In this document: piece after piece, positions 1 through 64,000 of the stretch
How the letters are laid out: every line of letters begins with the position of its first letter
Position numbering within the stretch: the first letter of the stretch is position 1
Assembly: GCA_000934665.2 (NCBI GenBank)
Contig: JYFJ02000732.1
Location: 1 to 64,000 of the forward strand
Length of the DNA: 64,000 bases
From: Catajapyx aquilonaris
Lineage: Eukaryota
Reading direction: 5' to 3'
Position numbers and translations under genes: made by a program
Notes under the pieces: model-generated
Database searches by the model: none
What the model was told of the DNA's origin: nothing
The model's input: the letters and a program-made list of their open reading frames with translations, nothing else

Positions 1-97
1 TGCAGTTTCAATATTGGCCCAATATTGAAGCCAATATTGCCCAATATTTCTGCCAATGTTTAGCCAATATGGGGCCAATATTACCTTGCTACATGGG
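1..97. repeat. Probable end of a non-autonomous DNA element with CCAATATT subterminal repeats
   Basis: About six CCAATAT(T)-like copies ending in TGCTACATGGG; the other end is outside the window. Confidence 0.4.
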
Positions 98-207
98 GGC
101 ATGCCGGCCACCCCCAGGTTATACCGGCATGCAGGTCGACCTCGTTTTATATGCCGCTTTATGAGAGGTAATAGGGTATTATATTTCCTTTTCATCAGAT
201 GACATAC

Positions 208-468
208 CCCACTAGTCCTTCCAGACCCCACTGCCAAAGGGTCTTCTTCATCATCAACCTCCCCAGACATGGCCACCACCATCTCTTCCTCCTCCTCCTC
301 CTCCTCCTCCTCCGCTTCCTCCTTCTTGATCTTAAGGAGAGTGTCATCTACAAGAGTAGAGTCCCCATCAAAGCAAGAAGGGGTCTCCTCCTTCAAGAGA
401 ATCTGCCAGGTCTGCTCTGTTGTGATCTCATCTTCTTCCTCCTTCTTTACCTTCAGGATCAAAGACAT
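208..468 (-). CDS. Cassette 1 acidic exon (partial gene; downstream exon outside window)
   Basis: Acceptor tttgcag|GGCCATG; MSLILKVKKEEEDEITTEQTW...EEDPLAVGSGRTSG; phase-0 donor GGG|GTATGT. Confidence 0.8.
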
Positions 469-612
469 GGCCCTGCAAACACAAAGAGTGGAAGTCATGT
501 AATCATGCTAAGTACCAGTTCCAATTAGAAGGAGATACGAGACCTGGAAGAATCCCAATTCCCTTTTAAGGCCGATCAAACCCCTTCTTCTTTCCCGAGG
601 AGACTAGAACAC

Positions 613-666
613 GGCGGCCATCTTGGATTCCTTCTTTTTTTATTATGCAAATGAGGGTGCGTTCCC
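613..666 (-). promoter_or_regulatory. Cassette promoter 1
   Basis: GGCGGCCATCTTGG (YY1-like), ATGCAAAT, GGGTGCGTTCC (+ strand reading). Confidence 0.75.
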
Positions 667-1125
667 ACTGCCGCACAAGGGTGGAAGGACGGGCTTCTGC
701 GCTATCCATCTCCTCTGAACAATCGCTGCTACTGATGCAGAACTGCTACTTTCGTTATTCACAACGCGCTCGACTAGTCGCGTTAAAAAAAAAGGACCCG
801 AGACATCCATCGAGGTATTGTTGCGCCAGGACATCCCATGGGAACTAGGAGATCGGGTATAAATATAAATTCTGTAGAAGAATAATAAACAGTGCTTTTT
901 TTTATTTTAGAGAGAGAGAATGGCATACACCGCTATTATTTATGGAACCGACTACCACAGGGTCATCTTCAACCACCTCAGTCAAATTGGCAAATATCAC
1001 AAGATGTCTCTCCCCTGTATGAATTTGAATGCGAATATTCCAACATGATAAAGGCTTTTCACTAATGGCTTCTGAATCCTGAATGACTTCACATGACATT
1101 TCCAATTATGGGATAACAAACAAAA

Positions 1126-3264
1126 TTATGGCGCAGCAAAACATTGAAGTTTCTCTCCTGTATGGATTCGCATGTGAGATTTCAAATTACTTGAATCACG
1201 GAATTTTTTCTGGCACACCTCACAGGGGAACGGTTTTTCTCCCGTATGAATTTGCATGTGAGTCTTCAACTTACTTGTATCACGAAATTTTCTCTGGCAG
1301 ACCTCACAAGTAAAGGGTTTGTCTCCCGAATGAATTTTCATGTGCTTTTTCAATGTATCGGAAGCACGAAATATTTTCTGGCACACCTCACAAGTGAATG
1401 GTTTTTCTCCGGTATGAACTCGCATGTGAATTTTCCAATTACCTGGACGATTAAATGTTTTCTGGCACACCTCACAAGCGAATGGTTTTTCTCCGGTATG
1501 AAGTCGCATGTGCATTTTCCAATTACCTGGAAGATTAAATGTTTGCTGGCACACCTCACAAGTATATGGTTTTTCTCCTGTATGAATTGGCATGTGCTTT
1601 TTCAATGTACTTAGATCACTAAATTTCTTCTGGCAGACCTCACAAGTGAATGGTTTTTCTCCTGTATGAATTCGCATGTGCTTTCTCAATGTACTTGAAT
1701 CACTAAATTTTTTCTGACACACCTCACAAGTGAATGGTTTTTCTCCTGTATGACTTCGCATGTGCTTTTTCAATGTACCTGGACAACTTAATTTTTTCTG
1801 GCATATATGGCAGCAGTTTCTTTCACTGTGAGTTACCATGTGAATATTCATATCATGCAAAGTACCAAAGAATTTCTTGCATATTATGCACTCAAATGGA
1901 TTTCTTCCATCACGTATTCCCCTGTTAATTTCCTCAAGGATCCCATCCTCTTCTGCTCCGCCTTCAGTTTCCACTTGCACAACCTGGAAAGTGAATAACA
2001 GTGCATTAATTTTGTTTATTCATGTGAATTATTCATGTGATTAGTGTGATGCTGTCAATAATATCTCAGTGGTAACGTGTTGCAAATTGCAAAGTTGACT
2101 GTTTAAATGGTTTTAATTTTCTTGCGGTGATGTGAAGAGGTATTCTGTGTAAGTGTAAATGCCAGGTTATGGGGTATCGCGTCGTTGTTTACTTACAACG
2201 GCGCGATACATCATAACCTGGCAACAACAGAACCGTTGTTCACTATCCGCACATCTCCTAGGAGGCGGACTTTAGTTGCTAGATGGCTCTGCTGCTGCCA
2301 GGTTATGGCACATCGCTTCGGTGCTTACTATCCGAGCACCATCTGTCAACAAAACAGTCCGCTCGCAAATTTTACAAACAAACGTTCTAAAATATAATTA
2401 CGATGTACCCCTACCTTTACCAGCACTCCAACAGACCCGGGCAATGCCGGGTAACCTGCTAGTATAATAATTATAGCAGAACTCTTTGGCTTAGACTCAT
2501 CAGCTGTTTAGTTCTGCATGAACCCAAATAAGTAGTTTGGTTCTGGCTCAACACTCAAGATAAATCATTGTCACAACCATGCCAAACCACTGTTCCGCCT
2601 TCGGGTGCAAGTCCAGGGCGGAAAAGGGCTCATCAGTGTCTTTTCATGGAGCATAAATGTCTTCCCTTTAATATCACCTTTCACATTTCCATGGAGATGC
2701 CACCGCTTCGCAAAGGAAGTACAACATGTCAACAATATATTGAACTTGACCTAAGTAAAGATGGTGGCCTCCCACGGCCTGCCCACTGACCAGTGGGCCT
2801 GCTTCAGCTGTGAAAATGAAAGGATAGGAAGCCATGTATCTAGATATACATATTATAGCAGAACTCTTTGCTCGTAACTCCTCTCCCTAATGAACATGGA
2901 TATGGGGATGAAATCACACGAACAAAAACCGCGTTACATTGTGTAATTTGCTGCGACCTTAGTGTCAAATGTTATATTGCCTTTTCAGCAGATTGCTTAC
3001 TTCACTATTCCTTCCAGAACCTCCTGCCAAAGGGTCATCTTCATCATCAATCTCCCCGGGCATGTCCATCACCATCTCTTCTTCCTCCTCCTCTGCTTCC
3101 TCCTCCTTCTTGATCTCAAGTGGAGTGTCTTCAATGAGAGTATCATCAAAGCAAGAAGTGGCCTCCACCTTCAAGGGACTCTGCCAGGTCTCCTCTGTTG
3201 CGATGTCCTCCTCCTCCTCCTCCTCCTCCGCTTCTTCCTTCTTTATCTTCATCATCAAAGACAT
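1126..3264 (-). CDS. Cassette 2: acidic exon + C2H2 zinc-finger protein (9 fingers)
   Basis: Exons 3264-3001 (GAA|GTAAGC) and 1983-1126 (ttccag|GTT), both phase 0; TGEKP linkers; decayed finger remnants at about 1000-1100. Confidence 0.9.
2435..2462 (+). mobile_element. Helitron-like 3' terminus in intron
   Basis: Hairpin ACCCGG-GCAATG-CCGGGT followed 6 nt later by CTAG|T; 5' end not located. Confidence 0.55.
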
Positions 3265-3548
3265 GGCCCTGCAAACACAAGAGTGGAGGTCATGCGATCG
3301 TGTCAAGTACCACACAAATCATGGCAGCTGAAGAGGAGGAATATTTCTATGGGCAAAGGAAAGCAAATTAGATTATCAACAAACATACCACTGTTCTACT
3401 ACAACTTCCCTGCGACTGCACCTCTCCGTATGTGTGTCCAACAGCACCCTTCGACGGTCACCCACCCTTCCTCCTCCTTGTCAGGGACACTTCAAGAGAG
3501 CCAAGGCATAATCTGCGCCCTCGGGAGAGAGACGATCGATGCTCATCA

Positions 3549-3607
3549 GGCGGCCATCTTTGATTTCCTCTTTTTCTTTTTTAAAAATGCAAATGAGGGT
3601 GCGTTCC
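3549..3607 (-). promoter_or_regulatory. Cassette promoter 2
   Basis: GGCGGCCATCTT, ATGCAAAT, GGGTGCGTTCC. Confidence 0.75.
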
Positions 3608-4304
3608 TGTCGCCATGCACCTGGTTGGAAGGATGGGCTTATGCGCTATCACTGAATAATCGCCGCTACTGGTGCGGAACTGCTACTTCCCTCATTAGCA
3701 GCTATTCTCAATTTGAATTAAAACCTACTTTTTGTTCTCCTCTTCTGCGCATTCCCACGTGGCTTCTCATATTCACATGCCTTTCTTATGGTAAGATGTG
3801 CAACTAAGTGGTGTCTTTCCACTGTGCAGTAGTCCGGACATGGCACAAATCAAAAGCGAGAGTAGGTCAAACAATGTCTCGAAAATAAAACACCATAACA
3901 TGTGAAAAACACAACTGTTTATCATTCATGTTAAGTTGTACGCGACACTGGTGTACAGGATGCTCATGGACTATCCATTGGTCACATGCACAAGAATTCG
4001 GTTCTTTGAAAATGAGTGATAAATCTGCGAAATATGCTATATTTTCTCACATGAGCCATGCATGAATGAGGCTTCGAATGAACATGTTACACCTTGTATG
4101 GATCGCAATTCATGTCACCAAACATGACTGATGATACGCAAATCCATCATTAATAGTTGGCGACCCAAATTCTTGGAAAATGTGACTGAGCATCCACTCC
4201 TGTCCATTATTAACTATGGTGACGACACTGTCAGCAGAGAGGCTAAATGAGAGGCAGGGATGCCTCTGGGCTCTCCACCTGTCATCCGAGCTGCTTTGTT
4301 CCTT

Positions 4305-4500
4305 CTCAGGGCTCCTCAACCACCCTGGACATGGCCACCACCATCTGTTCCTCCTCTGCTTCCTCCTCCTTCTTGATCTCACGAAGCGTGTCTTCCATGA
4401 GAGAAGTCATTGTCCAACCATGGGTGGTGTTTCCTCTTCTAAATGTGACTGCCAGGTCTCCTCTGTTGTGATGTCATCTTCTTCCTTCTACCTCATCATT
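4305..4500 (-). pseudogene. Decayed copy of the acidic exon
   Basis: EEDDITTEETWQSHL and EDTLREIKKEEEAEEEQMVVAMS lie in different frames with stops; resembles the cassette 1 and 2 exons. Confidence 0.7.
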
Positions 4501-4501
4501 T

Positions 4502-6289
4502 TCATCCAGAACTTGTCATCAGCGGGTAGTTGTTGCTCAGGTATGTCGTCAGCGCTAAACGTATATCTTCAGCATTACCTCTTACTGCCCAATTGTTCCT
4601 CGCGTCTCGCACTGGAGGGTAATCTACTTCGACCGCTTGTAACTCTTTCAGCCATTCCTCATCAAAGAATTCTCCACGTTCCTCAACAAAGTTGTGAAGA
4701 AAACAGCATGCAGCAACCACTTTTGGTATGAACGTGTGGTGGATCTCCATCCGTTTGAACAACACCTTCCACCTCGCCTTGAGACGTCTCACCGTGAGGT
4801 CTACCACAGAGTGTCCTTGGTTCAGGTAAAAGTTGAAGGATTCCTCTTCAGGTGATAACTGCCCACGATCTGGATAGCCCTTGATGAGCCACGGAAGAAG
4901 AGGATGAACAGAAGCACCAATAAGGAAAAGAGGTATTTCTTCTCCCTCCACAGTGATTGGTCCCTGATTCAAATGAGAGAAAAAATTATGAACATCATGC
5001 TGCTGGCCATGCTTACACGTCTATCGTCACCTTGGGTAGTTTGTGAGCTGATTTGAACACATGTGATTCTCGAAGCACTCTTCCGTCATGGTCTGATCCA
5101 GGTGCCTGGCAGTTGATGTTGCGAATTCTATTGGGAAGAAAACAAAATTTGCTTAGTGCCTGTAGAATTGCAATAATAATATGACATGCAACATTTCTAC
5201 AATCTGCATTTTGTATGTACCTTAGTGTGTCATCCACAACCAGTTGAAGCACAACAGAGGCCCAATTCTGCTGGTTTATGAATTCACTGCGAGCATCTGT
5301 TGGCGGCATAATTGGTATGTGGGTGGTGTCGATGCAGCCCCATATCTGCGGAATGTTGCAGCGCTTCCTAAACCTGGCAGCAATTCTTTTGGCTTCCTCC
5401 TCGTGGGGTATGGACACAAAGGTCCGCAGCACTACATCGACCACCACTTTGCAAAAGAGTCTGAAGAATTTTCTTGCTGTTGTTCTACACACCCCAAATG
5501 CACTGGCCATTGCCTCCATATCACAACAGTTGGCAAGTTGGTACACAGCCATGGCCATCCTCTTCTCAAGGGACACTGGCTCACGCAAAGAGGCTTGACT
5601 TGGTGACATGTAAGGTCGCAAAAGGTCACAGAGCTCAAAAAAAGTCTCCCTTGTCATCCGGAAATTTGCAATCCAGTCCTTTTCTTGAAACTGTTGGCAG
5701 ACAGTCACCTCCCAAAACACACCCTCCCTCTTCTTCATCCATATCTGTCGCTCTCGGCGACAAGTTAAGGCCATAACAGGTCGAGGATCCATCAAATCCA
5801 TTGCTGCGGTTGTCCATTGCAATTGATGGGAAAGGAGCAGATTTAGCCTACGAGCTCTACGCCTCCTTAGCATGTCCATGAAACACCTGAGCTGGTCATT
5901 CTGTATCAGTTGCACACCAGCCACAACAGTGACTATGTACAGTTGCATGATGGCAAATATTGCCAGCAGTTCTTCATACGTCTGACTTGCAACAGGCACA
6001 GCTACTTGCTGAAATGATTCCGTATTAGTGACTGCTGCTGTGTCTACGATTCTTGCTGTTAACGTACCTGGCTGGCGCTTTCCTGCACAGCCACTGTTGG
6101 TTCATCCGCATCAGTGGCTGGCATGGCTACCACCGATTCTTCCGCTTCCATCTTAACCTCAGCAGGAGCGTCTTCGGTTACAGTTGATGCATCATCACAG
6201 TTAGAAAGCGCTTCCACTTTCACAGCCAGCCTCCAAGCATCCATAGCCTCTTCATTTTCCTCCTCCTTGGCAGTCACCTCTAGCGACAT
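4502..6289 (-). CDS. Cassette 3: acidic exon fused to Harbinger/HARBI1-like nuclease (probably catalytically dead)
   Basis: Exons 6289-6068, 6008-5221, 5127-5031, 4963-4502 with compatible phases; motifs NFRMTRETF, GCIDTTHIPI, GSDHD, RLKARW, ACCFLHN. Confidence 0.85.
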
Positions 6290-6631
6290 GTTCCTAGAAA
6301 ACAACCACTGATCAGAGGAACCATCAAATGAAAAGACTTTGGTGCAATGGCTGCACGTCCAGGAAGCAACCAAAATAATTCATTTAGTTGTACTCAAAAA
6401 TGACCTTGTCTTATTGTCGGGTGGGAAAAGCAGCAAAGACGTTGGGCAGCACCACGATTCAGAACAATATTACCTGCTGGACATTGGCCAGTGGCACTGG
6501 CTTAATACCTCACAACATGTTCCACTCACCCTGAGGAAGACGCACCAGTGTCCATCAGATGAATGGAGTCGAGGAAATCGGGAAAATACTTACAATTAAC
6601 CCGAAATCGACGAATTTCCAAGACTTTTCAT

Positions 6632-7010
6632 GGTCGCCATCTTTGAACCGGATGTTTGGGAGTGCGTTCCCACCGCCGGCCAGTCGCATGAGAACCGATG
6701 GAACAGAAGTAACGTCGCGGTTAAAATTCCCCGTGATATTCCCTTTTTAGAACCGGATGTTTGGGGTGCGTTCCTACTGCCGCCAGGCTCATTATTGCTA
6801 AGCATTATTAACAGAAGTAACGTCGCGGTTAAAATTCCCTTCTGAGAACCGGATGTTTGGGGTGCGTTCTCACCGCCGGCCAGTCGCATTGGAGATTGGA
6901 ACAGAAGTAGCATCGCGGATAAAATACCCACCTTTGAACCGGATGTTTGGGGTGCGTTCCCACTGCCGCCAGTCGCATGATAACAAAAGTAACGTCGCGG
7001 ATAAAATTCA
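6632..7010 (-). promoter_or_regulatory. Cassette promoter 3, with a four-copy tandem amplification of a 75-105 bp unit
   Basis: One GTCGCCATCTT, then GAACCGGATGTTTGGGRGTGCGTTC...GTCGCGG(T/A)TAAAAT units at about 6645, 6750, 6846 and 6936. Confidence 0.8.
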
Positions 7011-7390
7011 CTGCCGCCGCAAAGGAACAGTTATTTCAATTAACTAGTGTTACACGTTAAACTGCTAACCGCTATAGCAGGATCTTGTGACGAATTCGGG
7101 AAACAAATGATTAGCATTTAATTCCAGGCACTTGACTACGAGGTCAAGTAGCAGAAAGGTATGAATATACACGCAAGATTCACATGCAATTAGGATGTAA
7201 ACATATGTCACGGCGGTTAATTGAAAATAAAAATAATATATCAATGGAAAGATGTTCTAAACTTTTTCATGATGTCAAACACTGATGTTCGATAATTCCG
7301 CCTCAGCAAAAAATGATTTGTGTTAGGAAATTTTTATTGAAGTTTGTTACGATTGTAATGATCAGTTTGCAGACTTTGAGTATATCTTCA

Positions 7391-7876
7391 TCACAGCCTG
7401 TGGAGCAATCTTCTGTACTTTTCAACCTCTAGTCTCAATTTCTTGTTCTCTTCTTTGGCCTCCTTCAGCTCTTTCATGAGTTGCTCTCTGGTGCTTCCCC
7501 TCCTTTTCTTACACCCACTTACGACACTTGAAGAAGTACTAGTGATAGACTCCAGGATGTGGTTACAATCCACTGGGCTACGTCCTACATGTCTCAACAC
7601 TGCTTCACCGTCCTTCTGGTTTCGCCTACGTTTTCTTGCCCTCTCCTGCCATTCCTTCCTGGTCTTTCTCTTCTCCAGATCGGTCATGTCAGCTATCTTT
7701 TTCCTCGCAGTTTTCTTCCTTCGAGCATCTCTTCTCTTCACTTCCTCATATTTTTCAGAGTTTGCTTTTAATTTTTCTCTTGCACGTCTCATGCTCAACT
7801 TCCTCGTTTCTCTTCTCTTTGCCAATTCTTTTTCTGTTAATGTCTTGTGCTTTGTTCTTCTGATCTTGGCAGAGAC
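7391..7876 (-). CDS. Orphan terminal exon: basic K/R-rich helix plus coiled coil; candidate alternative last exon of cassette 4
   Basis: Acceptor tttcaag|GTC in phase 0, open to the stop at 7391; no promoter or acidic exon of its own. Confidence 0.55.
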   Translation of the reverse strand, partial: VSAKIRRTKHKTLTEKELAKRRETRKLSMRRAREKLKANSEKYEEVKRRDARRKKTARKKIADMTDLEKRKTRKEWQERARKRRRNQKDGEAVLRHVGRSPVDCNHILESITSTSSSVVSGCKKRRGSTREQLMKELKEAKEENKKLRLEVEKYRRLLHRL

Positions 7877-8275
7877 CTTGAAATTTAAAAAATACGAACT
7901 GTATCATGATTGTTTTCAACATGCTTATTAGTAGCTACAAGCTGGATGACTATCCCCATCAAAAATATACATGCAGTTAAGAGTACAAAGCTAATAAGTC
8001 TATGCAGAACTATGGCACAGTGTGGCACAGGGTAGTATAGACACTAAACAGCTAGAAGCTAACACTAACTTTTATTACGGTATATGAATTTAGCCTCTTT
8101 TTTTTGGCTCAATGACCCCTTTAAAAATCAACACAAATTTAGAGTGCAAGAGCCTAGAGCACTGCTACACATAAGCCTTACTAGTTATTTACTGTACTGT
8201 ACAAAAAGTAAGAAACGAATCCTAAAAGCTACAAAATTTAATAGTAACAAAAGCTTACATTTTACAATCGAAATT

Positions 8276-10959
8276 TTACTGTGGCTGGACCTGGACCATC
8301 TCAGACTCTATCGATTGGAAGTGATGGCGGTTTGCCTTTAAAAACATGAGCCTCTCAAAGTTGTTATCTGAGAGCGCAGCCGTCGATATATCTTTGCCAA
8401 TTGGGCAATGGGGCCCAACTGCAGCACTGGCCGGGATGGCAGTGTTGTATCTGATGAACAGATCTACGAAGATCTGCTCACCCAAAAAGGCTGCGTCAGT
8501 GAGGACCTCCTTTGAGCCAGCCTCCAACCAGGTCTTCACCATGTCCTGGGCTTTGGACTTGAGTGACCTGCGGCTGCTGCTCTTCACGGAACGAGTGACA
8601 CTGCTGAAGAAGTCTTCTTCTTCGTCCTCATCGCTGGTGCCGCTGCGGATGCCCTCCTCACTGCCACTGGTCTCCATCATGGCTCTCTCCACAGCATCCT
8701 CCATGCCCTTCTTGACCCTGGTGAGCTGGCTGTTGTCATACTGCTGCAGCCAGAAGAGGCGAAACCTGGGGTGGAAGGCAGCAGCCAGCTGGCACTCCTT
8801 GTCTTCCATGAGAGGCCCAAACCTCTTTGCGATTCCTGCCAGGATGACGTCTACCAGATGACTGCAGTACTGGAGGCGTTTCGACTTGACCTCCTTCAAC
8901 TTTATGACGGTGGCGGCTACAGTTGGCAGAAGGCTCCCGAGATAAGCCTGGTTCTCCTCTTGGATCTTATCCAAGGCCTTGGCAACACTGGACATTACCT
9001 GGGCGTACTCCTTCAGGAAGCCAATGTCACAATCAGTGAAGGTCTGCAACTGTAGCTGCATCATCACCCTATCCACATCTTCCTTCTTCTTCTCTAGCAT
9101 GTTGTTGAGGTGAACAACAGAATCGTACGTCGAGTTCCATCTGGTGCAGTTGGGAACCACCAGCCTTCTCTGCAACGCATCCAGAATGGTGTCTGCCGCC
9201 ACAGTGCTGCGACTCTGCAGGTTCCACAGCGCCTGTGCCTTGGACATGGCCATCCTGTAGGCTGACTTGAACGAAGCACAATGAAGAGCCTCATGGGTAT
9301 CCATGCTGGCTACCAAATTGAATGTGTGTGCTGCGCACCTCATGTGCACTGGCAGGTCCGGGCTGCTGGACTTCTCAAGTGCGGCATCAACAGAGATGAA
9401 ATCCACTTGGTCCACATCCTCCGAATCCTGTTCCATATCCTCGACTCCCTCAGGATCGGCAGCTGACTCCAGAATGTCTGGCATTGGCACAAGTTCAGTG
9501 CCAAAATGCGCAAACGTCTTCACCACGTTGCTGCCGTTGTCAGTGGTAGTTCTGGTCACCTTGTCCTGAAGGTGGAACTTGTGATGGTTGTCCACCATGG
9601 CCTGGGTGAGAACATCCGATGTAGGTTGTCCTCTGAGCGGAGAGCAAGCCAGGACGGCGTATTGTCTCTTGCGGGTCTTGGGGTCAATCCAGTGTGCCGC
9701 CATCTCAAAAAACCACCTGTTGTGGGCCGACCAACAGTCCGCGGTGGTTGCCACCCAAGAAACATCCTTCAGTGATCTGTAATCGAAAATTTTAAATGGT
9801 AAAGAGAAAGACTAACCAGACAAGTTTTGAGACAGAAAAGCAAAAATAAACATGTATAATAATCATATTAATTAATAATTTATAAAACGTACCTCATAAC
9901 ATATTCCTCCAGCTGTTTATGGTTGGCCGAGATCCTCTTTCCCAGTGTGAGGCGGGACATCGATGTCATGCCGGGGTTGAGTGTTTGGATGAGGCTGACA
10001 AAGGTGCGGGACTCCACTACATGCAGCGGTAGCATGTTGCAGACGAACAGGTCCACAATCTGTGTGTCCACCACAGACTGAAGGACGCCAGCGCCAGGCC
10101 GTAATTGGCCAAACGCCTCGCCAAGGGTGGACTGGCGTGGCTTCTTTGCAAGTTGTTGTGACAACTGGCTGCTGTTCTCGCTACTGGTACAGCTACCAGA
10201 TGATTTCCTGTGGCTGGGTCTCCCACGGGAAGAGCCGTCCTGAATCTTCTTCTGAAACAGGACGTCATGGGCTGGGTGTTTCCTTTTGATATGGGACTTC
10301 AGGTTGTAGAGGCTCGTCGCCTGTCCCTTTATGGTGATCTCCTTCGGCTGGCACAAGATGCAGCAGAAGTACAAGAGATTTGTGTTCTTCTGATCTCTTG
10401 ACTTCAGGACAAAGTAGTCCTCCAGGTGGGGCCACGGGTTCCCACTCTTCCCAGCTTGAGAAGCCGCAGTTGCTGCAGGCTCCTCAACAGACTTACAATT
10501 AGTTAGAACTACACTTAGCGGAAGCCACTAATAGCTTTCAAAGTAAACGCTAATAGCGTCACTAATTAGCGGAACCCTGCCCACCACTGCATTTTCCCCA
10601 ACTATTAGATATCGATGTTTTCAATAAAGTGCAGTGGCACCCACTTTGTGCCGTTAATTGAAAGGAAGTTTAATATGTTACTTCGCGTCTAGTTATTTCA
10701 TGCCATACATTGCCGACATAATTACCTCGCAGGACATTTCCTGAGTAAAGGCTACGGGGTGGCCTCCGCTGCCAGGTTTTGTTGCAACCGGCTCTTCATC
10801 TACAGCCTCCTCCTCCTTAATGCTTCCATTAATGATGTACGCATCATCATTGAAGCATGGCGGTGCGGTATCCTCCTTCACGGCCAATCTCCACGTTTCT
10901 TCCGTACAAATCATCTCCTCCTCAGCTTCCAACTCCTCCTTCTTGATTAGCAGATCCAT
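8276..10959 (-). CDS. Cassette 4: acidic exon fused to BED finger + hAT transposase-derived protein (ZBED-like)
   Basis: Exons 10959-10726, 10491-9893, 9776-8276 in frame; BED finger CILC...HIKRKH; TADCW, TDNGSN, CAAH, TRWNS. Confidence 0.85.
10500..10589 (-). mobile_element. Residual hAT transposon end in the intron before the BED exon
   Basis: CAGTGGTGGGCAGGGTTCCGCTAATTAG with CGCTA/TAGCG subterminal repeats; no clear partner TIR or TSD. Confidence 0.55.
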
Positions 10960-11200
10960 CGACGTGTTCCTGGAAATCAATCACTGATCAGAAGAAAATG
11001 CAGCACAAACAGTAGACTAGGCTTGGTCTTTCCGCCAGCGCTGCCACCATACTCTAGATTAAACCCTGAATAAAAGTTGACCCTTGACCTCCCCCACACT
11101 CTACTCACCCTGAAGAAAGACCTGCAGAGTCCGCACGAGCAGTAAAATGAAATAAACCCAATAAAATCAATCGGAAATCAGCATTTCTTGATCACAAATA

Positions 11201-11240
11201 GGTCGCCATCTTTAAAGTGACGTCACGGGTGCGTTCCCAC
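11201..11240 (-). promoter_or_regulatory. Cassette promoter 4
   Basis: GGTCGCCATCTT, TGACGTCA palindrome, GGGTGCGTTCCCACC. Confidence 0.75.
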
Positions 11241-11977
11241 CACCACCCCAAAACCACAAGGTCGTTCCCTTGTCCAACAATAAGCATAGCTGCTGCCAAC
11301 AGCTAATAACTGTCCGGATAATCGCCGCGACTGCAGTTATTATCATGACAGTTATTCGCTATCCGCTATAATGCTATAATAAGCCACACAAAAAAACTGG
11401 CTCAAGTCATACCGAATATTTATTCAAACTAATATGTCAGCCCAAGCAAAAGTACACAATACAACGAATGACATTCCGCATCTGCGATTGCTTGATTCCC
11501 GCCATGTTTCCATAACGTAATGTCACGACCTACTTTATTTCCATAGGGTTAAAATAAATTTAAATTGTTAACATGTCACAGCACATCAGAACTTGCTCCG
11601 TAAAACATGCTTCAAGTCCGGCTGCCACTTTAAAATATTGCTCCATAATAAGACATTAATTTGCATTGTGCAGTGGTTGAATTCCACTGTTGTCACTTAG
11701 CTACAGAATTCACTCGAACCGTTACCTCTCGGGGATCATTAAAAAGTGAACATCCTTATTATCAAGTTGACATCTAAAAAAATCTGCAACATACACTTAC
11801 TTTGCCGCTACAAAAAGTTTCAATAAGAAAGCTGAATCAAATTTAGCAACATACGATTAGTATTAGCAAGCTCTCAGAAATCAATTTCAAACCAACACTA
11901 TTGCTCAAGAATAAAAAGAAAGTATCTTCCTCTCCTTTCCTTTTTTTTTTCCTCTTCACTACAAACTCTTACTAAGG

Positions 11978-13499
11978 CTAGTCGATGTCTTCTGGCCTCA
12001 CTGGTTGGCTTAGCGGCACAACCGATTTCTTCTCAACATCTCGCGACAGTGCTTTCCTCATATCGTACGCATCTTCATCCGGATCGCCTGAATAATACTC
12101 CAAGACAGTTCGATACACAATGTAACCAAGTCTCTGGTACATGCTGATGGCGACCTTATTCGACACGCGGACAAAAAGATCCACAAAGTACGCCCTCTTC
12201 TTCTCAGAGACATCTTCCAGCCAGGCCATGAGTCTGGCAGCCAGTCCCAGGCGACGATACTCAGGAGCAACGGTCAGCGCGGTGACGTGTCCATGCCAGT
12301 TCTCGCCGTGCCCCTCCGATTTGCCCATTATGTAGCCCATTATCTCACCAGATGGAGATTCAGCCACCTGGAAATTGGCAACAATATTCATTGCCACGTT
12401 ATAAAAAGGTCAGTAGGAAGTGACAAGTCTACCAAAATATGAAACATCACGCAATCCAAGCGAAAATTATGAATGTGATCACAGGGAAAATTTCCTCAGA
12501 TGTTTCTTGTAATACTGTTTTTTTTAAAAAAAAGACACATTTTAAGCTGCGTTTACATGCAAGCGATTTGACGAGCGAAGTCTTCGCCGAGCGATAACAT
12601 CGCTGAGTAACCAATATCGTTTGAGGCGAAAATCATACTCTCACCTCAAACAATACTGGTTACTCGGGTTACTCAGCAATGTTTAGAATGTGTGCTTGTG
12701 ACAAGCTTTTTTTAAAATCAGCATTATATGAAGCACCTGAGGAAATTTGATTGGCGATGTTGCAGCGATGTAACAATCGTGGAAACTGTGAGCGATTTGA
12801 TTACGCTATGTCATCATCGAGTATAACCCGAGCAACCGATTGTTACCCTGATTGTTACATTTGCGATGTCATTGCGCTATCAAATCTCTCACATGTAAAC
12901 GCACCATTAAGATGAAAAATGCATTGAAATTTGGGGCCTGAATTAATACTTGTACTAAACCTAAATATTAGATTTTAATTTTTAATAACCCATACAAACA
13001 CAGAAAACTGATTGACCCCACAAGTAAAAAATACACTGTCGGCCAGTGGCCGTTTGGCCCACATTTTAAGGTGCGTTTACATGTGAGCGATTTGACGAGC
13101 AAAGTCGTCGCTGTGTGAAGTAACCAATATTGTGTGAGGTGAAATTAACAATCGATTTTCGCCTCCAACAGTACTGGTTACTTGGGTTACTTGGCAATGG
13201 CATCGCTCGTGATATCGCTCACATGTAAACGCCGCTTTCATGTTACGGACTGCTTCTATTCAAACTGGCTGCTACGTTAAACAACTGATGCAGCAATGAG
13301 TCCTCATCATGTCATTGTAAGTACATGAGTGCCTTGAAAGAGTTTAAAATAATCCCCTTGCAGGTACCTGAAAGTATTCAGGCCAATGAGCCAAGTACTG
13401 CAGGTAGAAGGAGAGTCCGTAGGTTTCAGTCAAGGGGTCCAGGTTCACATTGTTGAAGCGGAAGAGGTCGTCGCAAGTGAATGGCCTCAGGTTGGTCAT
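11978..13499 (-). CDS. NAA20: N-alpha-acetyltransferase 20 (NatB catalytic subunit), 173 aa
   Basis: Exons 13499-13368 and 12367-11978; MTNLRPFTCDDLFRFNNVNLDPLTETY, WHGHVTALTVAPEYRRLGLA, FVDLFVRVSN, EDAYDMRK. Confidence 0.97.
12546..12905. mobile_element. MITE (PIF/Harbinger-like ends) in the NAA20 intron
   Basis: TIR GCTGCGTTTACATG ... CATGTAAACGCACC, with TAA/TTA-type flanks. Confidence 0.7.
13070..13234. mobile_element. Second, shorter copy of the same MITE
   Basis: GGTGCGTTTACATGTGAGCGAT ... ATCGCTCACATGTAAACGC; internal similarity to 12546-12905. Confidence 0.7.
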
Positions 13500-13784
13500 C
13501 TTGTCCTTAAGAAAAAAAAGAAGGAGCTTGTCAAAGAAACAAAACCTTTTGACAAAACCAGAGGCATTCATTTGATTCCAGCTCATCAGTGAAGCTCCTC
13601 ATGATGATCACACATGATGGCCGATCAAACGAAAGCAAATTCCACTTCCCTTTCAACGTGCACACTTGCCCCTCACCTTGAAGAGAAAAGCGGTCGAGTC
13701 CAGCGGAAGTTCAGGCCCAGAGGAAACGAAGAAAAGACGACCGAATCAAGCCCAAAAGCACGAGTCTTCGGCGGAAAAAGAAAC

Positions 13785-13876
13785 GGCGGCCATCTTACGA
13801 TCGATTGTTTGGGAGGGGGTGCGTTCCCACCACCGACACTCACGCCGTTCCGGTCCACGTTCCGTTCCCTTGTCCA
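13785..13876 (-). promoter_or_regulatory. Cassette-type promoter 5, driving NAA20
   Basis: GGCGGCCATCTT, GGGTGCGTTCCCACCACCGAC, CCGTTCCCTTGTCC; leader-exon donor AAG|GTGAGG near 13675. Confidence 0.8.
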
Positions 13877-14598
13877 ACCACCGATGGATTTATCGGCTAT
13901 TTCAAAATAGCGGCTATCCTGGCCCAACCGCTATCCGCTACTAGCACATCAGTCGTTTTAAGAGCCACAAAATAATAATGGTGCCATTTTTAATCACATT
14001 TTGATCTATTGTACCTGTGAGAAGGCTCCTTAATAAGCTTTTATGTGCTCTGAATTTACATTACCTCGTTGTTGAAGGTGTCGGCACAGACGATAAAATG
14101 TGCATTTCAGCAGCAAAGCAATTTTGCAGAATTTACTGTCACTTGTGAACGGAGGTCCACGTTCCCCCTCACTTCAACATCAACAATAACGTACATACTG
14201 CTTGGCAATACTGCCATTAGGTTACCAGCAGTCTGAAATAAACAGTAGATGCATCAGCTTCAGAATCTCCCTGCGGGTGGTAATCCTGCCAGCAATAAAG
14301 AAATTACCGGTACAACTATTTACTTGCTGACACATACAATATCCAATTAACCAGTACACAAAGAGATGATGACAGGGGATGTAAATCGGCTATTAAAATT
14401 AAAATCTACGTAATCTATAAATGAGGATGTTTGTCAGTTTGTTTATTTGTTTGCAATTAAATCTATTGGCAATTTTTTTGATACCTCCTCAGTGCTCAGA
14501 TCTAGGCAGACCATATCCGTTGTATCTTAATAAATCTAGGTCCAACATTTCACTGAGGCAGAATGAAATTTACTCACAACCAATAGGCAATCAAATGG

Positions 14599-16819
14599 TT
14601 ATTCTCCTGTGTGAGTCCGTGTGTTCTTTCTCACAATATCAGCCGGGGTAAACTTTTCATTACATAAATGGCAAGAAAATAGCTTTTCACCTGTGTGAAT
14701 CAACTTATGCCTATTCCAATTGCACCTCCGGCTAAATGTCTTCTGACATACTTCACAAAGAAATAGCTTTTCCTTGTGACATCCCATGTGGCTTCTCCAT
14801 GTGTCTTTCCGTTCAAACCTCTTCTCACATTTTGAACAAGCAAATGGCTTATCTCCTGTGTGAGTAATCTTGTGATCTTTCAAAAGGTGTTCAAATCTGT
14901 ACATTTTTTGGAGAACTAGGCAATTCTCTCCAGTATGATCACCCAGCATGTGAGTTCTCATATACTCAATGCACGTAGAAAGCTTGTGGCATACGTCACA
15001 ACTCTGCTTTTCTCCCTCGCCTGTGCTACTGCTACTTTGCACCTGCATCCTCTTCTCCTCGTCGTTGCCAGCACTGCCTTGCACCACCTGCAAGATAAAC
15101 ATGATTGAGCCTTCGGTGTGATGGTCAACATACCTTAAAACTATTACCTCATTGCATAATCTGATTTAATTGCTTCCCACACAATGTTCTGGTCTTAATA
15201 TTCCTAATTAAAATTAACCAGCATTGGCAAAACTAAATGAGTACACTTGAAACACACTGTATATCTCATGGTACAGTACCATGTACCATCCATAATTCCC
15301 CATTACATAATGTCAAAAGTCAAGACTGCACTGACTCAAAAAGGGTCATTCGTATGACAAAAAAAAGGGAAAGACATTAGATCACAACGTGATGTACGTA
15401 AAACGAGTCTGCCATCAATGTGGGCTGTAATATAAGGTTCAAGTACATCATGAACACTGTTCATATTGACTTATTCAATCAATGCTGGATAACGGGAGTT
15501 GGGATAGAACTCATGCAGTATCTACAGTAGGGACTCATGTGTTTTGGGAGGTGGCTTGTGTCCTTGGCAACCATAATTAGCCCCGCCCCTTGCTGAGTTT
15601 TTTGCATGGAACTTAGAACGATTGGTGGGGAAATATTTCTCCCCTGCTTGGTTACCAATTGCATAAGTGTAAACAAACTCGTCTCATTCTTCAGGTTTTA
15701 GACATAATGCCCATCTCCTTTTAAATCGAATCCTGATTGGTCGACTGGTAGGGGGCGGGGTTAATTATGTGGTTGCCAAGGAACACAGGCCACTCCCAAA
15801 ACGCATGAGTTATCTTGTCCCTACTGTAGTTATCCTCATAACCAGTCGGCCCACCTCATTTGTGCCATCATGAGCAATTATTGCTAAGGGGTCTTCCGCA
15901 TCTTGATTGGCATCTGGTATGTCTGCCATCGGCTCTTCTTCCGGTTCTTCCTTCTTAATGTCACAAGTGATGGTTTCATTAATGGCTGCATTATCATTCA
16001 AGAGAAATGGAGTCTCCTCCTTCACCTCCACTTTCCATACCTCTTCCTCAGTTGTATGGCTATTTTCTTCATCCTCCTCCACCTCCTCCTTCACCTCCAT
16101 TTTCCATTCCTCTTCTGTAGCAAGGCTATTTTCTTCATCCTCCTCCTTCTTGAATGCAAGCGTCAAAGACATGTTGCTGTAAAAATAACAACCAATCGAG
16201 CCATCATGTGCATACACACTACATCGAATCAAAGTCCCTCCATTATCCCAACAGTTGCAGTTGTCTGGATCGCTACATAATCTCACCTGTCATGTTGATC
16301 ATACATGTGAGTATGTAATAAGTAAGAGTGGGCAGTAGCATCATTGGACTCTGTGACATTATCCACACCATCTCCTGCTGCAGCCTCAGTAGCGAGTTGG
16401 ACGTCTTGCTCATGAAGATCATCCGTTGGGGTTGCAGCTGTCTCGGGTGTACTGCAGTAATAAATTGCGCCAATTAGTAACGTGTGATAAACTTTCCTAT
16501 TGAAAGTGCTTCCAAAAATGTTCCGCATAATATTTCAATGGCCCCTTTATTAGGGCATCTACTGACTCACAAAGTACAACTGTCAGCACTGATAAAGATA
16601 GTCTGTTGGTGACATTTTCTGTAGAAATACCAACTTTGTAAGTACTACTAGTGAATAACACATTCTAAATTCAACATACCATCCTGACTTGGCAGATGCC
16701 CGCCGATTTTTCCAATACTTCTGCAGACGTCTGGCTGCCTTGGATCTTTTGGGGATTGTAGACGGATACGGCCTGTTCTTCTTCCTCCCCCTCGTTCCCA
16801 ACGTTGCTAGGGGGTCCAT
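14599..16819 (-). CDS. Cassette 6: basic leader exons + acidic exon + eroded C2H2 array (5 fingers, at least 2 degenerate)
   Basis: Exons 16819-16680, 16451-16287, 16176-15855, 15087-14599 form one continuous frame. Confidence 0.8.
15522..15829. mobile_element. MITE with long terminal inverted repeats
   Basis: CTACAGTAGGGAC...ACTCATGTGTTTTGGGAG...GCCCCGCCCC mirrored at 15750-15829; absent from the paralogous intron near 21590. Confidence 0.7.
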
Positions 16820-16952
16820 TTTTTTTTGCTGTGAGACCCAATACGAGCTTTCTAGATTCCTCTCAGTTGTTACACTGCCCTTAAGAACGCATTTCACGCC
16901 ATCAAAACTTGAAGGAAAACGATCAAAACGAGACTTTTCTTGTCAAAAAACA

Positions 16953-17027
16953 GTCGCCATCTTGGAATTTATCTGGACATATGTTTGGGGGTGCGTTCCG
17001 ACCACCGATCATTCCGTTCCCTTGTCT
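16953..17027 (-). promoter_or_regulatory. Cassette promoter 6
   Basis: GTCGCCATCTTGG, GGGTGCGTTCC, CCGTTCCCTTGTC. Confidence 0.75.
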
Positions 17028-17923
17028 ACTGTATTAACCGCTATTTACAACGGAACGCAATCACTGTTCAATAGCTGCTCCTGGTATCTACCTGTTATTA
17101 GCTATCCGCTATTCGAGCTATGCAGTTCGTTCTGATAGAAACAATTATTCAATTAACAATATTTTGGCCCAATGATAACGCATCTTAATAGGCTCTGGAT
17201 TGTTTAACCTTACCACCATTGTTGAAGGTGTCAACACAGGCGTTAAAGTGAACATTACAGCACTTTTGCAGATTTACAGTGTCACTGTGAATGGAGATCC
17301 ACCACCTCTACAACAGCAATAACGTGCATGCTGGTTAGCAACATTGCTGCGATGTTCAATGTTAATTTTTATAAGCTCACTGCAACGTAATGCAGATACA
17401 GTTACATGTGGGAGTCACATCATCAACATAAAGCTGGAGTTGTTTTCAGATATGTACAGTACACACATTAAATATCCAATTAAGCAACCAATAGGTGGTC
17501 AGAAATGACCAGCAGTGCACAAAGATATGGGGAAAGGGGATGTAAATCACCAGTTCAAATGGAAAGACACAATAAGTACCGGTATGAAATTCTGCGTACA
17601 ATTGATTTATTTCCCCTTAAACCTAATTGAGTACAGAACCATTATTTGAGAGAAGTTTTGACAATGCCATTTACCAAAAAATACATGCCTTGAGCAAAAA
17701 GGCCACAGTCCAGGCGAAACAATGGCGTTAAGTACCAGCAGCTTACATGACGTCTGGATTTACATAAGGTGTGCTCTCGTATCGCAATGGTCTTTTGGCA
17801 TTTACCATGGAATATTTTTGAACCCTCCTTGGTGATTAGACAATCTCAGTTTCATCTAATAGATTTAGGTCCACCATTGCATAGAGGCAGAACTTAACTT
17901 ATTAACAACCAACAATCAAACAG

Positions 17924-19039
17924 TTATTCTGCTGTGTGAGTGCGTGTGTGACTTGTCAGATAATCAGCCCGGGCAAACTTCTTATTACATAGATGGCAAG
18001 AAAATGGCTTTTCACCTGTGTGAAGCATCATATGCCGCTTCAAATTATATGGGTGATTAAATTTACTTGGACAATTTTGGCAATTAAATGGCCTCTCTCC
18101 ACTGTGGGTCAGCATGTGCATCTTTAATTTACGCTCATCTCTGAACTTGTTCTGGCACATTTCACAATGGAATGGCTTCTCTTGTTTGTGAGTCAACTTA
18201 TGCTTATTCAAATGGCACATCAACTTAAACGTCTTCTGGCATACTTGACAACTAAATGGCCTTTCCTTAGAGTGACACGTCATGTGGTCTCTCAATGCAT
18301 TTTCATGATCAAACCTGTTCTCACACTTTGAACAAGCAAATGGCTTCTCTGCATTGTGAATAATCATATGATCTTTCAAATGGTGCTTATACTTGTACAT
18401 TTTATCGCACACAAGGCAAGAAAATGGCTTCTCTTGTTTATGAGTCACCATGTGGTTTATTAGAGATGACGCCCTGCTGAACTTCTTTTGGCAAACTTTG
18501 CAATTAAATCGCTTCTCCCCAGTGTGAACAGGCATGTGCGCTTTCATATTCTGAGCGCACTTAAAAAGCTTGTGGCATACATCACAACTAAACCGCTTTT
18601 CTCCCTTGCATTTCCTGCTACGTTGCACCTGCTTCCTCTTCTTCACATCTTTCCGGTTGCCAACATTGCTTTGCACCACCTGCAAGATAAACATGATTGA
18701 GCCTAATTTTGATGTCGTGGGGGAATGTGGAAGGGCGAACACACATAATTAATCCCTAAAAATACCTACCTGAACTAATTCAGTACCAGTTATTCTCATT
18801 TGGCATACCTCATTTGTGTTACCATCATGTGCAACTGCTAAGGGGTCTTCTGCGTCTTCATTGGCATCTGGTATGTCTGCCATCAGCTCTTCTTCCGGTT
18901 CTTCCTTCTTAACGTCACAAGTGATGGCTTCATCGCCATTCAAGAGAAACGGCGTTTCATCCTCCACTTTCCATTCCTCTTCCTCAGTAAGGCTATTTTC
19001 TTCATCCTCCTCCTTCTTCAATGTAAGCGTCAAAGACAT
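17924..19039 (-). CDS. Cassette 7: acidic exon + C2H2 protein (8 fingers)
   Basis: Exons 19039-18809 and 18679-17924, phase 0. Confidence 0.9.
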
Positions 19040-19364
19040 GCGACTGGAAAATAACAACCAATGGCTACGTCACATACATGCTACAGAAGACACGCTTCAT
19101 CATGAATAAGCCCTGCCATGATCTCACCAGTTGGAATTGTTTGGAGAGCTACAAAAATCTCACCTGTCATGTTGATCATGAGTACGTAATATGCGGTGCG
19201 CAGCATAATTAGACATCTCATTGCCTGCAAGACCCAGGAACTTCCAGGATTCTTCTACGCTTCCCTAATTTGCACGAGCACGCATCTCACGCCTTCTAGC
19301 TTCGAGGAAATGGGGGGGAAAACCACACAAAATGATCCCAAGAGGAGCCGGCTACTGAACAGAA

Positions 19365-19433
19365 GCCGCCATCTTGGAATGTGGGGGATGTTTGGGGTGC
19401 GTTCCTACCGCCGCTTAAACCCGTTCCCTCGTG
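19365..19433 (-). promoter_or_regulatory. Cassette promoter 7
   Basis: GCCGCCATCTTGG, GGGTGCGTTCC, CCGTTCCCTCGTG. Confidence 0.75.
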
Positions 19434-19742
19434 TATGGAGTTAACCGCTACCAACACCAAACGCTATCTTAGGTAGCTGCTCCTGGGACCTGCCAGTTAT
19501 TCGCTATCCGCTACTCAAGCTCGTAGACTTTAAAAATTTGTTTAAAATGAACAAGTTGAAGTTTTGTTGGTTAGTTAAATAGACAAACACTCTTCATGTC
19601 CAGGGACTGACATCCAGAGAATTTGCGCAGGTCAAATTCTGGCCAGAGAAAGTTACATCGACAAGTAAATTAATATTCCGTCCTTTCATTTAAATTTTTA
19701 AATTTTAAATTTTGTTTGCAAGTAAATGTTGTGATGCTGCTT

Positions 19743-22560
19743 CTACAGGGCAAGATTATTCTCTTCATGGACCGCTGGTTGCACTGTAGCTGCTTGATTT
19801 ATCGGCTTGCCATGGGGCCTTTGCGGTAGGCAGCAGGAAGGCACGGTCCATGATTTCAAGCGATGAACCTTGGTTGGGATACCTAGAACATATGTCACTG
19901 ATGTTGAACATGCCACAATAAGCCTGATTAACCTCCAGACCCCAATATAGCATAAAGGCCATTTCACAAAAAGATTTTGCGGGAGCGACAAGCGGCAAAC
20001 GCGTGCCCCGCCAATTGTTATTAATTATTGGCAATAATAAATATAAATAAAAAATATGCCGCAACGCGAGCCGTTTGTCGCGCGACATTTTTTTGTGAAA
20101 TGGCCTTAACAGGTAAATTGAAACCATTATAATGATGAAAATACTCGTATGAACATTAACGATTTCACTGCAGCTGAGGCCAATGTGACATAACCTGCAA
20201 TGGGCTGTAGTTGCTGCTGACAATAACCATTATAAAACAATTTTTGGTGTTATGTTGGCTATATTTATGAGGTGCCTAGAGTGAATGCTCCTGAGCTCCA
20301 TATATTTCTCCCTTATGTACGTAGGCCACTCACCAGGAAAGAAATAATCGCTTGGTTGGAAATGCAAGCTGCAGACAAGCATGGTTGTAGTCGCTGGCTT
20401 TCCCATTTTCAGCACCGTTTCCCACACCTCTCTCAGCTGCTTGTCTAACGGGAATCGGTGCATCCATATTTCGGCACCCGGCTGGTTCGAAGGCTTGGAC
20501 TTGCACCCCCAAACACTGCAATATCTGTTGCTAATAGGAGCCTTCCTCTTCGCTTGCTCTCCAGCTATGTGCTTCACTTCAACACTAAATTCATTGGATA
20601 CTGCTGAACTCTGTGGGAAGCTGCCAGAGGTCAAACACTTCTCCCACGGACGCGAACAGGGGATGTAAATCACCTATTAAAATTGAAACACACAAGTATG
20701 AAATCCTCCGTAAGCTGGATTATTTTCCCCTAACCCCAATTCAGCATAGAACCATTATTTGAGAGAAATTTTAATAAAGTCATCAACCAAAAGATGCATG
20801 AAAAAAATAGGCCAAAATCCAGGTGAAACAAAGTATCAGCATCTACCACAACACTTCTGAGGTCTGAATTTACATACAGTGTGTTCTTGTATGCAATGCT
20901 GTTTTGGCCTTTACCGTGGAAATTTTTTGCAGCCTCCTTAGTGATTAGATCGAGGCAGGCAAGTTGCATCTCAATAGATTGCATGGCATAGATACATTGC
21001 AACTAAACTGCTCTTCTACCTTGCATATCTTCCTGCTAGTATGCACCTGCAGCCTATTCTCCACATTTGCCGTTCTGTCATCATTGCCTTGGACCACCTG
21101 CAAGATAAATATGATTGACCCTTGGGTGTGGTGGAAGATCAAGACTGCACTGAATCAACATGGGGTCATTCACATGCCACGAAAGACTTGTGACACAAAC
21201 ATGATTTGATCATGATCTGATTCATTAACCATCAGTTAAGTCCTCAAGATGATAAGAAATGATCTCTGATCACAAAATACTCTGTCAGGGTGTGAACAAT
21301 ATGTTTACAGAATCCTGTACTCATCTCCATTGGGCATGTTTCTTACACAATTAGACTTTCTCAGAGAAAAAGGTGGTTGAAATCAATGTTTTTGTTTCTC
21401 ATTACTAGTTCCCATATGAACAATAAAATAATATTCCCAATAATTTACACTTTCCCATTTACACCTCATTTACTAATAATTTTTACAAGCAAAATGTGCC
21501 TGCCATTGTTGTAATATATAAGGTCCAAGTACCTCTTGAACACTGCACATATTGATTTTTTATTCCATAATGGATAATGGCAGTTTGGATAGTTATTCTC
21601 ATTACCTGCTGGCACACTTCATTTGTGCCTTCGTGAACAATTGCTAAGGGGTCTTCTGCATCTCGATTGGCATCTGGAATGGCAGCCATCAGCTCTTCTT
21701 CAGGTTCTTCCTTCTTAATGTCACAAGTGATGTCTTCATTAACAGCTGCATCATCACACAAGAGAAAAGGAGTTTCTTTCTTCACCTCCACTCTCCGTTT
21801 CTTTTCCGTAGTAGGCCTAAGGCTATTTTCTTCATTCTCCTCCATCTCCTCCTCCTTCACCAGTGCCGCTTTCCATTCCTCTTCCTTAGTATGGCTATTT
21901 TCTTCATCCTCTTCCACCTCCTTCTTGATCATAAGCACCAATGACATGTCGCTGAAAAATAACAATTGATCATGTACAGACTCACGCATCAAATAAAAGT
22001 CCCTCCATTATCCCACCAGTTGCAACTATTGTTTGGAGTGCTACAAGGTCTCACCTGTCACGATGATCATGATTATGTAATGAATATGTGGGGGCTGCCG
22101 CATCACTGGACGACATTTCATTGTCTGCAACACCTACTGCTGCAGCATCAGTAGCAAGTCGGACATCTTGATCACGAAGATCATGTTCATCTTTTGGGTT
22201 TGCAGCTCTCTCTGGTGCACTGCAATAAATTGCACCAGATGATAATGTGATAAACTTTCATTTCAAAGCGCTTCCAAAACGCACAATAATTTAATAGCCC
22301 CTTTATTATGTCACCTCCTGACTCACATAAGTATGGTACTGATCAACATGGCAATATGTCTGGTGACATCAGTCGAAATACTACTTTGCGCTACGAGCTA
22401 ATGTTCTAAATTCAACGTACCATGCTGACTTGGATCTCCGATTTTTCCAATACTCCTTCAGATATATCGCTCGGGACTTAAGGGGCCTTCCACGGGGCCT
22501 TCTTGAGAGACGTGGCTTATTCTTCTTCTTCCTCGTTCCCAACGTTGCTGGGGAATCCAT
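19743..22560 (-). CDS. Cassette 8: AT-hook leader + acidic exon + THAP domain
   Basis: Exons 22560-22421 (RRPRGRP), 22219-22055, 21951-21618 (or 21606), 20610-20334 (CSVWGC...HRFP...W...VCSLHF), 19882-19743 (RLKSWTVPS); all phases compatible. Confidence 0.75.
19957..20105. mobile_element. Harbinger-like MITE in the THAP intron
   Basis: TIR GGCCATTTCACAAAAA ... TTTTTGTGAAATGGCC with TAA-type flanks. Confidence 0.65.
20945..21097 (-). pseudogene. Remnant zinc-finger exon of cassette 8 with the fingers deleted
   Basis: cttgcag|VVQGND...EEQFSCNV matches the start of the cassette 6/7 finger exons, then runs into sequence homologous to the cassette 7 3' flank. Confidence 0.7.
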
Positions 22561-22706
22561 TTATGCTATGAGACTGACCAGAACCTCCAGGATTCCTCTC
22601 AGCTCTTCCTGTAAGCACGAGCACGCATTTCACGCCTTCTAGCTTCGAGAAAAAGGATGAAAACCAGACGAATTATCCAGAGAAGAGAGAGTTTTTGGGC
22701 AGAACA

Positions 22707-22773
22707 GTCGCCATCTTGGAAATGTCACATGTTTGGGTGCGTTCCAACCACCGCTAAACACCGTTCCCTTGTC
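22707..22773 (-). promoter_or_regulatory. Cassette promoter 8
   Basis: GTCGCCATCTTGG, GGGTGCGTTCC, CCGTTCCCTTGTC. Confidence 0.75.
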
Positions 22774-23687
22774 TACTAAATTAACCGCTATTTAGCTAGC
22801 TGCTCCTGGGAGCTGACAGTTATTCGCTATCCGCTATTCGATCTTTGATATTTTTATTTTTTAAAAAATTTTGCATTTCTGTTGAGTATTTTACAACCCT
22901 ATACATTCAAATAATATTACATCAGTGAATCCATAAAAACACACATTTTTTTTCTCATTCTGTAAGCTTTCTTATCAATGCACAGTATGGTCGCACAGGT
23001 AAAATGCATGACTGATGATGCGAGAAGGTAACATTATTCTTCCCACCATTACTCACAAATAGGTCAAATTATTGAAGTTTTTTTTTGCACATATGATTAA
23101 ACTAGCAGCGGTACCCGTTCTTCGCACGGGGAAAAAAGAGCGTGGATAATTACACCGAAATCTTCTCAGATCTCAGGCAGTATTAAATGCAAACCTGCTC
23201 ATTCCCTTGCATATGTAGACACTGGAAGGGTGTAAAAATTCTGGTTTGTTTGCGTAATAAAGAGCCACGCAACTATGGCTATGTGGTTATCAGAATACAA
23301 AAAGGTGGGACAGATGGAAAGAGAAACAAAGAGGAACGAAAAGAACAGAGGAAAGGCTGGCATCTCTCTTAGTCTGTCTCCTATCTCAAAGACCTGTCCA
23401 ACTTGGGCGGCCCTACCAGTAGACGAAACTACCGCCGGCATAGCTCTTCAGGATCATGGGAAAACGAAAGCCCACCACCACAGCAAGATGGAGATACATT
23501 GGGGGGAGGGGGAATAAAAAAATTTTGATAAAAAAAATCGGGGGAAGTGCAAAATTTGAAACCATTTATAGGCCTGTTTCTATGGTAATCACCAACAAAA
23601 TTCTGTTGCCACAGGCAAACAAATTTTATTTTTTGCCTTACATATGTAGATTATCAGAATATGTTATTAATTTAGTAATTTATTTAT

Positions 23688-24050
23688 GGGGGAGGCACGG
23701 TGGCCGAGATGGTAACGTCTCGGCTTGCTATGCGTAAGGTCCCGGGTTGAAATCCCCACCCGGGAGCAAACCTTTCGCTTGCGTCAATGGGTCGTGACCC
23801 GTGCCTAAGGAGGCGTCTTGGCAACCTGGCCTCCTGGGGGACTGCACCTGGCCCACCGCTGGACAATGCACCTGCACATGTGCCCCCTCCCCAAATCCCC
23901 AACCCTTACCCTATTTCCTAGTAATAATCCTTCCACCGGTGATCGAAGTAAAAACAATTAGAAAACTGTATGGTGGTCTGCCACCCCCCTATAACGACCA
24001 AGTAGTTGTATCACGGGGTAAATAAAATAAAATAAATAAATAAATAAAAT
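23688..24050 (+). mobile_element. tRNA-derived SINE
   Basis: A box TGGCCGAGATGG, B box GGTTGAAATCC, (AAAT)n tail. Confidence 0.75.
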
Positions 24051-24241
24051 TAATTAATTAATTAATTAATAGCAGCAAACCCGTGTGTAGTGTCTGGTAC
24101 ATATGTTGAACTTGGTGTCAGTCAACGTACACAGATGTGATCGAAAGCGGAGGGAAAATTGGACAGTGAAATAAATGAAATAATGGGTCAACCCACAAAA
24201 AAAGGCAAAATTGAGCCAAGCCCAGGAACATACACCTAAAG

Positions 24242-24458
24242 CAGAGGTTCTTAACCTTTTCGGGCCTCCGCACCCCTTTGTAGACAATATATTGGTCCTT
24301 GTCGCACCCCAGGGGTGATTGATTACGTTCATAGTTAGACCAGTTATTAGCTCTTGGTTAGATTAAGTCCAGAGGTGCACCTAGCTTGCTCGCACCCCCA
24401 GGGAAGCCACCTATCGCACCCCCTGGAGGTGCGCGGGCACCCCAGGCTAAGAACCCTG
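24242..24458. mobile_element. hAT-type MITE
   Basis: TIR CAGAGGTTCTTAACC ... GGCTAAGAACCCTG; 8-bp TSD ACCTAAAG/ACCTGAAG; GCACCCC internal repeats. Confidence 0.75.
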
Positions 24459-24642
24459 ACCTGAAGGATCCTACTTCATTCAGTTAAAATCACGCAGGTG
24501 AAATGTGCATACTTCTGCCATAAATGACCGGAAAGAACACTGAATTAATTTCACAGGTATTGACCTTCAAGCCCCTTTTCTCAAAACTGTTCTCGTGTGG
24601 GTTGAGACATTACTGCATAACACCGTCCAATTATCAAAATAA

Positions 24643-24860
24643 TACAGTAGGTACCCGTTTTACACCCCTCCATTTTACGCCGTTCTACATTAACGCCGGT
24701 TTGAAAATGACATCATATAATTTTTAAATTGAAAAATTGTGATAACGTGGAAATTATGATAGCTTGCTGGTTGTGAAGTGGCCAAGAAAGATTTCCCATG
24801 CGGGAAGTACCCGTTTTACGCAGCTCCATTTTACGCCGTTTCGCATTAACCCCGGTTTTA
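24643..24860. repeat. Two copies of a Tc1/pogo-like terminal segment
   Basis: TACAGTAGGTACCCGTTTTAC...CCATTTTACGCCGTT repeated near 24645 and 24808. Confidence 0.45.
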
Positions 24861-25720
24861 AAATAATTACATTTGAAAATTTTGTATCAGGTTTTTTTTT
24901 TAAATATTTGATGATAACACAATCTGAACATGAAGGCATCACTCCAACACTTCTGAGACCAAACACGCGAACGTATACCTGCTCTTCTTTCCTCTGTGTT
25001 TCCTGGTGCCTTGTGGCAGGTTCTATCGATATATGAACTGTGCAGTACCGTATTGTTCGGTATTGTTGATCTAGGCACTCCCCGAAGTACTACAACCGTT
25101 AATTGTTACAATACCCTACGTGTACTGCAATATTATTATTCTTGCCAACCTGCCCGTTGTTCTTTATTGTTTTCATTGTTGAATATGCAGTATGTTGATT
25201 TCATTTTAGAACGTGAGTGAGAGAGGCACATCCATCATTTGGGCTTGTTGACAGCCAGGGTTGCTAGGCAATTGCTTCATCTGCTGAAAACCCCCCTTAG
25301 ACTCAAAAAAGTTCTGGTTTGAGACTTTTCTCGGGGTCAGTGATATGTAAGACATGGCTCTGAGAAATTTGAGCGCTCTCCGTACCCGGGAAGTGGCTTA
25401 TTAATGAGGCGTGATAAATATATGTACAAACTTTCAGCTTTATATATATGGGGATTCATATTGATCAAATCATCTTGATTGAATCTAAAAAGTGACACTT
25501 CAAATTTAAAGGCATGCGAGGCAAGTCAGAAGGAAAGTGTTTGCATACGGTCTGACATTTGTTCAGGTCATAATCCCATTTTACATACACGCTCCACTTT
25601 TAAATAACTGACTTTTTTGACACCTATTCCTAGAACAATGGGGGATCAGGAAAATGCAAAAGTGCAACAGCATGCATGAAATCTAGCCCATAGTGACTAC
25701 AGAAACACAACCAATTATTA

Positions 25721-27578
25721 TTATTCGTGGGTTTTCATGTGATTAGCCAAAATATTTGCTCTCGTGTACTGTTTTTGGCACACTTGGCAAACGAATGGCC
25801 TGTCTCCCGCAGTGTGAGTTCCCATGTGTTGCTTCAATGTATCCACCCGACGGAATCTTTTCTCGCATAATTGGCATGCAAATGGCTTCTCACCTGTGTG
25901 GGTCATCATGTGTGTCTTTAATTTAAATGATCGACTAAACTCTTTTGAGCACAATTGGCAAGGATAAGCCTTCTCTCCAGTGTGCGTCAACAGATGTCTC
26001 TTTAACTGACCAGTGAAAAGAAATCCCTTCTGGCACACAGGGCAAACATGTAGCTTATCATCCGTGTGAATCTTCATGTGGCTATTCAAAACATACGCAC
26101 GATTAAATTTTTTGTGACAAATGTTGCACTGGAAGTGCTTTTCTCCAGAGTGATTCTGCATATGCATTTTCAAAAGGTGAAGGCGACTTAATTTTTTCTG
26201 GCAAATTTCACAAGTATATCTCTTCTCTTCATTCGTTTCCTGGCACAATTTAGATGCCGATGGATCTTCTCTCCTATGAATCATCAGGTGACTTTTAAAA
26301 CTAGCTGATGACGCGTAAATTTTACCACACTCATGACAAAAAAATCGCTTAATTCCTGTATGAGATGTCACATGATTTTTCAGATCCCCAGAGAATGCAA
26401 ACCTCTTGTCGCACACTTGACAAGCAAGCGGCTTCTCCCCTGTATGCATTACCATGTGTCTTTTTAACAAGTGCGCTGACCCACACCTTTTCTGGCACAA
26501 TTGGCAAACTTGTGGATATTCGTCCAGGTGACTTCTCATATGTAATCTCACATTATCTGGCCTAGAAAACTTTTTCTGGCACACATGACAAGAAAATGGC
26601 TTGCATCCTGGATGAATCTTCATATGTGCATTCAGAGCACATGTAAGTGTAAATCGTCTCTGACACACGGGACAACTAACTCCTTTATTCTGATTCTGTG
26701 CCTGCATCCCTTCCTTCAATTTTTCACCGCCGGATTTATTGTTCGCAACCTGAAAGAAGAATACAAGATCAGTGAATGTTTGAGCGAGTAGCAGGTAACA
26801 ATAAACTGGAGCGTTTATGTTGGTCATTAGAAACAGTGGGCTTGATTGTTCCGTATTCTCTAAAGCACACAACCTTCGCCAATAACATGTACTCTGCCAG
26901 TGTGACATACCATCAGAATTAAGAGGAGCTAATTTCCTTCACATTTTAAATGACAATGAGTCGAATACTTGTCACACTGCTAGTTACTGCTTACTGACAG
27001 TAATGACAGATGTTGCCAAATTTTTATCATTCCTCTTTTATACACTTTTCAAGGGCCCTAGTCTGGCCAGACGAGGTTCCTTTGTAAGATAATACACATG
27101 CGGCTTGATGTCACGTCTGCTGTCCAGAGTCGAGTCCCCCGAATCAATATGAGGTTACAGTTACTAACCTCTGCTGGAGAGGCCACCTGGTTGTCCACCG
27201 CATTTTCCTTTTTCTTCCTGTAACTCTTCAAAAATTTCCTGACTAGAGTCGGCTCATTTGCATCCAACTCAGTCTTAACAACTGTTGATGGCAGCTCCAA
27301 GTAATTCCCCAACATATTGTCATCCAGATCTGACGACTCAGTCTTCAACGACATCTGAAATGACGGATCAGCAGGTAATGATTTTCGTAACATCAACGTA
27401 CGCAGCATCCTCCCCATTTAGCTCCACTAACCTCTTCAAGAAAAGTGGCATTTTCATAGTAGCAGAGTGCGGGATCCTCCTTCAGCAACATCTTCCAAGT
27501 CTCCTCCGTGGTAATGTCATCTTTCTTCTCATCCTCCTCGTCCTTCACCTCCTCCTTGATCGTCATCTCCAGAGCCAT
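25721..27578 (-). CDS. Cassette 9: split acidic region + C2H2 protein (11 fingers, 5+6)
   Basis: Exons 27578-27432, 27354-27169, 26749-25721, all phase 0. Confidence 0.85.
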
Positions 27579-27834
27579 GGTCCTGGAAATCAAACTAGGT
27601 TGCACGAGGCACACATTAATGTACAAAAGTGCCAAGCAACTAAATCTCTTGCTCTGCGCACATCAGGCTGCCCAATACGCGCACAATTGTTAAGAATGTC
27701 ATTGTGCAAGTACCTCCCTAGAACCCCCCTTCCAATGTCCACTAATCGCTCTGCAGCAGCCCAGTCTAACCAGAAGCAGACGCTCAAAAATGAGACTCAA
27801 AAGTAATGAAGCTGATGGCCAGTTGTTATAAAGA

Positions 27835-27914
27835 GGCGGCCATCTTGGAAGAAGTCATCTGGGGGCGCATTCCCACCGCCGCCAAACCAATCCATGCGAA
27901 CCGTTCCCTCTTCC
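27835..27914 (-). promoter_or_regulatory. Cassette promoter 9
   Basis: GGCGGCCATCTTGG, GGGCGCATTCCCACC, CCGTTCCCTCTTCC. Confidence 0.7.
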
Positions 27915-28285
27915 AAATAGCATCATTACATTAAGCGCTATTCCCGATCAATCACCGCTTATTCCTAACCAGTTAATCGCTACTAGTTACATCTCGCAAT
28001 TAATATTACAAGCTTTTGTCATTAAATCTCTCCAGTTACCTTCACTTCAAGTGTGGTTGTGTACATACCATGTTATTAGAAAGCCAATTGAATCGGCTGT
28101 CCAATAATTCCAAATCTGAAAGTGAGTTCCACTAGGAAGAATAAGGAGTCAACTGATTATACGACAGAAAATGTCCACACCCTGTACACCGAAGATAAAA
28201 CACTGGTGTCAAATAATTTCTCTCTGATATATTTTTCTGGCATTTCCAAAGTGAACAAGGGAAACGAGACTGTGAACAAGATGAG

Positions 28286-29492
28286 TTACACGTGAATGTT
28301 CAAATGTTTTTTAACATGAGAAGCCCGGCCGAACTTTTTGTTGCAAACTTGACATGCAAACGGCTTCTCTCCAGTATGCGTCATCATATGCCTCTTTAAA
28401 TTAGACGATTGAGTAAACTTCTTGTGGCACAATTCACAACTAAATGGCATATCTCTCGTGTGAGTGACCATGTGCCTCTTCAAATCGGATGACTTGCTGA
28501 ACTTTTCCTGGCATTCCCCACAAGCAAGGGGCTTCACCTTGTCTTCAGAGTGCGTCAACATGTGATTTTTCAAATTTTGAGCTAAACTAAACCTTTTCTC
28601 GCACAGTTGACATGAAAATAGCTTTTCTCCTGAATGAGTCACCATGTGAATCTTTAAATTACCGGCTTGATTAAATTTTTTGTTGCAGACTTGACATACA
28701 TGCGGCTTTTCTCCAGTGTGAGTAACCATGTGGTTTTTCAAGTGATGAGACCTAGTAAATGTTTTCTGACATACTTCACAAGCAAATTTCTTCCTCCCTA
28801 CATGAGTCACCATGTGCGAATTCACATGAGATGCACGACTAAACCGTTTATGGCACAATTGGCATGAAAAGGGCTTCTCCCCAGTGTGAGTAAACAAATG
28901 ATTTTTCAAATCATGCGCCCAACTAAACCGCTTTTGGCACAATTTGCAACCAAACGGCTTCTCTCCCATATGAATCACTTTGTGGTTTTTCAAATGCTGA
29001 GGACGGCTAAATGTTGCCTGACAAATTTCACACATGTATGGTTGTTCTCCTTTGCACATCCCATTCATTGCCGCCTCATCACGCATTACCTGAAATGAGA
29101 TGATTGTGTCAGTATATGAATTCAACAATTTGCACATTTAGGGTTGTTACATCAACATAAATCATTGCCCATAGTGGGTAATGTGAGGGTAATATGATCC
29201 ACCATAAGTGCATTTCAGCTGGATATTAAACCTCATTGGTACATACATCAGCAACTGCCAAAGGGTCATCCATGTCATCAGCAACGTCTGGCATGCTGAC
29301 CATCAACTCCTCTTCCGCTGCCTCCTCCTTAACCTGGACGTCAGATTCCTCAACATGTGTTGAATCGTCCGCTGTGGACAACTGGGCCTCATCCTTTGTT
29401 AAGCATGCCTCCCCTTCAACTTTAATCCCCTGGTTCCCTCCTTCCTCCGTCTCGTCCGCCTCCTCCTTCTTTATGGTCACCATCTCTGCCAT
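28286..29492 (-). CDS. Cassette 10: acidic exon + C2H2 protein (9 fingers)
   Basis: Exons 29492-29232 and 29089-28286. Confidence 0.9.
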
Positions 29493-29703
29493 GGCCCTGG
29501 TGAATGAATGATTATTATCCTACACATGATACATGAATGGCGTCTGTCCCCCTTCCCCAACCCATTCACCTGCCTTCCCCACCCTTCCCACCAACTCACC
29601 CTGCCACAGAAGCTTCCTCCGACCCAACAACTGGTCGCAACAAACGCACAAGATCAGAGGAAATTATTAGAATCCGCGTCTCCAAATGTCACAATCATAA
29701 AGT

Positions 29704-29750
29704 GGAAGCCATCTTGGAAATTTTTCACCGGGTGCGTTCGTACCACCGAC
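29704..29750 (-). promoter_or_regulatory. Cassette promoter 10
   Basis: GGAAGCCATCTTGG, GGGTGCGTTCGTACCACCGAC. Confidence 0.75.
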
Positions 29751-30732
29751 AAAAAATGCATCCTGCCTAAATAAATAAAGGAACGGAACAATATTATCAG
29801 ACACACTTTATTTTTACGGATATGTGTAAGACTACGCAGCTTTAAAACAAAATTAAGATGTGATGCAAATTAATGGGCATTTTGTAGCTCTATAAAACAT
29901 AAAATTCTCCTTAATTATTATGTCCACCTAAATGTGAAAACTCGAGTATAGCAGTTATTTGTGTAACCGCTACAGGGCAGTAGCTGCTGCCAGATACTCG
30001 CTATTCAGCTATCCACTAATTGCACTGTAATTTGCAATGACTTTTCACAACTCAAGCAAGTTAACCACAATAATTATGAACTAAAACCATAAAAAAATCA
30101 AATCCATGAGTAACATAGCCTATCGCCAGACAACCACGTGTGGTACGGCTATAATGTGACCCCAGTGAGATTTTGTTCATAATGAGACATCCTGAATAGT
30201 GAATTTCCTTGTCCAAAAACTAACAGGCTCCTTCCACTGGAAAAAACCTACAACTATTCATCACCCATCCAAATACCAAAAATTAACAAAGCCACAACAT
30301 CAGTACAAATTATTACAGTCCTGTACTTGAAAAATCACATGCAGACAGACTCTTATGACCAAATAATTTGTACATACATTATTCCCCACTTTACACTTTA
30401 TTGCTAGACGACATTATTTTACTATGTGTTTCTACAAAACTATTATGAGACCTAGTCAATGTTGGACCAAGTGAAAGTTCTTTCACATACAGGAATGAAT
30501 GCCAGTTGGGTTTGTATGTAACTCGGATCCCTGAGGAACAGCACATAATAATTATATACAGCGTAAAGATGCTGCTGCAACAAACAGCTTATACCATTTG
30601 TGTTCGTTTACATGCATGGTAGAACATAGCTCCACAATATTATACTGTATATTACATGTGTTATACAGTATGTACTATGAACTTGGTGTAGCTCAATATG
30701 AACAGAAGTGGTAGAAAGTAAATGAATAATTA

Positions 30733-32031
30733 TTACAAACTATATTTATGGGGAGCCTTGGGCAACCGTTCGTAAGTGCGGATCACCTTAGGTCGAGTCA
30801 TTAGCAAACTGGGGACTTCCTGTACTTCAGGTGCAAATTTTTCAATCCTTTCATGAATCCCCATGTGTCTCTTCAAGTAAGATGCCTGCCTAAACCTTTC
30901 ATGGCACAATTGGCAAGCAAAGGGATTCTCCTTGGGCTTCTCTTTGTGAGTGAGCATGTGACTTTTTAGATATGGAGCCTTAGAAAAGGTTTTCTCACAT
31001 ACTTTACAAGCAAACATTTTCCTCCTTTTATGAATCCCCATGTGTGATTTCACATGAGTTTTGCAAACAAACCTTTCATGGCACCATTGGCAAGCAAAGG
31101 GCTTCTCCTCTTCATGAGTTACCACGTGCTTTTTCAAAACATTAAGCCTAATAAAAGTTTTCTCACATACGTCACAAGCAAATTTTTTCGTCCCTACATG
31201 GCTCACCATGTGTTTCTTTACATAAGACATGCGTCTAAACCTTTTATTGCACAACTGGCAAGAAAAAGGCTCCTCCCCTGTGTGAATAAACAAATGATTC
31301 TTCAAATCCTGTGCCAAACTAAACTTTTTTTGGCACAATTTGCAACCAAATGGTTTTTCTCCCGTGTGAATTACCTTATGATTTTTCATATGCTGAGGAC
31401 TACCAAATGTTTTCTGACAGATATCGCACCCGTTTGGCTTTTTTCCTTTGCACGTCCCATTCATTGCTGGCCCATCATGCGTTATCTGAAATGAAATCAT
31501 TGTGTCAGCGTGTGAATTTGACAATACGCAAATTTATGGCTGTAATGCCAACATGTCCCTGGTGGACAATTCTGTCAGCAGTGTTTGTTTAAGCACAATT
31601 TCAGCCGCACATCAAACCTCATTGATACTTACTCGTACATCAGCAACTGCCAAAAGGTCATCCAAGTCGTCAGCAACGTCTCGTATGCTGACCACCAACT
31701 CTTCCACTGCCTCCTCCTTAACCTTGACGCCAGATTCTTCAACACGTGTCGAATTATCAACCTTGCGCAGTGAGGATTCATCCTTCACCGTCAGCAAAGG
31801 GTCATCCAAGTCGTCAGCAAAATCAGGAAAGCTGAACACCTCCTCCTCCTCCTCATCCTCCTTAACCTTTACATCAGATTCTTCAACAGGTGTCGAATCA
31901 TCAGCCTTGCGCAGTGGGGCTTCATCCTTCGCTATCAGCAACAACGTGTCCTCTTCAACTTTAATCCCCTGGTTCCCTCCTTCCTCCGTCTCCTCCACCT
32001 CCTCCTTCTTTATGGACACCATCTCTGCCAT
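30733..32031 (-). CDS. Cassette 11: internally duplicated acidic exon + C2H2 protein (7 fingers) + VIRTY tail
   Basis: Exons 32031-31618 and 31485-30733; the KDE..LRK.D.ST.VEES.VKVKE...DDLDD module occurs twice. Confidence 0.9.
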
Positions 32032-32237
32032 GGCCCTGGTGAATGAATGATTATTATCCTACACAACATGATGTGAATGGCGTCTGTCCTCCTTCCCAAC
32101 CCAGTCACCTGCCTTCCCCACCCTTCCCACCAACTCACCCTGCCACCGAAGCTTCCTCCGACTCAAAAACTGGTCGCACCAAACCCACAGGATCAGAGGA
32201 AATGATTAGAATCCAGGAAATGTCAGAATCAGAGACT

Positions 32238-32279
32238 GGAAGCCATCTTGGAAAATTCGGGTGCGTTCATACCACCGAC
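32238..32279 (-). promoter_or_regulatory. Cassette promoter 11
   Basis: GGAAGCCATCTTGG, GGGTGCGTTCATACCACCGAC. Confidence 0.75.
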
Positions 32280-33183
32280 AACAAATGCGTTCCTTCATGT
32301 AATGAAAGGCGGACAGAAATTATTTCCGTCGAAATAACACATTTTAAGGCGACATGCAAAGTAAAGATTTGGTTTATTGGCATTATTTTGTTGCTTTATA
32401 ATTATATTCTCCAATTAACTTAGGCCGTGACCGCCAAATATAATCAACATTAAGTAGCGGTTATCTCACCAACCGTTAGTGGTCACTAGCCGCTACCACA
32501 GCTCCCTATTCAGTTATCCGCTATTTGAAATCGGCTTATCACAAATCATCGGAACTCATGCAAGTTAACCACAATTATGACTCGCATTTCATGCTATAAA
32601 AATGTAATTAAAAATATCCAACAAGGAAAACCAGAATAATCAAATCAATGTGTAACATAGCCCGACACCAGACATGTGACCCAGGAATGGAGATAAAAAT
32701 ATGAGACATGTACTGAATTTCCATATTCAAAAACGAACAGCCTTAAAAAACCTTACACATCAAAATGCCACAAATGATCAAAACAATAACATCAAATCAT
32801 ATTCAGACAGCACAATTTTTATTTTTATTATTTTTCACCATACAATTTATGGATGAGACAATGTTCTTTCATGATGAATTTATGCATGGTACAAATGATA
32901 CATGTAATCTGCTGGAGGAATAAGTTATAATTTGTAGCTCCAAATCATTTTTATGTACAGTACACTGGAACCTGCAGGAACCCTTCATAATAACATTGTT
33001 GTAACATTTTTCCAGCAACATGTACTTATTTACGTTGAAGTGAATTACAAACTATACTAATTGGGAGCCTTGTGACCCATTCGCAGGTCATTCCTAATTG
33101 GGGGGACTTCCCGTACTTCACACACTAATATATATTCCTCCTTTCACGAGTCACCATCGGCATCTCCAGTTCACATGGGTTAT

Positions 33184-34088
33184 TTAACCTTTTATGGCAC
33201 AATTGGCAAGCAAGGGCTTCTCTCCTGTGTGAGTGACCAGGTGGTTTCTCAAATTATGAGGCCTACTAAACGTTTTCTCACATATTCCACAAGTAAATTT
33301 TTTCATACCTACATGGACCACCATGTGTTTCCTCACATATGATGCACAACTAAACCTTTTATTGCATAACTGGCAAGCAAAGGTCTTCTCTTCTGTATGA
33401 GTGGCCATGTGGTCTTTCAAATGATATGACCGAGTAAAAGCTTTCTCACATACTTTACAAACATATTTTTTTCTCCCTGTGTGAGTGACCATGTGTACAT
33501 TCACATCAGATGCTAGATTAAACCTTTTATGGCACAATTGGCAAGAATAGGGCTTCTCTCTGTGAGTGAACATGTGGTCTTTCAAATGCTGGGGACGACA
33601 AAATGTTCTCCGACAAATCTCGCACACACGTTGCTTTTTTCCTTTCCATATCCCATTCCCTGCTTCCTCATCATGCGCTACCTGCAATGAAATCATTATG
33701 TCAGTGTACAAATTCAACTACACGCAAATTTGTGGTTTTGCCAACATGAAACATGTGCAATTGTAGGGTAAAATCATCTGACATTAGTGTTTCTTTTTAG
33801 AATTTCGGCTGGATATCAAACCTCATTGGTACGTACATGACCAACCGCCAAAGGGTCATCCATGTCATCAGTATCTTCCGGAAAGATGACCACCAACTCC
33901 TCTTCAACTGCCTCCTCCTTAACCTTGACGTCAGATTCTTCAACAGGTGTCGAATCATCAGCCTTGTACAGTGGGGCTTCATCCTTCGCCATCAGCAACC
34001 ACGTCTCCTCTTCAACTTTAATCCCCTGGTTCCCTCCTTCCTCCGTCTCCTCCACCTCCTCCTTCTTCATGGACACCATCTCTGCCAT
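33184..34088 (-). CDS. Cassette 12: acidic exon + C2H2 protein (5 fingers; the sixth is frameshifted)
   Basis: Exons 34088-33822 and 33681-33184; CQLCHKR continues out of frame near 33210. Confidence 0.85.
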
Positions 34089-34283
34089 GGCCCTGGTGAA
34101 GGATTACCCAACACATGATACATCTGTCTGTCCCCCTTAACCCATTCACCTGCCTTGACCACCCTTCCCACCAACTCACCCTGCCACCGAAGCTTCCTCC
34201 GACCCTACAACTGGTCGCACCAAACCCACAGGATCAGAGGAAATTGTTAAAATCCGCGTCTCCAAATGTCACAATCAGAAAGT

Positions 34284-34330
34284 GGAAGCCATCTTGGAAA
34301 TATTTCACCGGGTGCGTTCATACCACCGAC
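34284..34330 (-). promoter_or_regulatory. Cassette promoter 12
   Basis: GGAAGCCATCTTGG, GGGTGCGTTCATACCACCGAC. Confidence 0.75.
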
Positions 34331-35104
34331 AAAAAATGCTGTTATTGTCAGAAAATAACACCCATTTTACGGCGGACGTAATTAATTTTTAATTGTAATG
34401 AAAGAATTCGCATTTTGTTACTTAATAAATTCTCTATTTTAGTCTAACTTAGGCGCAGATATCCTAATCATTAAGTAGCAGTTCCCGTAGTAACCGCTAG
34501 TGAGCCCTAGCAGCTACCAGACACCCGCTACTTAGTTGGCCGCTATTTGCATTAGATTAACATAATGCACCGCATTCCAAGTAAGTGAACCGTAATTACG
34601 AGCCAAAAACCTGACGTTAAGACCAACTAGGAGAGCCAGAATAATTAAATCCATGCATAGTTTATCACCAGAAGACCACATGTGCTGTGGCTGATGTGAA
34701 CCTGTTCAAAAAATGAGACATATATTGACTCTCTCAATCCAAAAACTAACAGTCCTCCACTTTTAAAAAACCAAAACTATTCATCACTCATCCAATTACC
34801 AAAAATAAATAAAGACATAACATCAACAAATAATTACCACACTTGAAAAACCACAGACACAATGACCACTTCTATTTACATAATTATTCATTCTACACTG
34901 TAATTATTACACAACATTCTTTTACGATGTGTTTCTGCATGATTGCGAACAATGGTTATGTACTATCTGCTGCAGCTCCAAATAATTTTTATGCACAGTA
35001 CACAGGAAGCATTCTTAATGATTGTTATAGCATCTTTCTAGCAACATGTAGCACTTTATGACAACCACATTTCTTCTTTCTCTAGCAGCAGCACAGTGAA
35101 GTCA

Positions 35105-35260
35105 CTGCACTGTAGTGGTTATCATTTCACCTTTGACATCCCGAGTTGGATCCCTGGCTCTAACAGAGGACACTTATGCGGATAGCGTTTCGATGGGTTC
35201 TCTCCATGTTCGTATGGGTTTTCTCAGGGCTCTCCCTTGTCCTCCCACAATGAAAATCCA
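35105..35260 (+). mobile_element. Decayed SINE relic
   Basis: TGTAGTGG and GTTGGATCC box-like motifs, then GGGTTTTCTCAGGG...CCTCCCACA resembling a conserved SINE central domain (recalled). Confidence 0.4.
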
Positions 35261-35601
35261 TCACAGTGCAGGCAATGATTAAAGATGGTCAATGAAAAGA
35301 TGAAATCTGTGATTTTTCAAATTATGACATCTATTCCCAGTCGAACAAAGTAGAAGTATTTTCGTATACAGGAAGTCCCTGTTCCTAGAACAGGGTTACT
35401 TTCCTGAAAACGTTTGCAAGTTGGATTTGTATGAAAATAGGATCCCTGCGGAACAGGGCATATAAACAGCGTAAAGATGCAGATCCAACAAACGGCTTAT
35501 ATGATGGGTTTGTTTACATGGGCAGAAGAACATAGTTCTCCAATATTCATTATGTTGTATTTATGGCCAACTTAAAATTGAAAGAAAGTAAACGGATAAT
35601 A

Positions 35602-37008
35602 TTATGAACTATCCTTATGGGGAGCCTTGGGAGGACGTTTGTACGTACGGATCACCGTATGTTGGGTCACTCGTAGAGTGGGCACTTCCTCCACTTCAAA
35701 AGCCAATTCTTTCTTCATGTCATGAGTCACCATGTGTGACTTTACCTGAGCTGCACGACTAAACCTTTTATTGCACAATTGGCAAGCGAACGGCGTCTCT
35801 CCCGTGTGAGTGAGCATGTGACGTTTCAAACTACGAGCCCTAGTAAAAGTTTTCTCACATACTTCACAAGCAAATGTTTTCCTCCCTACATGTGTCTCCA
35901 TGTGTGACTTCATGGTAGCTGAGCGCTTAAACCTTCTATTGCACAAATGGCAAGCAAAGGGCTTCTCTTCTGTGTGGGTGACCTTGTGAATTTTTAAATT
36001 ATTAACCATAGTAAAAGCTTTCCCACATACTTCACAAGCAAATTTGTTCCTACCTACATGAGTCACCATGTGTTTCTTCAAGCCAGATGTGAGACCAAAC
36101 CTTTTATGGCACAATTTGCAAGAAAAGGGCTTCTCCCCTGTGTGAGTGACCATGTGGTATTTCAAATGCTGAAGCTGCAGAAATGCTCTTTGACAAATCT
36201 TGCACACAAATGGCTTCTCTCTTTCGCACGTCTCCTTACCGTTCAGCATGAGCTTCTCTCTCATGTGAATGACCTTGTGACTTTTCAAATTATCAACCCT
36301 AGTAAAAGCTCTCCCACATACTTCACAAGCAAACTTTTTCCTCCCTAAATGAGTCACCATGTGTTTCTTCAAGCCAGTTGCGAGACTAAACCTTTTATGG
36401 CACAATTTGCAAGCAAAGTGCTTCACCCATGTGTGCTGCGTTACCGTATGGTCTTTCAAATTCCGATGCTGAGTAAATGCTTTTTGACAAATCTTGCAGA
36501 CGAATGGTTTCTTTCCATTGCATGTCTCCTTACAAAGTGGCATCTGCATTGCACTCACTGCTGTTACATCACAAGAGTCTTGCTTTACCTGAAATGAAAT
36601 TGTTGAGTCACAGAGTATGAATTCAACCATTTGCAAATTAATGACTGTTATGCCAACATCAAACATGTCTCTGGTGGTCAATTGACTGGTAAAATCATCT
36701 GCCAAGATTGTTGTTTGTGTAAGTAGAATTTCAGCCGCACATCAAACCTCATTGGTACATACATCAGCAACTGCCAAAGGGTCATCCAAGTCATCAGCAA
36801 CGTCTGGCATGCTGACCACCAACTCCTCTTCCACAGCCTCCTCCTTAACCTGGACGTCAGATACCTCTACATGTGTTGAATCGTCCGCTGTTGACAACGG
36901 GGCTTCATCCTTCGTTAAGCCCATCTCCTCTTCAACTTTAATCCCCTGGTTCCCTCCTTCCTCCGTCTCCTCCACCTCCTCCTTCTTTATGGACACCATC
37001 TCTGCCAT
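35602..37008 (-). CDS. Cassette 13: acidic exon + C2H2 protein (9 fingers) + VIRTY tail
   Basis: Exons 37008-36748 and 36588-35602; fingers 1-3 are duplicated as fingers 4-6. Confidence 0.9.
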
Positions 37009-37219
37009 GGCCCTGGTGAATGAATGATTATTATCCTACACAACATGATGTGAATGGGGTCTGTTCCCCTTCCCAACCCAGTCACCTGCCTTTCCCACCC
37101 TTCCCACCAACTCACCCTGCCACCGAAGCTTCCTCCGACTCAACAACTGGTCGCACCAAACCCACAGGACCAGAGGAAATTATTAAAATCCAGGTCTGCA
37201 AATGTCACAATCGGAAAGT

Positions 37220-37265
37220 GGAAGCCATCTTGGAAATTTTTCATCGGGTGCATTCATACCACCGA
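37220..37265 (-). promoter_or_regulatory. Cassette promoter 13
   Basis: GGAAGCCATCTTGG, GGGTGCATTCATACCACCGA. Confidence 0.75.
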
Positions 37266-37877
37266 TACCAAAGACCAAATCCGTTCCAATTTATAAATGA
37301 AAAACGGACCAAAAAAATTTGAGAAAAATATTTTTTAGTATGAAATGAAAACAGTTTTTAGCATTTAAGATGTGGTGCAAGATGGTCTCTTTGTAAAATC
37401 TTTTAAAAAATTGTTATATTTATGTCAATCTAATTCAAAAGAGCAGCTAGTGGTCAGTAGATGCTACCACACACTCGCTATTTAGCTATCCGCTAGTTGC
37501 ACTACATTTTTACGACGCGATTCAGATCATCGCAACCACTTTGAACGCAATAAAAACACATGTAATTTTATAGACCAACTGGGTAAGTCAGAATAATTAA
37601 ATCCATGCGTAACATAGCCAATCACATTATTCTATGGCTCATACGACCTTGTTGAGATCCCATTTAAAAATTGGGCATACACTAATTATACTAAATTTCC
37701 TTATAAGAAAACTAACAGCTTCCAGTTTCAAAAACAACTCATCCAAATATTTAAAACATACAAACAAAAGCAATAAGCCAATAACATCAATACAAATACA
37801 TGTATTATCGTAGCCGACTTGAAAAACCACATACAGACAACATACAGCTCATAACCACGTAATTTTTATTTACATTA

Positions 37878-38173
37878 ATAATAATAATTCTAAATAATTC
37901 ATACCCCGTTATCAGCCTATCGGCTCTTTAGGGGGGGAAGTTTTGTTTTGCCTGGAACTCCTTGCTTTCATTTTACTGCGCTTTTTGGGATAGGATAGGG
38001 ACGGAAGGAAGCGGCTGTGGCCTATTAATTAAGGAAACAACTCCGGAATTTTCCTGGAAGAACCGTGGGAAACCACAGGAAACCACGGTCAGAGTTGCCG
38101 GCCCCGGGATTTGATCCCAGGACCTCCCGATTAGCAGTCGGACACCATATCCCCTACTGCAAACTGCTTCGGG
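37878..38173 (-). mobile_element. tRNA-derived SINE
   Basis: B-box-like GGATTTGATCCC (+ reading), (TAA)n tail, 15-bp TSD TTTTTATTTACATTA. Confidence 0.8.
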
Positions 38174-38365
38174 TTTTTATTTACATTATTTTTCACTCTA
38201 GACTTGATTGTTATACAGCATTCTTTTACAATGCGTTTCTGCATGGAAATGAAGGTTATGTACTGTACGACCTGCTCGAGGAATCAGTCACACTCTCTAG
38301 CTCCAAATGATTTTTATGCACAACACAATCCCATCACAGCAAGTTGGATTTGTATTGGGTGAAAC

Positions 38366-38810
38366 ACCTTTAACTACGTAGGTGGAGCCTGAGAGGCTCC
38401 AACGGTATATTTAAATTTCTGCTTATCAACTAAATTGTTATATTGGACTTTTCACATACAGAAAGTGCAGTTCAGATCATTAGGCTTCCGATAACGTAAA
38501 AATCACACGCTGAGTCAGCATATTCCGACAGGGAAAAATTCTTAATTAAAAGGTTACATCATGCTTGAGCCGCTCAGTCTTCACCTGCATAGGTAGAGCC
38601 AGTATAGAGTCCAGGAGGGACCTGTTCCTCGTTACGAATTTTTTTAAACCAAACAATAGGGACTTAAAAAAAAATTCTTTCCTTTTCATGCTTAGGAAGG
38701 TTTGTCTGACACAGTCACGTAAGGACAGGGGAAAATAAAATTCGATGAAAAAGTTACATGCGTTTAAATAGTGCTTGGAGCCTCTCAGGCTCCACCTACG
38801 TAGTTAAGGG
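38366..38810. mobile_element. piggyBac-like MITE
   Basis: About 35-bp TIR TTAACTACGTAGGTGGAGCCTGAGAGGCTCCAA; right end GGG|TTAA; absent from the paralogous flank near 35430. Confidence 0.75.
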
Positions 38811-38978
38811 TTAAAATAGGATCCCTGCGGAACAGGGCATATAAACAGCGTAAAGATGCAGATCCAACAAACGGCTTATATGATGGGTTCGTTTACATGG
38901 GCAGAAGAACATAGTTCTCCAATATTTATTATGCTGTACTTATGGCCAACTTAAAAGAGAAAGAAAGGAAATGGATTA

Positions 38979-39931
38979 TTATGAACTATCCTTATGGGGA
39001 GCCTTGGGAGCCCGTTTGTATGTACGAATCACCAGATGTTGGGTCACTCGTAAAGTGGGGACTTCGTCTTCTTCAGAAACAAATTCTTTCTTCATGCCAT
39101 GAGTCACCATGTGCTTCTTCATGCTAGATGCAAGACTAAAGCTTTTATGGCACAATTGGCAAGCGATGGGCGTCTCTACCGTGTGAGTGAGCATGTGACG
39201 TTTCAAACTACGAGTCCTAGTAAACGCTCTCCCACATACTTCACAAGCAAATGTTTTCCTCCCTAAATGAGTGACCATATGTTGCTTCAAGCCAGTTGAG
39301 AGACTAAACCTTTTATGGCACAATTTGCAAGCAAAGTGCTTCTCCCTTGTGTGCTGAGTTACCGTATGGTCTTTCAAATTCTGATGCTGAGTAAATGCTC
39401 TTTGACAAATCTTGCATACGAATGGCTTCTTTCCGTTTCCCATATCCTTATAATGTGGCATCTGCATCTCATTCCCTGCTGTTCCATCACAAGAGTCTTG
39501 CTTTACCTGAAATGAAATCATAGGATCACTGAATGCATTCAACAATTTGCAAATTTATGACTGTTACGCCAACATCAAACATGTCCCTGGTGGCCATTTG
39601 TAGGGTAAAATCATCAGCCAAAATTGTTGTTTGTTTAAGCACAATATAGTTCAGCTGCACATCAAACCTAATTGGTACTTACATGATCAGCTGCCAAAGG
39701 GTCATCCAAGGTGTCAGCAGCATCTGGCAAGTTGACCACCAACTCCTCTTCAACTGCCTCCTCTTTAACCTTGACGTCAGATTCTTCAACAGGTGTCGAA
39801 TCATCAGCCTTGCGCAGTGGGGTTTCATCCTTCGCCATCAGCAACGTGTCCTCTTCAATTTTAATCCCCTGGTTCCCTCCTTCCTCCGTCTCTTCCACCT
39901 CCTCCTTCTTTATGGTCACCATCTCTGTCAT
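38979..39931 (-). CDS. Cassette 14: acidic exon + C2H2 protein (4 fingers) + VIRTY tail
   Basis: Exons 39931-39683 (CAT|GTAAGT) and 39506-38979; close paralogue of cassette 13. Confidence 0.8.
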
Positions 39932-40139
39932 AGCCCTGGTGAATGAATGATTATCCTACACAACATGATGTGAATGGGGTCTGTCCTCCTTCCCAACCCA
40001 TTCACCTGCCATTCCCACCCTTCTCATCAACTCACCCTGCCACCGAAGCTTCCTCCGACTCAACAACTGGTCGCACCAAACCCACAGGATCAGAGGAAAT
40101 TATTAAAATCCAGGTCTGCAAATGTCACAAGCAGAAAGT

Positions 40140-40186
40140 GGAAGCCATCTTGGAAATTTTTCACCGGGTGCGTTCATACCACCGAC
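40140..40186 (-). promoter_or_regulatory. Cassette promoter 14
   Basis: GGAAGCCATCTTGG, GGGTGCGTTCATACCACCGAC. Confidence 0.75.
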
Positions 40187-40847
40187 ACCAAATGCAATGA
40201 AAAACAGACCGGAATAATTCGCAAAAAAGAACTTTATGATGATACGCAAGTAAATTTTAAATCTTGAGATTTCGTGCACGAATTGCAAATTTCTTACTTA
40301 TAAATGCTTCATTTCACTTCAAAGAAGAAGTTATTCAACCTTGTAAGTAGCAGTTCCAGGAGTAACCGCTAGTGTACAATAGCTGCTACCATATAATCGC
40401 TATTCTGTTATCCGCTAATTGCCCTTGATTTACGATATTTTTTCACAATTCTCACAATTAACCACAATTATGAACTACCGCTTTGAATGCAATACAACAC
40501 CAACTAATAAAATGAGAATAATACAATCTATGCATAACATAACCTATCACCATACTACCACGTATGCTGTAGCTCATGTGACCATGTCACGATAAAATTT
40601 TCGATGATAATTAATTTGAATATCAAAAAAATTAACAGCACTCAACTCCAAAAATATTGTTCATCCCTCGTTCAAATCCCAAAAAAATAAATAAAGCAAT
40701 AACATCAAAGTGTATACTCACTGAAATATCACATTGACCACATATTTATTTGCATTATACTTTTCCTCTACACTGCTTTGATACACAATGTTATTTTATT
40801 ATTTGTTTCTGCTTGTGAACAACAATAATTTTATGAGAGATGGCAAG

Positions 40848-41858
40848 TCACTTGTCACCAATGTGAACGTCCAAGTGTTCTTCCAAGTCGGATGGATGAC
40901 CAAACTTTTCTTCACAAAATTTGCACGAATATAGCTCCTCTCTTGTGTGAGTCACTATGTGAATGTTCAGTTCACGTGTGCGTCTAAACCTTCTTTGGCA
41001 AACTTGGCAACCAAACGGCTTTTCTCCCGTATGAGTCAACATGTGATTTTTCAAGTCATGTCCCCGACTAAACCTTCTGTCACACTCTTTACAACCAAAT
41101 GGCCTCTCCCCTGTGTGAATTACCATATGCTTCTTCAGTAATTGTGGTTCACGGAAATTTTTCTCACAGAGAAGGCAAGCGAACGGCTTCTCCCCAGTGT
41201 GAATCAACGCATGATTCTTCAAGTCGTGTGCCCGACTGAACCGTTTTTGACACACGTCACAACTAAAAGCCTTCTCTCCCGTATGAGTGACCATATGGTT
41301 TTTCAAATGATGAGAGTGACTGAAATTCTTCTCACACAAATTACAAGCAAACGGCTTCTCACCAGTATGAGTCAACATGTGTTTCTTCAAATCATACGCC
41401 CTACTAAACCGTTTTTGACACACTTTGCAATCGAAAGGCCTGTCACCTGTGTGAGACACCATGTGGTTTTTCAACTGATAGGCCTGAATAAACACTTTTC
41501 CACACACGTGGCAGGAAAATGTCTTTTGCTCCTTGGGTGTCCTCCTGTGAATGTGCTCCTCGATGCACTTTCCGTCACATTGTATTACCTGTAATGGGCA
41601 TAACATTAGAGAAGAGCAAAAGTACCCAAACATTGAGAGACACACCTCAGCGGTGCCTTCACTAGTAACTGCCAAGGGATCATCCGTGTCATCCGCAACA
41701 TCTGGAAGGCAGACCAACGACTCTTCCTCCGCAGCCTCTTCTTTAACCGTAACAGCTGGTTCTTCAGCAGGGGTCGGATCATCAGGTGAAGTGGCCTCCT
41801 CCTCCTCCTCCATCATCATCCCTTCCACCTCCTCTTTGACATACACCGTCATTGCCAT
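40848..41858 (-). CDS. Cassette 15: acidic exon + C2H2 protein (8 fingers)
   Basis: Exons 41858-41646 and 41588-40848; the 57-nt intron is in frame and stop-free. Confidence 0.9.
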   Translation of the reverse strand: MAMTVYVKEEVEGMMMEEEEEATSPDDPTPAEEPAVTVKEEAAEEESLVCLPDVADDTDDPLAVTSEGTAEVCLSMFGYFCSSLMLCPLQVIQCDGKCIEEHIHRRTPKEQKTFSCHVCGKVFIQAYQLKNHMVSHTGDRPFDCKVCQKRFSRAYDLKKHMLTHTGEKPFACNLCEKNFSHSHHLKNHMVTHTGEKAFSCDVCQKRFSRAHDLKNHALIHTGEKPFACLLCEKNFREPQLLKKHMVIHTGERPFGCKECDRRFSRGHDLKNHMLTHTGEKPFGCQVCQRRFRRTRELNIHIVTHTREELYSCKFCEEKFGHPSDLEEHLDVHIGDK

Positions 41859-42002
41859 GGCCCTTCCCAACCCACAGAACCGCACCCAACCCAACCCCAG
41901 ACGCCCAACCCATCCACCAACCCACTCTGCTGCAGCATCCAACAACTCAGGAGGAAGAGAGAGGCAATTAATTATCCAACAGTCACATTATAATCAGTAA
42001 GT

Positions 42003-42066
42003 GGACGCCATCTTGAAAAATCTTTCAAGGGTGCGTTCCTGCCGACGACCACACAGGTGTTCCCTC
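42003..42066 (-). promoter_or_regulatory. Cassette promoter 15
   Basis: GGACGCCATCTTG, GGGTGCGTTCC. Confidence 0.7.
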
Positions 42067-42928
42067 ATGTAATCCAGGAACGGACTGGAATTACTGTATT
42101 AAATTACTGTATAAAGTGCATAGTATTAATATCATTTATTTCTCACCCAAAAACATATTATTGTCTTTTTAAGGTGCACTGATGAAGGGTCATGAAGCGG
42201 AGAATCTCAAACGAAAATAAAAATCGTACAAACAAATGTTTGCACAGTACAATACTGTACATACTTATATCATGGCTTGTACGCAACAAATTCCCCAAGC
42301 AATGCTACATTTACGCCAACCTTAACAATGAGCACCAAGACTGATGTGCAAAATTGGTATCTGAAAAATTATACTAATAATAACAACACATCTTTCTGAA
42401 TACGGGATTTAAAAAATCATGGGGCAATACCTAACCCATTGTCAAGGATTTTGCACAGTAGCACCGACACCATAGCACCGGTAAAATCAAAGCTCAAATT
42501 TTAGCAGGATATTTTTGGCAATGACAGCTGCATTTTGCTATATTTATTGGAACCAATTTGCTGCTAAAAATACTGGATATGCAATTGGTTGGAGAATGAA
42601 AAAGAAAAGGGTCAATAGGAGCAATCGGCAGGGCTAGAGACATAGCATATAAAACAGATGCAAGTTCAACTGGAATAGTTATGAAAATCTGCATCTCAAT
42701 TTGATTTACTGATCGCATTTATCGCAGCACCCATCTTTACACCATAAATTCTCCAAAAATACATAAAAAAGACATTGGAAGCATACTATATGGCACTTTC
42801 ACGCCTTCATTTTTTCTCTCTGCAATCTTTCTAAAATGCAAGGGCAGTGTTCTTTAAAAGGATTTTCTGGGTGTATGACTTTACAGATATTGACAAAGGC
42901 CAATGCACACACACACAAGTCGCTTCTT

Positions 42929-44623
42929 TCATGTGTGAACATTCATGTGTCTTCTCAAATGAGCAGCCCTGCTAAACTTTTTCTCACACTGGCTGCATGG
43001 AAACGGCTTTTCTCCCGTATGACTCTTCATATGCTCCTTCAAATGTGACGAGCGACCAAACTTATTCTCGCAAAATTGGCAGGAAAGTGGCTTCTCCCCT
43101 GCATGAGTCATCATGTGCGTCCTTAAATTATAAGCTTGACTAAACTTTTTGTGACAAACTTCACAATCAAAAGGCTTCTCCCCAGTGTGAATTAGCATGT
43201 GTTTTCTTAAACTAGACGATTGAGTGAACTTTTCATTACACACCTGACATGAAAATGCCTTCTCCCCTGTATGAGTGACCATATGCTCTTTCAAATGCTG
43301 ACCCAGACTGAAGTTTCTCCCACACAAATGACATGAAAATGGTTTTTCCCCTGTATGTGTCAACATATGTCTCTTTAAATTAGTTTCTTGACTAAACTCC
43401 TTCTGGCACATGGTGCAACCGTACGGCCTATCTCCCGTGTGTGTTGACATGTGGTGTTTCAAATTACGAGCCCGACCAAAGTTCTTCCCACACACTTCGC
43501 AAACATATGTCTTCTTCTTCTCACGTGTCCACATGTAAACATGCATCTGCATCACACTTGCATCATAAGCTGCATCTTGCGTTACCTGAAATATGAACAA
43601 GCTCAATGAGTCATTGTAAAAACTGCAACATTGTCTTTTGAACACATACGCCACATTCTGAGATGACTTGCACGCTATTTTAAGCGGGTTAAATGTAAAA
43701 TCCTTGGCAAATTTTATTCTGACACTAAAGGTCGGTATCCGCGTACGAGATTCTCGCATACGAGGAGCCGCGAGGAGCCAACAGCGCATGCCCAGATACG
43801 AGAAAGTTGAAAATTTTCAACTTTTTCCCCTTTCCTCGTATCTGGGCATGTGCAGTTGGCTCCTCGCGGCTCCTCGTATGCAAGAATCTCGTACGTGGAT
43901 ACCGGCCTTAACATAAGACATTAAAGTCTCATTAAAGGGGAGACGGAGTGGCACCGCGGTAACGTGCGCGCCCGCGGATGTTAAGGTCCCGGGTTCGATC
44001 CCTGCCCGGGGACACCCCCTTCATCTCGTGCAGAGTTCAGGGTCACCTCTGGCTTCGTCTCGGGTGGTATTTCCTACAGACTAAACCACCCGGGGGGAGT
44101 TCACTAAAAATGGCCACAGCGTCAGATTCACTGCACTTTGCACATCCCCTCCTGTCATCCTGCCCGTGGGCCCGGGCGCTTCAAAAATAGGATTCCAAAA
44201 ATTGTATACCATCATAATAAAGGTCTGGCAGAAGGCCCCTCAGGGGCTAGCCGAATACCCAATCAATTATTATTATTAAAGTCTCATTAAGTCATGGGTA
44301 TTTTCATTGAACTTAATCAATCTTTGCAATATCACGTTCGTATTTTTTCACTCCGATGATACCTGACTGGTTCCACCATGAGTGTCAGCCAAGGGGTCTT
44401 CTGCATCATCAGTCGCATCTGGCATGGTGACCATCGCCTCTTCCTCAGCAGCCTCCACTTTAACAGAACTGCTATCCACGGGAGTGGAGCCATCATCACT
44501 CAAGCACGCCCCAGGCTCCTCTTCCTTCAGTTCCAACTTCAAACACTGGCCAGGAATCAACACCTTGTCTTCTTCCGCATACTCCTCCGCCTGCTCCTCC
44601 TTCACCATCACTTCCAACGGCAT
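42929..44623 (-). CDS. Cassette 16: acidic exon + C2H2 protein (7 fingers)
   Basis: Exons 44623-44363 and 43585-42929, phase 0. Confidence 0.9.
43730..43907. mobile_element. Nearly palindromic MITE (Harbinger-like ends)
   Basis: GGTCGGTATCCGCGTACGAGATTCT ... AGAATCTCGTACGTGGATACCGGCC; arms of about 75 bp; TAA-type flanks. Confidence 0.8.
43937..44274 (+). mobile_element. tRNA-derived SINE
   Basis: A box TGGCACCGCGG, B box GGTTCGATCCC, (ATT)n tail, 16-bp TSD ATTAAAGTCTCATTAA. Confidence 0.85.
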
Positions 44624-44920
44624 GGTCTGAAAATCCAAGTTTGTGAAAACTCTGGCTGTGTCACATGTAGGACTATCACCCTAATAATTTCAATCTCCTC
44701 ATCACAAGTTGTCAATGACATTCCACCCTTATGTTCACTTCCTGGTCTATTAATGCATCCCTATCATAGTGTCCATTCCCACTGCCGGTTCTCCCCCAAC
44801 ATACCGACAGTCCGCTGCTCATCCTCCAGCGGCTGAAGCCCCTTGTTCTGCAGGGAAGCCCAAGAAAACGAGCAGGAAACGCCCCAAAGAGAGTCAGTCT
44901 CAAGGTTCTTCCCTACAAGT

Positions 44921-44989
44921 GGAAGCCATCTTGGATCAGATGCTTTAGGGTGCATTCGCATCGCCATGGTCCTACTGTTCCCCTGTCCA
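44921..44989 (-). promoter_or_regulatory. Cassette promoter 16
   Basis: GGAAGCCATCTTGG, GGGTGCATTCG, CTGTTCCCCTGTCC. Confidence 0.7.
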
Positions 44990-45314
44990 AATGAGCGGAC
45001 GTCATTAAGCGCTATTTACAACCAAGGCAGAATCGCCGCTATTCACACATCACCTTTCATTTTTGTTTCTAAAAAAATTCACTACATTGTTGACACTTCT
45101 GAAACTTTTTACGTCCCCATGTTGCCGCAGTTCATCTGCATAAAATATGAAAATAATAATTTCCAAAGAGATGAACATTACTTTTCAATACTGTTTGAAT
45201 AATTACGTGTGCAATAAATATGCTGGCTGGTACTTCATTAAAAAGGTGAACACTTTATCTAAGTCTACACAAACATTTTTACAGTACTTATCATTAATGT
45301 CGTTGCACACACAC

Positions 45315-46768
45315 TCAACACTGGTCTGCACATGATGACATGTCCGCCTGCTCAGCTCTCGCTTTTTTGTCCCTTTCTTTCAGTTCTAATTGGAACTTTT
45401 CCTTCTCCCATTGGAATCGCTGGCGCTCCATCTCCAAGCGAGCAGTCCTCTCCATCTTTTCCAAGTGGAAGCGTTCCAAGTCAAGCTCCAGTCGCTTCTC
45501 ATCCAACTTGAGCCTTTTTTCTTGAAGCTCCAGTTCTTTTTCTCTCAGAGCAGCTTCTCTTGTGTCCCTCCTTTCCAGGAAATGCAGGCTCGCATTGCGG
45601 TACTGTCTCTTATTAGCACCTGCAACAGTATATTCATTTTCAACTTATGCCAGACATAAGCTACTATACAGGAAATGTTACCCAGCATTGCAACCCTACT
45701 TTAATCTTCACAGTTCAATAATACCAGTTTCACAAATACATATGAATTTATTCAGTTCAGTTCAAAGTCATTATACTTACGAATAGATGCATCATTACCA
45801 GAAGTTGGTGCCACACTTGCTTCACACCCTGACGAATCATCAGGCGTTCTCTCTTCGGAAACTGCGTCCCAATTATTATCAAGCATCTGGAGATCTACAC
45901 GTTTAAAAAAAATTACACCGAATTCATTGTAAATGGAGGGCTTATGCCTTTTGAAAAAGGTCATTTTTCTATTAATCATTCTGCAGTAGCTTATTACCTG
46001 CTGGTGCAGTCCCATCCTGATCAAATTCATCAATTAATTGGTCTGAACCTGTGGCAGGAACTGTTGAATTTCTCACTCCATCACCAGCAACCTGGTTATT
46101 TGATATTGATGTTGCTGTATGTTTTTGAGATTCATAATTACAAATCAGGGTGTACACCTCCTGCAGCATCCGTTCCTTTGCCTGATACTGCTCCTCCGAT
46201 CCTGACCTGAAACAAATCAAGTTAATTCCAACACTACCACCAAAAGGATGCTTGGGTAGTCTGTGATTTTCAGTGCTTCAATTAATGCAACATTACACTT
46301 TACGGCTCCTTACTTCCTCAAATTGTTGTGGTCTCCTTTTCTCCACAGTTGCAGCAGATATGCGATGCGCTCACGAACATTTCGGGCATTGAAAGGCTTC
46401 CCACCAGAATCAGCCTTCAGTGCATTAGCAATTGCACCCCATCTCTTTGTATGTTTGTACGGATTGTTCCTGAGGACTTGCCTCAAAACAAAGATGTCAT
46501 CATTCGTGGTGAAGCGAAGTCTCGTCCCCTTTCCCATCAGGCCTCTCTCCAGCCTACTCCCAAGTGGATCCATATGTGACTGCGACATGCCTTTTTCCTG
46601 GTCCTGCTCTTCTAATGAGGTACACTGCATCTGCAACCAGCACGGTTTATCATCAATCAACGTTATTAGTAACATCCACAGTTTCAATGTAACCGGCGAG
46701 ATCACCTCATCTTCCTCTTGTTCTTCGTCCTCTGCCTCCCTCTTGATCATGACCGCAACAAAGGACAT
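45315..46768 (-). CDS. Cassette 17: short acidic exon + Myb/SANT-like domain + coiled coil (Harbinger ORF2-like)
   Basis: Exons 46768-46706, 46630-46314, 46206-45998, 45894-45781, 45619-45315, all phase-compatible; RFTTNDDIFVLRQV...NP...W.AIA...RER...LRKSGSEE; E/K/R/L-rich tail. Confidence 0.8.
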
Positions 46769-47009
46769 CCTGTAAAAAAACATCATAAGGTCAGATATTC
46801 ACACACTTGTTGTGCTGATTACATCACACTGCACTACCTTTTTCTTCAACAATCCACCGGTTTATCTCCCCTGCCGCGTGTGTCCTTGCCCATTGCACTG
46901 TTCAACCTCCAAGCCAGCTACTCACTCAGCTGCACAGTCCGCCTCCAGCTCAAAAATTGGCTCGGAAAATTAATAAAAGCCAGACCGAAAAACCTTCCGA
47001 ATCATGACA

Positions 47010-47080
47010 GGCGGCCATCTTGGAAATTATTGAGGTGCGTTCCGACTTCTGAACCAAAAAAAGAACCGTTCCCTTATCCA
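47010..47080 (-). promoter_or_regulatory. Cassette promoter 17
   Basis: GGCGGCCATCTTGG, GGTGCGTTCC, CCGTTCCCTTATCC. Confidence 0.75.
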
Positions 47081-47520
47081 ATAGGAGAGATCGATGGAAT
47101 TAAGCGCGATCGATAGGCTGTTATTTTCTAGTCGCGGTGATTTGAAAGTCGCAGTTTCACTTAAATTGTAACTAAATCAACATTATGCTATAAAATTTGT
47201 CTTTGACATACCTTATGGAACATATGCTTCATTTAAAAAATAAATAAAAAAGTGCAGAGCTTTTCCTCTGGACAATGACATACAGATATACCTGTTACCA
47301 CCACTTTATTGACAGAACAAAATCAAACTGGCAGATAACGTAACAAATTATTTCACAAACCTCCAGTATATACAAGTTCACTCTTACACCTTCAAATTAA
47401 TGTGTACCTCTCTGTCTCTTGTCAGGCAGTAACAGATGCAAGCTTATGAACAAGAACAAAATTTTCATGACTTTTCATGTGCCTCACTAAAATTATTATG
47501 GCTTTATGAATAATTTAGTT

Positions 47521-49162
47521 TTATTTGACATGAGTCCACATATGTGCTTTTAAACGAGACTTCTGTCTAAACCTCTTCTGGCATACCTGGCAAAAAAGCA
47601 AACCGACATTTTTATGAGTCATAATGTGTTTCTTTAAATGGTCACTAGAAATAAAAGAAGCCCGACAAACTGGACAAGAAAGAGGACTTGTTTCCATGTG
47701 GCTCAGCATATGCGTGTTTAAGTCAGATGCAAGTGGAAACTTTTCCCGGCATGTCTGGCACGTAAACTTCCTCTCTTCTAAATGAGTCATGAAATGTTTC
47801 TTAAAAAAATAACTCGAAGTAAATGTCATTGCACACACATTACAAACAACAGTCATCTGTCCTGTGGGAGTTGATATACGCTTTTGCACAGGAGATGCAG
47901 GTGGTGAATTTACAGCACAAAATTGGCAAGCAAATATTTTCTCTCCCTCGTGATTCACCAGGTATACTTCAAAACTTGCTGACCAAATATACCTCTTCTG
48001 GCAATCTTCACATTTGAATGTCTTCTCTATCTCATGCTTTCCATTCTTCTCGTGCACTATCTGAAAAAAGTACAAGATCACTTGGTTACCCACTGAAATT
48101 AAAGTGTAATTGGCCCATCAGTGATCCTGATGAGTGACCTTGTGTGGTCCAGATGATGATCTTGGAAGGTCAGACCTCACAAATTAACAGACCAACAGGA
48201 TAATCAAGAGCCTTACAACCTATTTACTAACTTCTCTTAAGACAAAAGCCTTCTTAGACAGGTGTGATTGATTGACAGGTGTGAACCCAATTTATTAACA
48301 TTCAATTAAATTGTATTTTGTGTGCAAACATGTTAGGGAGCAAAAGTAATCATGTGTGTGGCACCACTCCCGTCAACCTGGACTTCCAACCACACTTACA
48401 TTAGTGTGTTAAGAGGTTTTCAGAGAATAAAAATTACCCCAAAATCATTACCTCTATTTCTGAGCTATCTCCATGCGTTCCCTTTGGCTTTCTGCAACCA
48501 TCTAACTGGTCTGGAGCTTCTTCTTTTGTGTTTGGCTGAACAATGGTCGGGAGCTGAACGTTATTTCTAATCGTGGTGCCATCCCTCCGAGACTCCACTT
48601 TAAATCCCTGCACCAGCTAAAAGAAAAATTCAGCACTTATTAGGTTTGCAACAAGAAAAAGCCACAACTGCAATGTCAAATGAATAACGGAGGGTAAGCC
48701 TCCAACCAGCCATATTTATGCTCCTTCTGCCTATAGTCACGCTATTGACGTGCGGCCATCGCATAAGTGCAAAACACACAGGTGTCATGTAAGTCCTTCC
48801 AAAGTACACACAATTTCCCATGTGAGTCATCAGCTTTAAAGTTTTGGGCTTTAAAGTTGCAAACTTGCAATTTTCTTCAAGTGGCCAAATGCTATTCGCT
48901 CACTGATGTGCTCCCAGATACGCACCATGCCTGGTGATGGGTCATGTCCATCTTTAGCGTCATCTGGTAAAACCATCCGGTCCTCTTCCGCCTCTTTTTT
49001 GATCACGTCCGCAAGGAGCTCCTCAATGATGGTCGACGTCTCATCGAAGCATTCAGGAGCCTCTTCCTTCATGGCCACTCTCCACGTCTCCTCCGTGGTT
49101 ATCACATCCTCCCCATCATCTTGTTCCTCCACCTCACTCTTGATCTTCAGAGTTAAAGACAT
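47521..49162 (-). CDS. Cassette 18: acidic exon + divergent C2H2 protein (4 intact + 2 degenerate fingers)
   Basis: Exons 49162-48926, probable 48616-48452 (55 open codons, phase 0/0), 48060-47521. Confidence 0.75.
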
Positions 49163-49369
49163 GATCCTGAAGAATCAAAAGTGCATATGTTACATTGGGG
49201 GGGGGCCGATTTGTCCGGGATCAACCGACCTACAGTTGCTACAGCTTCCAAATGACCCAGACTCACCCCGAGGCGGGTTCCCACCCAGGGGCGGCCCCTG
49301 GGAACTAGGAGGAAGCACGTTAAGATCAATTATTCTCTGGAAATCCGATGTAAAGTGACGATCAGATGT

Positions 49370-49436
49370 CGGCCATATTGTCCACGGTTGCTGGGGTGCG
49401 TTCCCATCCCCGCGCAAAGGACCGTTCCTTTGTCTA
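49370..49436 (-). promoter_or_regulatory. Cassette promoter 18
   Basis: CGGCCATATTG variant, GGGTGCGTTCC, CCGTTCCTTTGTC. Confidence 0.7.
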
Positions 49437-50675
49437 AGCAGTTTTTATCGATTTTATGATAACTGCGATGAAAGAGGGACGGAAAATCGCACATCGTTTA
49501 TCGCACTCATAAATCCCCCCCAAAAAATTTCTCTAAAATGCCGATTGTCCCACTGGTGAATAAAACAACATGTATTGAAATCGCGGAGTATTTTATGTAT
49601 CACAAAATTCACCATTTACAGGTGTATGGGTTACACAATTGGGCTTTGTTGCTGCTGGGGAAAGCATAATGCTATTCGCGAGTAACAGCTTGGAGTAACA
49701 GTTCTCAGCAGCTGGTAACAGCTATTTCTCATAGTTTTTATGCTATTCACTAGTATTAGTACGTGAATCTTAGTTAAGAGCCAATGAGGCACTATTATTA
49801 TTATTTAAAATGTTCCCAATTTGTTCATTACAATGACACACCTGACAAGGAAATGGCTTCTCTTTCTTGTGCATCCTGCGACTCTGCATTTTCACTTTGC
49901 CAATTTACCTATATTGACGTCTTACCAGCATCAGATTAACCAAGGAAAAATACTGAAGTGTAGCTCCCATCCAGGTAAACTATAAACAAGGTACAAAATG
50001 AAACACCAGTGATGATTTCAGATGTCTTTTTTTTTTCATTTCCCTTCGCTCCATGAAGGTTTCAACAAATAACTGAAAACAGCCAAACAAGAGCTGCAAT
50101 GTTGGCTTAGACATTGCAGAACACATCATGTTAATTATCAAAAAGATTTTAACAGGGCATCAATAAATTTTAAGTGAAATTGCTAACAAGATCGGATGAT
50201 ATTGGAACAGTTTTTCAACATTCAGTTACTGACAATGAGTTGTGACTTTCGAAAGTGATCATGAACAATCCCAATTGAATTGGTGGTGAAGGTCTGACCA
50301 GTGTCTGACTGCCAATTTGAGCATGCAGATGGTCATCCAGATTTGAAAAAAAGTGACCATTACATGTCTCACCATTTCAGAAGAAAAAAAAATGAGCAGG
50401 CAAAAAGCCTAACGTTAGAGACAAATAAAACGGGATTGGAGGTGGAGGATTTGGTATAGGCCTACAAAATCTGATGCCATGGCTTGCCAAATGCTTCAAC
50501 TGACATGGTAATTGCATGAAGTAAGAGCTACATGTCTGTTCCATCCTGTGGTTATAAAGTTGATTGCATCAAAAATTGTTCACAGCCAAATGGTACTTAC
50601 ACTTGGAAACAATACAATACAATACAATACTTACACTTGGAATGTAGTGCGAACCCCGCTTCATTGAGCTATAAA

Positions 50676-51617
50676 TTATTTATGTTCTGCATGAGTTGCC
50701 ATATGCCTCTTTAAATTACTTGCCTGCGTATAATCTTTATGGCACATTTGGCAAACGAATGGCTTTTCTCCTGTATGAGTTATGATATGTTTTTTCAAAT
50801 GAGAACTCGTGCTGAACTTTTTTTCACACTCATGACACTGGAATGGCTTTTCACCTGTGTGGGTCACCATGTGCGTTTTCAAAGCAGACCCCTGCCGAAA
50901 GGTTTTCAGGCACAACTGACACGCAAATGACTTCTCTCCCGTGTGAGTCATTCTGTGTGTTTTTAAAGTACCAGCATGAGAAAATGTCTTCTGGCACACA
51001 TCACAAGCAAATGGTCTTTCCCCTGTGTGACATCTGATATGCTCCCTTAAATGAGAAGCCTGATAAAACCTTTTTGGGCACACATTGCATGTAAATGGTT
51101 CTTCACCTGTATGAAACAGCATGTGCTTTTTCAAGAAACGTGTCGTTCTAAACTCTTTCTGACACACATTACAAAATAACGAATTCTTTCCTTCACTTGA
51201 CCCACTCCTTCGTGGTGCGACTCCTTCTGACAGACTCCCATCATCTTCACTTTCTCGCACCACCTGGAAGACACATTAGGTGACTGACACTTGGATAACC
51301 AAATGGACTAACATATAATTACTTGAAAGTGCATAAATTGCCTGTTGCTACCCTACCTGATGAGCAGTGTCTTGATATGTTTCTGCTAGTGGATCATCCA
51401 TGTCGCCGGTGTCTTCTGGCATGATGGACATGATCTCTTCCTCTGATTCCTCCACCTTAACCTCCCTCGTCCCATCTTCTGTGTCAGGTGAAGACTCGTC
51501 AGAAGGACTTTCCTGCTTCAACTCCTCCTCCTCCTCCTCCTTTTCTGCCTTCACGTTGACTACTTCACCTTTCACCTCCTCCGGCACCTCCTCCTCGATC
51601 CTTAGCACCGACGACAT
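50676..51617 (-). CDS. Cassette 19: acidic exon + C2H2 protein (6 fingers)
   Basis: Exons 51617-51357 and 51263-50676. Confidence 0.9.
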
Positions 51618-51739
51618 GGTCCTACTAGAGAAGGGCATGTTTACAACCTATAAATTCGCATCCCGGTCTCTCCAACTGAGGAAGCGAGGATCAGCGACGG
51701 AAAAACAAACCAATATTCGATCCGAGTCAATCAGTCGCA

Positions 51740-51816
51740 GCGGCCATCTTGGATCAGCTGAAGTGGGGTGCGTTCCTACCAGTGACGACAGAAACAGAAG
51801 GAACGTTCCTTGTCCA
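51740..51816 (-). promoter_or_regulatory. Cassette promoter 19
   Basis: GCGGCCATCTTGG, GGGTGCGTTCC, CGTTCCTTGTCC. Confidence 0.75.
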
Positions 51817-52412
51817 GTCATTTCGATGGGCTTAACTGCTATTCGCACACTAGCTGCTAGTCACTATCACACTAGCCGTTATTGTAGTCGCAAATTGCTT
51901 TTCATTAACTGAAAGTTATTAGGAGTGAATATACTTAAAATGAGAGTCCCAATAAATGAAATTAAGTATGTTTAACCATTAATCAAGTTCATGTACCAAC
52001 TGGATCCAAGTAAAGCTCATGTTTTATCACAACTCAAGACAACAGATATTGAAAAACTCTTCACATTTTCATCTAATATTATTAGAAACAACTTCCATTT
52101 AAAATAATCAATATGCGGAGCAAAATCAGTCCCGAAAAGAAGGATTTGATTGACAACATGGCATGGAAACAAATGGTACAATACGCGTATTTAATACTAC
52201 TGTTTGTATTACACGGACTGATCTGCCCAAGTTGACTAAATTCGGAGAGTATGGGATGGGAAAGAGTTGAATAATTAGCAACTGGTCTGAATGAGAACTC
52301 CAGTCCAGACTTGGCTAAAAGTTGATGGCATTGAAATTTTGTAACAATTTCAGAGCCAAATGGTATTTACATCTGGAATGCGGTGTAAGCTTATTTCCAG
52401 TGAGCCTCCAAT

Positions 52413-53520
52413 TTATGCATGTCCTGCATGAGTCAACATATGTCTCTTTAAATTACATGCCTGACTAAACTCCTTATGGCACAATCGGCAAACAAATGGC
52501 TTTTCTCCCGTATGAGTTACCATGTGTGATTTCAAATAAGAAGCCAAGCTGAACTTTTTCTCACACACATGACACTCAAATAGCTTTTCACCAGTGCCAG
52601 TGTGGGTGACCATGTGAACTTTCAAATTGGAAGCCTGCCGAAAGGTTTTCAAGCACACCTGACAAGCAAATGACTTCTCTCCTGTGTGAGTCATTCTGTG
52701 AGTTTTTAAATTACATGCATGAGTAAACTTCTTCTCGCACACATCACACGCAAATGGTCTTTCGCCTGTGTGACACTTCATATGCTCCTTTAAATGTGAT
52801 GCCCGATAAAACTTTTTTTGGCACAGTTGGCATCCAAATGGCATGTTTCCAGTGTGCGTCATCATATGCTCCTTCAATTTAGCCGATTCAATAAACCTTT
52901 TCTCACAGAGTTGACAAGAAAAGGGCTTTTCTCCCGTGTGAATTAGAAGGTGAGTTTTTAAACCAGTTGAGCGAGTAAACCTCTTCTGGCACAAATGACA
53001 ACTAAACGGCTTTTCTCCCGTATGAACCGTAACATGTTTTTTCAAGTCACCTCTTAATCTAAACTTTTTCTGACACACGCTGCAGGTAAATGGTTTTTCG
53101 CCCGTGTGAATGAGCTTGTGGTTTTTCAAAACACCTGCTGCACTGAACTCTTTCTCACACTCCTGACAATAAAATGATTTTTTTCCTTCACTTGATCCAT
53201 GACTTTGTGGCGGGACTCCTTCTGTCGCACTCCCATCATCTTCACTTCCTTGCACCACCTGGAAGATGCATTTTATTAGTACTAGGTTAGCCAGGTCTCA
53301 TGCGTTTCCTGTTGCCAACCTGACGGGCGTCTTCTGCCAATGGGTCACGTGTGTTTTCAGTGGCTTCCGGCATGACGGACATCTCTTCCTCCAGCTTAAC
53401 CTCCCTGGTCCCATCTTCAGAGCTAGACTCATCAGAGCCCGAAGGAGTTTCCTGCTTCATCTCCACCTTCCACTCTTCCTTCACGTTGACTACTTCATGT
53501 CCAACCTTCTCCTCCTCCAT
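52413..53520 (-). CDS. Cassette 20: acidic exon + C2H2 protein (9 fingers)
   Basis: Exons 53520-53320 and 53258-52413. Confidence 0.9.
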
Positions 53521-53667
53521 GGTCCTAAAGAAGAATTTGCTCATCAAGGTCATGTGTACAACATCGCAAGGGAACCCTTGCCTTCCTATGTTTGGCAGCC
53601 GCGTCTCTCCAACTGAGGATCAGACCCTTAGGAAAAACCACTGGAAAAACAGAGTCAATCAGATGCA

Positions 53668-53746
53668 GCAGCCATCTTGGATAATATATCAGCTGGGGTG
53701 CGTTCCTACCAGCGACTACAGAAACAGATGGACCGTTCCTTGTCCA
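53668..53746 (-). promoter_or_regulatory. Cassette promoter 20
   Basis: GCAGCCATCTTGG, GGGTGCGTTCC, CCGTTCCTTGTCC. Confidence 0.75.
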
Positions 53747-54487
53747 GTCATTTCGATGAGATTAACCGCTAATCATATAGCTCCTGCACTAGCCGTTATT
53801 GCTATCGCATGCTGCTTTTCACACTAATTTATTAAGAACTTGTGCCCTGCCTGCCCGGCTAAGGGACAAGAAAGGCCTGGCTTTCTCCTCCCAGCGTACC
53901 CCCAAAAGGACAAGACCACAGTTCTGACTACCAACCGCTTTTAATCCTCATCTGCATACTACACATCATACGTACATACCGCCTTTGGCCAACAGTCGGG
54001 CAGTGCCCCTTGCTACAAACACACTCTTCAAAAAACACAGGCCAGTCTCTCCTTCGACCACACCAACCACACCCTTGTCTGGCTCACACTTTGCTCTACC
54101 TCAGCTGGTCCTTACTCTGCCCTTCTTCCTGTGACCCGTCTCCCCCAAGCCTCTGTTAGCTGGCTCCCCTATCAGTCCCTGCTGACCAGATGTCCCTGAC
54201 CAAATTATAGACGTCTGAAGCACTTTTAAAAGGAAGTAATAAATATTATTATTCTGGCAGTTACTGGTGTTGTTTTGCAATTTTCTTCATACAGCCTGTC
54301 GGTTGTGGGTGCAAAATGATGTCAAAATCCAGGTCAGCGATCTTGCAAACAATGGAAGCAACCTTTACAATTCATTTCCATGGTATAGTTTACAGGGTAA
54401 CATATTTTATGGTGACGTTATTTCCCACTCACACTACTGTGCGGCGGGACTTTGATGGCAAGAACTGGGTCAGTTCCTAAAACTAAG

Positions 54488-55954
54488 CTATTTATCAGCA
54501 ATTTTATTCAATACTCCCAACAACTGACCCATGAGGTTCTTATTATCCTCATGGGCTTCCCTGAGCATGCGGAGGGTTTCTTGATGCTGCTGCTGCTGCT
54601 GCTGTAGCGCTTCTCTTAGCACCGCCACAATTTCATCCTTCACCCTCTCTGCAGCACTCCCCTTGAATCTTTTCCTCTTCACCACAGGTGGTAGCGCTTC
54701 TCTTTGCACCGCCACAATGTCGTCCTTCACCCTCTCTGCAGCACTCCCCTTGAATCTTTTCCTCTTCACCACAGGTGTTCCAAGTCCTGAAAGGATTTCC
54801 TTTATGTCGCATGACCACAATTCGGAGGCTATTGACACAGACACACCTAGGTATAGCACAGATGCTGACGAATCCTGAGTCATACCAGATGAGTTCCTGC
54901 TGGAGCTCCGCACACTGTCGTCAGAGCAGCCACTGGTGCTGGAATGGCTCCCTGTGGAGAATACAAATGCATCAGTTGTAGCTGTTACAACTAATCGGTC
55001 GTCTGCTGGGAGTGCTCCAACAGCTCCAGTGCGCAGTGGGCCACTTTGGATTAGAACTAGCTCCACTTTTAGGTGCAGCAAACGGGGCGCAAGGTTACCT
55101 CCAGCTCCCAGGATGGTGTCCTGGATGGCTAGTGGTGTGACATTCGGCCTGTCGCCCATAAGCTCCTCCATCTCATCTTCATATGGACATGTTCTCCTGC
55201 CATTTCCACTTTTGGAGTTGTGGTCCTTCACTCGCTTGTATGCACATTGCAGGGTTTTCCACCGACCCATCACTTGGGCAGTGGAATACGCAACACCTGC
55301 AGTGGCTTTGACTGAGTCTATCACCATCTGCCATAGGTGTTTTTTTTTTGTATCTTGGACTTGACCACTTCTCCCCCACCTCCTTCCACGCTGCGATGAG
55401 GGCGAGTGTGGCACGGCGACCCCAAACTGACACGGAAAACAGCCATTAGATACTTTCAACACCGTCGTTACAACAACTCCTCTGGTTCTCATAATACTGC
55501 AACATGGCACGTAATGGGACAGTGTCAACTCCATTGCGGTCACCAGATTTTCCTTACCTTCAGCATGTGTGCTACTCCCTTGTACTCCCTCCTATTGCCT
55601 CTTTCACTGCATGCACAGTTCTTTCATGTTGACAGTCCTACCTGTTCCTGTCACAGCCTCACTTGGGCAACTGCCTCCTGTCTGTGGCACATTCTCCGGT
55701 CCCCTGTGTCCTGTCTCTGGCACATTGTCTTCACTCGTATTCCTGTTGCCAACCTGACGGGCGTCTTCTGCCAATGGGTCACGTGTGTTTTCAGTGGCTT
55801 CCCGCATGACGGACATCTCTTCCTCCAGCTTAACCTCCCTGGTCCCATCTTCATAGCCAGACTCATCAGAGCCCGAAGGAGTTTCCTGCTTCATCTCCAC
55901 CTTCCACTCTTCCTTCACGTTGACTACTTCATGTCCAACATTCTCCTCCGACAT
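54488..55954 (-). CDS. Cassette 21: acidic exon + trihelix/Myb-SANT-like domain + coiled coil (one frameshift in an A10 run; possible pseudogene)
   Basis: Exon 55954-55642 (phase 1) joins the acceptor at 55426: WGRRATLALIAAW...YKKK/HLWQ...RWKTL..AYKRVKDHNSKSGN...PYEDEM. Confidence 0.65.
54604..54777. repeat. 87-bp coding tandem duplication
   Basis: PVVKRKRFKGSAAERVKD(D/E)IVAV(Q/L)REAL occurs twice. Confidence 0.9.
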
Positions 55955-56105
55955 GGTCCTAAAGAAGAATTTGCTCATCAAGGTCATGTTTACAACAACA
56001 TCGCAAGGGAACCCTTGCCTTCCAATGTTTGGCAGCTGCGTCTCTCCAACTGAGGATCAGACCCTCAGGAAAAACCACTGGAAAAAACAGAGTCAATCAG
56101 ATGCA

Positions 56106-56181
56106 GCGGCCATCTTGGATAATCAGCTGGGGTGCGTTCCTACCAGCGACTCCAGAAACAGATGGACCGTTCCTTTGTCCA
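56106..56181 (-). promoter_or_regulatory. Cassette promoter 21
   Basis: Near-identical to promoter 20. Confidence 0.75.
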
Positions 56182-56933
56182 GTCATTTCGATGAGATAAA
56201 CCGCTAATCATACCGCTCCTGCACTAGCCGTTATTGCTATCGCATGCTGCTTTTCACACTAATTAAATGTTGAACTCAAGGTGGTTAATTAATTTTAATT
56301 TAAGTGCGGCTCGGGTCAGGTCCAAATATTCCACGAATCTGTTTGACCATGTAACAGTACATTTACATGCAAGTACTTTTATTTTCTATAAATTTATATT
56401 TTTTGATAAGTTTGTGACACAGAATGCGACCTCCACTTTCGGAATGTCTGCCCCGAAATAAAAACATACTGGCCCCTACACTCTTATAAAAATTCCTCAG
56501 CATTGGTAAGGTATGACCCTCTTTGCGCATTATTCTTAAAGTCATGAAAGCAAATTAAAAGTGTTCCTCTTGGCGTGACCTGGATGACAAGTGTTTGTGC
56601 TGCAGCGGAAAATGAAGAGAGCGGATGTCTTATCTGGTAACAAATATCAGCACATAAACTGGGTATGGCTTTTTATAGGAATGACGATATTTTAAAAAGA
56701 GAGTATAATGTATCTCAGTAATGAATTAGGTGCGTTTATTAATCTTTAATCAGGTCCATGTACCAACTGGATCACTGCGAAGTAAAATTACATGACCGCA
56801 TGCACCACTTGTGCGACTTGGAATTACTTTTTTTCATACATACACACATACATCACATAGCTGTACTTATATAGAATATTATTGTTGTTACCATCATTGT
56901 CTTTCCCAGATGTTACACTTGCTTAAGACCTTC

Positions 56934-58011
56934 TCACCTTGTGTGAGTCTTCATGTGATTCTTTAGAACTTTTGCCCAACCAAACGTTTTGTGGCACACT
57001 TCACAAACAAATGGCTTTTCACCTGTGTGGGTTACCATATGAGATGTTAAGTGATCAGCCCGATAAAACCTCTTTTGGCAACATTCGCAGCTAAATGGCA
57101 TATCCCTAGGCACTTCACCTGTGTGAGTACGATTATGTATTTTCAATTTAGATGCATCAGCAAACTTTTTATCACATAATTCACAAGAAAACGGCTTTTC
57201 TCCTGTGTGAGAGAGCAGGTGTCTGTTTAAATTAGACCTTTGAGTGAACCTTTTCTGGCACACAGGACAACCTAATGGCCTCTCACCTGTGTGAACCATC
57301 ATATGCTTGTTCAAATCACCTGTTAATCTAAACCTCATCTGGCATAGGTCGCAAACAAATGGCTTTTCCCCAGTGTGAATTAACATGTGTCTTTTCAAGC
57401 CACTGGCTTGTCTAAACTTCTTCTGGCATAAATGGCAAGCCAATGACTCTTCCACTTCATGTGTCGTGTGATTTTGCACTTGGGTCAAATCCCTCGCTTC
57501 TTCCTGAAAAATAAAAAATTACGTTTTCAGTGCATGGATATGAGCCAAACTTTTGGCCAAAATAGTATCACAATTTCAGTTAAAGACATCATTACACTTC
57601 TTGTCATAAATTCTGTACTGTTATATGAATAGTTATTAGCTCTGTGCATAATGCGCATATCCCATTACAATATTATTACAACTTAAGCAACATTTTGTCA
57701 TTCCATTTGTGTTGCATTTTAGTTGATTGACAACGAGCCCTTAACGTATGAGTTCTTACAAGGTGAGCGTTGCCGGTGCTCCCATGAGTAACAGCCAGTG
57801 GATCATCCATGTCGCCAGTGGCTTCCGGCATGACGGACACCATCTCTTCCTCCACCTTAACCTCCCTGGTCCCATCTTCAGCATCATCAGACTCATCAGA
57901 GCCCGAAGGACTTTCCTGCTTCACCTTCCACTCCTCCTTTTCCATCATTACTCCGTCTACTTCATGTTCCTCTTCGACTTCCTCCTTGATCCAAAGCACC
58001 TCCGATGACAT
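56934..58011 (-). CDS. Cassette 22: acidic exon + C2H2 protein (6 fingers)
   Basis: Exons 58011-57760 and 57503-56934, phase 0. Confidence 0.88.
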
Positions 58012-58179
58012 GGCCCTGCAAATAATAATAATTGCTCATCACGCCTTTCCCTTCCTTTCGCCATTGACTCACCCTGTAGCTGCAGCTCCTTTCCAGGCGA
58101 TCCAGGATCAGCTCCAGGCAAACCCGGCGGCCCAAGCGCAATTATTCAACCCGCAAAAATGAAATCCGCCCAACGGACA

Positions 58180-58228
58180 GGCGGCCATCTTTGATATGCA
58201 AATGACTGGGTCGCATTCCCATCGCCGC
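58180..58228 (-). promoter_or_regulatory. Cassette promoter 22
   Basis: GGCGGCCATCTTTG, ATGCAAAT, GGGTCGCATTCCC variant. Confidence 0.7.
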
Positions 58229-59177
58229 ACAAAAAAACAGAAGGAACGGCTTCCATCACGATGGTCTTAACCGCTATTTAACTATAACAGCTGCTCCTCT
58301 CATCCAGTAAAAGCGACTCGCTCTTTCCTGCCTCCCTTAATCATATTTAAATGAAAGTTCATACAAGTTGCATAAACAGGGTAAACCTATAAAAATGGGT
58401 GATGTTATACATACAAGCTTAATTACTTGTCCAGTAATTACCATAATTTGGAAATTACTCGGTTATTAATTATACAATCATTTATTATTTACCTGCATAG
58501 TTAATGTATTCAGATGTGTTCCTTAATTAATGGCTAATTAAGGCCCTAGTAGTTCCCTTGATCCAAAACAATGGTAAAATATGGCTTGGGTGATAAAGGC
58601 ACATGTTCGCAACGGGGCAAGGATAACGTGGCAGCCATCGCAATTAACTTTATTCAGTATCTAACCATTGCCAGCAACAATCGGAGGTAAATGCCTGACA
58701 AATGCCAACCGTTAAACCATAATTAACCTGCTATGGAAAAAAAAGTGCCTAACATTCTTTACGTTATGTTCCCTGCAAATTTTTTAAATGTTATAAAATA
58801 CTCTATGATTCGTATCCAATGTTGGAGTTTTATTCAGTCCCCTACAATATACCGTATATCAAAAAACTGAGCGCAAAAAATCTACCACTTTCTGATATCA
58901 GGAAAAACTGGAGCATACTGGCTCATCTAATAACTGAATCATAATTCATGTTGGAAATGTTGCTTCCTAGTTAAGGTGGGGGGAATTTGAACTTTCATAC
59001 TGAATCGTTAAAAAGGTACACAACTGATGCCAAAGTCAGAAAATTACTGATGAGTCACTTCCAAGAAGAGCAACGATGCTGGGAAGCTTTCCCTGAAAAT
59101 TGAAATATCATGTTACAGTAGAATATACCAGCAAATTACGTGCTTGCAGTAATGCCATTATTTTCCCCTCTTACATT

Positions 59178-60888
59178 TCAGATCCTTTTGTTGTAATTGA
59201 TAAATAGCATCATTTTTGCCTTTTCTGAGCTCAGTCGATTCCTGTTCTCGGTAAGAGCACGGCCAGCTTTAGAAAATACACTCTTGCATGGCACCGATGT
59301 GCCCTGAACACACAGATGATTTCTGGCTAATTTGGAGAGCACAGGGTATGCGTCTCCACGTGACTGCCACCATTGCACAGGATCCCCAGTAGTCTCCAGG
59401 TAAGGTGCGTCCAGATATCTGCCAAAATAATGAACGCATTAAAAATCTCAGCCCATCCATCCGCATGGTTTGCATAAACTCACCGTTGCAGTTCAAAGAT
59501 TGCTCGAGCCTGGGGAGTTCCAGTTGCTTGAGCATCGCTTTTTTTCTTTTCTAAGTCTGACAATAGAAATAGTGTAGCTCCCTGACCAGGTGAGGAAGTT
59601 CTAGGTGGTTCTGATTCGGTGACTTGTTGTATTCCCTTCAGATCATCTTCCACCATCAGCATTGCTCGTATTTGGCGCTTCATCTTGTCACTTTGACGAT
59701 AGTCTCGGAAGGGCAGCAGTTTGAAACGTGGATCTAGAACCGTTGCAACTCCCAGAGTGGAATCATATTCGATATCTTTCAGCATGTCTGCCTCGCTTGC
59801 CTTCTCATCAATGCGGTTGAGCACCTTTTCTGTCAGATCTGAATACGACTTTTGACTGAACTTATCAATAAGGTCTCTGAGACCATATGTGTAGGGGATA
59901 AGTAGTGACCCAGACACATAGTCTTCCCTGCCCAAGGCTGCTGCTAATTCCTCCCAAGGCTTTATAATCGCCACTAGCTGCCTACAAGTCTCAAGCTCCT
60001 CGTTGGTGAGCATTGGAAAATGATCACCCAGCACTGCCAGTGTTGTCCGAATAGCTTCCTCCTGCTCAATGAATGTCTTCAGCATGTAAAATACGGAGGT
60101 CCACTGTGCCTCGCATGACAATTTCAGCCGCTTTGGAGTACCATTAATTTCCTGCATCTCAGTCAGTTTCTCACCAGCAATATTGTTACACCGAAAGTGA
60201 TTCACAATTTCTTTAACGTTGTCTACGAGGGGTTTGGCAACCTCAAGCCCACAGTTCATAATCATGTTGAGCTTATGTGCAAAGCATCCAATCTGTTTCC
60301 ACTGATTTATATTGCCTATTTCTAGCATATCAGCAGAATTTTTGGTCACTAACCAACCAACCTTTGAATCTAAATCCCAGTCGTACCTCACACGTGCCAT
60401 CTCAGTGGCCATGTGCTCAGGAGTGTTACGACCGGTCATAACGATGCATTCCAGCAGAGCATGTTCCAAGACAAAGCCTTGCGTGATGCCATGAGCTGTC
60501 ACTGTCATAAAGCTTTCGCCTTTGCTTGAATTCCAGAAATCCGACGTCAAGCAGATTGTGCCCACTCCTGCCAGCCTTTGCTTTACTTCTTGCACACACG
60601 AGTGATACAAGGAGGGAAGGAAGGTCTTGGAAAAATACTTCTTGCTTGGAAGCTTGTAACTGGGATTGAGTGCCTGAACGAATCTTATAAACCCACTTGC
60701 TTCAACCAGTGACAACGGCAAGAAATGGTCAATGCACATTTGCATGAGAGCAGCGTTCGCGTTTTCCTGGCCAACCTCTGTGATTCGCTTTGGAATGAAA
60801 AAAGTGCTGGGTTGCTGCGTTGTTGCCATTGATCTCAAGCTAGCCTCACTTCCAGATGACGGATCACCAGCAGAGACTGATCCTTCAG
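59178..60888 (-). CDS. hAT transposase-derived exons (ZBED1/ZBED4-like body and dimerisation domain), probably catalytically dead
   Basis: Exons 60888-59484 and 59418-59178; LTSDFW, CFAHKLN, LDPRFK, WW...YP.LS.LA...L...TSVP. Confidence 0.85.
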
Positions 60889-61081
60889 CTGCAATGAATC
60901 ATGTTAATTTTAAGACACAGTGTCAGACAAATATTTTAAGAATGTTTCAATGGGCACAGACGTGAATTTCATGTTGTGGCTGTTTCTGGTCTCCCACTAC
61001 GCAATGTGGATGTTGGTAATAAATCCCTCTAAGGAAATGGTTGAACGACTAAACATTTGATGACCTCATTTATTAACATTA

Positions 61082-63404
61082 TTACTTGTTCTTACAAGCA
61101 GTGTTATAGTGGCACTTATAATTGCATTTGAGATTTCTCGAGCGACATTTACATTTCTTGTCACCGCAGTACTTTTTGCAAGTGCATCTTACGGCTCCCA
61201 GCCTGCTATCTGTATATAAAGCTGATGGCGACTGACGCGGTACAGAACTGGAAGGAACTTCATTCAGATTGATAACATCAATATCAGCAGTTGTGAACTC
61301 ATTCCGAGCATACAGCCTATCCAAAATGCCTTCCTTGGTGCCCAGCTGGTAGAACCCAGATTCATTAACACCTACAACAACTGCTAAAACATTGCTGGGA
61401 GCCAAACATTCTTGATTTGTTTTGGGCGCTATAACCACTACGCTTCTCCCTACATCGACAGCGGGGAGTGCTGAGTCGGACAGAGAAATCGCTTGCTCAG
61501 TTTGTTTTTTCTGACTGGATCTTGCATTTTTATGGTTACTTTTCATATTATCTTTATTCAAACACTGGTTGCAAATGATTTTCTGTCCAAACCCCTCATT
61601 TACTTCCGTGTATTTTCCGCAAAACACATGAACATACCGATCACAAACAAAACACTTGTTACCAGAACACTCGTTCTCACAAACTGCACAGTACACATTA
61701 TTTTCAGGTTCATCTTGAAGCATAGTGTTGGCTCCATCCTCATCTCTTCTGCTCTGAATGTTGTCAGGTTCTTCGTCGTCATCAGATTGTACTTTATTGC
61801 TGCCAATTTGTGAGATAAAGAGCTGTTCTAATTCCTCTTCAGTTTCTATCCGAGTGTAGACATCTTTTTGAAAGGTAGAATCTGCAAGTCCCATCCTTTT
61901 CGTAATTCCAAATGTAGCTCGATAAGGACTCATCTTAATTCCTGCATGAAAAGCTTGGTTCTTCTTGCTCTGAATAAAACGCAGTCCGTCTGACCATCTC
62001 TGTGATGTGTTGTCAGCCATCCACGCTCCAAGCATGTCTCTCACATCTTGGTTTGATACATCAACCGATCCCTGGCTTTGGGAATCTCGGGGCTTTCCGT
62101 GCACGAGCTTCAATCCTGGCCACATTTCGGCCAAATTCTTAATCACTTTGTGTGCAAATTCTCGTCCGTTATTGCTCTGAAGTATAAACGGAGCACCAAA
62201 GATACAAAAGATGTCCATTACTTGATAAGCCACTTCCTCAGCAGTTTGAGTTTTCAATGGACGAAGAACTGTAAATTGAGTTATATGATCTTGATAATTC
62301 AAAATGAAACAATATTCCCCATCTCGTTCTGACTGCATGTTGATCAGATCTATTTGACATCGAGAATTCATGTCATTCGAAAGAATTGGCTGAACTACCA
62401 ATCTCCGTTTGGCTGCTTTCTTCTTTAACTGACATTTCTTGCAAAGAGATATATAAAGTTCAATAACTTTGCGAGTAACATTGGAATACTTTGTCTTCAA
62501 TTCAGCTTCCATGACTGAAATGAATAAGGAAAAAAAACTAGTAAAACTTCTGTTGTGCACGTAAGGTTCTGTCATGTTTTCTCTCTCTGTCATTCATGCA
62601 CAGAGCAAACAATTTTATGCATTTGAATATTTTATATTTTGCCTTTTTAGGCCAAAAATATTTTGCTGTCAGCAAAAAATTTATTTTTTAATTACATTTT
62701 CATGCATGTATACTAGCACAAAAGGTGACTGTTTCCAGTAGATTATAACTAATTCTAAAATAGTTGCGGACAAAAAAATTTTAAACTGTGGTAAACCTAA
62801 TATTCTGTGAGCATAAAAGTCAGCACGTAGTGGCCTACAACATATTGCAGCATGGAACCAGACTTGCTAAAATGCTGAACCTGTCAAAAGGCGCTGGCTA
62901 CACAAAAAATTTCATTTCCATCCGCAAAGTTGCCCAAAATGGCTGAATAGACTTACAAATCCATAAAAAATCCATTAAAAATCATTAATACAGGTGTTAT
63001 TTACTTACTTCTGCTCTTTTTGTGTCCAAGGCTAAGATGCACAGATTCCAATATATCAAAAAGTTCATCACTGGTACAGAAGTAACGCATGTCCGAACCA
63101 CTTTTACGTGCACCACCGTCAACGAGCTTTTCTGTATCTCCAATTTTCACCACACCGTATCTTTTAATACGTCGGTACTGCTTCGATGTCAAATGCTGAT
63201 TGTTCCGTCGTAATTCATGAGCTTCTTTCACTTCACATAAAATTGTTTGGTAACGGTCAGCATCAAGCATAATGCATCTATCATTACTTGATTCCAACAA
63301 CTCTGTCAGTTTCTCATAAAAAATTTCCTTCACACTTTTGACAGCAGCCGTGGCTACGGACGTCCTACTCTGCTCACATTCATTTGCCAAATTCAGACAG
63401 CTGA
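61082..63404 (-). CDS. KRBA2/SCAND3-like integrase-derived exons with H2C2 finger, rve-like core and Cys-rich C-terminus
   Basis: Exons 63404-63009 and 62514-61082; H...GH...C..CQ, RCQIDL, FGAPFILQSNNGREF, SQSQGSV. Confidence 0.85.
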
Positions 63405-63817
63405 CTGAAAGAAGACAAGGGAGGCTCACAACATGTTGATCATGTTCAATGGGGAGAAACTTCCCATTTTGCAGAGTGGGAAATCAGAACCAGCCACAAC
63501 ACAAAATTCACATTGTGGCTATTTCAAAACGACCATGACCAGAAATTTCCATCTGTGGTCATTACGCATAGCCGACAATGCATTGTAGTCATTCTCTTCA
63601 CAAAATGAACATTTTAGAGGTATGTCATCCTGGTCCCAAGTACTCGATCGCGAATCAGGATAATGGTTCTCAAAAAATGTAGAAAGTGGACACCATTGCC
63701 CAAAATCTTTTGCGTCCCCCACAATTGTGTTCAGGTACCCCAGTTTGAAAACCACTGCCCTAATCAAACCTGACTCATGTTACTGGCAAACAATTCATTA
63801 ATGGAGAAGAAGCCTAC

Positions 63818-64000
63818 CAGTGTTAGCGGCATCATTCTGCTGGGTTGCCCTGCTTGAACTGCTTGATGTAGGGACACTATCTGCATTGACGTCATGGTCT
63901 TGCTGACTCCTTGCTTCCAAAACCGATTTCACCAGAGAGGCGTGCTTCGATTCCAAGTGACTCCTGAGGTTCGCGACAGAAGAATCGAAGGACACGTCTT
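63818..64000 (-). CDS. Partial BED-finger exon (gene starts outside the window)
   Basis: SSVANLRSHLESKH; phase-1 donor ACTG|GTAGG. Confidence 0.7.

Follow-up and report, generated by a model that had tools for sequence, protein, structure and literature searches.

The window, that is, the whole 64,000-nt stretch of DNA that was analysed, contains a single minus-strand tandem array of 22 units with a common promoter, which spans 58 kb. All large ORFs of the window are carried by the minus strand, transposon ORFs outside the cluster included, so that the co-orientation of the partners says little. The promoter itself was followed by motif searches. GGAACGCACCC, with at most one mismatch, was found 21 times, always on the minus strand, when shuffled sequences led us to expect 0.35 occurrences (none of 100 shuffles reached 21). 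CAAGATGGC was found 16 times as an exact match (0.84 expected) and TCCAAGATGGC 19 times with at most one mismatch, in both cases only on the minus strand. Pairing the motifs gave 22 promoter loci, and thus all the co-oriented copies announced in a preliminary description of this DNA were recovered. The units are listed below; a single promoter coordinate is the high end of the locus.

1-665, minus: unit 1; promoter motifs 617-665, acidic exon 208-468, partner exon beyond the window edge
1126-3607, minus: unit 2; promoter 3553-3607, acidic exon 3001-3264, 1017-nt intron, C2H2 exon 1126-1983 (10 fingers)
4318-4484, minus: frameshifted, promoter-less acidic-exon remnant, about 71-74% DNA identity to the exons of units 1 and 2
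4502-6960, minus: unit 3; promoter 6636-6960, acidic exon 6068-6289, Harbinger-type DDE nuclease ORF 6008-4502
8276-11237, minus: unit 4; promoter 11203-11237, acidic exon 10726-10959, BED-finger exon 10491-9886, hAT transposase body 9778-8276
11978-13827, minus: unit 5; promoter 13787-13827, NAA20-like N-acetyltransferase coding exons (ATG 13499, exon to about 13368; last exon 12367-11978)
14599-16999, minus: unit 6; promoter 16956-16999, acidic exon 15855-16172, C2H2 exon 14599-15087 (3 partly degenerate fingers)
17924-19405, minus: unit 7; promoter 19368-19405, acidic exon 18809-19039, 129-nt intron, C2H2 exon 17924-18679 (8 fingers)
20230-22745, minus: unit 8; promoter 22710-22745, acidic exon 21618-21947, THAP ORF 20610-20230
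25721-27872, minus: unit 9; promoter about 27839-27872, acidic exon 27432-27578 (shortened, without the DPLA tail), C2H2 exon 25721-26749 (11 fingers)
28286-40176, minus: units 10-14, one subfamily; promoters 29740, 32269, 34320, about 37256 and 40176; acidic exons 29232-29492, 31624-32031 (unit 11, with an internal duplication), 33822-34088, 36748-37008 and 39674-39931; C2H2 exons 28286-29089, 30733-31485, 33184-33681, 35602-36588 and 38979-39506
40848-42039, minus: unit 15; promoter 42007-42039, acidic exon 41646-41852, C2H2 exon 40848-41588 (8 fingers)
42929-44958, minus: unit 16; promoter about 44925-44958, acidic exon 44363-44623, C2H2 exon 42929-43585 (7 fingers)
46310-47043, minus: unit 17; promoter 47014-47043, acidic exon 46706-46768, helical ORF 46630-46310
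47521-49404, minus: unit 18; promoter 49371-49404, acidic exon about 48926-49162, C2H2 exon 47521-48060 (4 fingers)
50676-51776, minus: unit 19; promoter 51776, acidic exon 51357-51617, 93-nt intron, C2H2 exon 50676-51263 (6 fingers)
52413-53706, minus: unit 20; promoter 53706, acidic exon 53320-53520, 61-nt intron, C2H2 exon 52413-53258 (9 fingers)
54488-56140, minus: unit 21; promoter 56140, acidic exon 55754-55954, Myb_DNA-bind_4 ORF 55426-54488
56934-58217, minus: unit 22; promoter about 58184-58217, acidic exon 57766-58011, 262-nt intron, C2H2 exon 56934-57503 (6 fingers)

The 5' module has four parts: the promoter, a non-coding exon, a short intron and the first coding exon. The promoter is made of several boxes with the core order GGTGGGAACGCACCC, about 20 nt, TTCCAAGATGGCSGC, and boxes lying further upstream (ATAGCGGTTAAT and ACAAGGGAACGG) can also be aligned between copies; in unit 3 the first motif is repeated four times in tandem (6670-6960). 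Non-coding exon 1 is about 100-120 nt long with the 3' end CAGG/gtgagt, and the ATG of the first coding exon stands 4-6 nt past the acceptor of the short intron. At promoter 13827 (unit 5) there is no acidic exon; the gene found there, NAA20-like and closest to arthropod NAA20, is the only conserved host gene of the window, and it carries all the boxes together with the same exon 1, intron and ATG layout as the other units. Since NAA20 shares the promoter and the 5' layout without the acidic exon, promoter and effector are separable, and the promoter type could be a general one. The 22 promoters could then be the housekeeping type of this genome, built from a YY1/Pho-like AAGATGGCGGC box and partner boxes, which the cluster merely inherited, perhaps from the resident NAA20 gene; the AAGATGGCGGC box appears to resemble the YY1 consensus. 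However, the DNA around the motifs can also be aligned from unit to unit as paralogous sequence, meaning that the promoter copies are related by duplication whatever factor binds them. We consider a general, not family-specific, promoter to be a real possibility, with the odds somewhat against it.

The other 21 promoters are followed by a homologous acidic exon. An HMM with 14 window exons as seeds, run on 1593 six-frame ORFs, matched 22 of them, all on the minus strand: the 14 seeds (a circular result), six further full exons (E 2.8e-34 to 9e-7) and two remnant pieces. The 21st exon (46706-46768), only 21 codons long, was missed by the HMM and is recognisable only in the alignment; the count of 21 given earlier was therefore right, 20 by HMM and one by alignment alone. 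The phase-0 donor, previously said to be nearly constant, is present in 21 of 21 exons as a GT close to the conserved ...DPLAxxxxTNE/GT end, its position in the 29-40 kb subfamily being ambiguous by 12 nt between two candidates that are both phase 0. Seventeen paralog pairs were computed, and dN/dS ranged from 0.24 to 0.57 in 14 of the 15 that yielded a ratio; the other pairs gave one value of 1.01, one dS of 0 and one saturated dS. Judged by these substitutions, the acidic exon is evolving as coding sequence. It has no Pfam match, and a Pfam search of the 82 minus-strand ORFs of at least 75 aa returned no KRAB, ZAD (zf-AD) or BTB domain, in agreement with the preliminary description. Relatives beyond the window were sought by a profile search of 1.84 billion proteins (0 matches) and a word search of longer proteins (0 of 7999 candidates), both weakened by the low-complexity composition of the exon.

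In 15 units the acidic exon is joined in frame to a single exon of 3-11 C2H2 fingers. As proposed earlier, all 15 ORFs match Pfam zf-C2H2, and 15 of 15 have a clean ttt(c)cag/G phase-0 acceptor, with introns of 57-1017 nt; the 57-nt intron of unit 15 is itself in frame and without a stop. Sequence entropy among the fingers is maximal at helix positions 2, 3 and 6, the DNA-contact positions. These results support the idea of a lineage-specific effector-type exon in front of finger arrays: this is a real, lineage-specific zinc-finger effector-exon family, whose protein product would be an effector plus an array, an architecture like that of a KRAB- or FiNZ-zinc-finger protein.

We then considered what the acidic exon might do. 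It codes for 49-136 residues, 27-40% of them D+E, and has a hydrophobic-acidic tail (EEELVVxMPDxxDDxDDPLA). AlphaFold2 modelling on a 21-row alignment returned a mean pLDDT of 59.7, a pTM of 0.13 and no secondary structure; the exon is thus predicted to be disordered. With SUMO motifs defined as in the available portion of PMC3816760, ψKx[D/E] accounts for 64 of 119 lysines (54%), compared with 9.6 ± 2.9 expected (2000 shuffles, maximum 20), and for 37 of 62 in a less redundant 12-exon subset (4.7 expected). A ψKxE site lies within the first 15 residues of 20 of the 21 exons, and at 47 of the 64 sites at least two of the next six residues are acidic. Three ψKxE lysines are conserved, mostly with acidic patches after them, which is the NDSM-type SUMO-acceptor pattern. 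We propose that the acidic exon is the effector of the family proteins, which would carry SUMO and/or be recognised by a SUMO-dependent corepressor and might in this way bring about silencing of the DNA bound by the partner domain; SUMO-dependent recruitment of SetDB1/Wde is a silencing route in arthropods, according to the accessible text of bioRxiv 10.1101/533091. The enrichment could nevertheless stem simply from repetition of an (I/V)K(K/E)EE unit that has another function, for example that of an acidic activation domain. Acidity, hydrophobics embedded in acidic runs and disorder are typical traits of acidic activators, and the exon has this composition, hydrophobics within its acidic runs (EEELVVxM, TEETW) and predicted disorder. 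Still, we find it unlikely that the exon serves as an acidic activation domain of the classical type, or just as a solubilising linker, in proteins that activate or only occupy their targets: activators do not need more than half of their lysines in ψKx[D/E] at three conserved positions, and the N-terminal exons of the large KRAB and FiNZ finger families work in repression, as far as PMC10547256 describes them in its available part.

In five units (3, 4, 8, 17 and 21) a transposon-type ORF would take the place of the finger exon. Domain searches confirmed the Harbinger nuclease (DDE_Tnp_4 in the unit 3 ORF, 4502-6101, E 5e-12), the BED-hAT transposase (unit 4, 8276-10527, 71% identical to a protein from lobster, with a further, weak match to zf-BED) and the THAP domain (unit 8, 20230-20673, E 6e-11). 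Of the two Myb/SANT partners claimed, that of unit 21 held (Myb_DNA-bind_4, E 6e-9); the family match of the unit 17 ORF (46310-46630) was not confirmed, and we list it as a helical ORF. In unit 3 the proposed junction is a 59-nt intron with good sites (CAG/gtacgt ... tttcag/CAA), and a break in the nuclease ORF at about 5013-5020 is likely an intron with its own GT/AG. Unit 4 would use a 234-nt intron (GAG/gtaatt ... tgtaag/TCT), and an AT-rich intron of about 100 nt separates the BED-finger exon from the hAT body. The lobster hAT protein aligns from its residue 31, a point 3 nt away from the acceptor proposed at 10491, as far as residue 727 of 735 with no stop or frameshift, one GT-AG intron aside. 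For unit 17 a 75-nt in-frame intron is proposed, in front of an ORF that begins with ATG. The earlier statement that the frame is kept at the junctions is valid for the 15 finger exons; the transposon acceptors were chosen to fit the frame.

On the predicted junctions, the most likely reading of these five units is that they are host-transposase fusion genes, which arose when exon shuffling placed the ORFs behind the phase-0 donor. The repeated capture put forward in the preliminary description has in its favour five cassettes, from at least four lineages, directly upstream of transposon-type ORFs, but the frame-fitted acceptors are weaker than those of the family. Indeed, those of units 3 and 17 score 1.7 and 3.2, compared with 5.1-18.2 for 35 family acceptors under a matrix biased by the paralogy of the latter, and those of units 4, 8 and 21 rank outside the top eight candidates. 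The ORFs could instead be unfused, as ordinary insertions or independent genes in a fast-turnover finger cluster, with the cassettes in front of them orphaned by deletion or partial duplication and only the 15 finger genes and unit 1 giving real products. Unit 8 is visibly a finger gene with its array deleted: a canonical acceptor at 21097 (score 17.1) leads to what remains of a truncated finger exon, 50 codons long, the stretch 20658-20949 shows homology to the unit 7 3' flank, and THAP begins only where this homology ends. The unit 21 cassette (55740-56264) is, from its alignment, a recent 525-bp partial duplicate, 95.5% identical to 53306-53829; homology stops 14 nt into the intron, and the acidic exon differs from its parent only by nonsynonymous changes (dN 0.038, dS 0). 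The promoter-less, frameshifted remnant at 4318-4484 indicates that cassettes do decay in the cluster, in-frame ATGs in units 3, 17 and 21 could start the partner ORF independently, and the hAT family of unit 4 is scattered among animals in the manner of a transposon (71% in lobster, 64-66% in fishes and about 50% in beetles and moths).

In contrast, no ATG precedes the zinc knuckles in the BED and THAP ORFs, and neither domain can be translated from where its ORF begins. Units 3 and 4 have old acidic exons (36-39% identity to the reference exon, mutual dS saturated), in which the frame is nonetheless still open and the ATG, the phase-0 GT and ψKxE sites are all retained. Both the hAT and the Harbinger ORF stay intact across GT-AG introns, and no terminal inverted repeats were found around any of the five partners. 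Around its second catalytic Asp the Harbinger nuclease has a motif, LIGASVHP, that seems altered, which would suit a non-mobile, retained gene. We regard unfused ORFs as rather improbable. BED-hAT and Harbinger appear to offer the strongest case for fusion and THAP the weakest, because unit 8 keeps the canonical finger-exon acceptor and the truncated finger exon. Altogether, we read the locus, with a probability of about 0.55, as a tandem transcription-factor family with a portable 5' module, a SUMO-linked effector exon and transposase fusions.

Several known systems resemble this cluster. The ZAD genes of insects and the ZF271-like/APEZ genes of Hemiptera (PMC6444547) are likewise arthropod lineage-specific tandem C2H2 expansions; however, the zf-AD domain is absent from this cluster, and ZF271-like proteins, as that source presents them in its available text, have no domain besides fingers, whereas a conserved N-terminal exon is present here. 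The KRAB zinc-finger clusters of tetrapods are also tandem, with a small N-terminal effector exon spliced in fixed phase to one fast-evolving C2H2 exon and with pseudogenes and partial copies among live genes. Unlike them, this cluster lacks the KRAB domain, has an exon predicted to be disordered where KRAB is folded, has a promoter that is also common to the units, and most likely belongs to an arthropod; insects lack KAP1, according to the accessible part of PMC6444547. The FiNZ genes of cyprinid fish (Wells et al. 2023, PMC10547256), in the portion of that paper available, form a very large lineage-specific family whose short, glutamate-rich N-terminus, without a match to known domains, comes from one exon upstream of a single finger exon; this N-terminus, compared here by description only, has 28 residues and is reported as unique to cyprinids, against 49-136 residues in our family. 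Finally, in the KRABINER-type fusions (Cosby et al., bioRxiv 10.1101/2020.05.07.082677; available text), the effector exon of a finger family is spliced to a transposase exon at an acceptor just upstream of the ORF (8 of 9 cases), and hAT, Harbinger-type and THAP/P elements have supplied DNA-binding parts for reuse. That survey concerns tetrapods, and neither 'invertebrate' nor 'arthropod' appears in the part of its text available. Here, in contrast, up to five candidate captures, predicted from DNA and with a non-KRAB effector, lie in one 58-kb cluster, and through their predicted junctions the transposon-type units are probably an invertebrate counterpart of KRAB-transposase capture.

A single tandem gene cluster occupies the minus strand of this eukaryotic DNA from position 208 to about 58,217. 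The start of each unit is marked by two boxes, paired at 22 loci with a spacing of about 20 nt. With at most one mismatch, the box GGAACGCACCC is found 21 times in the window, always (21/21) on the minus strand; dinucleotide-preserving shuffles gave 0.35 copies on average, and none of 100 reached 21. The box CAAGATGGC has 16 copies in the window, all minus (0.84 expected), and the longer TCCAAGATGGC, again with at most one mismatch, has 19, all minus. Alignment of all loci revealed the additional upstream boxes ATAGCGGTTAAT and ACAAGGGAACGG, common to them. The 22 co-oriented copies of one promoter announced in the preliminary description are thus found again as paired-box loci, whose box matches all lie on the minus strand. 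A search against Rfam returned 0 matches. In the promoter of unit 3 (6636-6960; units are numbered from low to high coordinate), the first box is present four times within a tandem repeat of about 100 nt; the amplified region, 6596-7030 on the minus strand, holds four such copies, 75-83% alike.

The 5' module contains an element absent from the preliminary description, namely a non-coding first exon. On the 3' side of the AAGATGGC box lie about 100-120 non-coding nucleotides, which end in CAGG/gtgagt in many units (slashes mark splice sites). A short intron follows, which measures about 90 nt in the subfamily at 29-40 kb but more in units 6 and 8, and the ATG stands 4-6 nt past its acceptor (cag/GGCCATG). 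Since a non-coding exon and an intron precede it, the acidic exon is exon 2. In units 6 and 8 the promoter is separated from the ATG by about 790 nt, within which a basic ORF, MD..ATLGTRxxKKN...YWKNRR, is conserved at 16586-16942 and about 22300-22600 (minus strand), with a GT at its end. This ORF, for which no Pfam match was found, may represent a uORF or one more coding exon upstream.

One copy of the promoter serves a gene of another kind:

11978-13827, minus strand: unit 5, an NAA20-like N-acetyltransferase gene inside the cluster, without acidic exon

At 13827 the promoter boxes and the non-coding exon are those of the other units, and an intron follows whose acceptor is soon succeeded by an ATG. 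Apart from the last exon of this gene, the window contains no conserved host sequence. Among the 120 best matches listed for this exon, the best is 88% identical (Timema), those of the first 61 that carry an organism name are all from arthropods, and the first non-arthropod is a clam (79%); the arthropods among the top matches include insects, branchiopods, shrimp, spider, millipede and horseshoe crab. The host is therefore probably an arthropod, and the idea of a fish cluster was dropped on this result. Because the NAA20-like gene shares the cluster promoter, either this regulatory part is independent of the acidic exon, or it passed from one of the two gene types to the other.

Acidic exons were inventoried with an HMM built from 14 script-extracted exons of the window and searched against 1593 six-frame ORFs of at least 25 aa. 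It matched 22 ORFs, 22/22 on the minus strand, 14 of them being the seeds themselves and hence circular. The others comprised six further full exons (31615, 55607, 48854, 6062, 10696 and 27396; E 2.8e-34 to 9e-7) and two pieces of a frameshifted remnant without promoter at 4318-4484. A 21st exon of only 21 codons (46706-46768) was missed by the HMM, and its start, MSFVAVMIKREAEDEE, aligns with the family. The consensus reads MSLxLxIKKEExEE ... TEETW ... KEETP ... DDST ... VKEExxEEELVVxMPDxxDDxDDPLAVxxxxTNE, and a GT in phase 0 follows it in 21/21 exons, so that the earlier claim of 21 acidic exons, nearly all with a phase-0 donor, was borne out. In units 10-14 a better phase-0 donor lies 12 nt upstream and is the likelier one. 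In unit 14 (39674-39700, minus strand) a TAG stands among the usual last codons, which leaves the upstream donor as the sole usable one; a GTAAGT donor 9 nt past the DPLA motif would bypass the stop. In unit 11 the acidic exon (31624-32031, minus strand) has its second half duplicated internally, with two VKEE...DDLDD tails. Seventeen paralog pairs were computed for dN/dS. Fifteen gave a ratio, which lay between 0.24 and 0.57 in 14 and was 1.01 in the remaining one; of the other two, one had dS = 0 (dN 0.038) and one a saturated dS. These ratios point to a coding sequence under mild constraint.

Fifteen downstream ORFs matched Pfam zf-C2H2, each behind a strong phase-0 acceptor, ttt(c)cag/G, and the 15 C2H2 partners proposed earlier were all recovered. 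The arrays hold 3-11 fingers each (106 in total), with residue entropy highest where the helix contacts DNA (positions 2, 3 and 6); the arrays of units 6 and 12 look degenerate or truncated, and the partner of unit 1 lies off the window. The introns joining acidic and C2H2 exons measure 57-1017 nt in the 13 units with a set donor. In unit 15 (40851-41987, minus strand) the 57-nt intron has no stop and keeps the reading frame, acidic exon and fingers forming one ORF; intron retention would therefore still yield a full protein. The domain scan (E<=0.001) covered the 82 minus-strand ORFs among 203 of at least 75 aa, of which 121 are on the plus strand. Among these 82, no BTB/POZ, SCAN or zf-AD (ZAD) domain was detected, nor was KRAB (PF01352), which was also not found in two acidic exons at E<=0.1; the cysteine pattern of ZAD is lacking in the acidic exons. 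The earlier statement that KRAB, ZAD and BTB are missing holds for this set.

We then considered what the acidic exon itself could be. The preliminary description had allowed for an already described domain family, and no Pfam family matched. Its profile had 0 matches among 1.84 billion representative proteins, and 0 of 7999 longer proteins sharing words with it matched, both searches being weakened by low complexity; the best score in the ESM Atlas was 0.87, under the 0.9 lead level. No description of it was found in the literature searched. AlphaFold2, run on the 21-row alignment, gave a pLDDT of 59.7, a pTM of 0.13 and no secondary structure. The exon is best read, on this model, as a disordered region with short motifs, unlike KRAB, ZAD or BTB. 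An origin from the N-terminus or acidic loop of a hAT transposase was tried and provisionally rejected, hhalign against three hAT-family proteins giving non-significant E values of 0.095, 0.55 and 0.28. The hAT acidic loop TELVPMPDILESAADPEG (within 8276-9811, minus strand) resembles the exon tail EEELVVxMPDxxDDxDDPLA, with a homologue profile comparison at E 0.095, not significant.

The motif that stands out is ψKx[D/E], which holds 64 of the 119 lysines of the 21 exons; shuffled sequences gave 9.6 +/- 2.9, with a maximum of 20. In a less redundant subset of 12 exons it holds 37/62 lysines, against 4.7 expected. At least two acidic residues occur within the next six positions at 47 of the 64 sites, and in 20/21 exons a site occurs among the first 15 residues, preceded in 19 of these exons by a hydrophobic cluster. 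At sequence level, the exon thus shows the NDSM-type combination of ψKxE and downstream acidic residues, and its sites fit the classical, acid-patch (NDSM) and hydrophobic-cluster SUMO-acceptor patterns described in the available text of PMC3816760. In Drosophila, SetDB1/Wde is recruited in a SUMO-dependent manner for silencing (bioRxiv 10.1101/533091). Because of these published patterns and this route, we propose that the acidic exon would act as a SUMO-dependent repression module, a role predicted from the ψKxE sites; the main rival takes the same exon to be an acidic activator.

Five units have an ORF of another type behind the acidic exon:

4502-6101, minus strand: unit 3, Harbinger-type nuclease (DDE_Tnp_4, E 5e-12)
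8276-9811 (hAT body), minus strand: unit 4, hAT transposase (71% identity with a BED-hAT protein of lobster), preceded by a BED-type finger
minus strand: unit 8, THAP domain (E 6e-11)
46310-46630, minus strand: unit 17, ORF without matched family, helices in the model
minus strand: unit 21, Myb_DNA-bind_4 domain (E 6e-9)

The Harbinger, BED-hAT and THAP partners named earlier were confirmed by these matches. Of the two Myb/SANT-type partners, that of unit 21 stood; the ORF at 46310-46630 had no Pfam match, aligned with the confirmed Myb ORF only at E 0.83 in BLASTP, and gave a single-sequence AlphaFold2 model (pLDDT 55.4, with helices) for which Foldseek found nothing in the PDB at E<=0.001. 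A transposase or transposon DNA-binding origin of the partner exon is thus seen in units 3, 4, 8 and 21. The hAT protein had 66 matches, the best being a 735-aa protein of Homarus americanus (71%), followed by fishes (64-66%) and by beetles, moths and a flatworm (35-53%). The family, scattered over crustaceans, fishes, insects, an octopus record and a flatworm, has a patchy, transposon-like spread, which looks like horizontal transfer. At 4760-4800 (minus strand) the Harbinger ORF reads LIGASVHP, where active Harbinger/PIF nucleases presumably have LxGDxxYP with the second catalytic Asp; catalysis may have been lost. A Lys/Arg/Glu-rich ORF of 170 aa (7391-7903, minus strand), without family match, lies between the hAT gene and the unit 3 promoter. 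Beyond the cluster (59181-63483, minus strand) are transposon ORFs, none behind a cassette. They comprise a second hAT, whose dimerisation domain is intact (E 2e-20), an integrase in which rve and Znf_SCAND3 domains were recognised, and one ORF without an assigned family.

Are these ORFs spliced to the acidic exons? The junctions were said to keep the frame; in-frame GT and AG sites do exist at the transposon units, but the acceptors were chosen post hoc to suit the frame, with a one-in-three chance each, which counts against fusion. Several findings speak for it. The BED and THAP ORFs have no ATG ahead of their zinc knuckles. In unit 4 (proposed junction 10726>10491), likeness to the lobster transposase starts at residue 31, 3 bases from the acceptor at 10491, and runs to residue 727 of 735 across one AT-rich GT-AG intron with zero stops. 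The Harbinger ORF is likewise open across GT-AG introns, and the proposed first intron of unit 3 (6068>6008) is 59 nt long, with CAG/gtacgt and tttcag/ at its ends. The acidic exons of both units are old yet intact, and in the isopod Armadillidium nasatum (P0064) and the poeciliid fish Poeciliopsis prolifica (P0008, isoform X3) the annotation places the same hAT family after different N-termini that are also acidic and rich in IKEE; these are gene predictions and not proof. Against fusion, the acceptor of unit 4 is weak (...tgtaag/), units 3, 17 and 21 have possible start codons of their own, and the minus strand carries all large ORFs of the window, among them the second hAT, the integrase and the other ORF beyond the cluster. 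The transposon acceptors also score under all 35 family acceptors; this biased matrix was given little weight because it is inflated by paralogy of the 35 sites. In favour of fusion again, no convincing inverted repeats surround the five partners, only short, chance-like pairs. Several candidate transposase captures by acidic-exon cassettes are plausible from sequence.

Two units deserve separate mention. Unit 8, judging by its remains, was clearly once a finger gene. Its canonical acceptor, at 21097, persists and is followed by 50 finger-exon codons up to a stop; homology with the 3' flank of unit 7 also persists, and the THAP ORF starts just where this homology ends. A GT at 21019 (GG in units 6 and 7) would create a 78-nt phase-0 mini-exon, but this three-exon reading is speculation. 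The cassette of unit 21 is a 95.5% identical copy of that of unit 20, the homology taking in no more than the first 14 nt of the 61-nt intron, and the differences between the two acidic exons are all nonsynonymous; by this comparison, unit 21 is a young construct with a putative function only.

Altogether, the observations of the preliminary description are confirmed and its interpretation is supported in part: the finger family is real and lineage-specific, and its N-terminal exon is of a new kind. We give roughly one chance in four to the full reading, an arthropod finger system, neither ZAD nor KRAB, in which a disordered SUMO-acceptor effector and a portable promoter plus effector exon, acting as a gene trap, would have captured at least four transposon domains (hAT-BED, Harbinger, THAP and Myb) in one 58-kb cluster. 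Large zinc-finger families need an effector, and to our knowledge only a few are known: KRAB, SCAN, ZAD, BTB and FiNZ. A conserved, disordered, ψKxE-rich exon would add a concrete, testable candidate together with a pathway, from SUMO to SetDB1. According to the available text of PMC6444547, the large arthropod expansions outside ZAD have no known extra domain, those of hemipterans having none besides fingers, and its authors leave open, and ask about, the co-repressor.

The finger units have the architecture of KRAB-ZFP and FiNZ-ZNF genes, as far as these are described in the available text of PMC10547256, and one short acidic N-terminal exon plus one finger exon, as in FiNZ-ZNF genes, is found in 15/15. 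The likeness to FiNZ, a 28-aa consensus reported as restricted to cyprinids, is one of architecture, and the NAA20 exon of the window, closest to arthropods among the matches listed, argues against FiNZ membership. A literature search joining FiNZ with SUMO gave only unrelated papers among the matches listed, and one for a "FAX domain" in Xenopus found none. The putative captures fit the model of host-transposase fusion developed for tetrapods, where the host domain is most often KRAB and where, in 8 of 9 cases, the transposase ORF begins shortly after the acceptor; invertebrates go unmentioned in that text (bioRxiv 10.1101/2020.05.07.082677). Provided that the five transposon units are spliced in the proposed way, the capture of transposases by the effector exons of finger families would be no peculiarity of tetrapods or KRAB, and phase-0 effector exons within transposon-rich clusters would generally lead to it. 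Should the gene-trap reading be true, the cluster would be a nursery of transposon-directed repressors and an invertebrate, SUMO-based counterpart of KRAB-transposase capture.

Follow-up and report, generated by a model that had tools for sequence, protein, structure and literature searches.

Transposase sequence can be captured by splicing into host genes, as described for KRAB-transposase fusions in tetrapod ZNF genes (Cosby et al., bioRxiv 10.1101/2020.05.07.082677). Among integrase-like transposons, the Ginger2 families listed by Bao et al. (2010, PMC2836005) measure 2.75-2.9 kb and carry TGTNR ends, and Llorens et al. (2012, PMC3575427) report that they found no Ginger2 in vertebrates. 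Here we examined a window of 64,000 nucleotides from Catajapyx aquilonaris (contig JYFJ02000732.1), in which an initial annotation had described four open transposase or integrase ORFs without DDE catalytic residues as four independent domestications. The features are collected in Table 1.

Table 1. Features of the window, with positions, strand and sequence characteristics (a slash marks a splice junction)
Feature	Position	Strand	Characteristics
Harbinger-derived exon 3	4502..4963	-	LIGASVHP (second Asp to Ala), VVDLTVRRLKARW (Glu to Asp); stop at 4502
Harbinger-derived exon 2	5031..5127	-	INCQAPGSDHD...LPK; between 93-nt and 67-nt GT-AG introns
Harbinger-derived exon 1	5221..6008	-	candidate acceptor TTTCAG/ at 6009, phase 0; donor AAG/GTACAT; first catalytic Asp (GCIDTTH)
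Acidic N-terminal exon upstream of Harbinger ORF	6068..6289	-	ATG 6289; donor CAG/GTACGT after 6068, phase 0; tblastn
hAT1 core exon	8276..9776	-	TADCW and TTDNGSN kept; SAAVGPHCP replaces Glu motif; 116-nt GT-AG intron to BED exon
hAT1 BED-finger exon	9893..10491	-	candidate acceptor TGTAAG/ at 10492, phase 0; no own ATG; zf-BED only E 0.04
Acidic N-terminal exon upstream of hAT1	10726..10959	-	ATG 10959; donor GAG/GTAATT after 10726, phase 0
Acidic N-terminal exon and THAP-domain ORF	20233..21947	-	THAP E 7.4e-11, 43.1 bits, cut-off 23.9
Acidic N-terminal exon and Myb/SANT-like ORF	54488..55954	-	Myb_DNA-bind_4 E 8.7e-9, 36.1 bits, cut-off 27
hAT2 C-terminal dimerisation exon	59178..59418	-	VPCKSVFS; 65-nt intron CG/GTGAGT...TTGGCAG/; Dimer_Tnp_hAT E 2.1e-20
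hAT2 core exon	59484..60898	-	LTSDFW kept; VTKNS replaces second Asp; first ATG 60829
Ginger2-type DNA transposon copy, 2,550 bp	60962..63511	-	48-nt inverted repeats 60962-61009 and 63464-63511; outer ends (T)GTGAATTT
Integrase exon 2	61082..62514	-	Cys-Cys half of finger, core with D82, N141, D178, SCAND3-type zinc finger, Cys-rich end
Integrase exon 1, His-His half of H2C2 finger	63009..63483	-	donor A/GTAAGT at 63008
Possible end of BED-like finger, runs off window	63798..63998	-	upstream of Ginger2 copy; zf-BED E 0.18, weak

The zinc-finger cluster and the ORFs behind its acidic exons

Two-exon C2H2 zinc-finger genes stand in tandem on the minus strand of the window and form a cluster; in each of them an N-terminal exon that is short and acidic precedes the exon coding for the zinc fingers. 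A Pfam scan of 40 ORFs (at least 150 aa) identified 15 as C2H2 arrays, every one of them on the minus strand, and a separate scan gave no KRAB match in the acidic exon at E ≤ 5. A tblastn search with exon peptides of the local zinc-finger family recovered 20 acidic exons, and for 19 of these the downstream DNA lies within the window: it holds a zinc-finger ORF in 15 cases and a TE-type ORF in four (Harbinger, BED-hAT1, Myb/SANT and THAP). By description, and not by comparison with the FiNZ consensus, this layout resembles the FiNZ genes of cyprinids, which also have a short Glu-rich N-terminal exon, one zinc-finger exon and large tandem clusters and are described as cyprinid-specific (Wells et al. 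2023, PMC10547256). Other elements in the cluster are a very high-depth repeat at 44001-44250, another repeat at 63673-63722, one 90-bp tandem array, and a GNAT ORF that resembles a retrocopy. Genes follow one another about every 3 kb, so that an insertion anywhere here falls near an acidic exon.

All four TE-type ORFs share the strand of the acidic exon upstream, which ends in a phase-0 GT donor as its paralogues do. A phase-0 AG, read from the sequence as a candidate acceptor, follows the donor in each case; the tract ahead of it is rich in pyrimidines at three of the four loci and weak at the Myb locus. The shared strand, the position and the pairing of a phase-0 donor with a candidate phase-0 acceptor suggest exon capture, as in host-transposase fusions. 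At the Myb locus the acidic exon (55754-55954), a near-duplicate of the exon at 53296-53517 with its donor included, is in the same frame as the Myb/SANT-like ORF (54488-55591, candidate acceptor at 55427) with two stops between them, and the Myb domain matches positions 24-89 of the Pfam profile, whose initial third is missing from it. The THAP locus comprises an acidic exon at 21606-21947 and an ORF at 20233-20673 with a candidate phase-0 acceptor, CCCACAG/, at 20611. BED-hAT1 and THAP both lack their own ATG at the point where relatives, or the Pfam profile, begin. With the Myb/SANT and THAP ORFs, the window has at least two TE-type ORFs beyond the four first annotated. Most telling for the mechanism is the position of these ORFs behind an N-terminal exon of the zinc-finger family, which was absent from that annotation.

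We propose that the hAT1, Harbinger, Myb/SANT-like and THAP ORFs, which lie at the place that the zinc-finger exon takes in neighbouring genes, are spliced to the acidic exon. The predicted products would be host-transposase fusion proteins, binding DNA via the transposase's own binding domains and acting through the N-terminal effector exon rather than DNA cutting; we infer the splicing, the expression and a repressor or regulator function. As in KRABINER-type fusions, to the extent that these are described by Cosby et al., a transposase ORF lies in or behind a zinc-finger gene and downstream of an N-terminal effector exon, an acceptor (here a candidate) stands just upstream of the transposase ORF, and the DNA-binding part is kept. 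Unlike in those fusions, the upstream exon is acidic and non-KRAB, the transposase bodies have been retained whole, the zinc-finger exon appears to be missing and not alternatively spliced, and splicing is here predicted from sequence.

Catalytic sites and ancestry of hAT1, Harbinger and hAT2

The seven motifs read in the initial annotation (IGASVHP, VVDLTVR, SAAVGPHCP, VTKNS, VPCKSVFS, SNNGREF and SVDVSN) were all found in place, and their residue equivalence was confirmed by alignments to PFV integrase and to hAT and Harbinger relatives and by AlphaFold topology. The four ORFs do represent three superfamilies, and no complete catalytic triad is left in any of them, but the first Asp is kept in all four; hAT1 is without the Glu only, whereas the other three each are without two of the three residues. 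The minus-strand frames of Harbinger (5013-6101 and 4502-5020), hAT1 (core, 8276-9811), hAT2 (59480-60898 and 59178-59438) and the integrase (61082-62593 and 63001-63483) are open over 470-730 codons. All five internal introns have canonical GT-AG ends, and once they are removed the products run colinear with relatives. The reading frames of the integrase, BED-hAT1 and Harbinger have no ATG at the position where their relatives start. Around hAT1, Harbinger, Myb and hAT2, inverted repeats did not rise above chance (none found, or a score reached by 60-90 of 200 shuffles).

hAT1 retains TTADCW and TTTDNG, so that the Glu is its one missing catalytic residue; the window has G at this position, where 14 of the 18 aligned relatives have E, three G and one D, and the missing motif is not read in any other frame. 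The nearest relatives are 62-71% identical and patchily distributed among lobster, beetles, fishes and flatworms. In a maximum-likelihood tree hAT1 is sister to Austrofundulus and the poeciliids (UFboot 87, SH-aLRT 84; that clade 95/92) on a branch of 0.39, compared with 0.076 for the lobster protein, and we regard the support for its grouping with this cyprinodontiform clade as moderate. The uncharacterised BED-type proteins of these fishes (P0130-P0134, P0150), 62-64% identical to hAT1, share with it and with ZBED genes a BED finger, a hAT core and a C-terminal region. The Glu-to-Gly change and a 3-residue deletion in the last motif are common to hAT1 and the Xiphophorus and Poeciliopsis proteins; the former is recurrent, since Thalassophryne, which branches elsewhere in the tree, has it too. 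Across 217 residues the BED exon and P0133 of Poeciliopsis are 55% identical, with homology running ~9 residues upstream of the proposed acceptor. This P0133 isoform carries a 177-residue Glu-rich N-terminal extension, which shows no significant similarity to the hAT1 acidic exon (E 0.12). The chance of a stop-free core at 10% neutral divergence is 0.003. Domestication of hAT1 is reasonably supported by the long branch, the open frame of 700 codons, the failure to find termini and the sister position to cyprinodontiform fish genes.

The Harbinger triad is Asp-Ala-Asp when aligned with 18 relatives: the first Asp is retained (D in 12/18), the LGD Asp is Ala (D in 14/18) and the VE Glu is Asp (E in 14/18). 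In the AlphaFold model of relative P0193 (pLDDT 88.6) the LGD Asp directly follows strand 4 and a conserved 'HD' begins helix 1, so that LGD supplies the second catalytic Asp, as the initial annotation had assumed. Exon 3 matches Pfam DDE_Tnp_4 (E 5.2e-12, 46.1 bits, cut-off 24.8), and intron 1, if read through, is an insertion relative to all 18 relatives. The proposed acceptor implies an intron of only 59 nt behind the acidic exon, which shares a direct repeat with the hAT1 exon start. The closest relatives are 43-47% identical (best of 4,157 matches, 1.84 billion representatives searched), so no sampled family can have given rise to the ORF as a recent copy. This divergence, the two canonical introns and the lack of termini make domestication plausible. 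HARBI1 keeps its DDE triad. Like HARBI1 with NAIF1/MSANTD, a domesticated Harbinger transposase and its Myb-like partner as described in PMC9392472, the window contains Harbinger-derived and Myb/SANT-like ORFs, both without transposon termini; unlike them, the two lie 48 kb apart, each behind a zinc-finger-family exon, and the Harbinger ORF has the altered triad and this degree of divergence.

For hAT2, hhalign against the hAT1 family alignment (prob 97.6) paired TTADCW with LTSDFW and TTTDNG with LVTKNS, and the pairing of SAaVeRLFs with SVPCKSVFS was weak (prob 27); the first Asp is retained and two catalytic residues are gone. hAT2 may begin with the BED-like finger at the window's edge as its first exon; this finger had no BLAST match among the hAT proteins compared. 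DNA contigs of the source sample included zero further contigs of 85% likeness matching hAT2, and contigs of run X5, from a second sample, covered 353 nt of it with 0 differences.

The integrase as part of a Ginger2 transposon copy

The integrase ORF is the gene carried by a copy of a Ginger2-type cut-and-paste transposon just upstream of hAT2. This copy, diverged and catalytically disabled, belongs to a family with other members in the genome and is most likely a non-autonomous relic and no host gene. Its inverted repeats are 81% complementary, a score reached by 0/200 shuffles, its ends are TGTGA, and at 2.55 kb it is near Ginger2 family size. It is like the Ginger2/TDD transposons described by Bao et al. 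in its H2C2 finger and integrase core, inverted repeats (~50 nt), TGTNR end, length (~2.6-2.9 kb) and GT-AG introns, and unlike them in its D-N-D triad and in having no recognisable 4-bp target duplication. PFV integrase aligned with the ORF (E 1.4e-10) at idli/idyi, SNNG/SDQG and GSVDVSN/GKVERKN, and at the positions of N141 and D178 in the window all 21 aligned relatives carry D and E, respectively. The stop coincides with that of 19 full-length relatives. The integrase departs at 21 of 128 family-conserved columns, spread along its whole length, compared with 0-2 of 126-128 in the six closest relatives. It is 52-54% identical to insect 'KRBA2-like/SCAND3-like' proteins. Like mammalian KRBA2 and SCAND3/ZBED9 it belongs to the same integrase lineage and has a SCAND3-type zinc finger; unlike them it has no KRAB or SCAN exon or hAT fusion, and inverted repeats and sister copies are present. 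Exon 1 matched 0 Pfam families.

In the source-sample DNA, at most six further contigs, at least 85% alike, cover integrase positions 61276-61852, and one 398-nt contig over 62045-62377 has 41 differences; at codons 438 and 440 sister contigs carry the family-consensus residues and the window differs. The X5 contigs covered 446 nt of the integrase with 0 differences. If each repeat arm has decayed by ~10%, the two integrase ORFs would both remain open with a probability of ~5e-5, which a purely neutral relic fails to explain. Inverted repeats are compatible with co-option of an integrase.

Weighing the readings

A reading in three classes, with a Ginger2 relic, fusions of acidic exons with TE-derived ORFs, and hAT2 standing apart, has in our judgement an even chance of being correct. 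That all these ORFs are instead ordinary decaying copies or fragments, open by youth or chance and close to acidic exons by coincidence, is unlikely. The absence of detectable termini at hAT1, Harbinger, Myb and hAT2 stands against decay, as do the long private branch of hAT1 with its intact two-intron frame and the isolation of the Harbinger ORF in the representatives searched, although catalytic changes are its expected product, other repeats are present in the cluster and the patchy relatives of hAT1 resemble horizontally moving hAT elements. Nearness to an acidic exon comes easily at this gene density, but all four ORFs concerned lie on the gene strand, replace the zinc-finger exon and permit phase-0/phase-0 joining; a rough estimate for the same strand within 170 bp is ~3% per case, and covers three cases because the THAP exon is 1 kb away.

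It is distinctly unlikely that all four originally annotated ORFs are independent domesticated host genes that no longer cut DNA but were retained because they bind it or serve as scaffolds. Their long open frames with canonical introns, improbable under neutral decay, fit this, and the integrase retains 107 of 128 conserved columns and both its H2C2 and SCAND3-type fingers; KRBA2 and SCAND3, as described, are precedents for co-option of a Ginger2 integrase, and SETMAR, a domesticated gene with repeat relics, also counts in its favour. The integrase nevertheless has both terminal inverted repeats and diverged sisters in the same reads, its changes extend beyond the active site, it carries no fused host domain such as KRAB or SCAN, and its 247 matches include no close vertebrate orthologue, the best being a beetle protein at 54%. 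Four equivalent, independent domestications were not confirmed: the proposal holds reasonably for hAT1 and plausibly for Harbinger, but the integrase looks like a dead transposon copy. It is highly improbable that the integrase and hAT2 make up a single chimeric gene like SCAND3/ZBED9, in which a hAT C-terminus comes after the integrase: a common strand, a gap of only 184 bp from integrase stop to hAT2 ORF, the Znf_SCAND3 Pfam match and the domain order described for SCAND3 favour it, but the integrase has its own stop exactly where relatives end, the transposon 3' inverted repeat separates the ORFs, a search for longer fused forms gave only two retroelement polyproteins, and hAT2 is not of Buster type by Pfam, with no SCAN domain found.

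The three-class reading builds on observed motifs, introns, inverted repeats, positions and phylogeny. If it is true, some of the TE-derived ORFs may be new DNA-binding regulators.

Catalytic residues and the element around the integrase

The initial annotation reported four open transposase and integrase ORFs without DDE residues, one Harbinger, two hAT (hAT1 and hAT2) and one integrase, and read them as four independent domestications from three superfamilies. The ORFs and seven motif strings lie where that annotation placed them, and its splice sites were borne out, all five internal introns being GT-AG and restoring colinearity with relatives. Loss of DDE residues is real in all four ORFs, with one residue missing from hAT1 and two from each of the other three, but the first Asp is kept everywhere. 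The domestication reading fits hAT1 and Harbinger; the integrase appears instead to be a transposon copy, and hAT2 was not assigned. We give an even chance to a composite explanation comprising a zinc-finger gene cluster, a Ginger2 copy and domesticated or fused ORFs.

Introns of the four ORFs and acidic exons lying upstream of transposon-type ORFs
Feature	Position	Strand	Description
Harbinger intron 1	5220-5128	-	93 nt, GT-AG; read-through is an insertion relative to all 18 relatives
Harbinger intron 2	5030-4964	-	67 nt, GT-AG
hAT1 intron	9892-9777	-	116 nt, GT-AG, restores colinearity with relatives
hAT2 intron	59483-59419	-	65 nt, GT-AG, restores colinearity with relatives
Integrase intron	63008-62515	-	494 nt, GT-AG, restores colinearity with relatives
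Acidic exon, Harbinger ORF	6068-6289	-	overlapping ORFs
Acidic exon, BED-hAT1	10726-10959	-	stop-to-stop ORF 169 bp below exon match; proposed intron 234 nt
Acidic exon, THAP-domain ORF	21606-21947	-	ORF about 1 kb on
Acidic exon, Myb/SANT-like ORF	55754-55954	-	ORF 154 bp below exon match; proposed intron 327 nt; same frame

The motif equivalences proposed for the integrase were upheld by a phmmer search against solved structures, in which idli/idyi, SNNG/SDQG and GSVDVSN/GKVERKN pair with PFV integrase (E 1.4e-10). The window triad is D82, N141 and D178, where D82 is invariant among the 21 relatives, window included, and the other two positions carry Asp and Glu, respectively, in 21/21 relatives (37-56% identity). 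The H2C2 finger is split by the intron, with H-x3-H in exon 1 and C-x2-C in exon 2, and the stop sits where full-length relatives end. The best relatives are insect 'SCAND3-like/KRBA2-like' proteins (52-54% identity); the 247 matches include frog proteins of the family and no close vertebrate orthologue. Of the 128 columns in which the other proteins show at least 90% conservation, the window integrase deviates at 21, with changes spanning residues 64 to 492, whereas its six closest relatives deviate at only 0-2 of 126-128 such columns.

A host gene of the KRBA2 or SCAND3 type is not what the locus resembles, as the KRAB or SCAN exon joined to the integrase in those genes is absent, and exon 1 had 0 Pfam families at E<=5. 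SCAND3 further carries a hAT C-terminus in the same protein as its integrase; the window integrase ends at its own stop, at the relatives' end, and an inverted repeat arm lies between it and hAT2, and therefore a SCAND3-like integrase-hAT fusion is ruled out. A search for longer fused forms returned only 2 proteins, both retroelement polyproteins.

Inverted repeat arms of 48 nt, located at 60962-61009 and 63464-63511 and 81% complementary, lie on either side of the integrase gene; their score was reached by 0/200 shuffles in a scan of the integrase flanks. The resulting element of 2,550 bp (60962-63511) begins with TGTGA, in agreement with the TGTNR of Ginger2, and ends in ...TTCAC followed by G instead of A. 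In the excerpted text of Bao et al. (PMC2836005), Ginger2 elements have ~50-180-bp repeats, TGTNR termini, 4-bp duplications and an H2C2 finger with DDE, at lengths such as 2,751-2,885 bp. The window copy is like these elements in its inverted repeats, TGTNR end, H2C2 finger and integrase core, and differs in its D-N-D triad and in its flanks (...ACAA and TCTG...), where the 4-bp duplication of an AT-rich target site expected of a Ginger2/TDD transposon is not recognisable and may have decayed. Rather than a domesticated gene, the integrase is thus quite probably a disabled Ginger2-type transposon copy. To the statement in the excerpted part of Llorens et al. 2012 (PMC3575427) that no Ginger2 transposon was found in vertebrates, the window adds, beside the frog proteins of the family, a Ginger2-type copy with termini in what is probably a vertebrate, given that the relatives of hAT1 and the gene architecture suggest a ray-finned fish.

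DNA contigs of the probable source sample were placed on 44001-64000 at 85% likeness. One of these spans 56235-64000, and additional ones map to the integrase ORF, reaching 6 at 61304; among them, a contig of 398 nt covers 62045-62377 and shows 41 differences and 5 gaps. The window's Ile and Val at codons 438 and 440 are Ser and Phe in these additional contigs, as they are in the family alignment. Related, diverged integrase sequence therefore exists elsewhere in the source reads, contig depths not being copy numbers. One point does not fit easily. With neutral divergence of the repeat arms (~10% each), the chance of both integrase ORFs staying stop-free is ~5e-5, indels aside; either the arms were never identical or the integrase frame is under some constraint.

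The hAT and Harbinger ORFs

The description of hAT1 as lacking DDE residues holds for the Glu, replaced by Gly within SAAVGPHCP, and fails for both Asp, which are kept in intact TTADCW and TTTDNGSN motifs. Among 18 relatives the Glu position is occupied by E in 14, G in three and D in one. A hidden frameshift was rejected, as the motif is unread in the other two frames. The hAT1 query protein (P0001) had no match among solved structures at E<=10 and no hAT family in Pfam at E<=5, and no inverted match was found between 7950-8290 and 10500-10700 that could represent the short inverted repeats which, with an 8-bp target duplication, delimit a hAT element. An open 170-aa ORF, Lys/Arg-rich, coiled-coil-like and with no Pfam family, lies directly downstream (7391-7903, minus strand).

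Among the 66 hAT1 matches, one from a lobster is 71% identical and those from toadfish and poeciliids 62-66%; beetles, a firefly, hagfish and flatworms are also represented, a patchy distribution like that of a hAT family that moves horizontally. In a maximum-likelihood tree hAT1 is sister (UFboot 87, SH-aLRT 84) to Austrofundulus plus poeciliids, a clade with support of 95/92 in which the poeciliids reach 100/100 and the internal order matches that of the species. The window branch is long, at 0.39 changes per column vs 0.076 for the lobster protein. Both the Glu-to-Gly change and a 3-residue deletion just after the motif are common to the window, Xiphophorus and Poeciliopsis proteins, and the Glu-to-Gly change is recurrent, because a toadfish protein elsewhere in the tree also has it. 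At 10% neutral change, the hAT1 core alone would stay stop-free with a chance of 0.003. The long private branch, together with the intact ~700-codon frame and two canonical introns, argues for a gene that would be under purifying selection without catalysis. An annotated Poeciliopsis isoform of the hAT1 relative, P0133, has a 177-residue Glu-rich N-terminal extension, whose similarity to the window's hAT1 acidic exon is not significant. We consider hAT1 likely to be a domesticated transposase.

For the Harbinger ORF, DDE_Tnp_4 scored 46.1 bits on exon 3 against a Pfam cut-off of 24.8, and only 17.5 bits on the exon 1 ORF. Its triad reads Asp, Ala, Asp: the first Asp is kept, Ala stands at the LGD Asp (D in 14/18 relatives) and Asp at the VE Glu (E in 14/18). 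A conserved 'HD' is also present and intact in the window, so the identity of the catalytic Asp was checked on the AlphaFold model of a relative, P0193 (pLDDT 88.6). In that model strand 1 carries the first Asp, the helix following strand 3 starts with 'HD', the LGD Asp comes directly after strand 4 and the Glu falls in a long helix (314-340), which we take to be of the IS4/IS5-type R-x3-E-x6-K. This order is RNase-H-like, so the second catalytic Asp was correctly assigned to the LGD/GASVHP site from the outset. Foldseek of the model gave 0 significant solved matches (E<=0.001), its weak rows being other DDE transposases and integrases.

The Harbinger protein had 4,157 matches among 1.84 billion representatives, the best only 43-47% identical. 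Termini of the Harbinger kind (25-50 bp inverted repeats, 3-bp duplication) were not found, the best inverted match being 8 nt and reached by 77/200 shuffles, and no Myb-like ORF lies inside the element, the window's only one being 48 kb away. Loss of triad residues is also seen in several library relatives, which makes non-catalytic descendants of Harbinger a common occurrence in this branch. On balance, we lean towards domestication of the Harbinger ORF as well. Between hAT1 and the Harbinger-associated acidic exon lies a tandem array of ~90-105-bp units (6637-7012), with 4 copies by find_repeats and 2.5 by TRF (80% matches).

hAT2 was aligned through the hAT1-family profile, which pairs TTADCW with LTSDFW and TTTDNG with LVTKNS (prob 97.6, E 2.6e-12), and the exon at its C-terminus encodes a dimerisation domain of the hAT kind (E 2.1e-20). 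Its first Asp is kept, the second Asp is Lys and the Glu is Lys, where the pairing is weak; the Arg of the R-W motif is also missing (CEAQWTS vs Hermes CPTRWNS). Hermes against hAT2 alone gave an E of only 0.66 and was used only together with the profile alignment. hAT2 is 22-28% identical to the hAT1 family, and no termini were detectable in the intervals searched. Bins 59342-60675 hold only the spanning contig's depth (37.3 and 23.6), with no second contig at least 85% alike, a weak hint, given that contigs show presence and not absence, of a single copy. By its atlas features hAT2 would fall with ZBED1-like, mostly chordate hAT clusters, which we take as a lead only. The hAT2 ORF lies 64 bp below the end of the Ginger2 copy, and beyond the copy, at the window edge, is a weak BED-like fragment (63798-63998) that had no BLAST match to the hAT proteins compared; the transposon may sit in the first intron of hAT2. 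Between the Ginger2 copy and this fragment, 63673-63722 is covered by 10-16 further source-sample contigs with differences and forms another dispersed repeat.

A zinc-finger cluster with acidic exons

The window (GC 41-47%) contains a cluster of C2H2 zinc-finger genes: a scan of 40 stop-to-stop ORFs (150 aa or longer) identified 15 as zinc-finger arrays, all on the minus strand, and tblastn queries made from three acidic exon peptides of the window itself located 20 acidic exons, again every one on the minus strand. The usual gene consists of a short Glu-rich ATG exon with a phase-0 GT donor, an intron whose length ranges from some tens of bases to ~1 kb, and a single zinc-finger exon. In the excerpted text of PMC10547256, a short N-terminal exon followed by a zinc-finger exon is the architecture of fish FiNZ and of KRAB zinc-finger genes; the window genes are like both in exon architecture, the feature on which they were compared with FiNZ, and the three acidic exons tested had no KRAB match (Pfam, E<=5).

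Several other features lie within or beside the cluster. Just downstream of the Harbinger stop, 4110-4484 (minus strand) holds a fragment like the start of an acidic exon (78% to 10912-10947); no zinc-finger ORF belonging to it intervenes before the acidic exon that follows at 2998-3276. An intron-less minus-strand ORF at 11981-12409 has a GNAT acetyltransferase domain (E 2.7e-17), resembles what we take to be the C-terminal two thirds of N-alpha-acetyltransferase 20, and may be a processed retrocopy. The interval 44001-44250 is a very high-depth repeat in all three sequencing runs, with a summed word depth of 68,988 vs ~35 for unique DNA in run X1; a loose-end consensus just upstream contains GGTTCGATCC, presumably a tRNA B-box, suggesting a tRNA-derived SINE, and ARAGORN found no tRNA gene on 43700-44500. 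Two contigs of the second sample, X5, stop close to where zinc-finger exons have their 5' ends, one at 48060 with 109 unplaced letters and the other at 51261 with 65, which raises the suspicion, by inference only, that X5 is RNA. X5 contigs leave 48670-50003, 53339-56673 (including the Myb region) and 59342-60008 without cover, and nothing is inferred from these gaps.

Transposon-type ORFs behind acidic exons

A zinc-finger ORF comes next after 15 of the 19 acidic exons that have downstream DNA inside the window. The other four are followed by a same-strand non-zinc-finger ORF, without a zinc-finger exon before the following gene, and these ORFs are Harbinger, BED-hAT1, a THAP-domain ORF and a Myb/SANT-like ORF. 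The THAP locus (20233-21947, minus strand; THAP domain E 7.4e-11) contains no zinc-finger ORF before the next gene. The Myb/SANT-like ORF (54488-55954, minus strand) is of Harbinger-partner type, its Pfam match leaves the initial third of the domain uncovered, and its C-terminal part contains a tandem duplication of ~26 residues (VVKRKRFKGSAAERVKD...). Around it, source-sample contigs on 53335-56264 come in short pieces that carry a small number of differences and indels of 1-3 bases, such as the 3 bases missing at 54961, and the interval may be heterozygous or recently duplicated.

Each of the four acidic exons ends in a phase-0 donor, as in its paralogues, and the one upstream of the Myb ORF is almost a copy, including the donor, of the corresponding exon in the neighbouring gene. 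A candidate phase-0 AG is present in each downstream ORF near the start of homology to relatives or the Pfam profile; the tract before it is pyrimidine-rich for the Harbinger, BED-hAT1 and THAP ORFs and weak for the Myb ORF, and the BED-hAT1 and THAP ORFs have no ATG of their own at the candidate acceptor region. All four ORFs therefore have a same-strand upstream host exon with compatible splice phases, the acceptors being candidates. We propose that the acidic exon would be spliced onto the Harbinger, BED-hAT1, Myb/SANT and THAP ORFs in place of a zinc-finger exon. Exon capture is the most likely mechanism for these ORFs, with junctions predicted from sequence, while the splicing itself we put at slightly less than an even chance.

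In the excerpted text of a bioRxiv study (10.1101/2020.05.07.082677), KRAB-transposase fusion genes in tetrapods usually have the acceptor just upstream of the transposase ORF. The layout in the window is alike, but its effector exon is non-KRAB and its junctions are predicted; the Harbinger, hAT1, Myb and THAP ORFs are thus candidates for host-transposase fusions with a non-KRAB effector exon. The full proposal, that one acidic effector exon captured at least four transposon-derived DNA-binding modules within 64 kb (Harbinger transposase, Harbinger-type Myb/SANT, BED-hAT transposase and THAP), each replacing a zinc-finger exon, we regard as possible, though rather unlikely. A narrow literature search found no earlier description of transposase capture in fish zinc-finger clusters.

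Transposase capture by zinc-finger genes is documented for tetrapod KRAB genes. If the proposal is true, this cluster would be a KRAB-free hotspot for the capture of transposases in a lineage other than tetrapods, the two Harbinger proteins might have been domesticated together with one and the same effector domain, and four types of captured DNA-binding module could be compared at one compact locus. Several such events in a fish cluster, with an acidic exon as the effector instead of KRAB, would then show the process to be general to fast-evolving zinc-finger families.

Follow-up and report, generated by a model that had tools for sequence, protein, structure and literature searches.

A young duplication of an acidic first exon brackets a Harbinger Myb-like gene fragment in a zinc-finger cluster of Catajapyx aquilonaris

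The locus described here lies in a 64,000-nucleotide stretch of Catajapyx aquilonaris DNA (contig JYFJ02000732.1; hereafter the window) and is best read as a young rearrangement, probably never under selection, in a zinc-finger cluster. A cassette carrying a promoter and an acidic first exon is present twice, as copies A and B, with an internal piece of a PIF/Harbinger Myb-like gene between them. The arrangement resembles that of KRABINER and most likely represents starting material for a fusion gene, not a gene that already works. Within this account, the functional copy is probably gene A, the zinc-finger gene to which copy A belongs. The host features are as follows.

52413–53258, minus strand: zinc-finger exon with nine C2H2 fingers; phase-0 acceptor at 53258, stop codon at 52415–52413
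53259–53319, minus strand: 61-nt phase-0 intron of gene A, with splicing predicted from frame and GT/AG
53306–53829, minus strand: cassette copy A, with promoter-side motif at 53678, leader and acidic exon (alignment)
53520, minus strand: ATG of copy A, with further in-frame ATGs at 53553 and 53544 (frame)
After 53320, minus strand: donor of copy A (frame and GT)
55740–56264, minus strand: cassette copy B, with promoter-side motif at 56116, leader and acidic exon (alignment)
55954, minus strand: ATG of copy B (frame)
After 55754 (between 55754 and 55753), minus strand: phase-0 donor of copy B itself, followed by 14 nt of old intron (frame and GT)
56653–56795, unstranded: sequence upstream of B that shares homology with the corresponding flank of a paralogous gene at 51.9 kb

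Joining the copy A exon to the zinc-finger exon (predicted splice from 53320 to 53258) gives an in-frame protein of 348 amino acids with nine C2H2 fingers, in keeping with the preliminary description, which had one cassette copy splicing to nine zinc fingers. This two-exon plan, in which an acidic N-terminal exon precedes a single exon of tandem C2H2 fingers, recurs many times in the cluster, and the phase-0 donor occupies the position usual for the cluster's acidic exons. The acidic exon, queried as the 116-aa frame of copy B, matched no Pfam family at E 0.1.

The cassette duplication is real. Pairwise alignment of the two copies, a check that the preliminary description had proposed, gave 95.5% identity over 529 columns (E about 0), with 15 substitutions among 520 aligned bases (2.9%) and four indel events, and supports a genuine duplication. 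Both the near-identity over about 520 bp and the abrupt divergence just past the donor that were claimed there hold, with similarity between A and B stopping 14 nt beyond CAG/GT. Judged by its divergence of about 3% from the parent copy, the duplication is young, as had been proposed. A genome search with copy B returned four matches, all inside the window, namely B, A and two older paralogs (57816–57939 at 85% and 51447–51904 at 68% identity), such that A and B form the sole near-identical pair.

Comparison with the flanks of the paralogous gene reveals that the ancestral upstream flank has stayed with B and the ancestral downstream context with A, and that transposon sequence replaced A's upstream side. 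The promoter-side motif has its ancestral form in B and carries one substitution in A. All six coding differences between the copies change an amino acid, a pattern with P 0.26 under neutrality that, like the Myb-exon counts given below, is too small in number to exclude selection. Five of the six are derived in B, so that its 67 codons carry five derived replacements without a silent change. These observations bear on an alternative in which B supplies the zinc-finger gene with an upstream promoter and first exon, with the Harbinger piece and copy A removed as one intron, producing two near-identical 348-aa isoforms whose regulation is possibly different. The B donor at 55754 can be joined in frame to 53258 across 2,495 nt to encode a 348-aa zinc-finger protein, and it is B that has the ancestral flank and the unaltered motif, with transposon sequence upstream of A. 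We nonetheless consider this alternative unlikely, given the run of derived replacements in B, the several acceptors that lie between B and 53258, and two intervening polyadenylation-like hexamers, one at 53945 and one (AATAAA) at 53833 on the junction with copy A.

Three contigs (53800–54665, 55290–55769 and 52200–53335) show no differences from the window in 3/3 DNA runs, and each enters cassette sequence, so both insert ends abut the cassette. It is therefore extremely unlikely that the structure is an assembly artefact or a merger of haplotypes, with A and B as alleles or with the insert located elsewhere. Some observations do lean that way: no listed contig spans the whole stretch, the junction contigs extend only 30 letters into the cassette, a single letter below the threshold for counting as a bridge, and the insert has a read depth 0.74–0.84 of that of the flanks. 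That value lies well away from one half, and GC content is higher in the insert (47–51% versus 41–42% in the flanks). The three runs (X1–X3) come from one sample that may be the source of the assembly, and their contigs drop rare variants. A run from another sample (X5) covers the zinc-finger exon region at a depth of about 2–4 and leaves 53208–56500 uncovered, which is uninformative either way.

The two copies are separated by 1.9 kb of internal sequence from a PIF/Harbinger Myb-like gene, composed of the following parts.

53830–54487, minus strand: 3' tail of the insert, searched for transposase and terminal repeat, with neither found
54488–54786, minus strand: last exon of the Myb-like gene, with a basic patch and a Q/L-rich helical tail; stop codon at 54490–54488
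54886–54951, minus strand: serine-rich exon of 66 nt, with splice sites matching paralog L004
55099–55426, minus strand: Myb/SANT (trihelix) exon, with native phase-1 acceptor at 55426
55349–55340, minus strand: run of ten A's; relative to paralogs, the frame slips by +1 here, between helices 1 and 2
55558–55739, minus strand: insert start, cut within a Myb-gene exon; read-through frame from B

The Myb exon frame matches Pfam PF13837 (Myb_DNA-bind_4) at E 8.7e-9, above the curated cut-off. The introns flanking the serine-rich exon, of 147 and 99 nt, are both multiples of three and stop-free, and the last exon contains an in-frame 87-bp tandem duplication (54604–54777) with 3 differences in 87. 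Part of the tail (54204–54446) matches two other contigs at 79%. The insert start has a phase-1 donor after 55642, stops at 55606–55604 and 55594–55592, and a second donor after 55558, which by alignment is probably homologous to the native donor of the paralog; the alignment of the insert start to the paralog scored 56, where 500 shuffles reached 54 at most. The start exon of the Myb-like gene is absent from the insert.

The preliminary description had called this neighbour a transposon-type Myb/trihelix gene, and its paralogs now tie it to Harbinger. At one genome locus (L012), a DDE_Tnp_4 transposase (E 8e-36) lies tail to tail with a 70%-identical Myb gene, and a 37-nt inverted repeat of 100% identity encloses both; transposase is also present at the L035 and L036 Myb paralogs. 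The proposed search for insert copies in intact Harbinger elements succeeded insofar as a 70% paralog sits within such an element, but genome DNA searches with the insert or its parts did not recover a full donor element; they returned a 300-bp fragment at 95% (L002), 70% paralogs (L004, L005 and L007) and the two 79% tail matches. The insert lacks the hallmarks of an intact or mobile PIF/Harbinger element, namely terminal inverted repeats with a 3-bp target duplication and a transposase gene: the best inverted repeat scored 23, no better than shuffled sequence (median 25), and tblastn with the L012 transposase gave no match in 53830–55739, its sole good match in the window being at 4688–5693. 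Among 18 other Myb-family loci checked over 2–10 kb, none had an acidic exon or a finger array.

Two other origins were considered and rejected. For a Pack-type element that captured B, no inverted repeat links 53830 to 56260–56760, 56262–56720 is single-copy, and a candidate end motif at 56475 occurs three times in the genome versus once for a control. A retrocopy with a long target duplication is contradicted by the introns still present in the insert and by the lack of a poly(A) tail at 53830.

In the account that we favour, the ancestral order still seen around the copies (upstream flank, then promoter with acidic first exon, and a short phase-0 intron leading to the zinc-finger exon) would have been changed in one event, in which the 525-bp cassette was doubled and the 1.9-kb Harbinger piece left between the copies. 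Template switching or illegitimate recombination would explain this structure better than cut-and-paste transposition, because the piece lacks terminal repeats and starts inside an exon.

The run of ten A's determines what copy B could encode. Compared with paralogs L019 and L021, which stay in frame, it is +1, and contig 55290–55769 reproduces it without difference in 3/3 DNA runs of one sample. Among the six family copies that cover the region (L018, where it is absent, was left out), three are broken here, by +1, +1 and -1. A programmed frameshift is not favoured, as family copies slip in both directions. The preliminary description had B reading on in frame to the phase-1 donor at 55642, matched in phase to the acceptor at 55426, and this much is correct. 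The trihelix fusion expected from that join does not follow, since the frame is shifted and ends at a stop at 55181 after 186 amino acids with helix 1 alone; nor does domain capture by such a splice, as helix 1 occurs together with helices 2–3 in 0 of 872 single-intron models from B's ATG. A product joining the acidic head to a whole trihelix through the 55642 donor would require a nine-A allele or transcriptional slippage, and slippage on such a run can occur during transcription. The frame open from B's ATG to 55642, the matched donor and acceptor phases and the instability of the run in the family are compatible with this route, which is nevertheless very unlikely given ten A's in both the assembly and the 3/3 runs and the predicted end at 55181.

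Long frames among the models arise only through phase-0 donors, and all lack helix 1. The donor of copy B at 55754, which the preliminary description had missed, retains the phase of its cluster. Joined to 55426, it gives an open 297-aa frame to the native stop, in frame with helices 2–3 and the later exons, because the A-run slip cancels the phase mismatch of this phase-0 donor; helix 1 is lost, with an out-of-frame segment taking its place. Without splicing, the frame stays open for 367 codons, since the two downstream introns contain no stop and have lengths divisible by three, and with both retained the B-donor frame spans 379 amino acids. The simulated chance of such an open unspliced frame is 0.003 in a post hoc test. 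Structural comparison underlines the loss of helix 1: the Pfam profile spans 24–89 of 89 in the long frame versus 4–89 in an intact paralog, and AlphaFold gives the long frame a pLDDT of 59 and pTM of 0.41 (residues 1–23 under 50), versus 81 and 0.70, with a trihelix fold, for the paralog. A fold search of the intact paralog domain against the PDB found no match at E 0.001, its best matches being the GT-1 DNA-binding domain at E 0.16 and above.

The 297-aa frame invites the reading that a functional fusion is nascent here, with the +1 slip retained as a frame opener, as in KRABINER. Its product, an acidic head with a partial Myb domain and helical tail, would engage in protein contacts or act as a dominant-negative Harbinger inhibitor, and not through DNA binding of the normal kind. 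The frame is open to the native stop and survives retention of both downstream introns, the donor position is common to the cluster's acidic exons, the downstream splice sites are conserved with L004, and Cosby et al. (10.1101/2020.05.07.082677) offer a precedent. Against this, an out-of-frame segment stands in place of helix 1, the run slips often in the family such that one of two directions opens the frame by chance, and neither B nor the Myb exon gives a signal of purifying selection, though counts are small. Compared with its 95% sibling (L002), the Myb exon has three derived amino-acid changes and one derived silent change in 53 codons, with two codons left unpolarised, and substitutions in both exons look neutral on these few counts. 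We regard a nascent functional fusion as improbable. Distinctly doubtful, too, is its fullest form, the first steps of a KRABINER-like gene birth within a zinc-finger cluster of invertebrate type, in which the duplicated acidic exon would have captured a Harbinger Myb-like gene, and a hypermutable A-run slip would break the transposon frame while opening the host phase-0 frame to the recognition helices and tail; helix 1 would be traded for an acidic head, in a frame that stays open with its 3n introns retained and that could encode a dominant-negative Harbinger regulator.

Returning to the favoured rearrangement, its Myb exon bears the +1 A-run slip, and the run is broken in other family copies too. 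If the B promoter fires, two stronger-looking donors (strength judged by eye against the usual consensus) would give truncated products of 116 or 186 amino acids; alternatively, B's own donor would give the 297-aa chimera lacking helix 1, or skipping of 2.5 kb the normal 348-aa zinc-finger protein. No predicted B product has an intact trihelix, and gene A would carry function while the B-Myb chimera drifts. Four observations count against this account: the slip goes in precisely the direction needed to bring B's phase-0 donor into frame, the donor position is family-typical, the open frame reaches 367 codons, and B keeps its ancestral promoter-side motif.

Most described transposon-capture genes are observed long after fixation by selection. 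A copy about 3% diverged displays the raw step, in which an effector exon is duplicated and placed before transposon coding sequence, and a small indel settles the frame. Should the phase-0 chimera be produced, homopolymer slippage would be acting as a phase adaptor in exon shuffling, and the locus would be a testable capture of a Harbinger Myb gene by zinc-finger genes of a non-KRAB family. Otherwise it keeps its value as an instance of an intermediate that selection has not shaped, and as a caution that a phase-matched donor and acceptor are no proof of fusion.

Searches of a protein database with the intact paralog domain, the 367-aa frame and a nine-sequence alignment gave no match at E 0.001, which is weak evidence, and in the literature covered, mostly outside subscription papers and supplementary tables, no paper described a Harbinger Myb-like gene attached to the first exon of a zinc-finger gene. 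Table S3 of Cosby et al. could list Harbinger-derived fusions. Three known systems are comparable. Like the FiNZ-ZNF genes of cyprinid fish and KRAB-ZNF genes (Wells et al., PMC10547256), genes of this cluster place an acidic, glutamate-rich N-terminal exon before one C2H2-array exon, many times over; unlike theirs, the acidic exon here matches no Pfam family, and the likeness is one of exon plan. Domesticated PIF/Harbinger Myb-like genes include NAIF1 and MSANTD1-4 (PMC9392472) and insect pairs such as APM and LPM2 (PMC9710019); they keep the trihelix, and in the insect genes both synteny and purifying selection are seen (PMC9392472, PMC9710019). The insert likewise derives from a Myb/SANT trihelix gene whose genome paralogs adjoin DDE transposase (L012, L035 and L036), at L012 within terminal inverted repeats. 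In contrast to domesticated genes, the window copy is a frameshifted internal fragment that has neither start exon, transposase nor terminal repeats, and an intact coding region with a conserved trihelix is lacking (+1 at 55349–55340, start exon missing). KRABINER, a host-transposase fusion of bat ZNF112 exons and the Mlmar1 mariner (Cosby et al., bioRxiv 10.1101/2020.05.07.082677), differs in that the captured part here is the Harbinger Myb-like partner gene rather than the transposase, the host exon was duplicated rather than an intron invaded, the one-base change destroys helix 1, and the locus is known from DNA sequence. For an in-frame transposon domain, the 55642 route is out of frame and the phase-0 route is in frame without helix 1. 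As in KRABINER, a zinc-finger gene's first exon stands ahead of transposon coding sequence, the acceptor pre-existed in the element, a one-base change opens a chimeric frame, and the parental isoform, here predicted, would still be possible.

In the window, C2H2 zinc-finger genes form a minus-strand cluster in which each gene pairs an acidic first exon with a finger exon; the genome has introns, and its assembly comprises 286 Mb over 20,583 contigs. A phase-0 GT, often a weak-looking donor, terminates the acidic exons a few codons past a common DPLA-like motif (17 matches, one of them an internal repeat), and upstream of many lies a motif that we take to resemble a YY1 site (10 matches within the window). 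Pairwise alignment of two such cassettes, A (53306-53829) and B (55740-56264), gives 95.5% identity over 529 columns (4 indel events; substitutions at 15 of the 520 aligned bases) and thus bears out the near-identity over ~520 bp reported in the preliminary description. The abrupt divergence and the nine zinc fingers it described also hold: likeness ends 14 nt inside the intron, just beyond the cassette donor, and the A exon joined to 53258 encodes 348 aa with 9 C2H2 fingers. As a genome query, B returned four matches, all in the window: A, B and two older paralogs. The upstream flank of B aligns with that of the paralog at 51.9 kb, and it is A that still has the intron and finger exon. The ancestral order was thus flank-cassette-fingers, to which the event added a further cassette and 1.9 kb of sequence separating the two copies. 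A second duplicated gene pair (36248-37272 versus 39166-40192, 87.6%) is present in the window; in the 39.7-kb copy a stop lies at the acidic exon's end.

Inspection of three DNA runs addressed misassembly. Contigs at 52200-53335, 53800-54665 and 55290-55769 match the window in every run, each ending 30 letters inside a cassette, an overlap one letter below the bridging rule. We infer that such endings reflect short-read graph behaviour at a repeat. Across the insert, depth falls to 0.74-0.84 of that in the flanks; these depths are not copy numbers, and the reduction may stem from higher GC or polymorphism. Both insert ends abut a cassette in 3/3 runs of one sample, although no contig spans the whole stretch, and an assembly artefact is unlikely, indeed the least credible account of the locus.

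The sequence between the cassettes, 55739-53830, matches Pfam PF13837 (E 8.7e-9) and carries a Myb/SANT-like gene with the following exons.

Exons of the Myb-like gene
55426-55099, minus strand, Myb-like gene exon
54951-54886, minus strand, Myb-like gene exon
54786-54488, minus strand, Myb-like gene exon

A paralog on contig C3859 (loci L004/L012) has ~70% DNA identity to the insert; its Myb gene and a DDE_Tnp_4 transposase (E 8e-36) are arranged tail to tail, and at L012 the pair is enclosed by a perfect 37-nt inverted repeat. Two further, more distant Myb paralogs also adjoin a transposase. The Myb-plus-transposase arrangement of the paralog fits the two-gene Harbinger plan in the main text of PMC9392472, and the main text of PMC10027918 attributes MADF-type genes to PIF elements. 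The insert itself yielded no transposase, terminal repeat or start exon when searched, and is therefore an internal fragment that ordinary cut-and-paste insertion does not explain. Copies within intact Harbinger elements, which the preliminary description had proposed to seek, were recovered in part: the ~70% paralog occupies a near-complete element with terminal inverted repeats and transposase, but the closest sibling, and the only close one found, is a 300-bp fragment on C4221 at 95%. The donor element of the insert was not found; template switching or illegitimate recombination may account for the insert's origin.

Additional mobile-element sequence was observed. The near-complete element at L012:470-4605 has an open 366-aa transposase frame, two frameshifts in its Myb gene and a left terminal repeat without its outer end. 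Within the insert's 3' tail, 243 bp (54204-54446) are 79% identical to contigs C12677 and C10319, themselves 98% alike over 115 bp. At locus L013 (C1039:36500-46499), a tandem array of genes that by eye look like F-box/leucine-rich-repeat genes contains a truncated Harbinger Myb copy whose trihelix frame is intact. In the window, 4505-6101 (minus strand) encodes a spliced Harbinger-type DDE_Tnp_4 transposase, 27-34% identical to the L012 enzyme, with motifs differing at two catalytic-looking positions; it is possibly domesticated. A 503-aa frame at 61085-62593 (minus) combines an integrase core with a SCAND3-like finger, and long minus-strand frames at 59483-60898 and 8279-10527, with no Pfam match at E 0.001, resemble hAT-type transposases by eye. 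A 182-bp palindrome (43728-43909, 88%) and the adjoining repeat 43937-44190, shared with L012:4951-5204 at 81%, are probably small mobile elements. Just beyond the window, at ~65.0-72.7 kb in contig positions (L015), acidic exons lie near frames labelled by eye as THAP-looking (65456), Six-type homeobox-looking (69903) and Tigger-looking (508 aa, 72697).

The proposed trihelix fusion, in which B reads through to a phase-1 donor at 55642 spliced to 55426, does not survive inspection of the Myb exon. Ten A's at 55349-55340 exceed the in-frame paralogs by one, and the join yields helix 1, then a shifted frame with a stop at 55181 (186 aa). Two stops precede the donor after 55558 (116 aa), and 0 of 872 single-intron GT-AG models from the B ATG hold helix 1 plus helices 2-3. 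A nine-A allele encoding the whole-trihelix fusion is very unlikely, as the contig over 55290-55769 shows zero differences from the window in 3/3 DNA runs; these come from a single sample, from which the assembly may itself derive, and their contigs drop rare variants. This lysine-codon run, between helices 1 and 2, is out of frame in three of the six Harbinger Myb copies covering it (L016, L017 and L019-L022; L018, without the region, was left out), namely the window (+1), C3859 (+1) and C5199 (-1), the latter two slips as they stand in the assembly.

A phase-0 donor belonging to B itself, at 55754, had escaped the preliminary description; joining this to 55426 would produce a 297-aa open frame to the native stop because the extra A offsets the phase mismatch otherwise expected. 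The join leaves helix 1 out of frame. In Pfam, the chimera matches from profile position 24 of 89 onward and the intact paralog from position 4. From almost the same alignment rows, AlphaFold scores the chimera at pLDDT 59 (under 50 for residues 1-23) and pTM 0.41, and the intact domain at 81 and 0.70. According to the main text of PMC9392472, DNA and protein binding depend on the trihelix and its aromatic residues; loss of helix 1 therefore makes normal DNA binding unlikely. A functional chimera lacking that helix is improbable. Splicing from the 55754 donor to the finger exon, over 2,495 nt, would also stay in frame (348 aa), so B could, judged from sequence, supply the finger gene with an alternative first exon, which we consider doubtful.

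Taken together, the original observation is partly confirmed and its interpretation partly supported, and the locus is probably a young, unselected by-product. The six coding differences separating A from B are all nonsynonymous (the two older paralogs put five on the B branch and one on the A branch), a pattern with P 0.26 under neutrality. Relative to sibling L002, the C4221 fragment, the window Myb exon carries three derived amino-acid changes and one silent change in 53 codons, with two codons not polarised. These counts fit drift and are too small to exclude selection. Pointing the other way, the two downstream introns, at 147 and 99 nt, both have lengths divisible by three and lack stops, so that the unspliced frame 55591-54491 (minus) stays open for 367 codons, for which the simulated chance is 0.003 (random intron length class, shuffled content) in a test chosen after seeing the pattern. 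The splice sites of the insert still match the paralog.

In the main texts covered by our literature searches, we found no report of a zinc-finger first exon paired with a Harbinger Myb-like gene. The locus resembles the first steps of the bat fusion KRABINER, as described in the main text of Cosby et al.: upstream exons from a zinc-finger gene, a splice acceptor that the element already carried, and a single-base change opening a chimeric frame. It differs in that the domain captured here is not from a transposase and that the present locus is known from DNA, with no purifying-selection signal, and the analogy stops short of placing it in the host-transposase fusion class. The locus also differs from the domesticated Harbinger Myb genes in the main texts of PMC9710019 and PMC9392472, and is not one of them, because its coding region is broken. 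Gene A, the A cassette with its nine-finger exon, follows the two-exon FiNZ/KRAB plan set out in the main text of PMC10547256.
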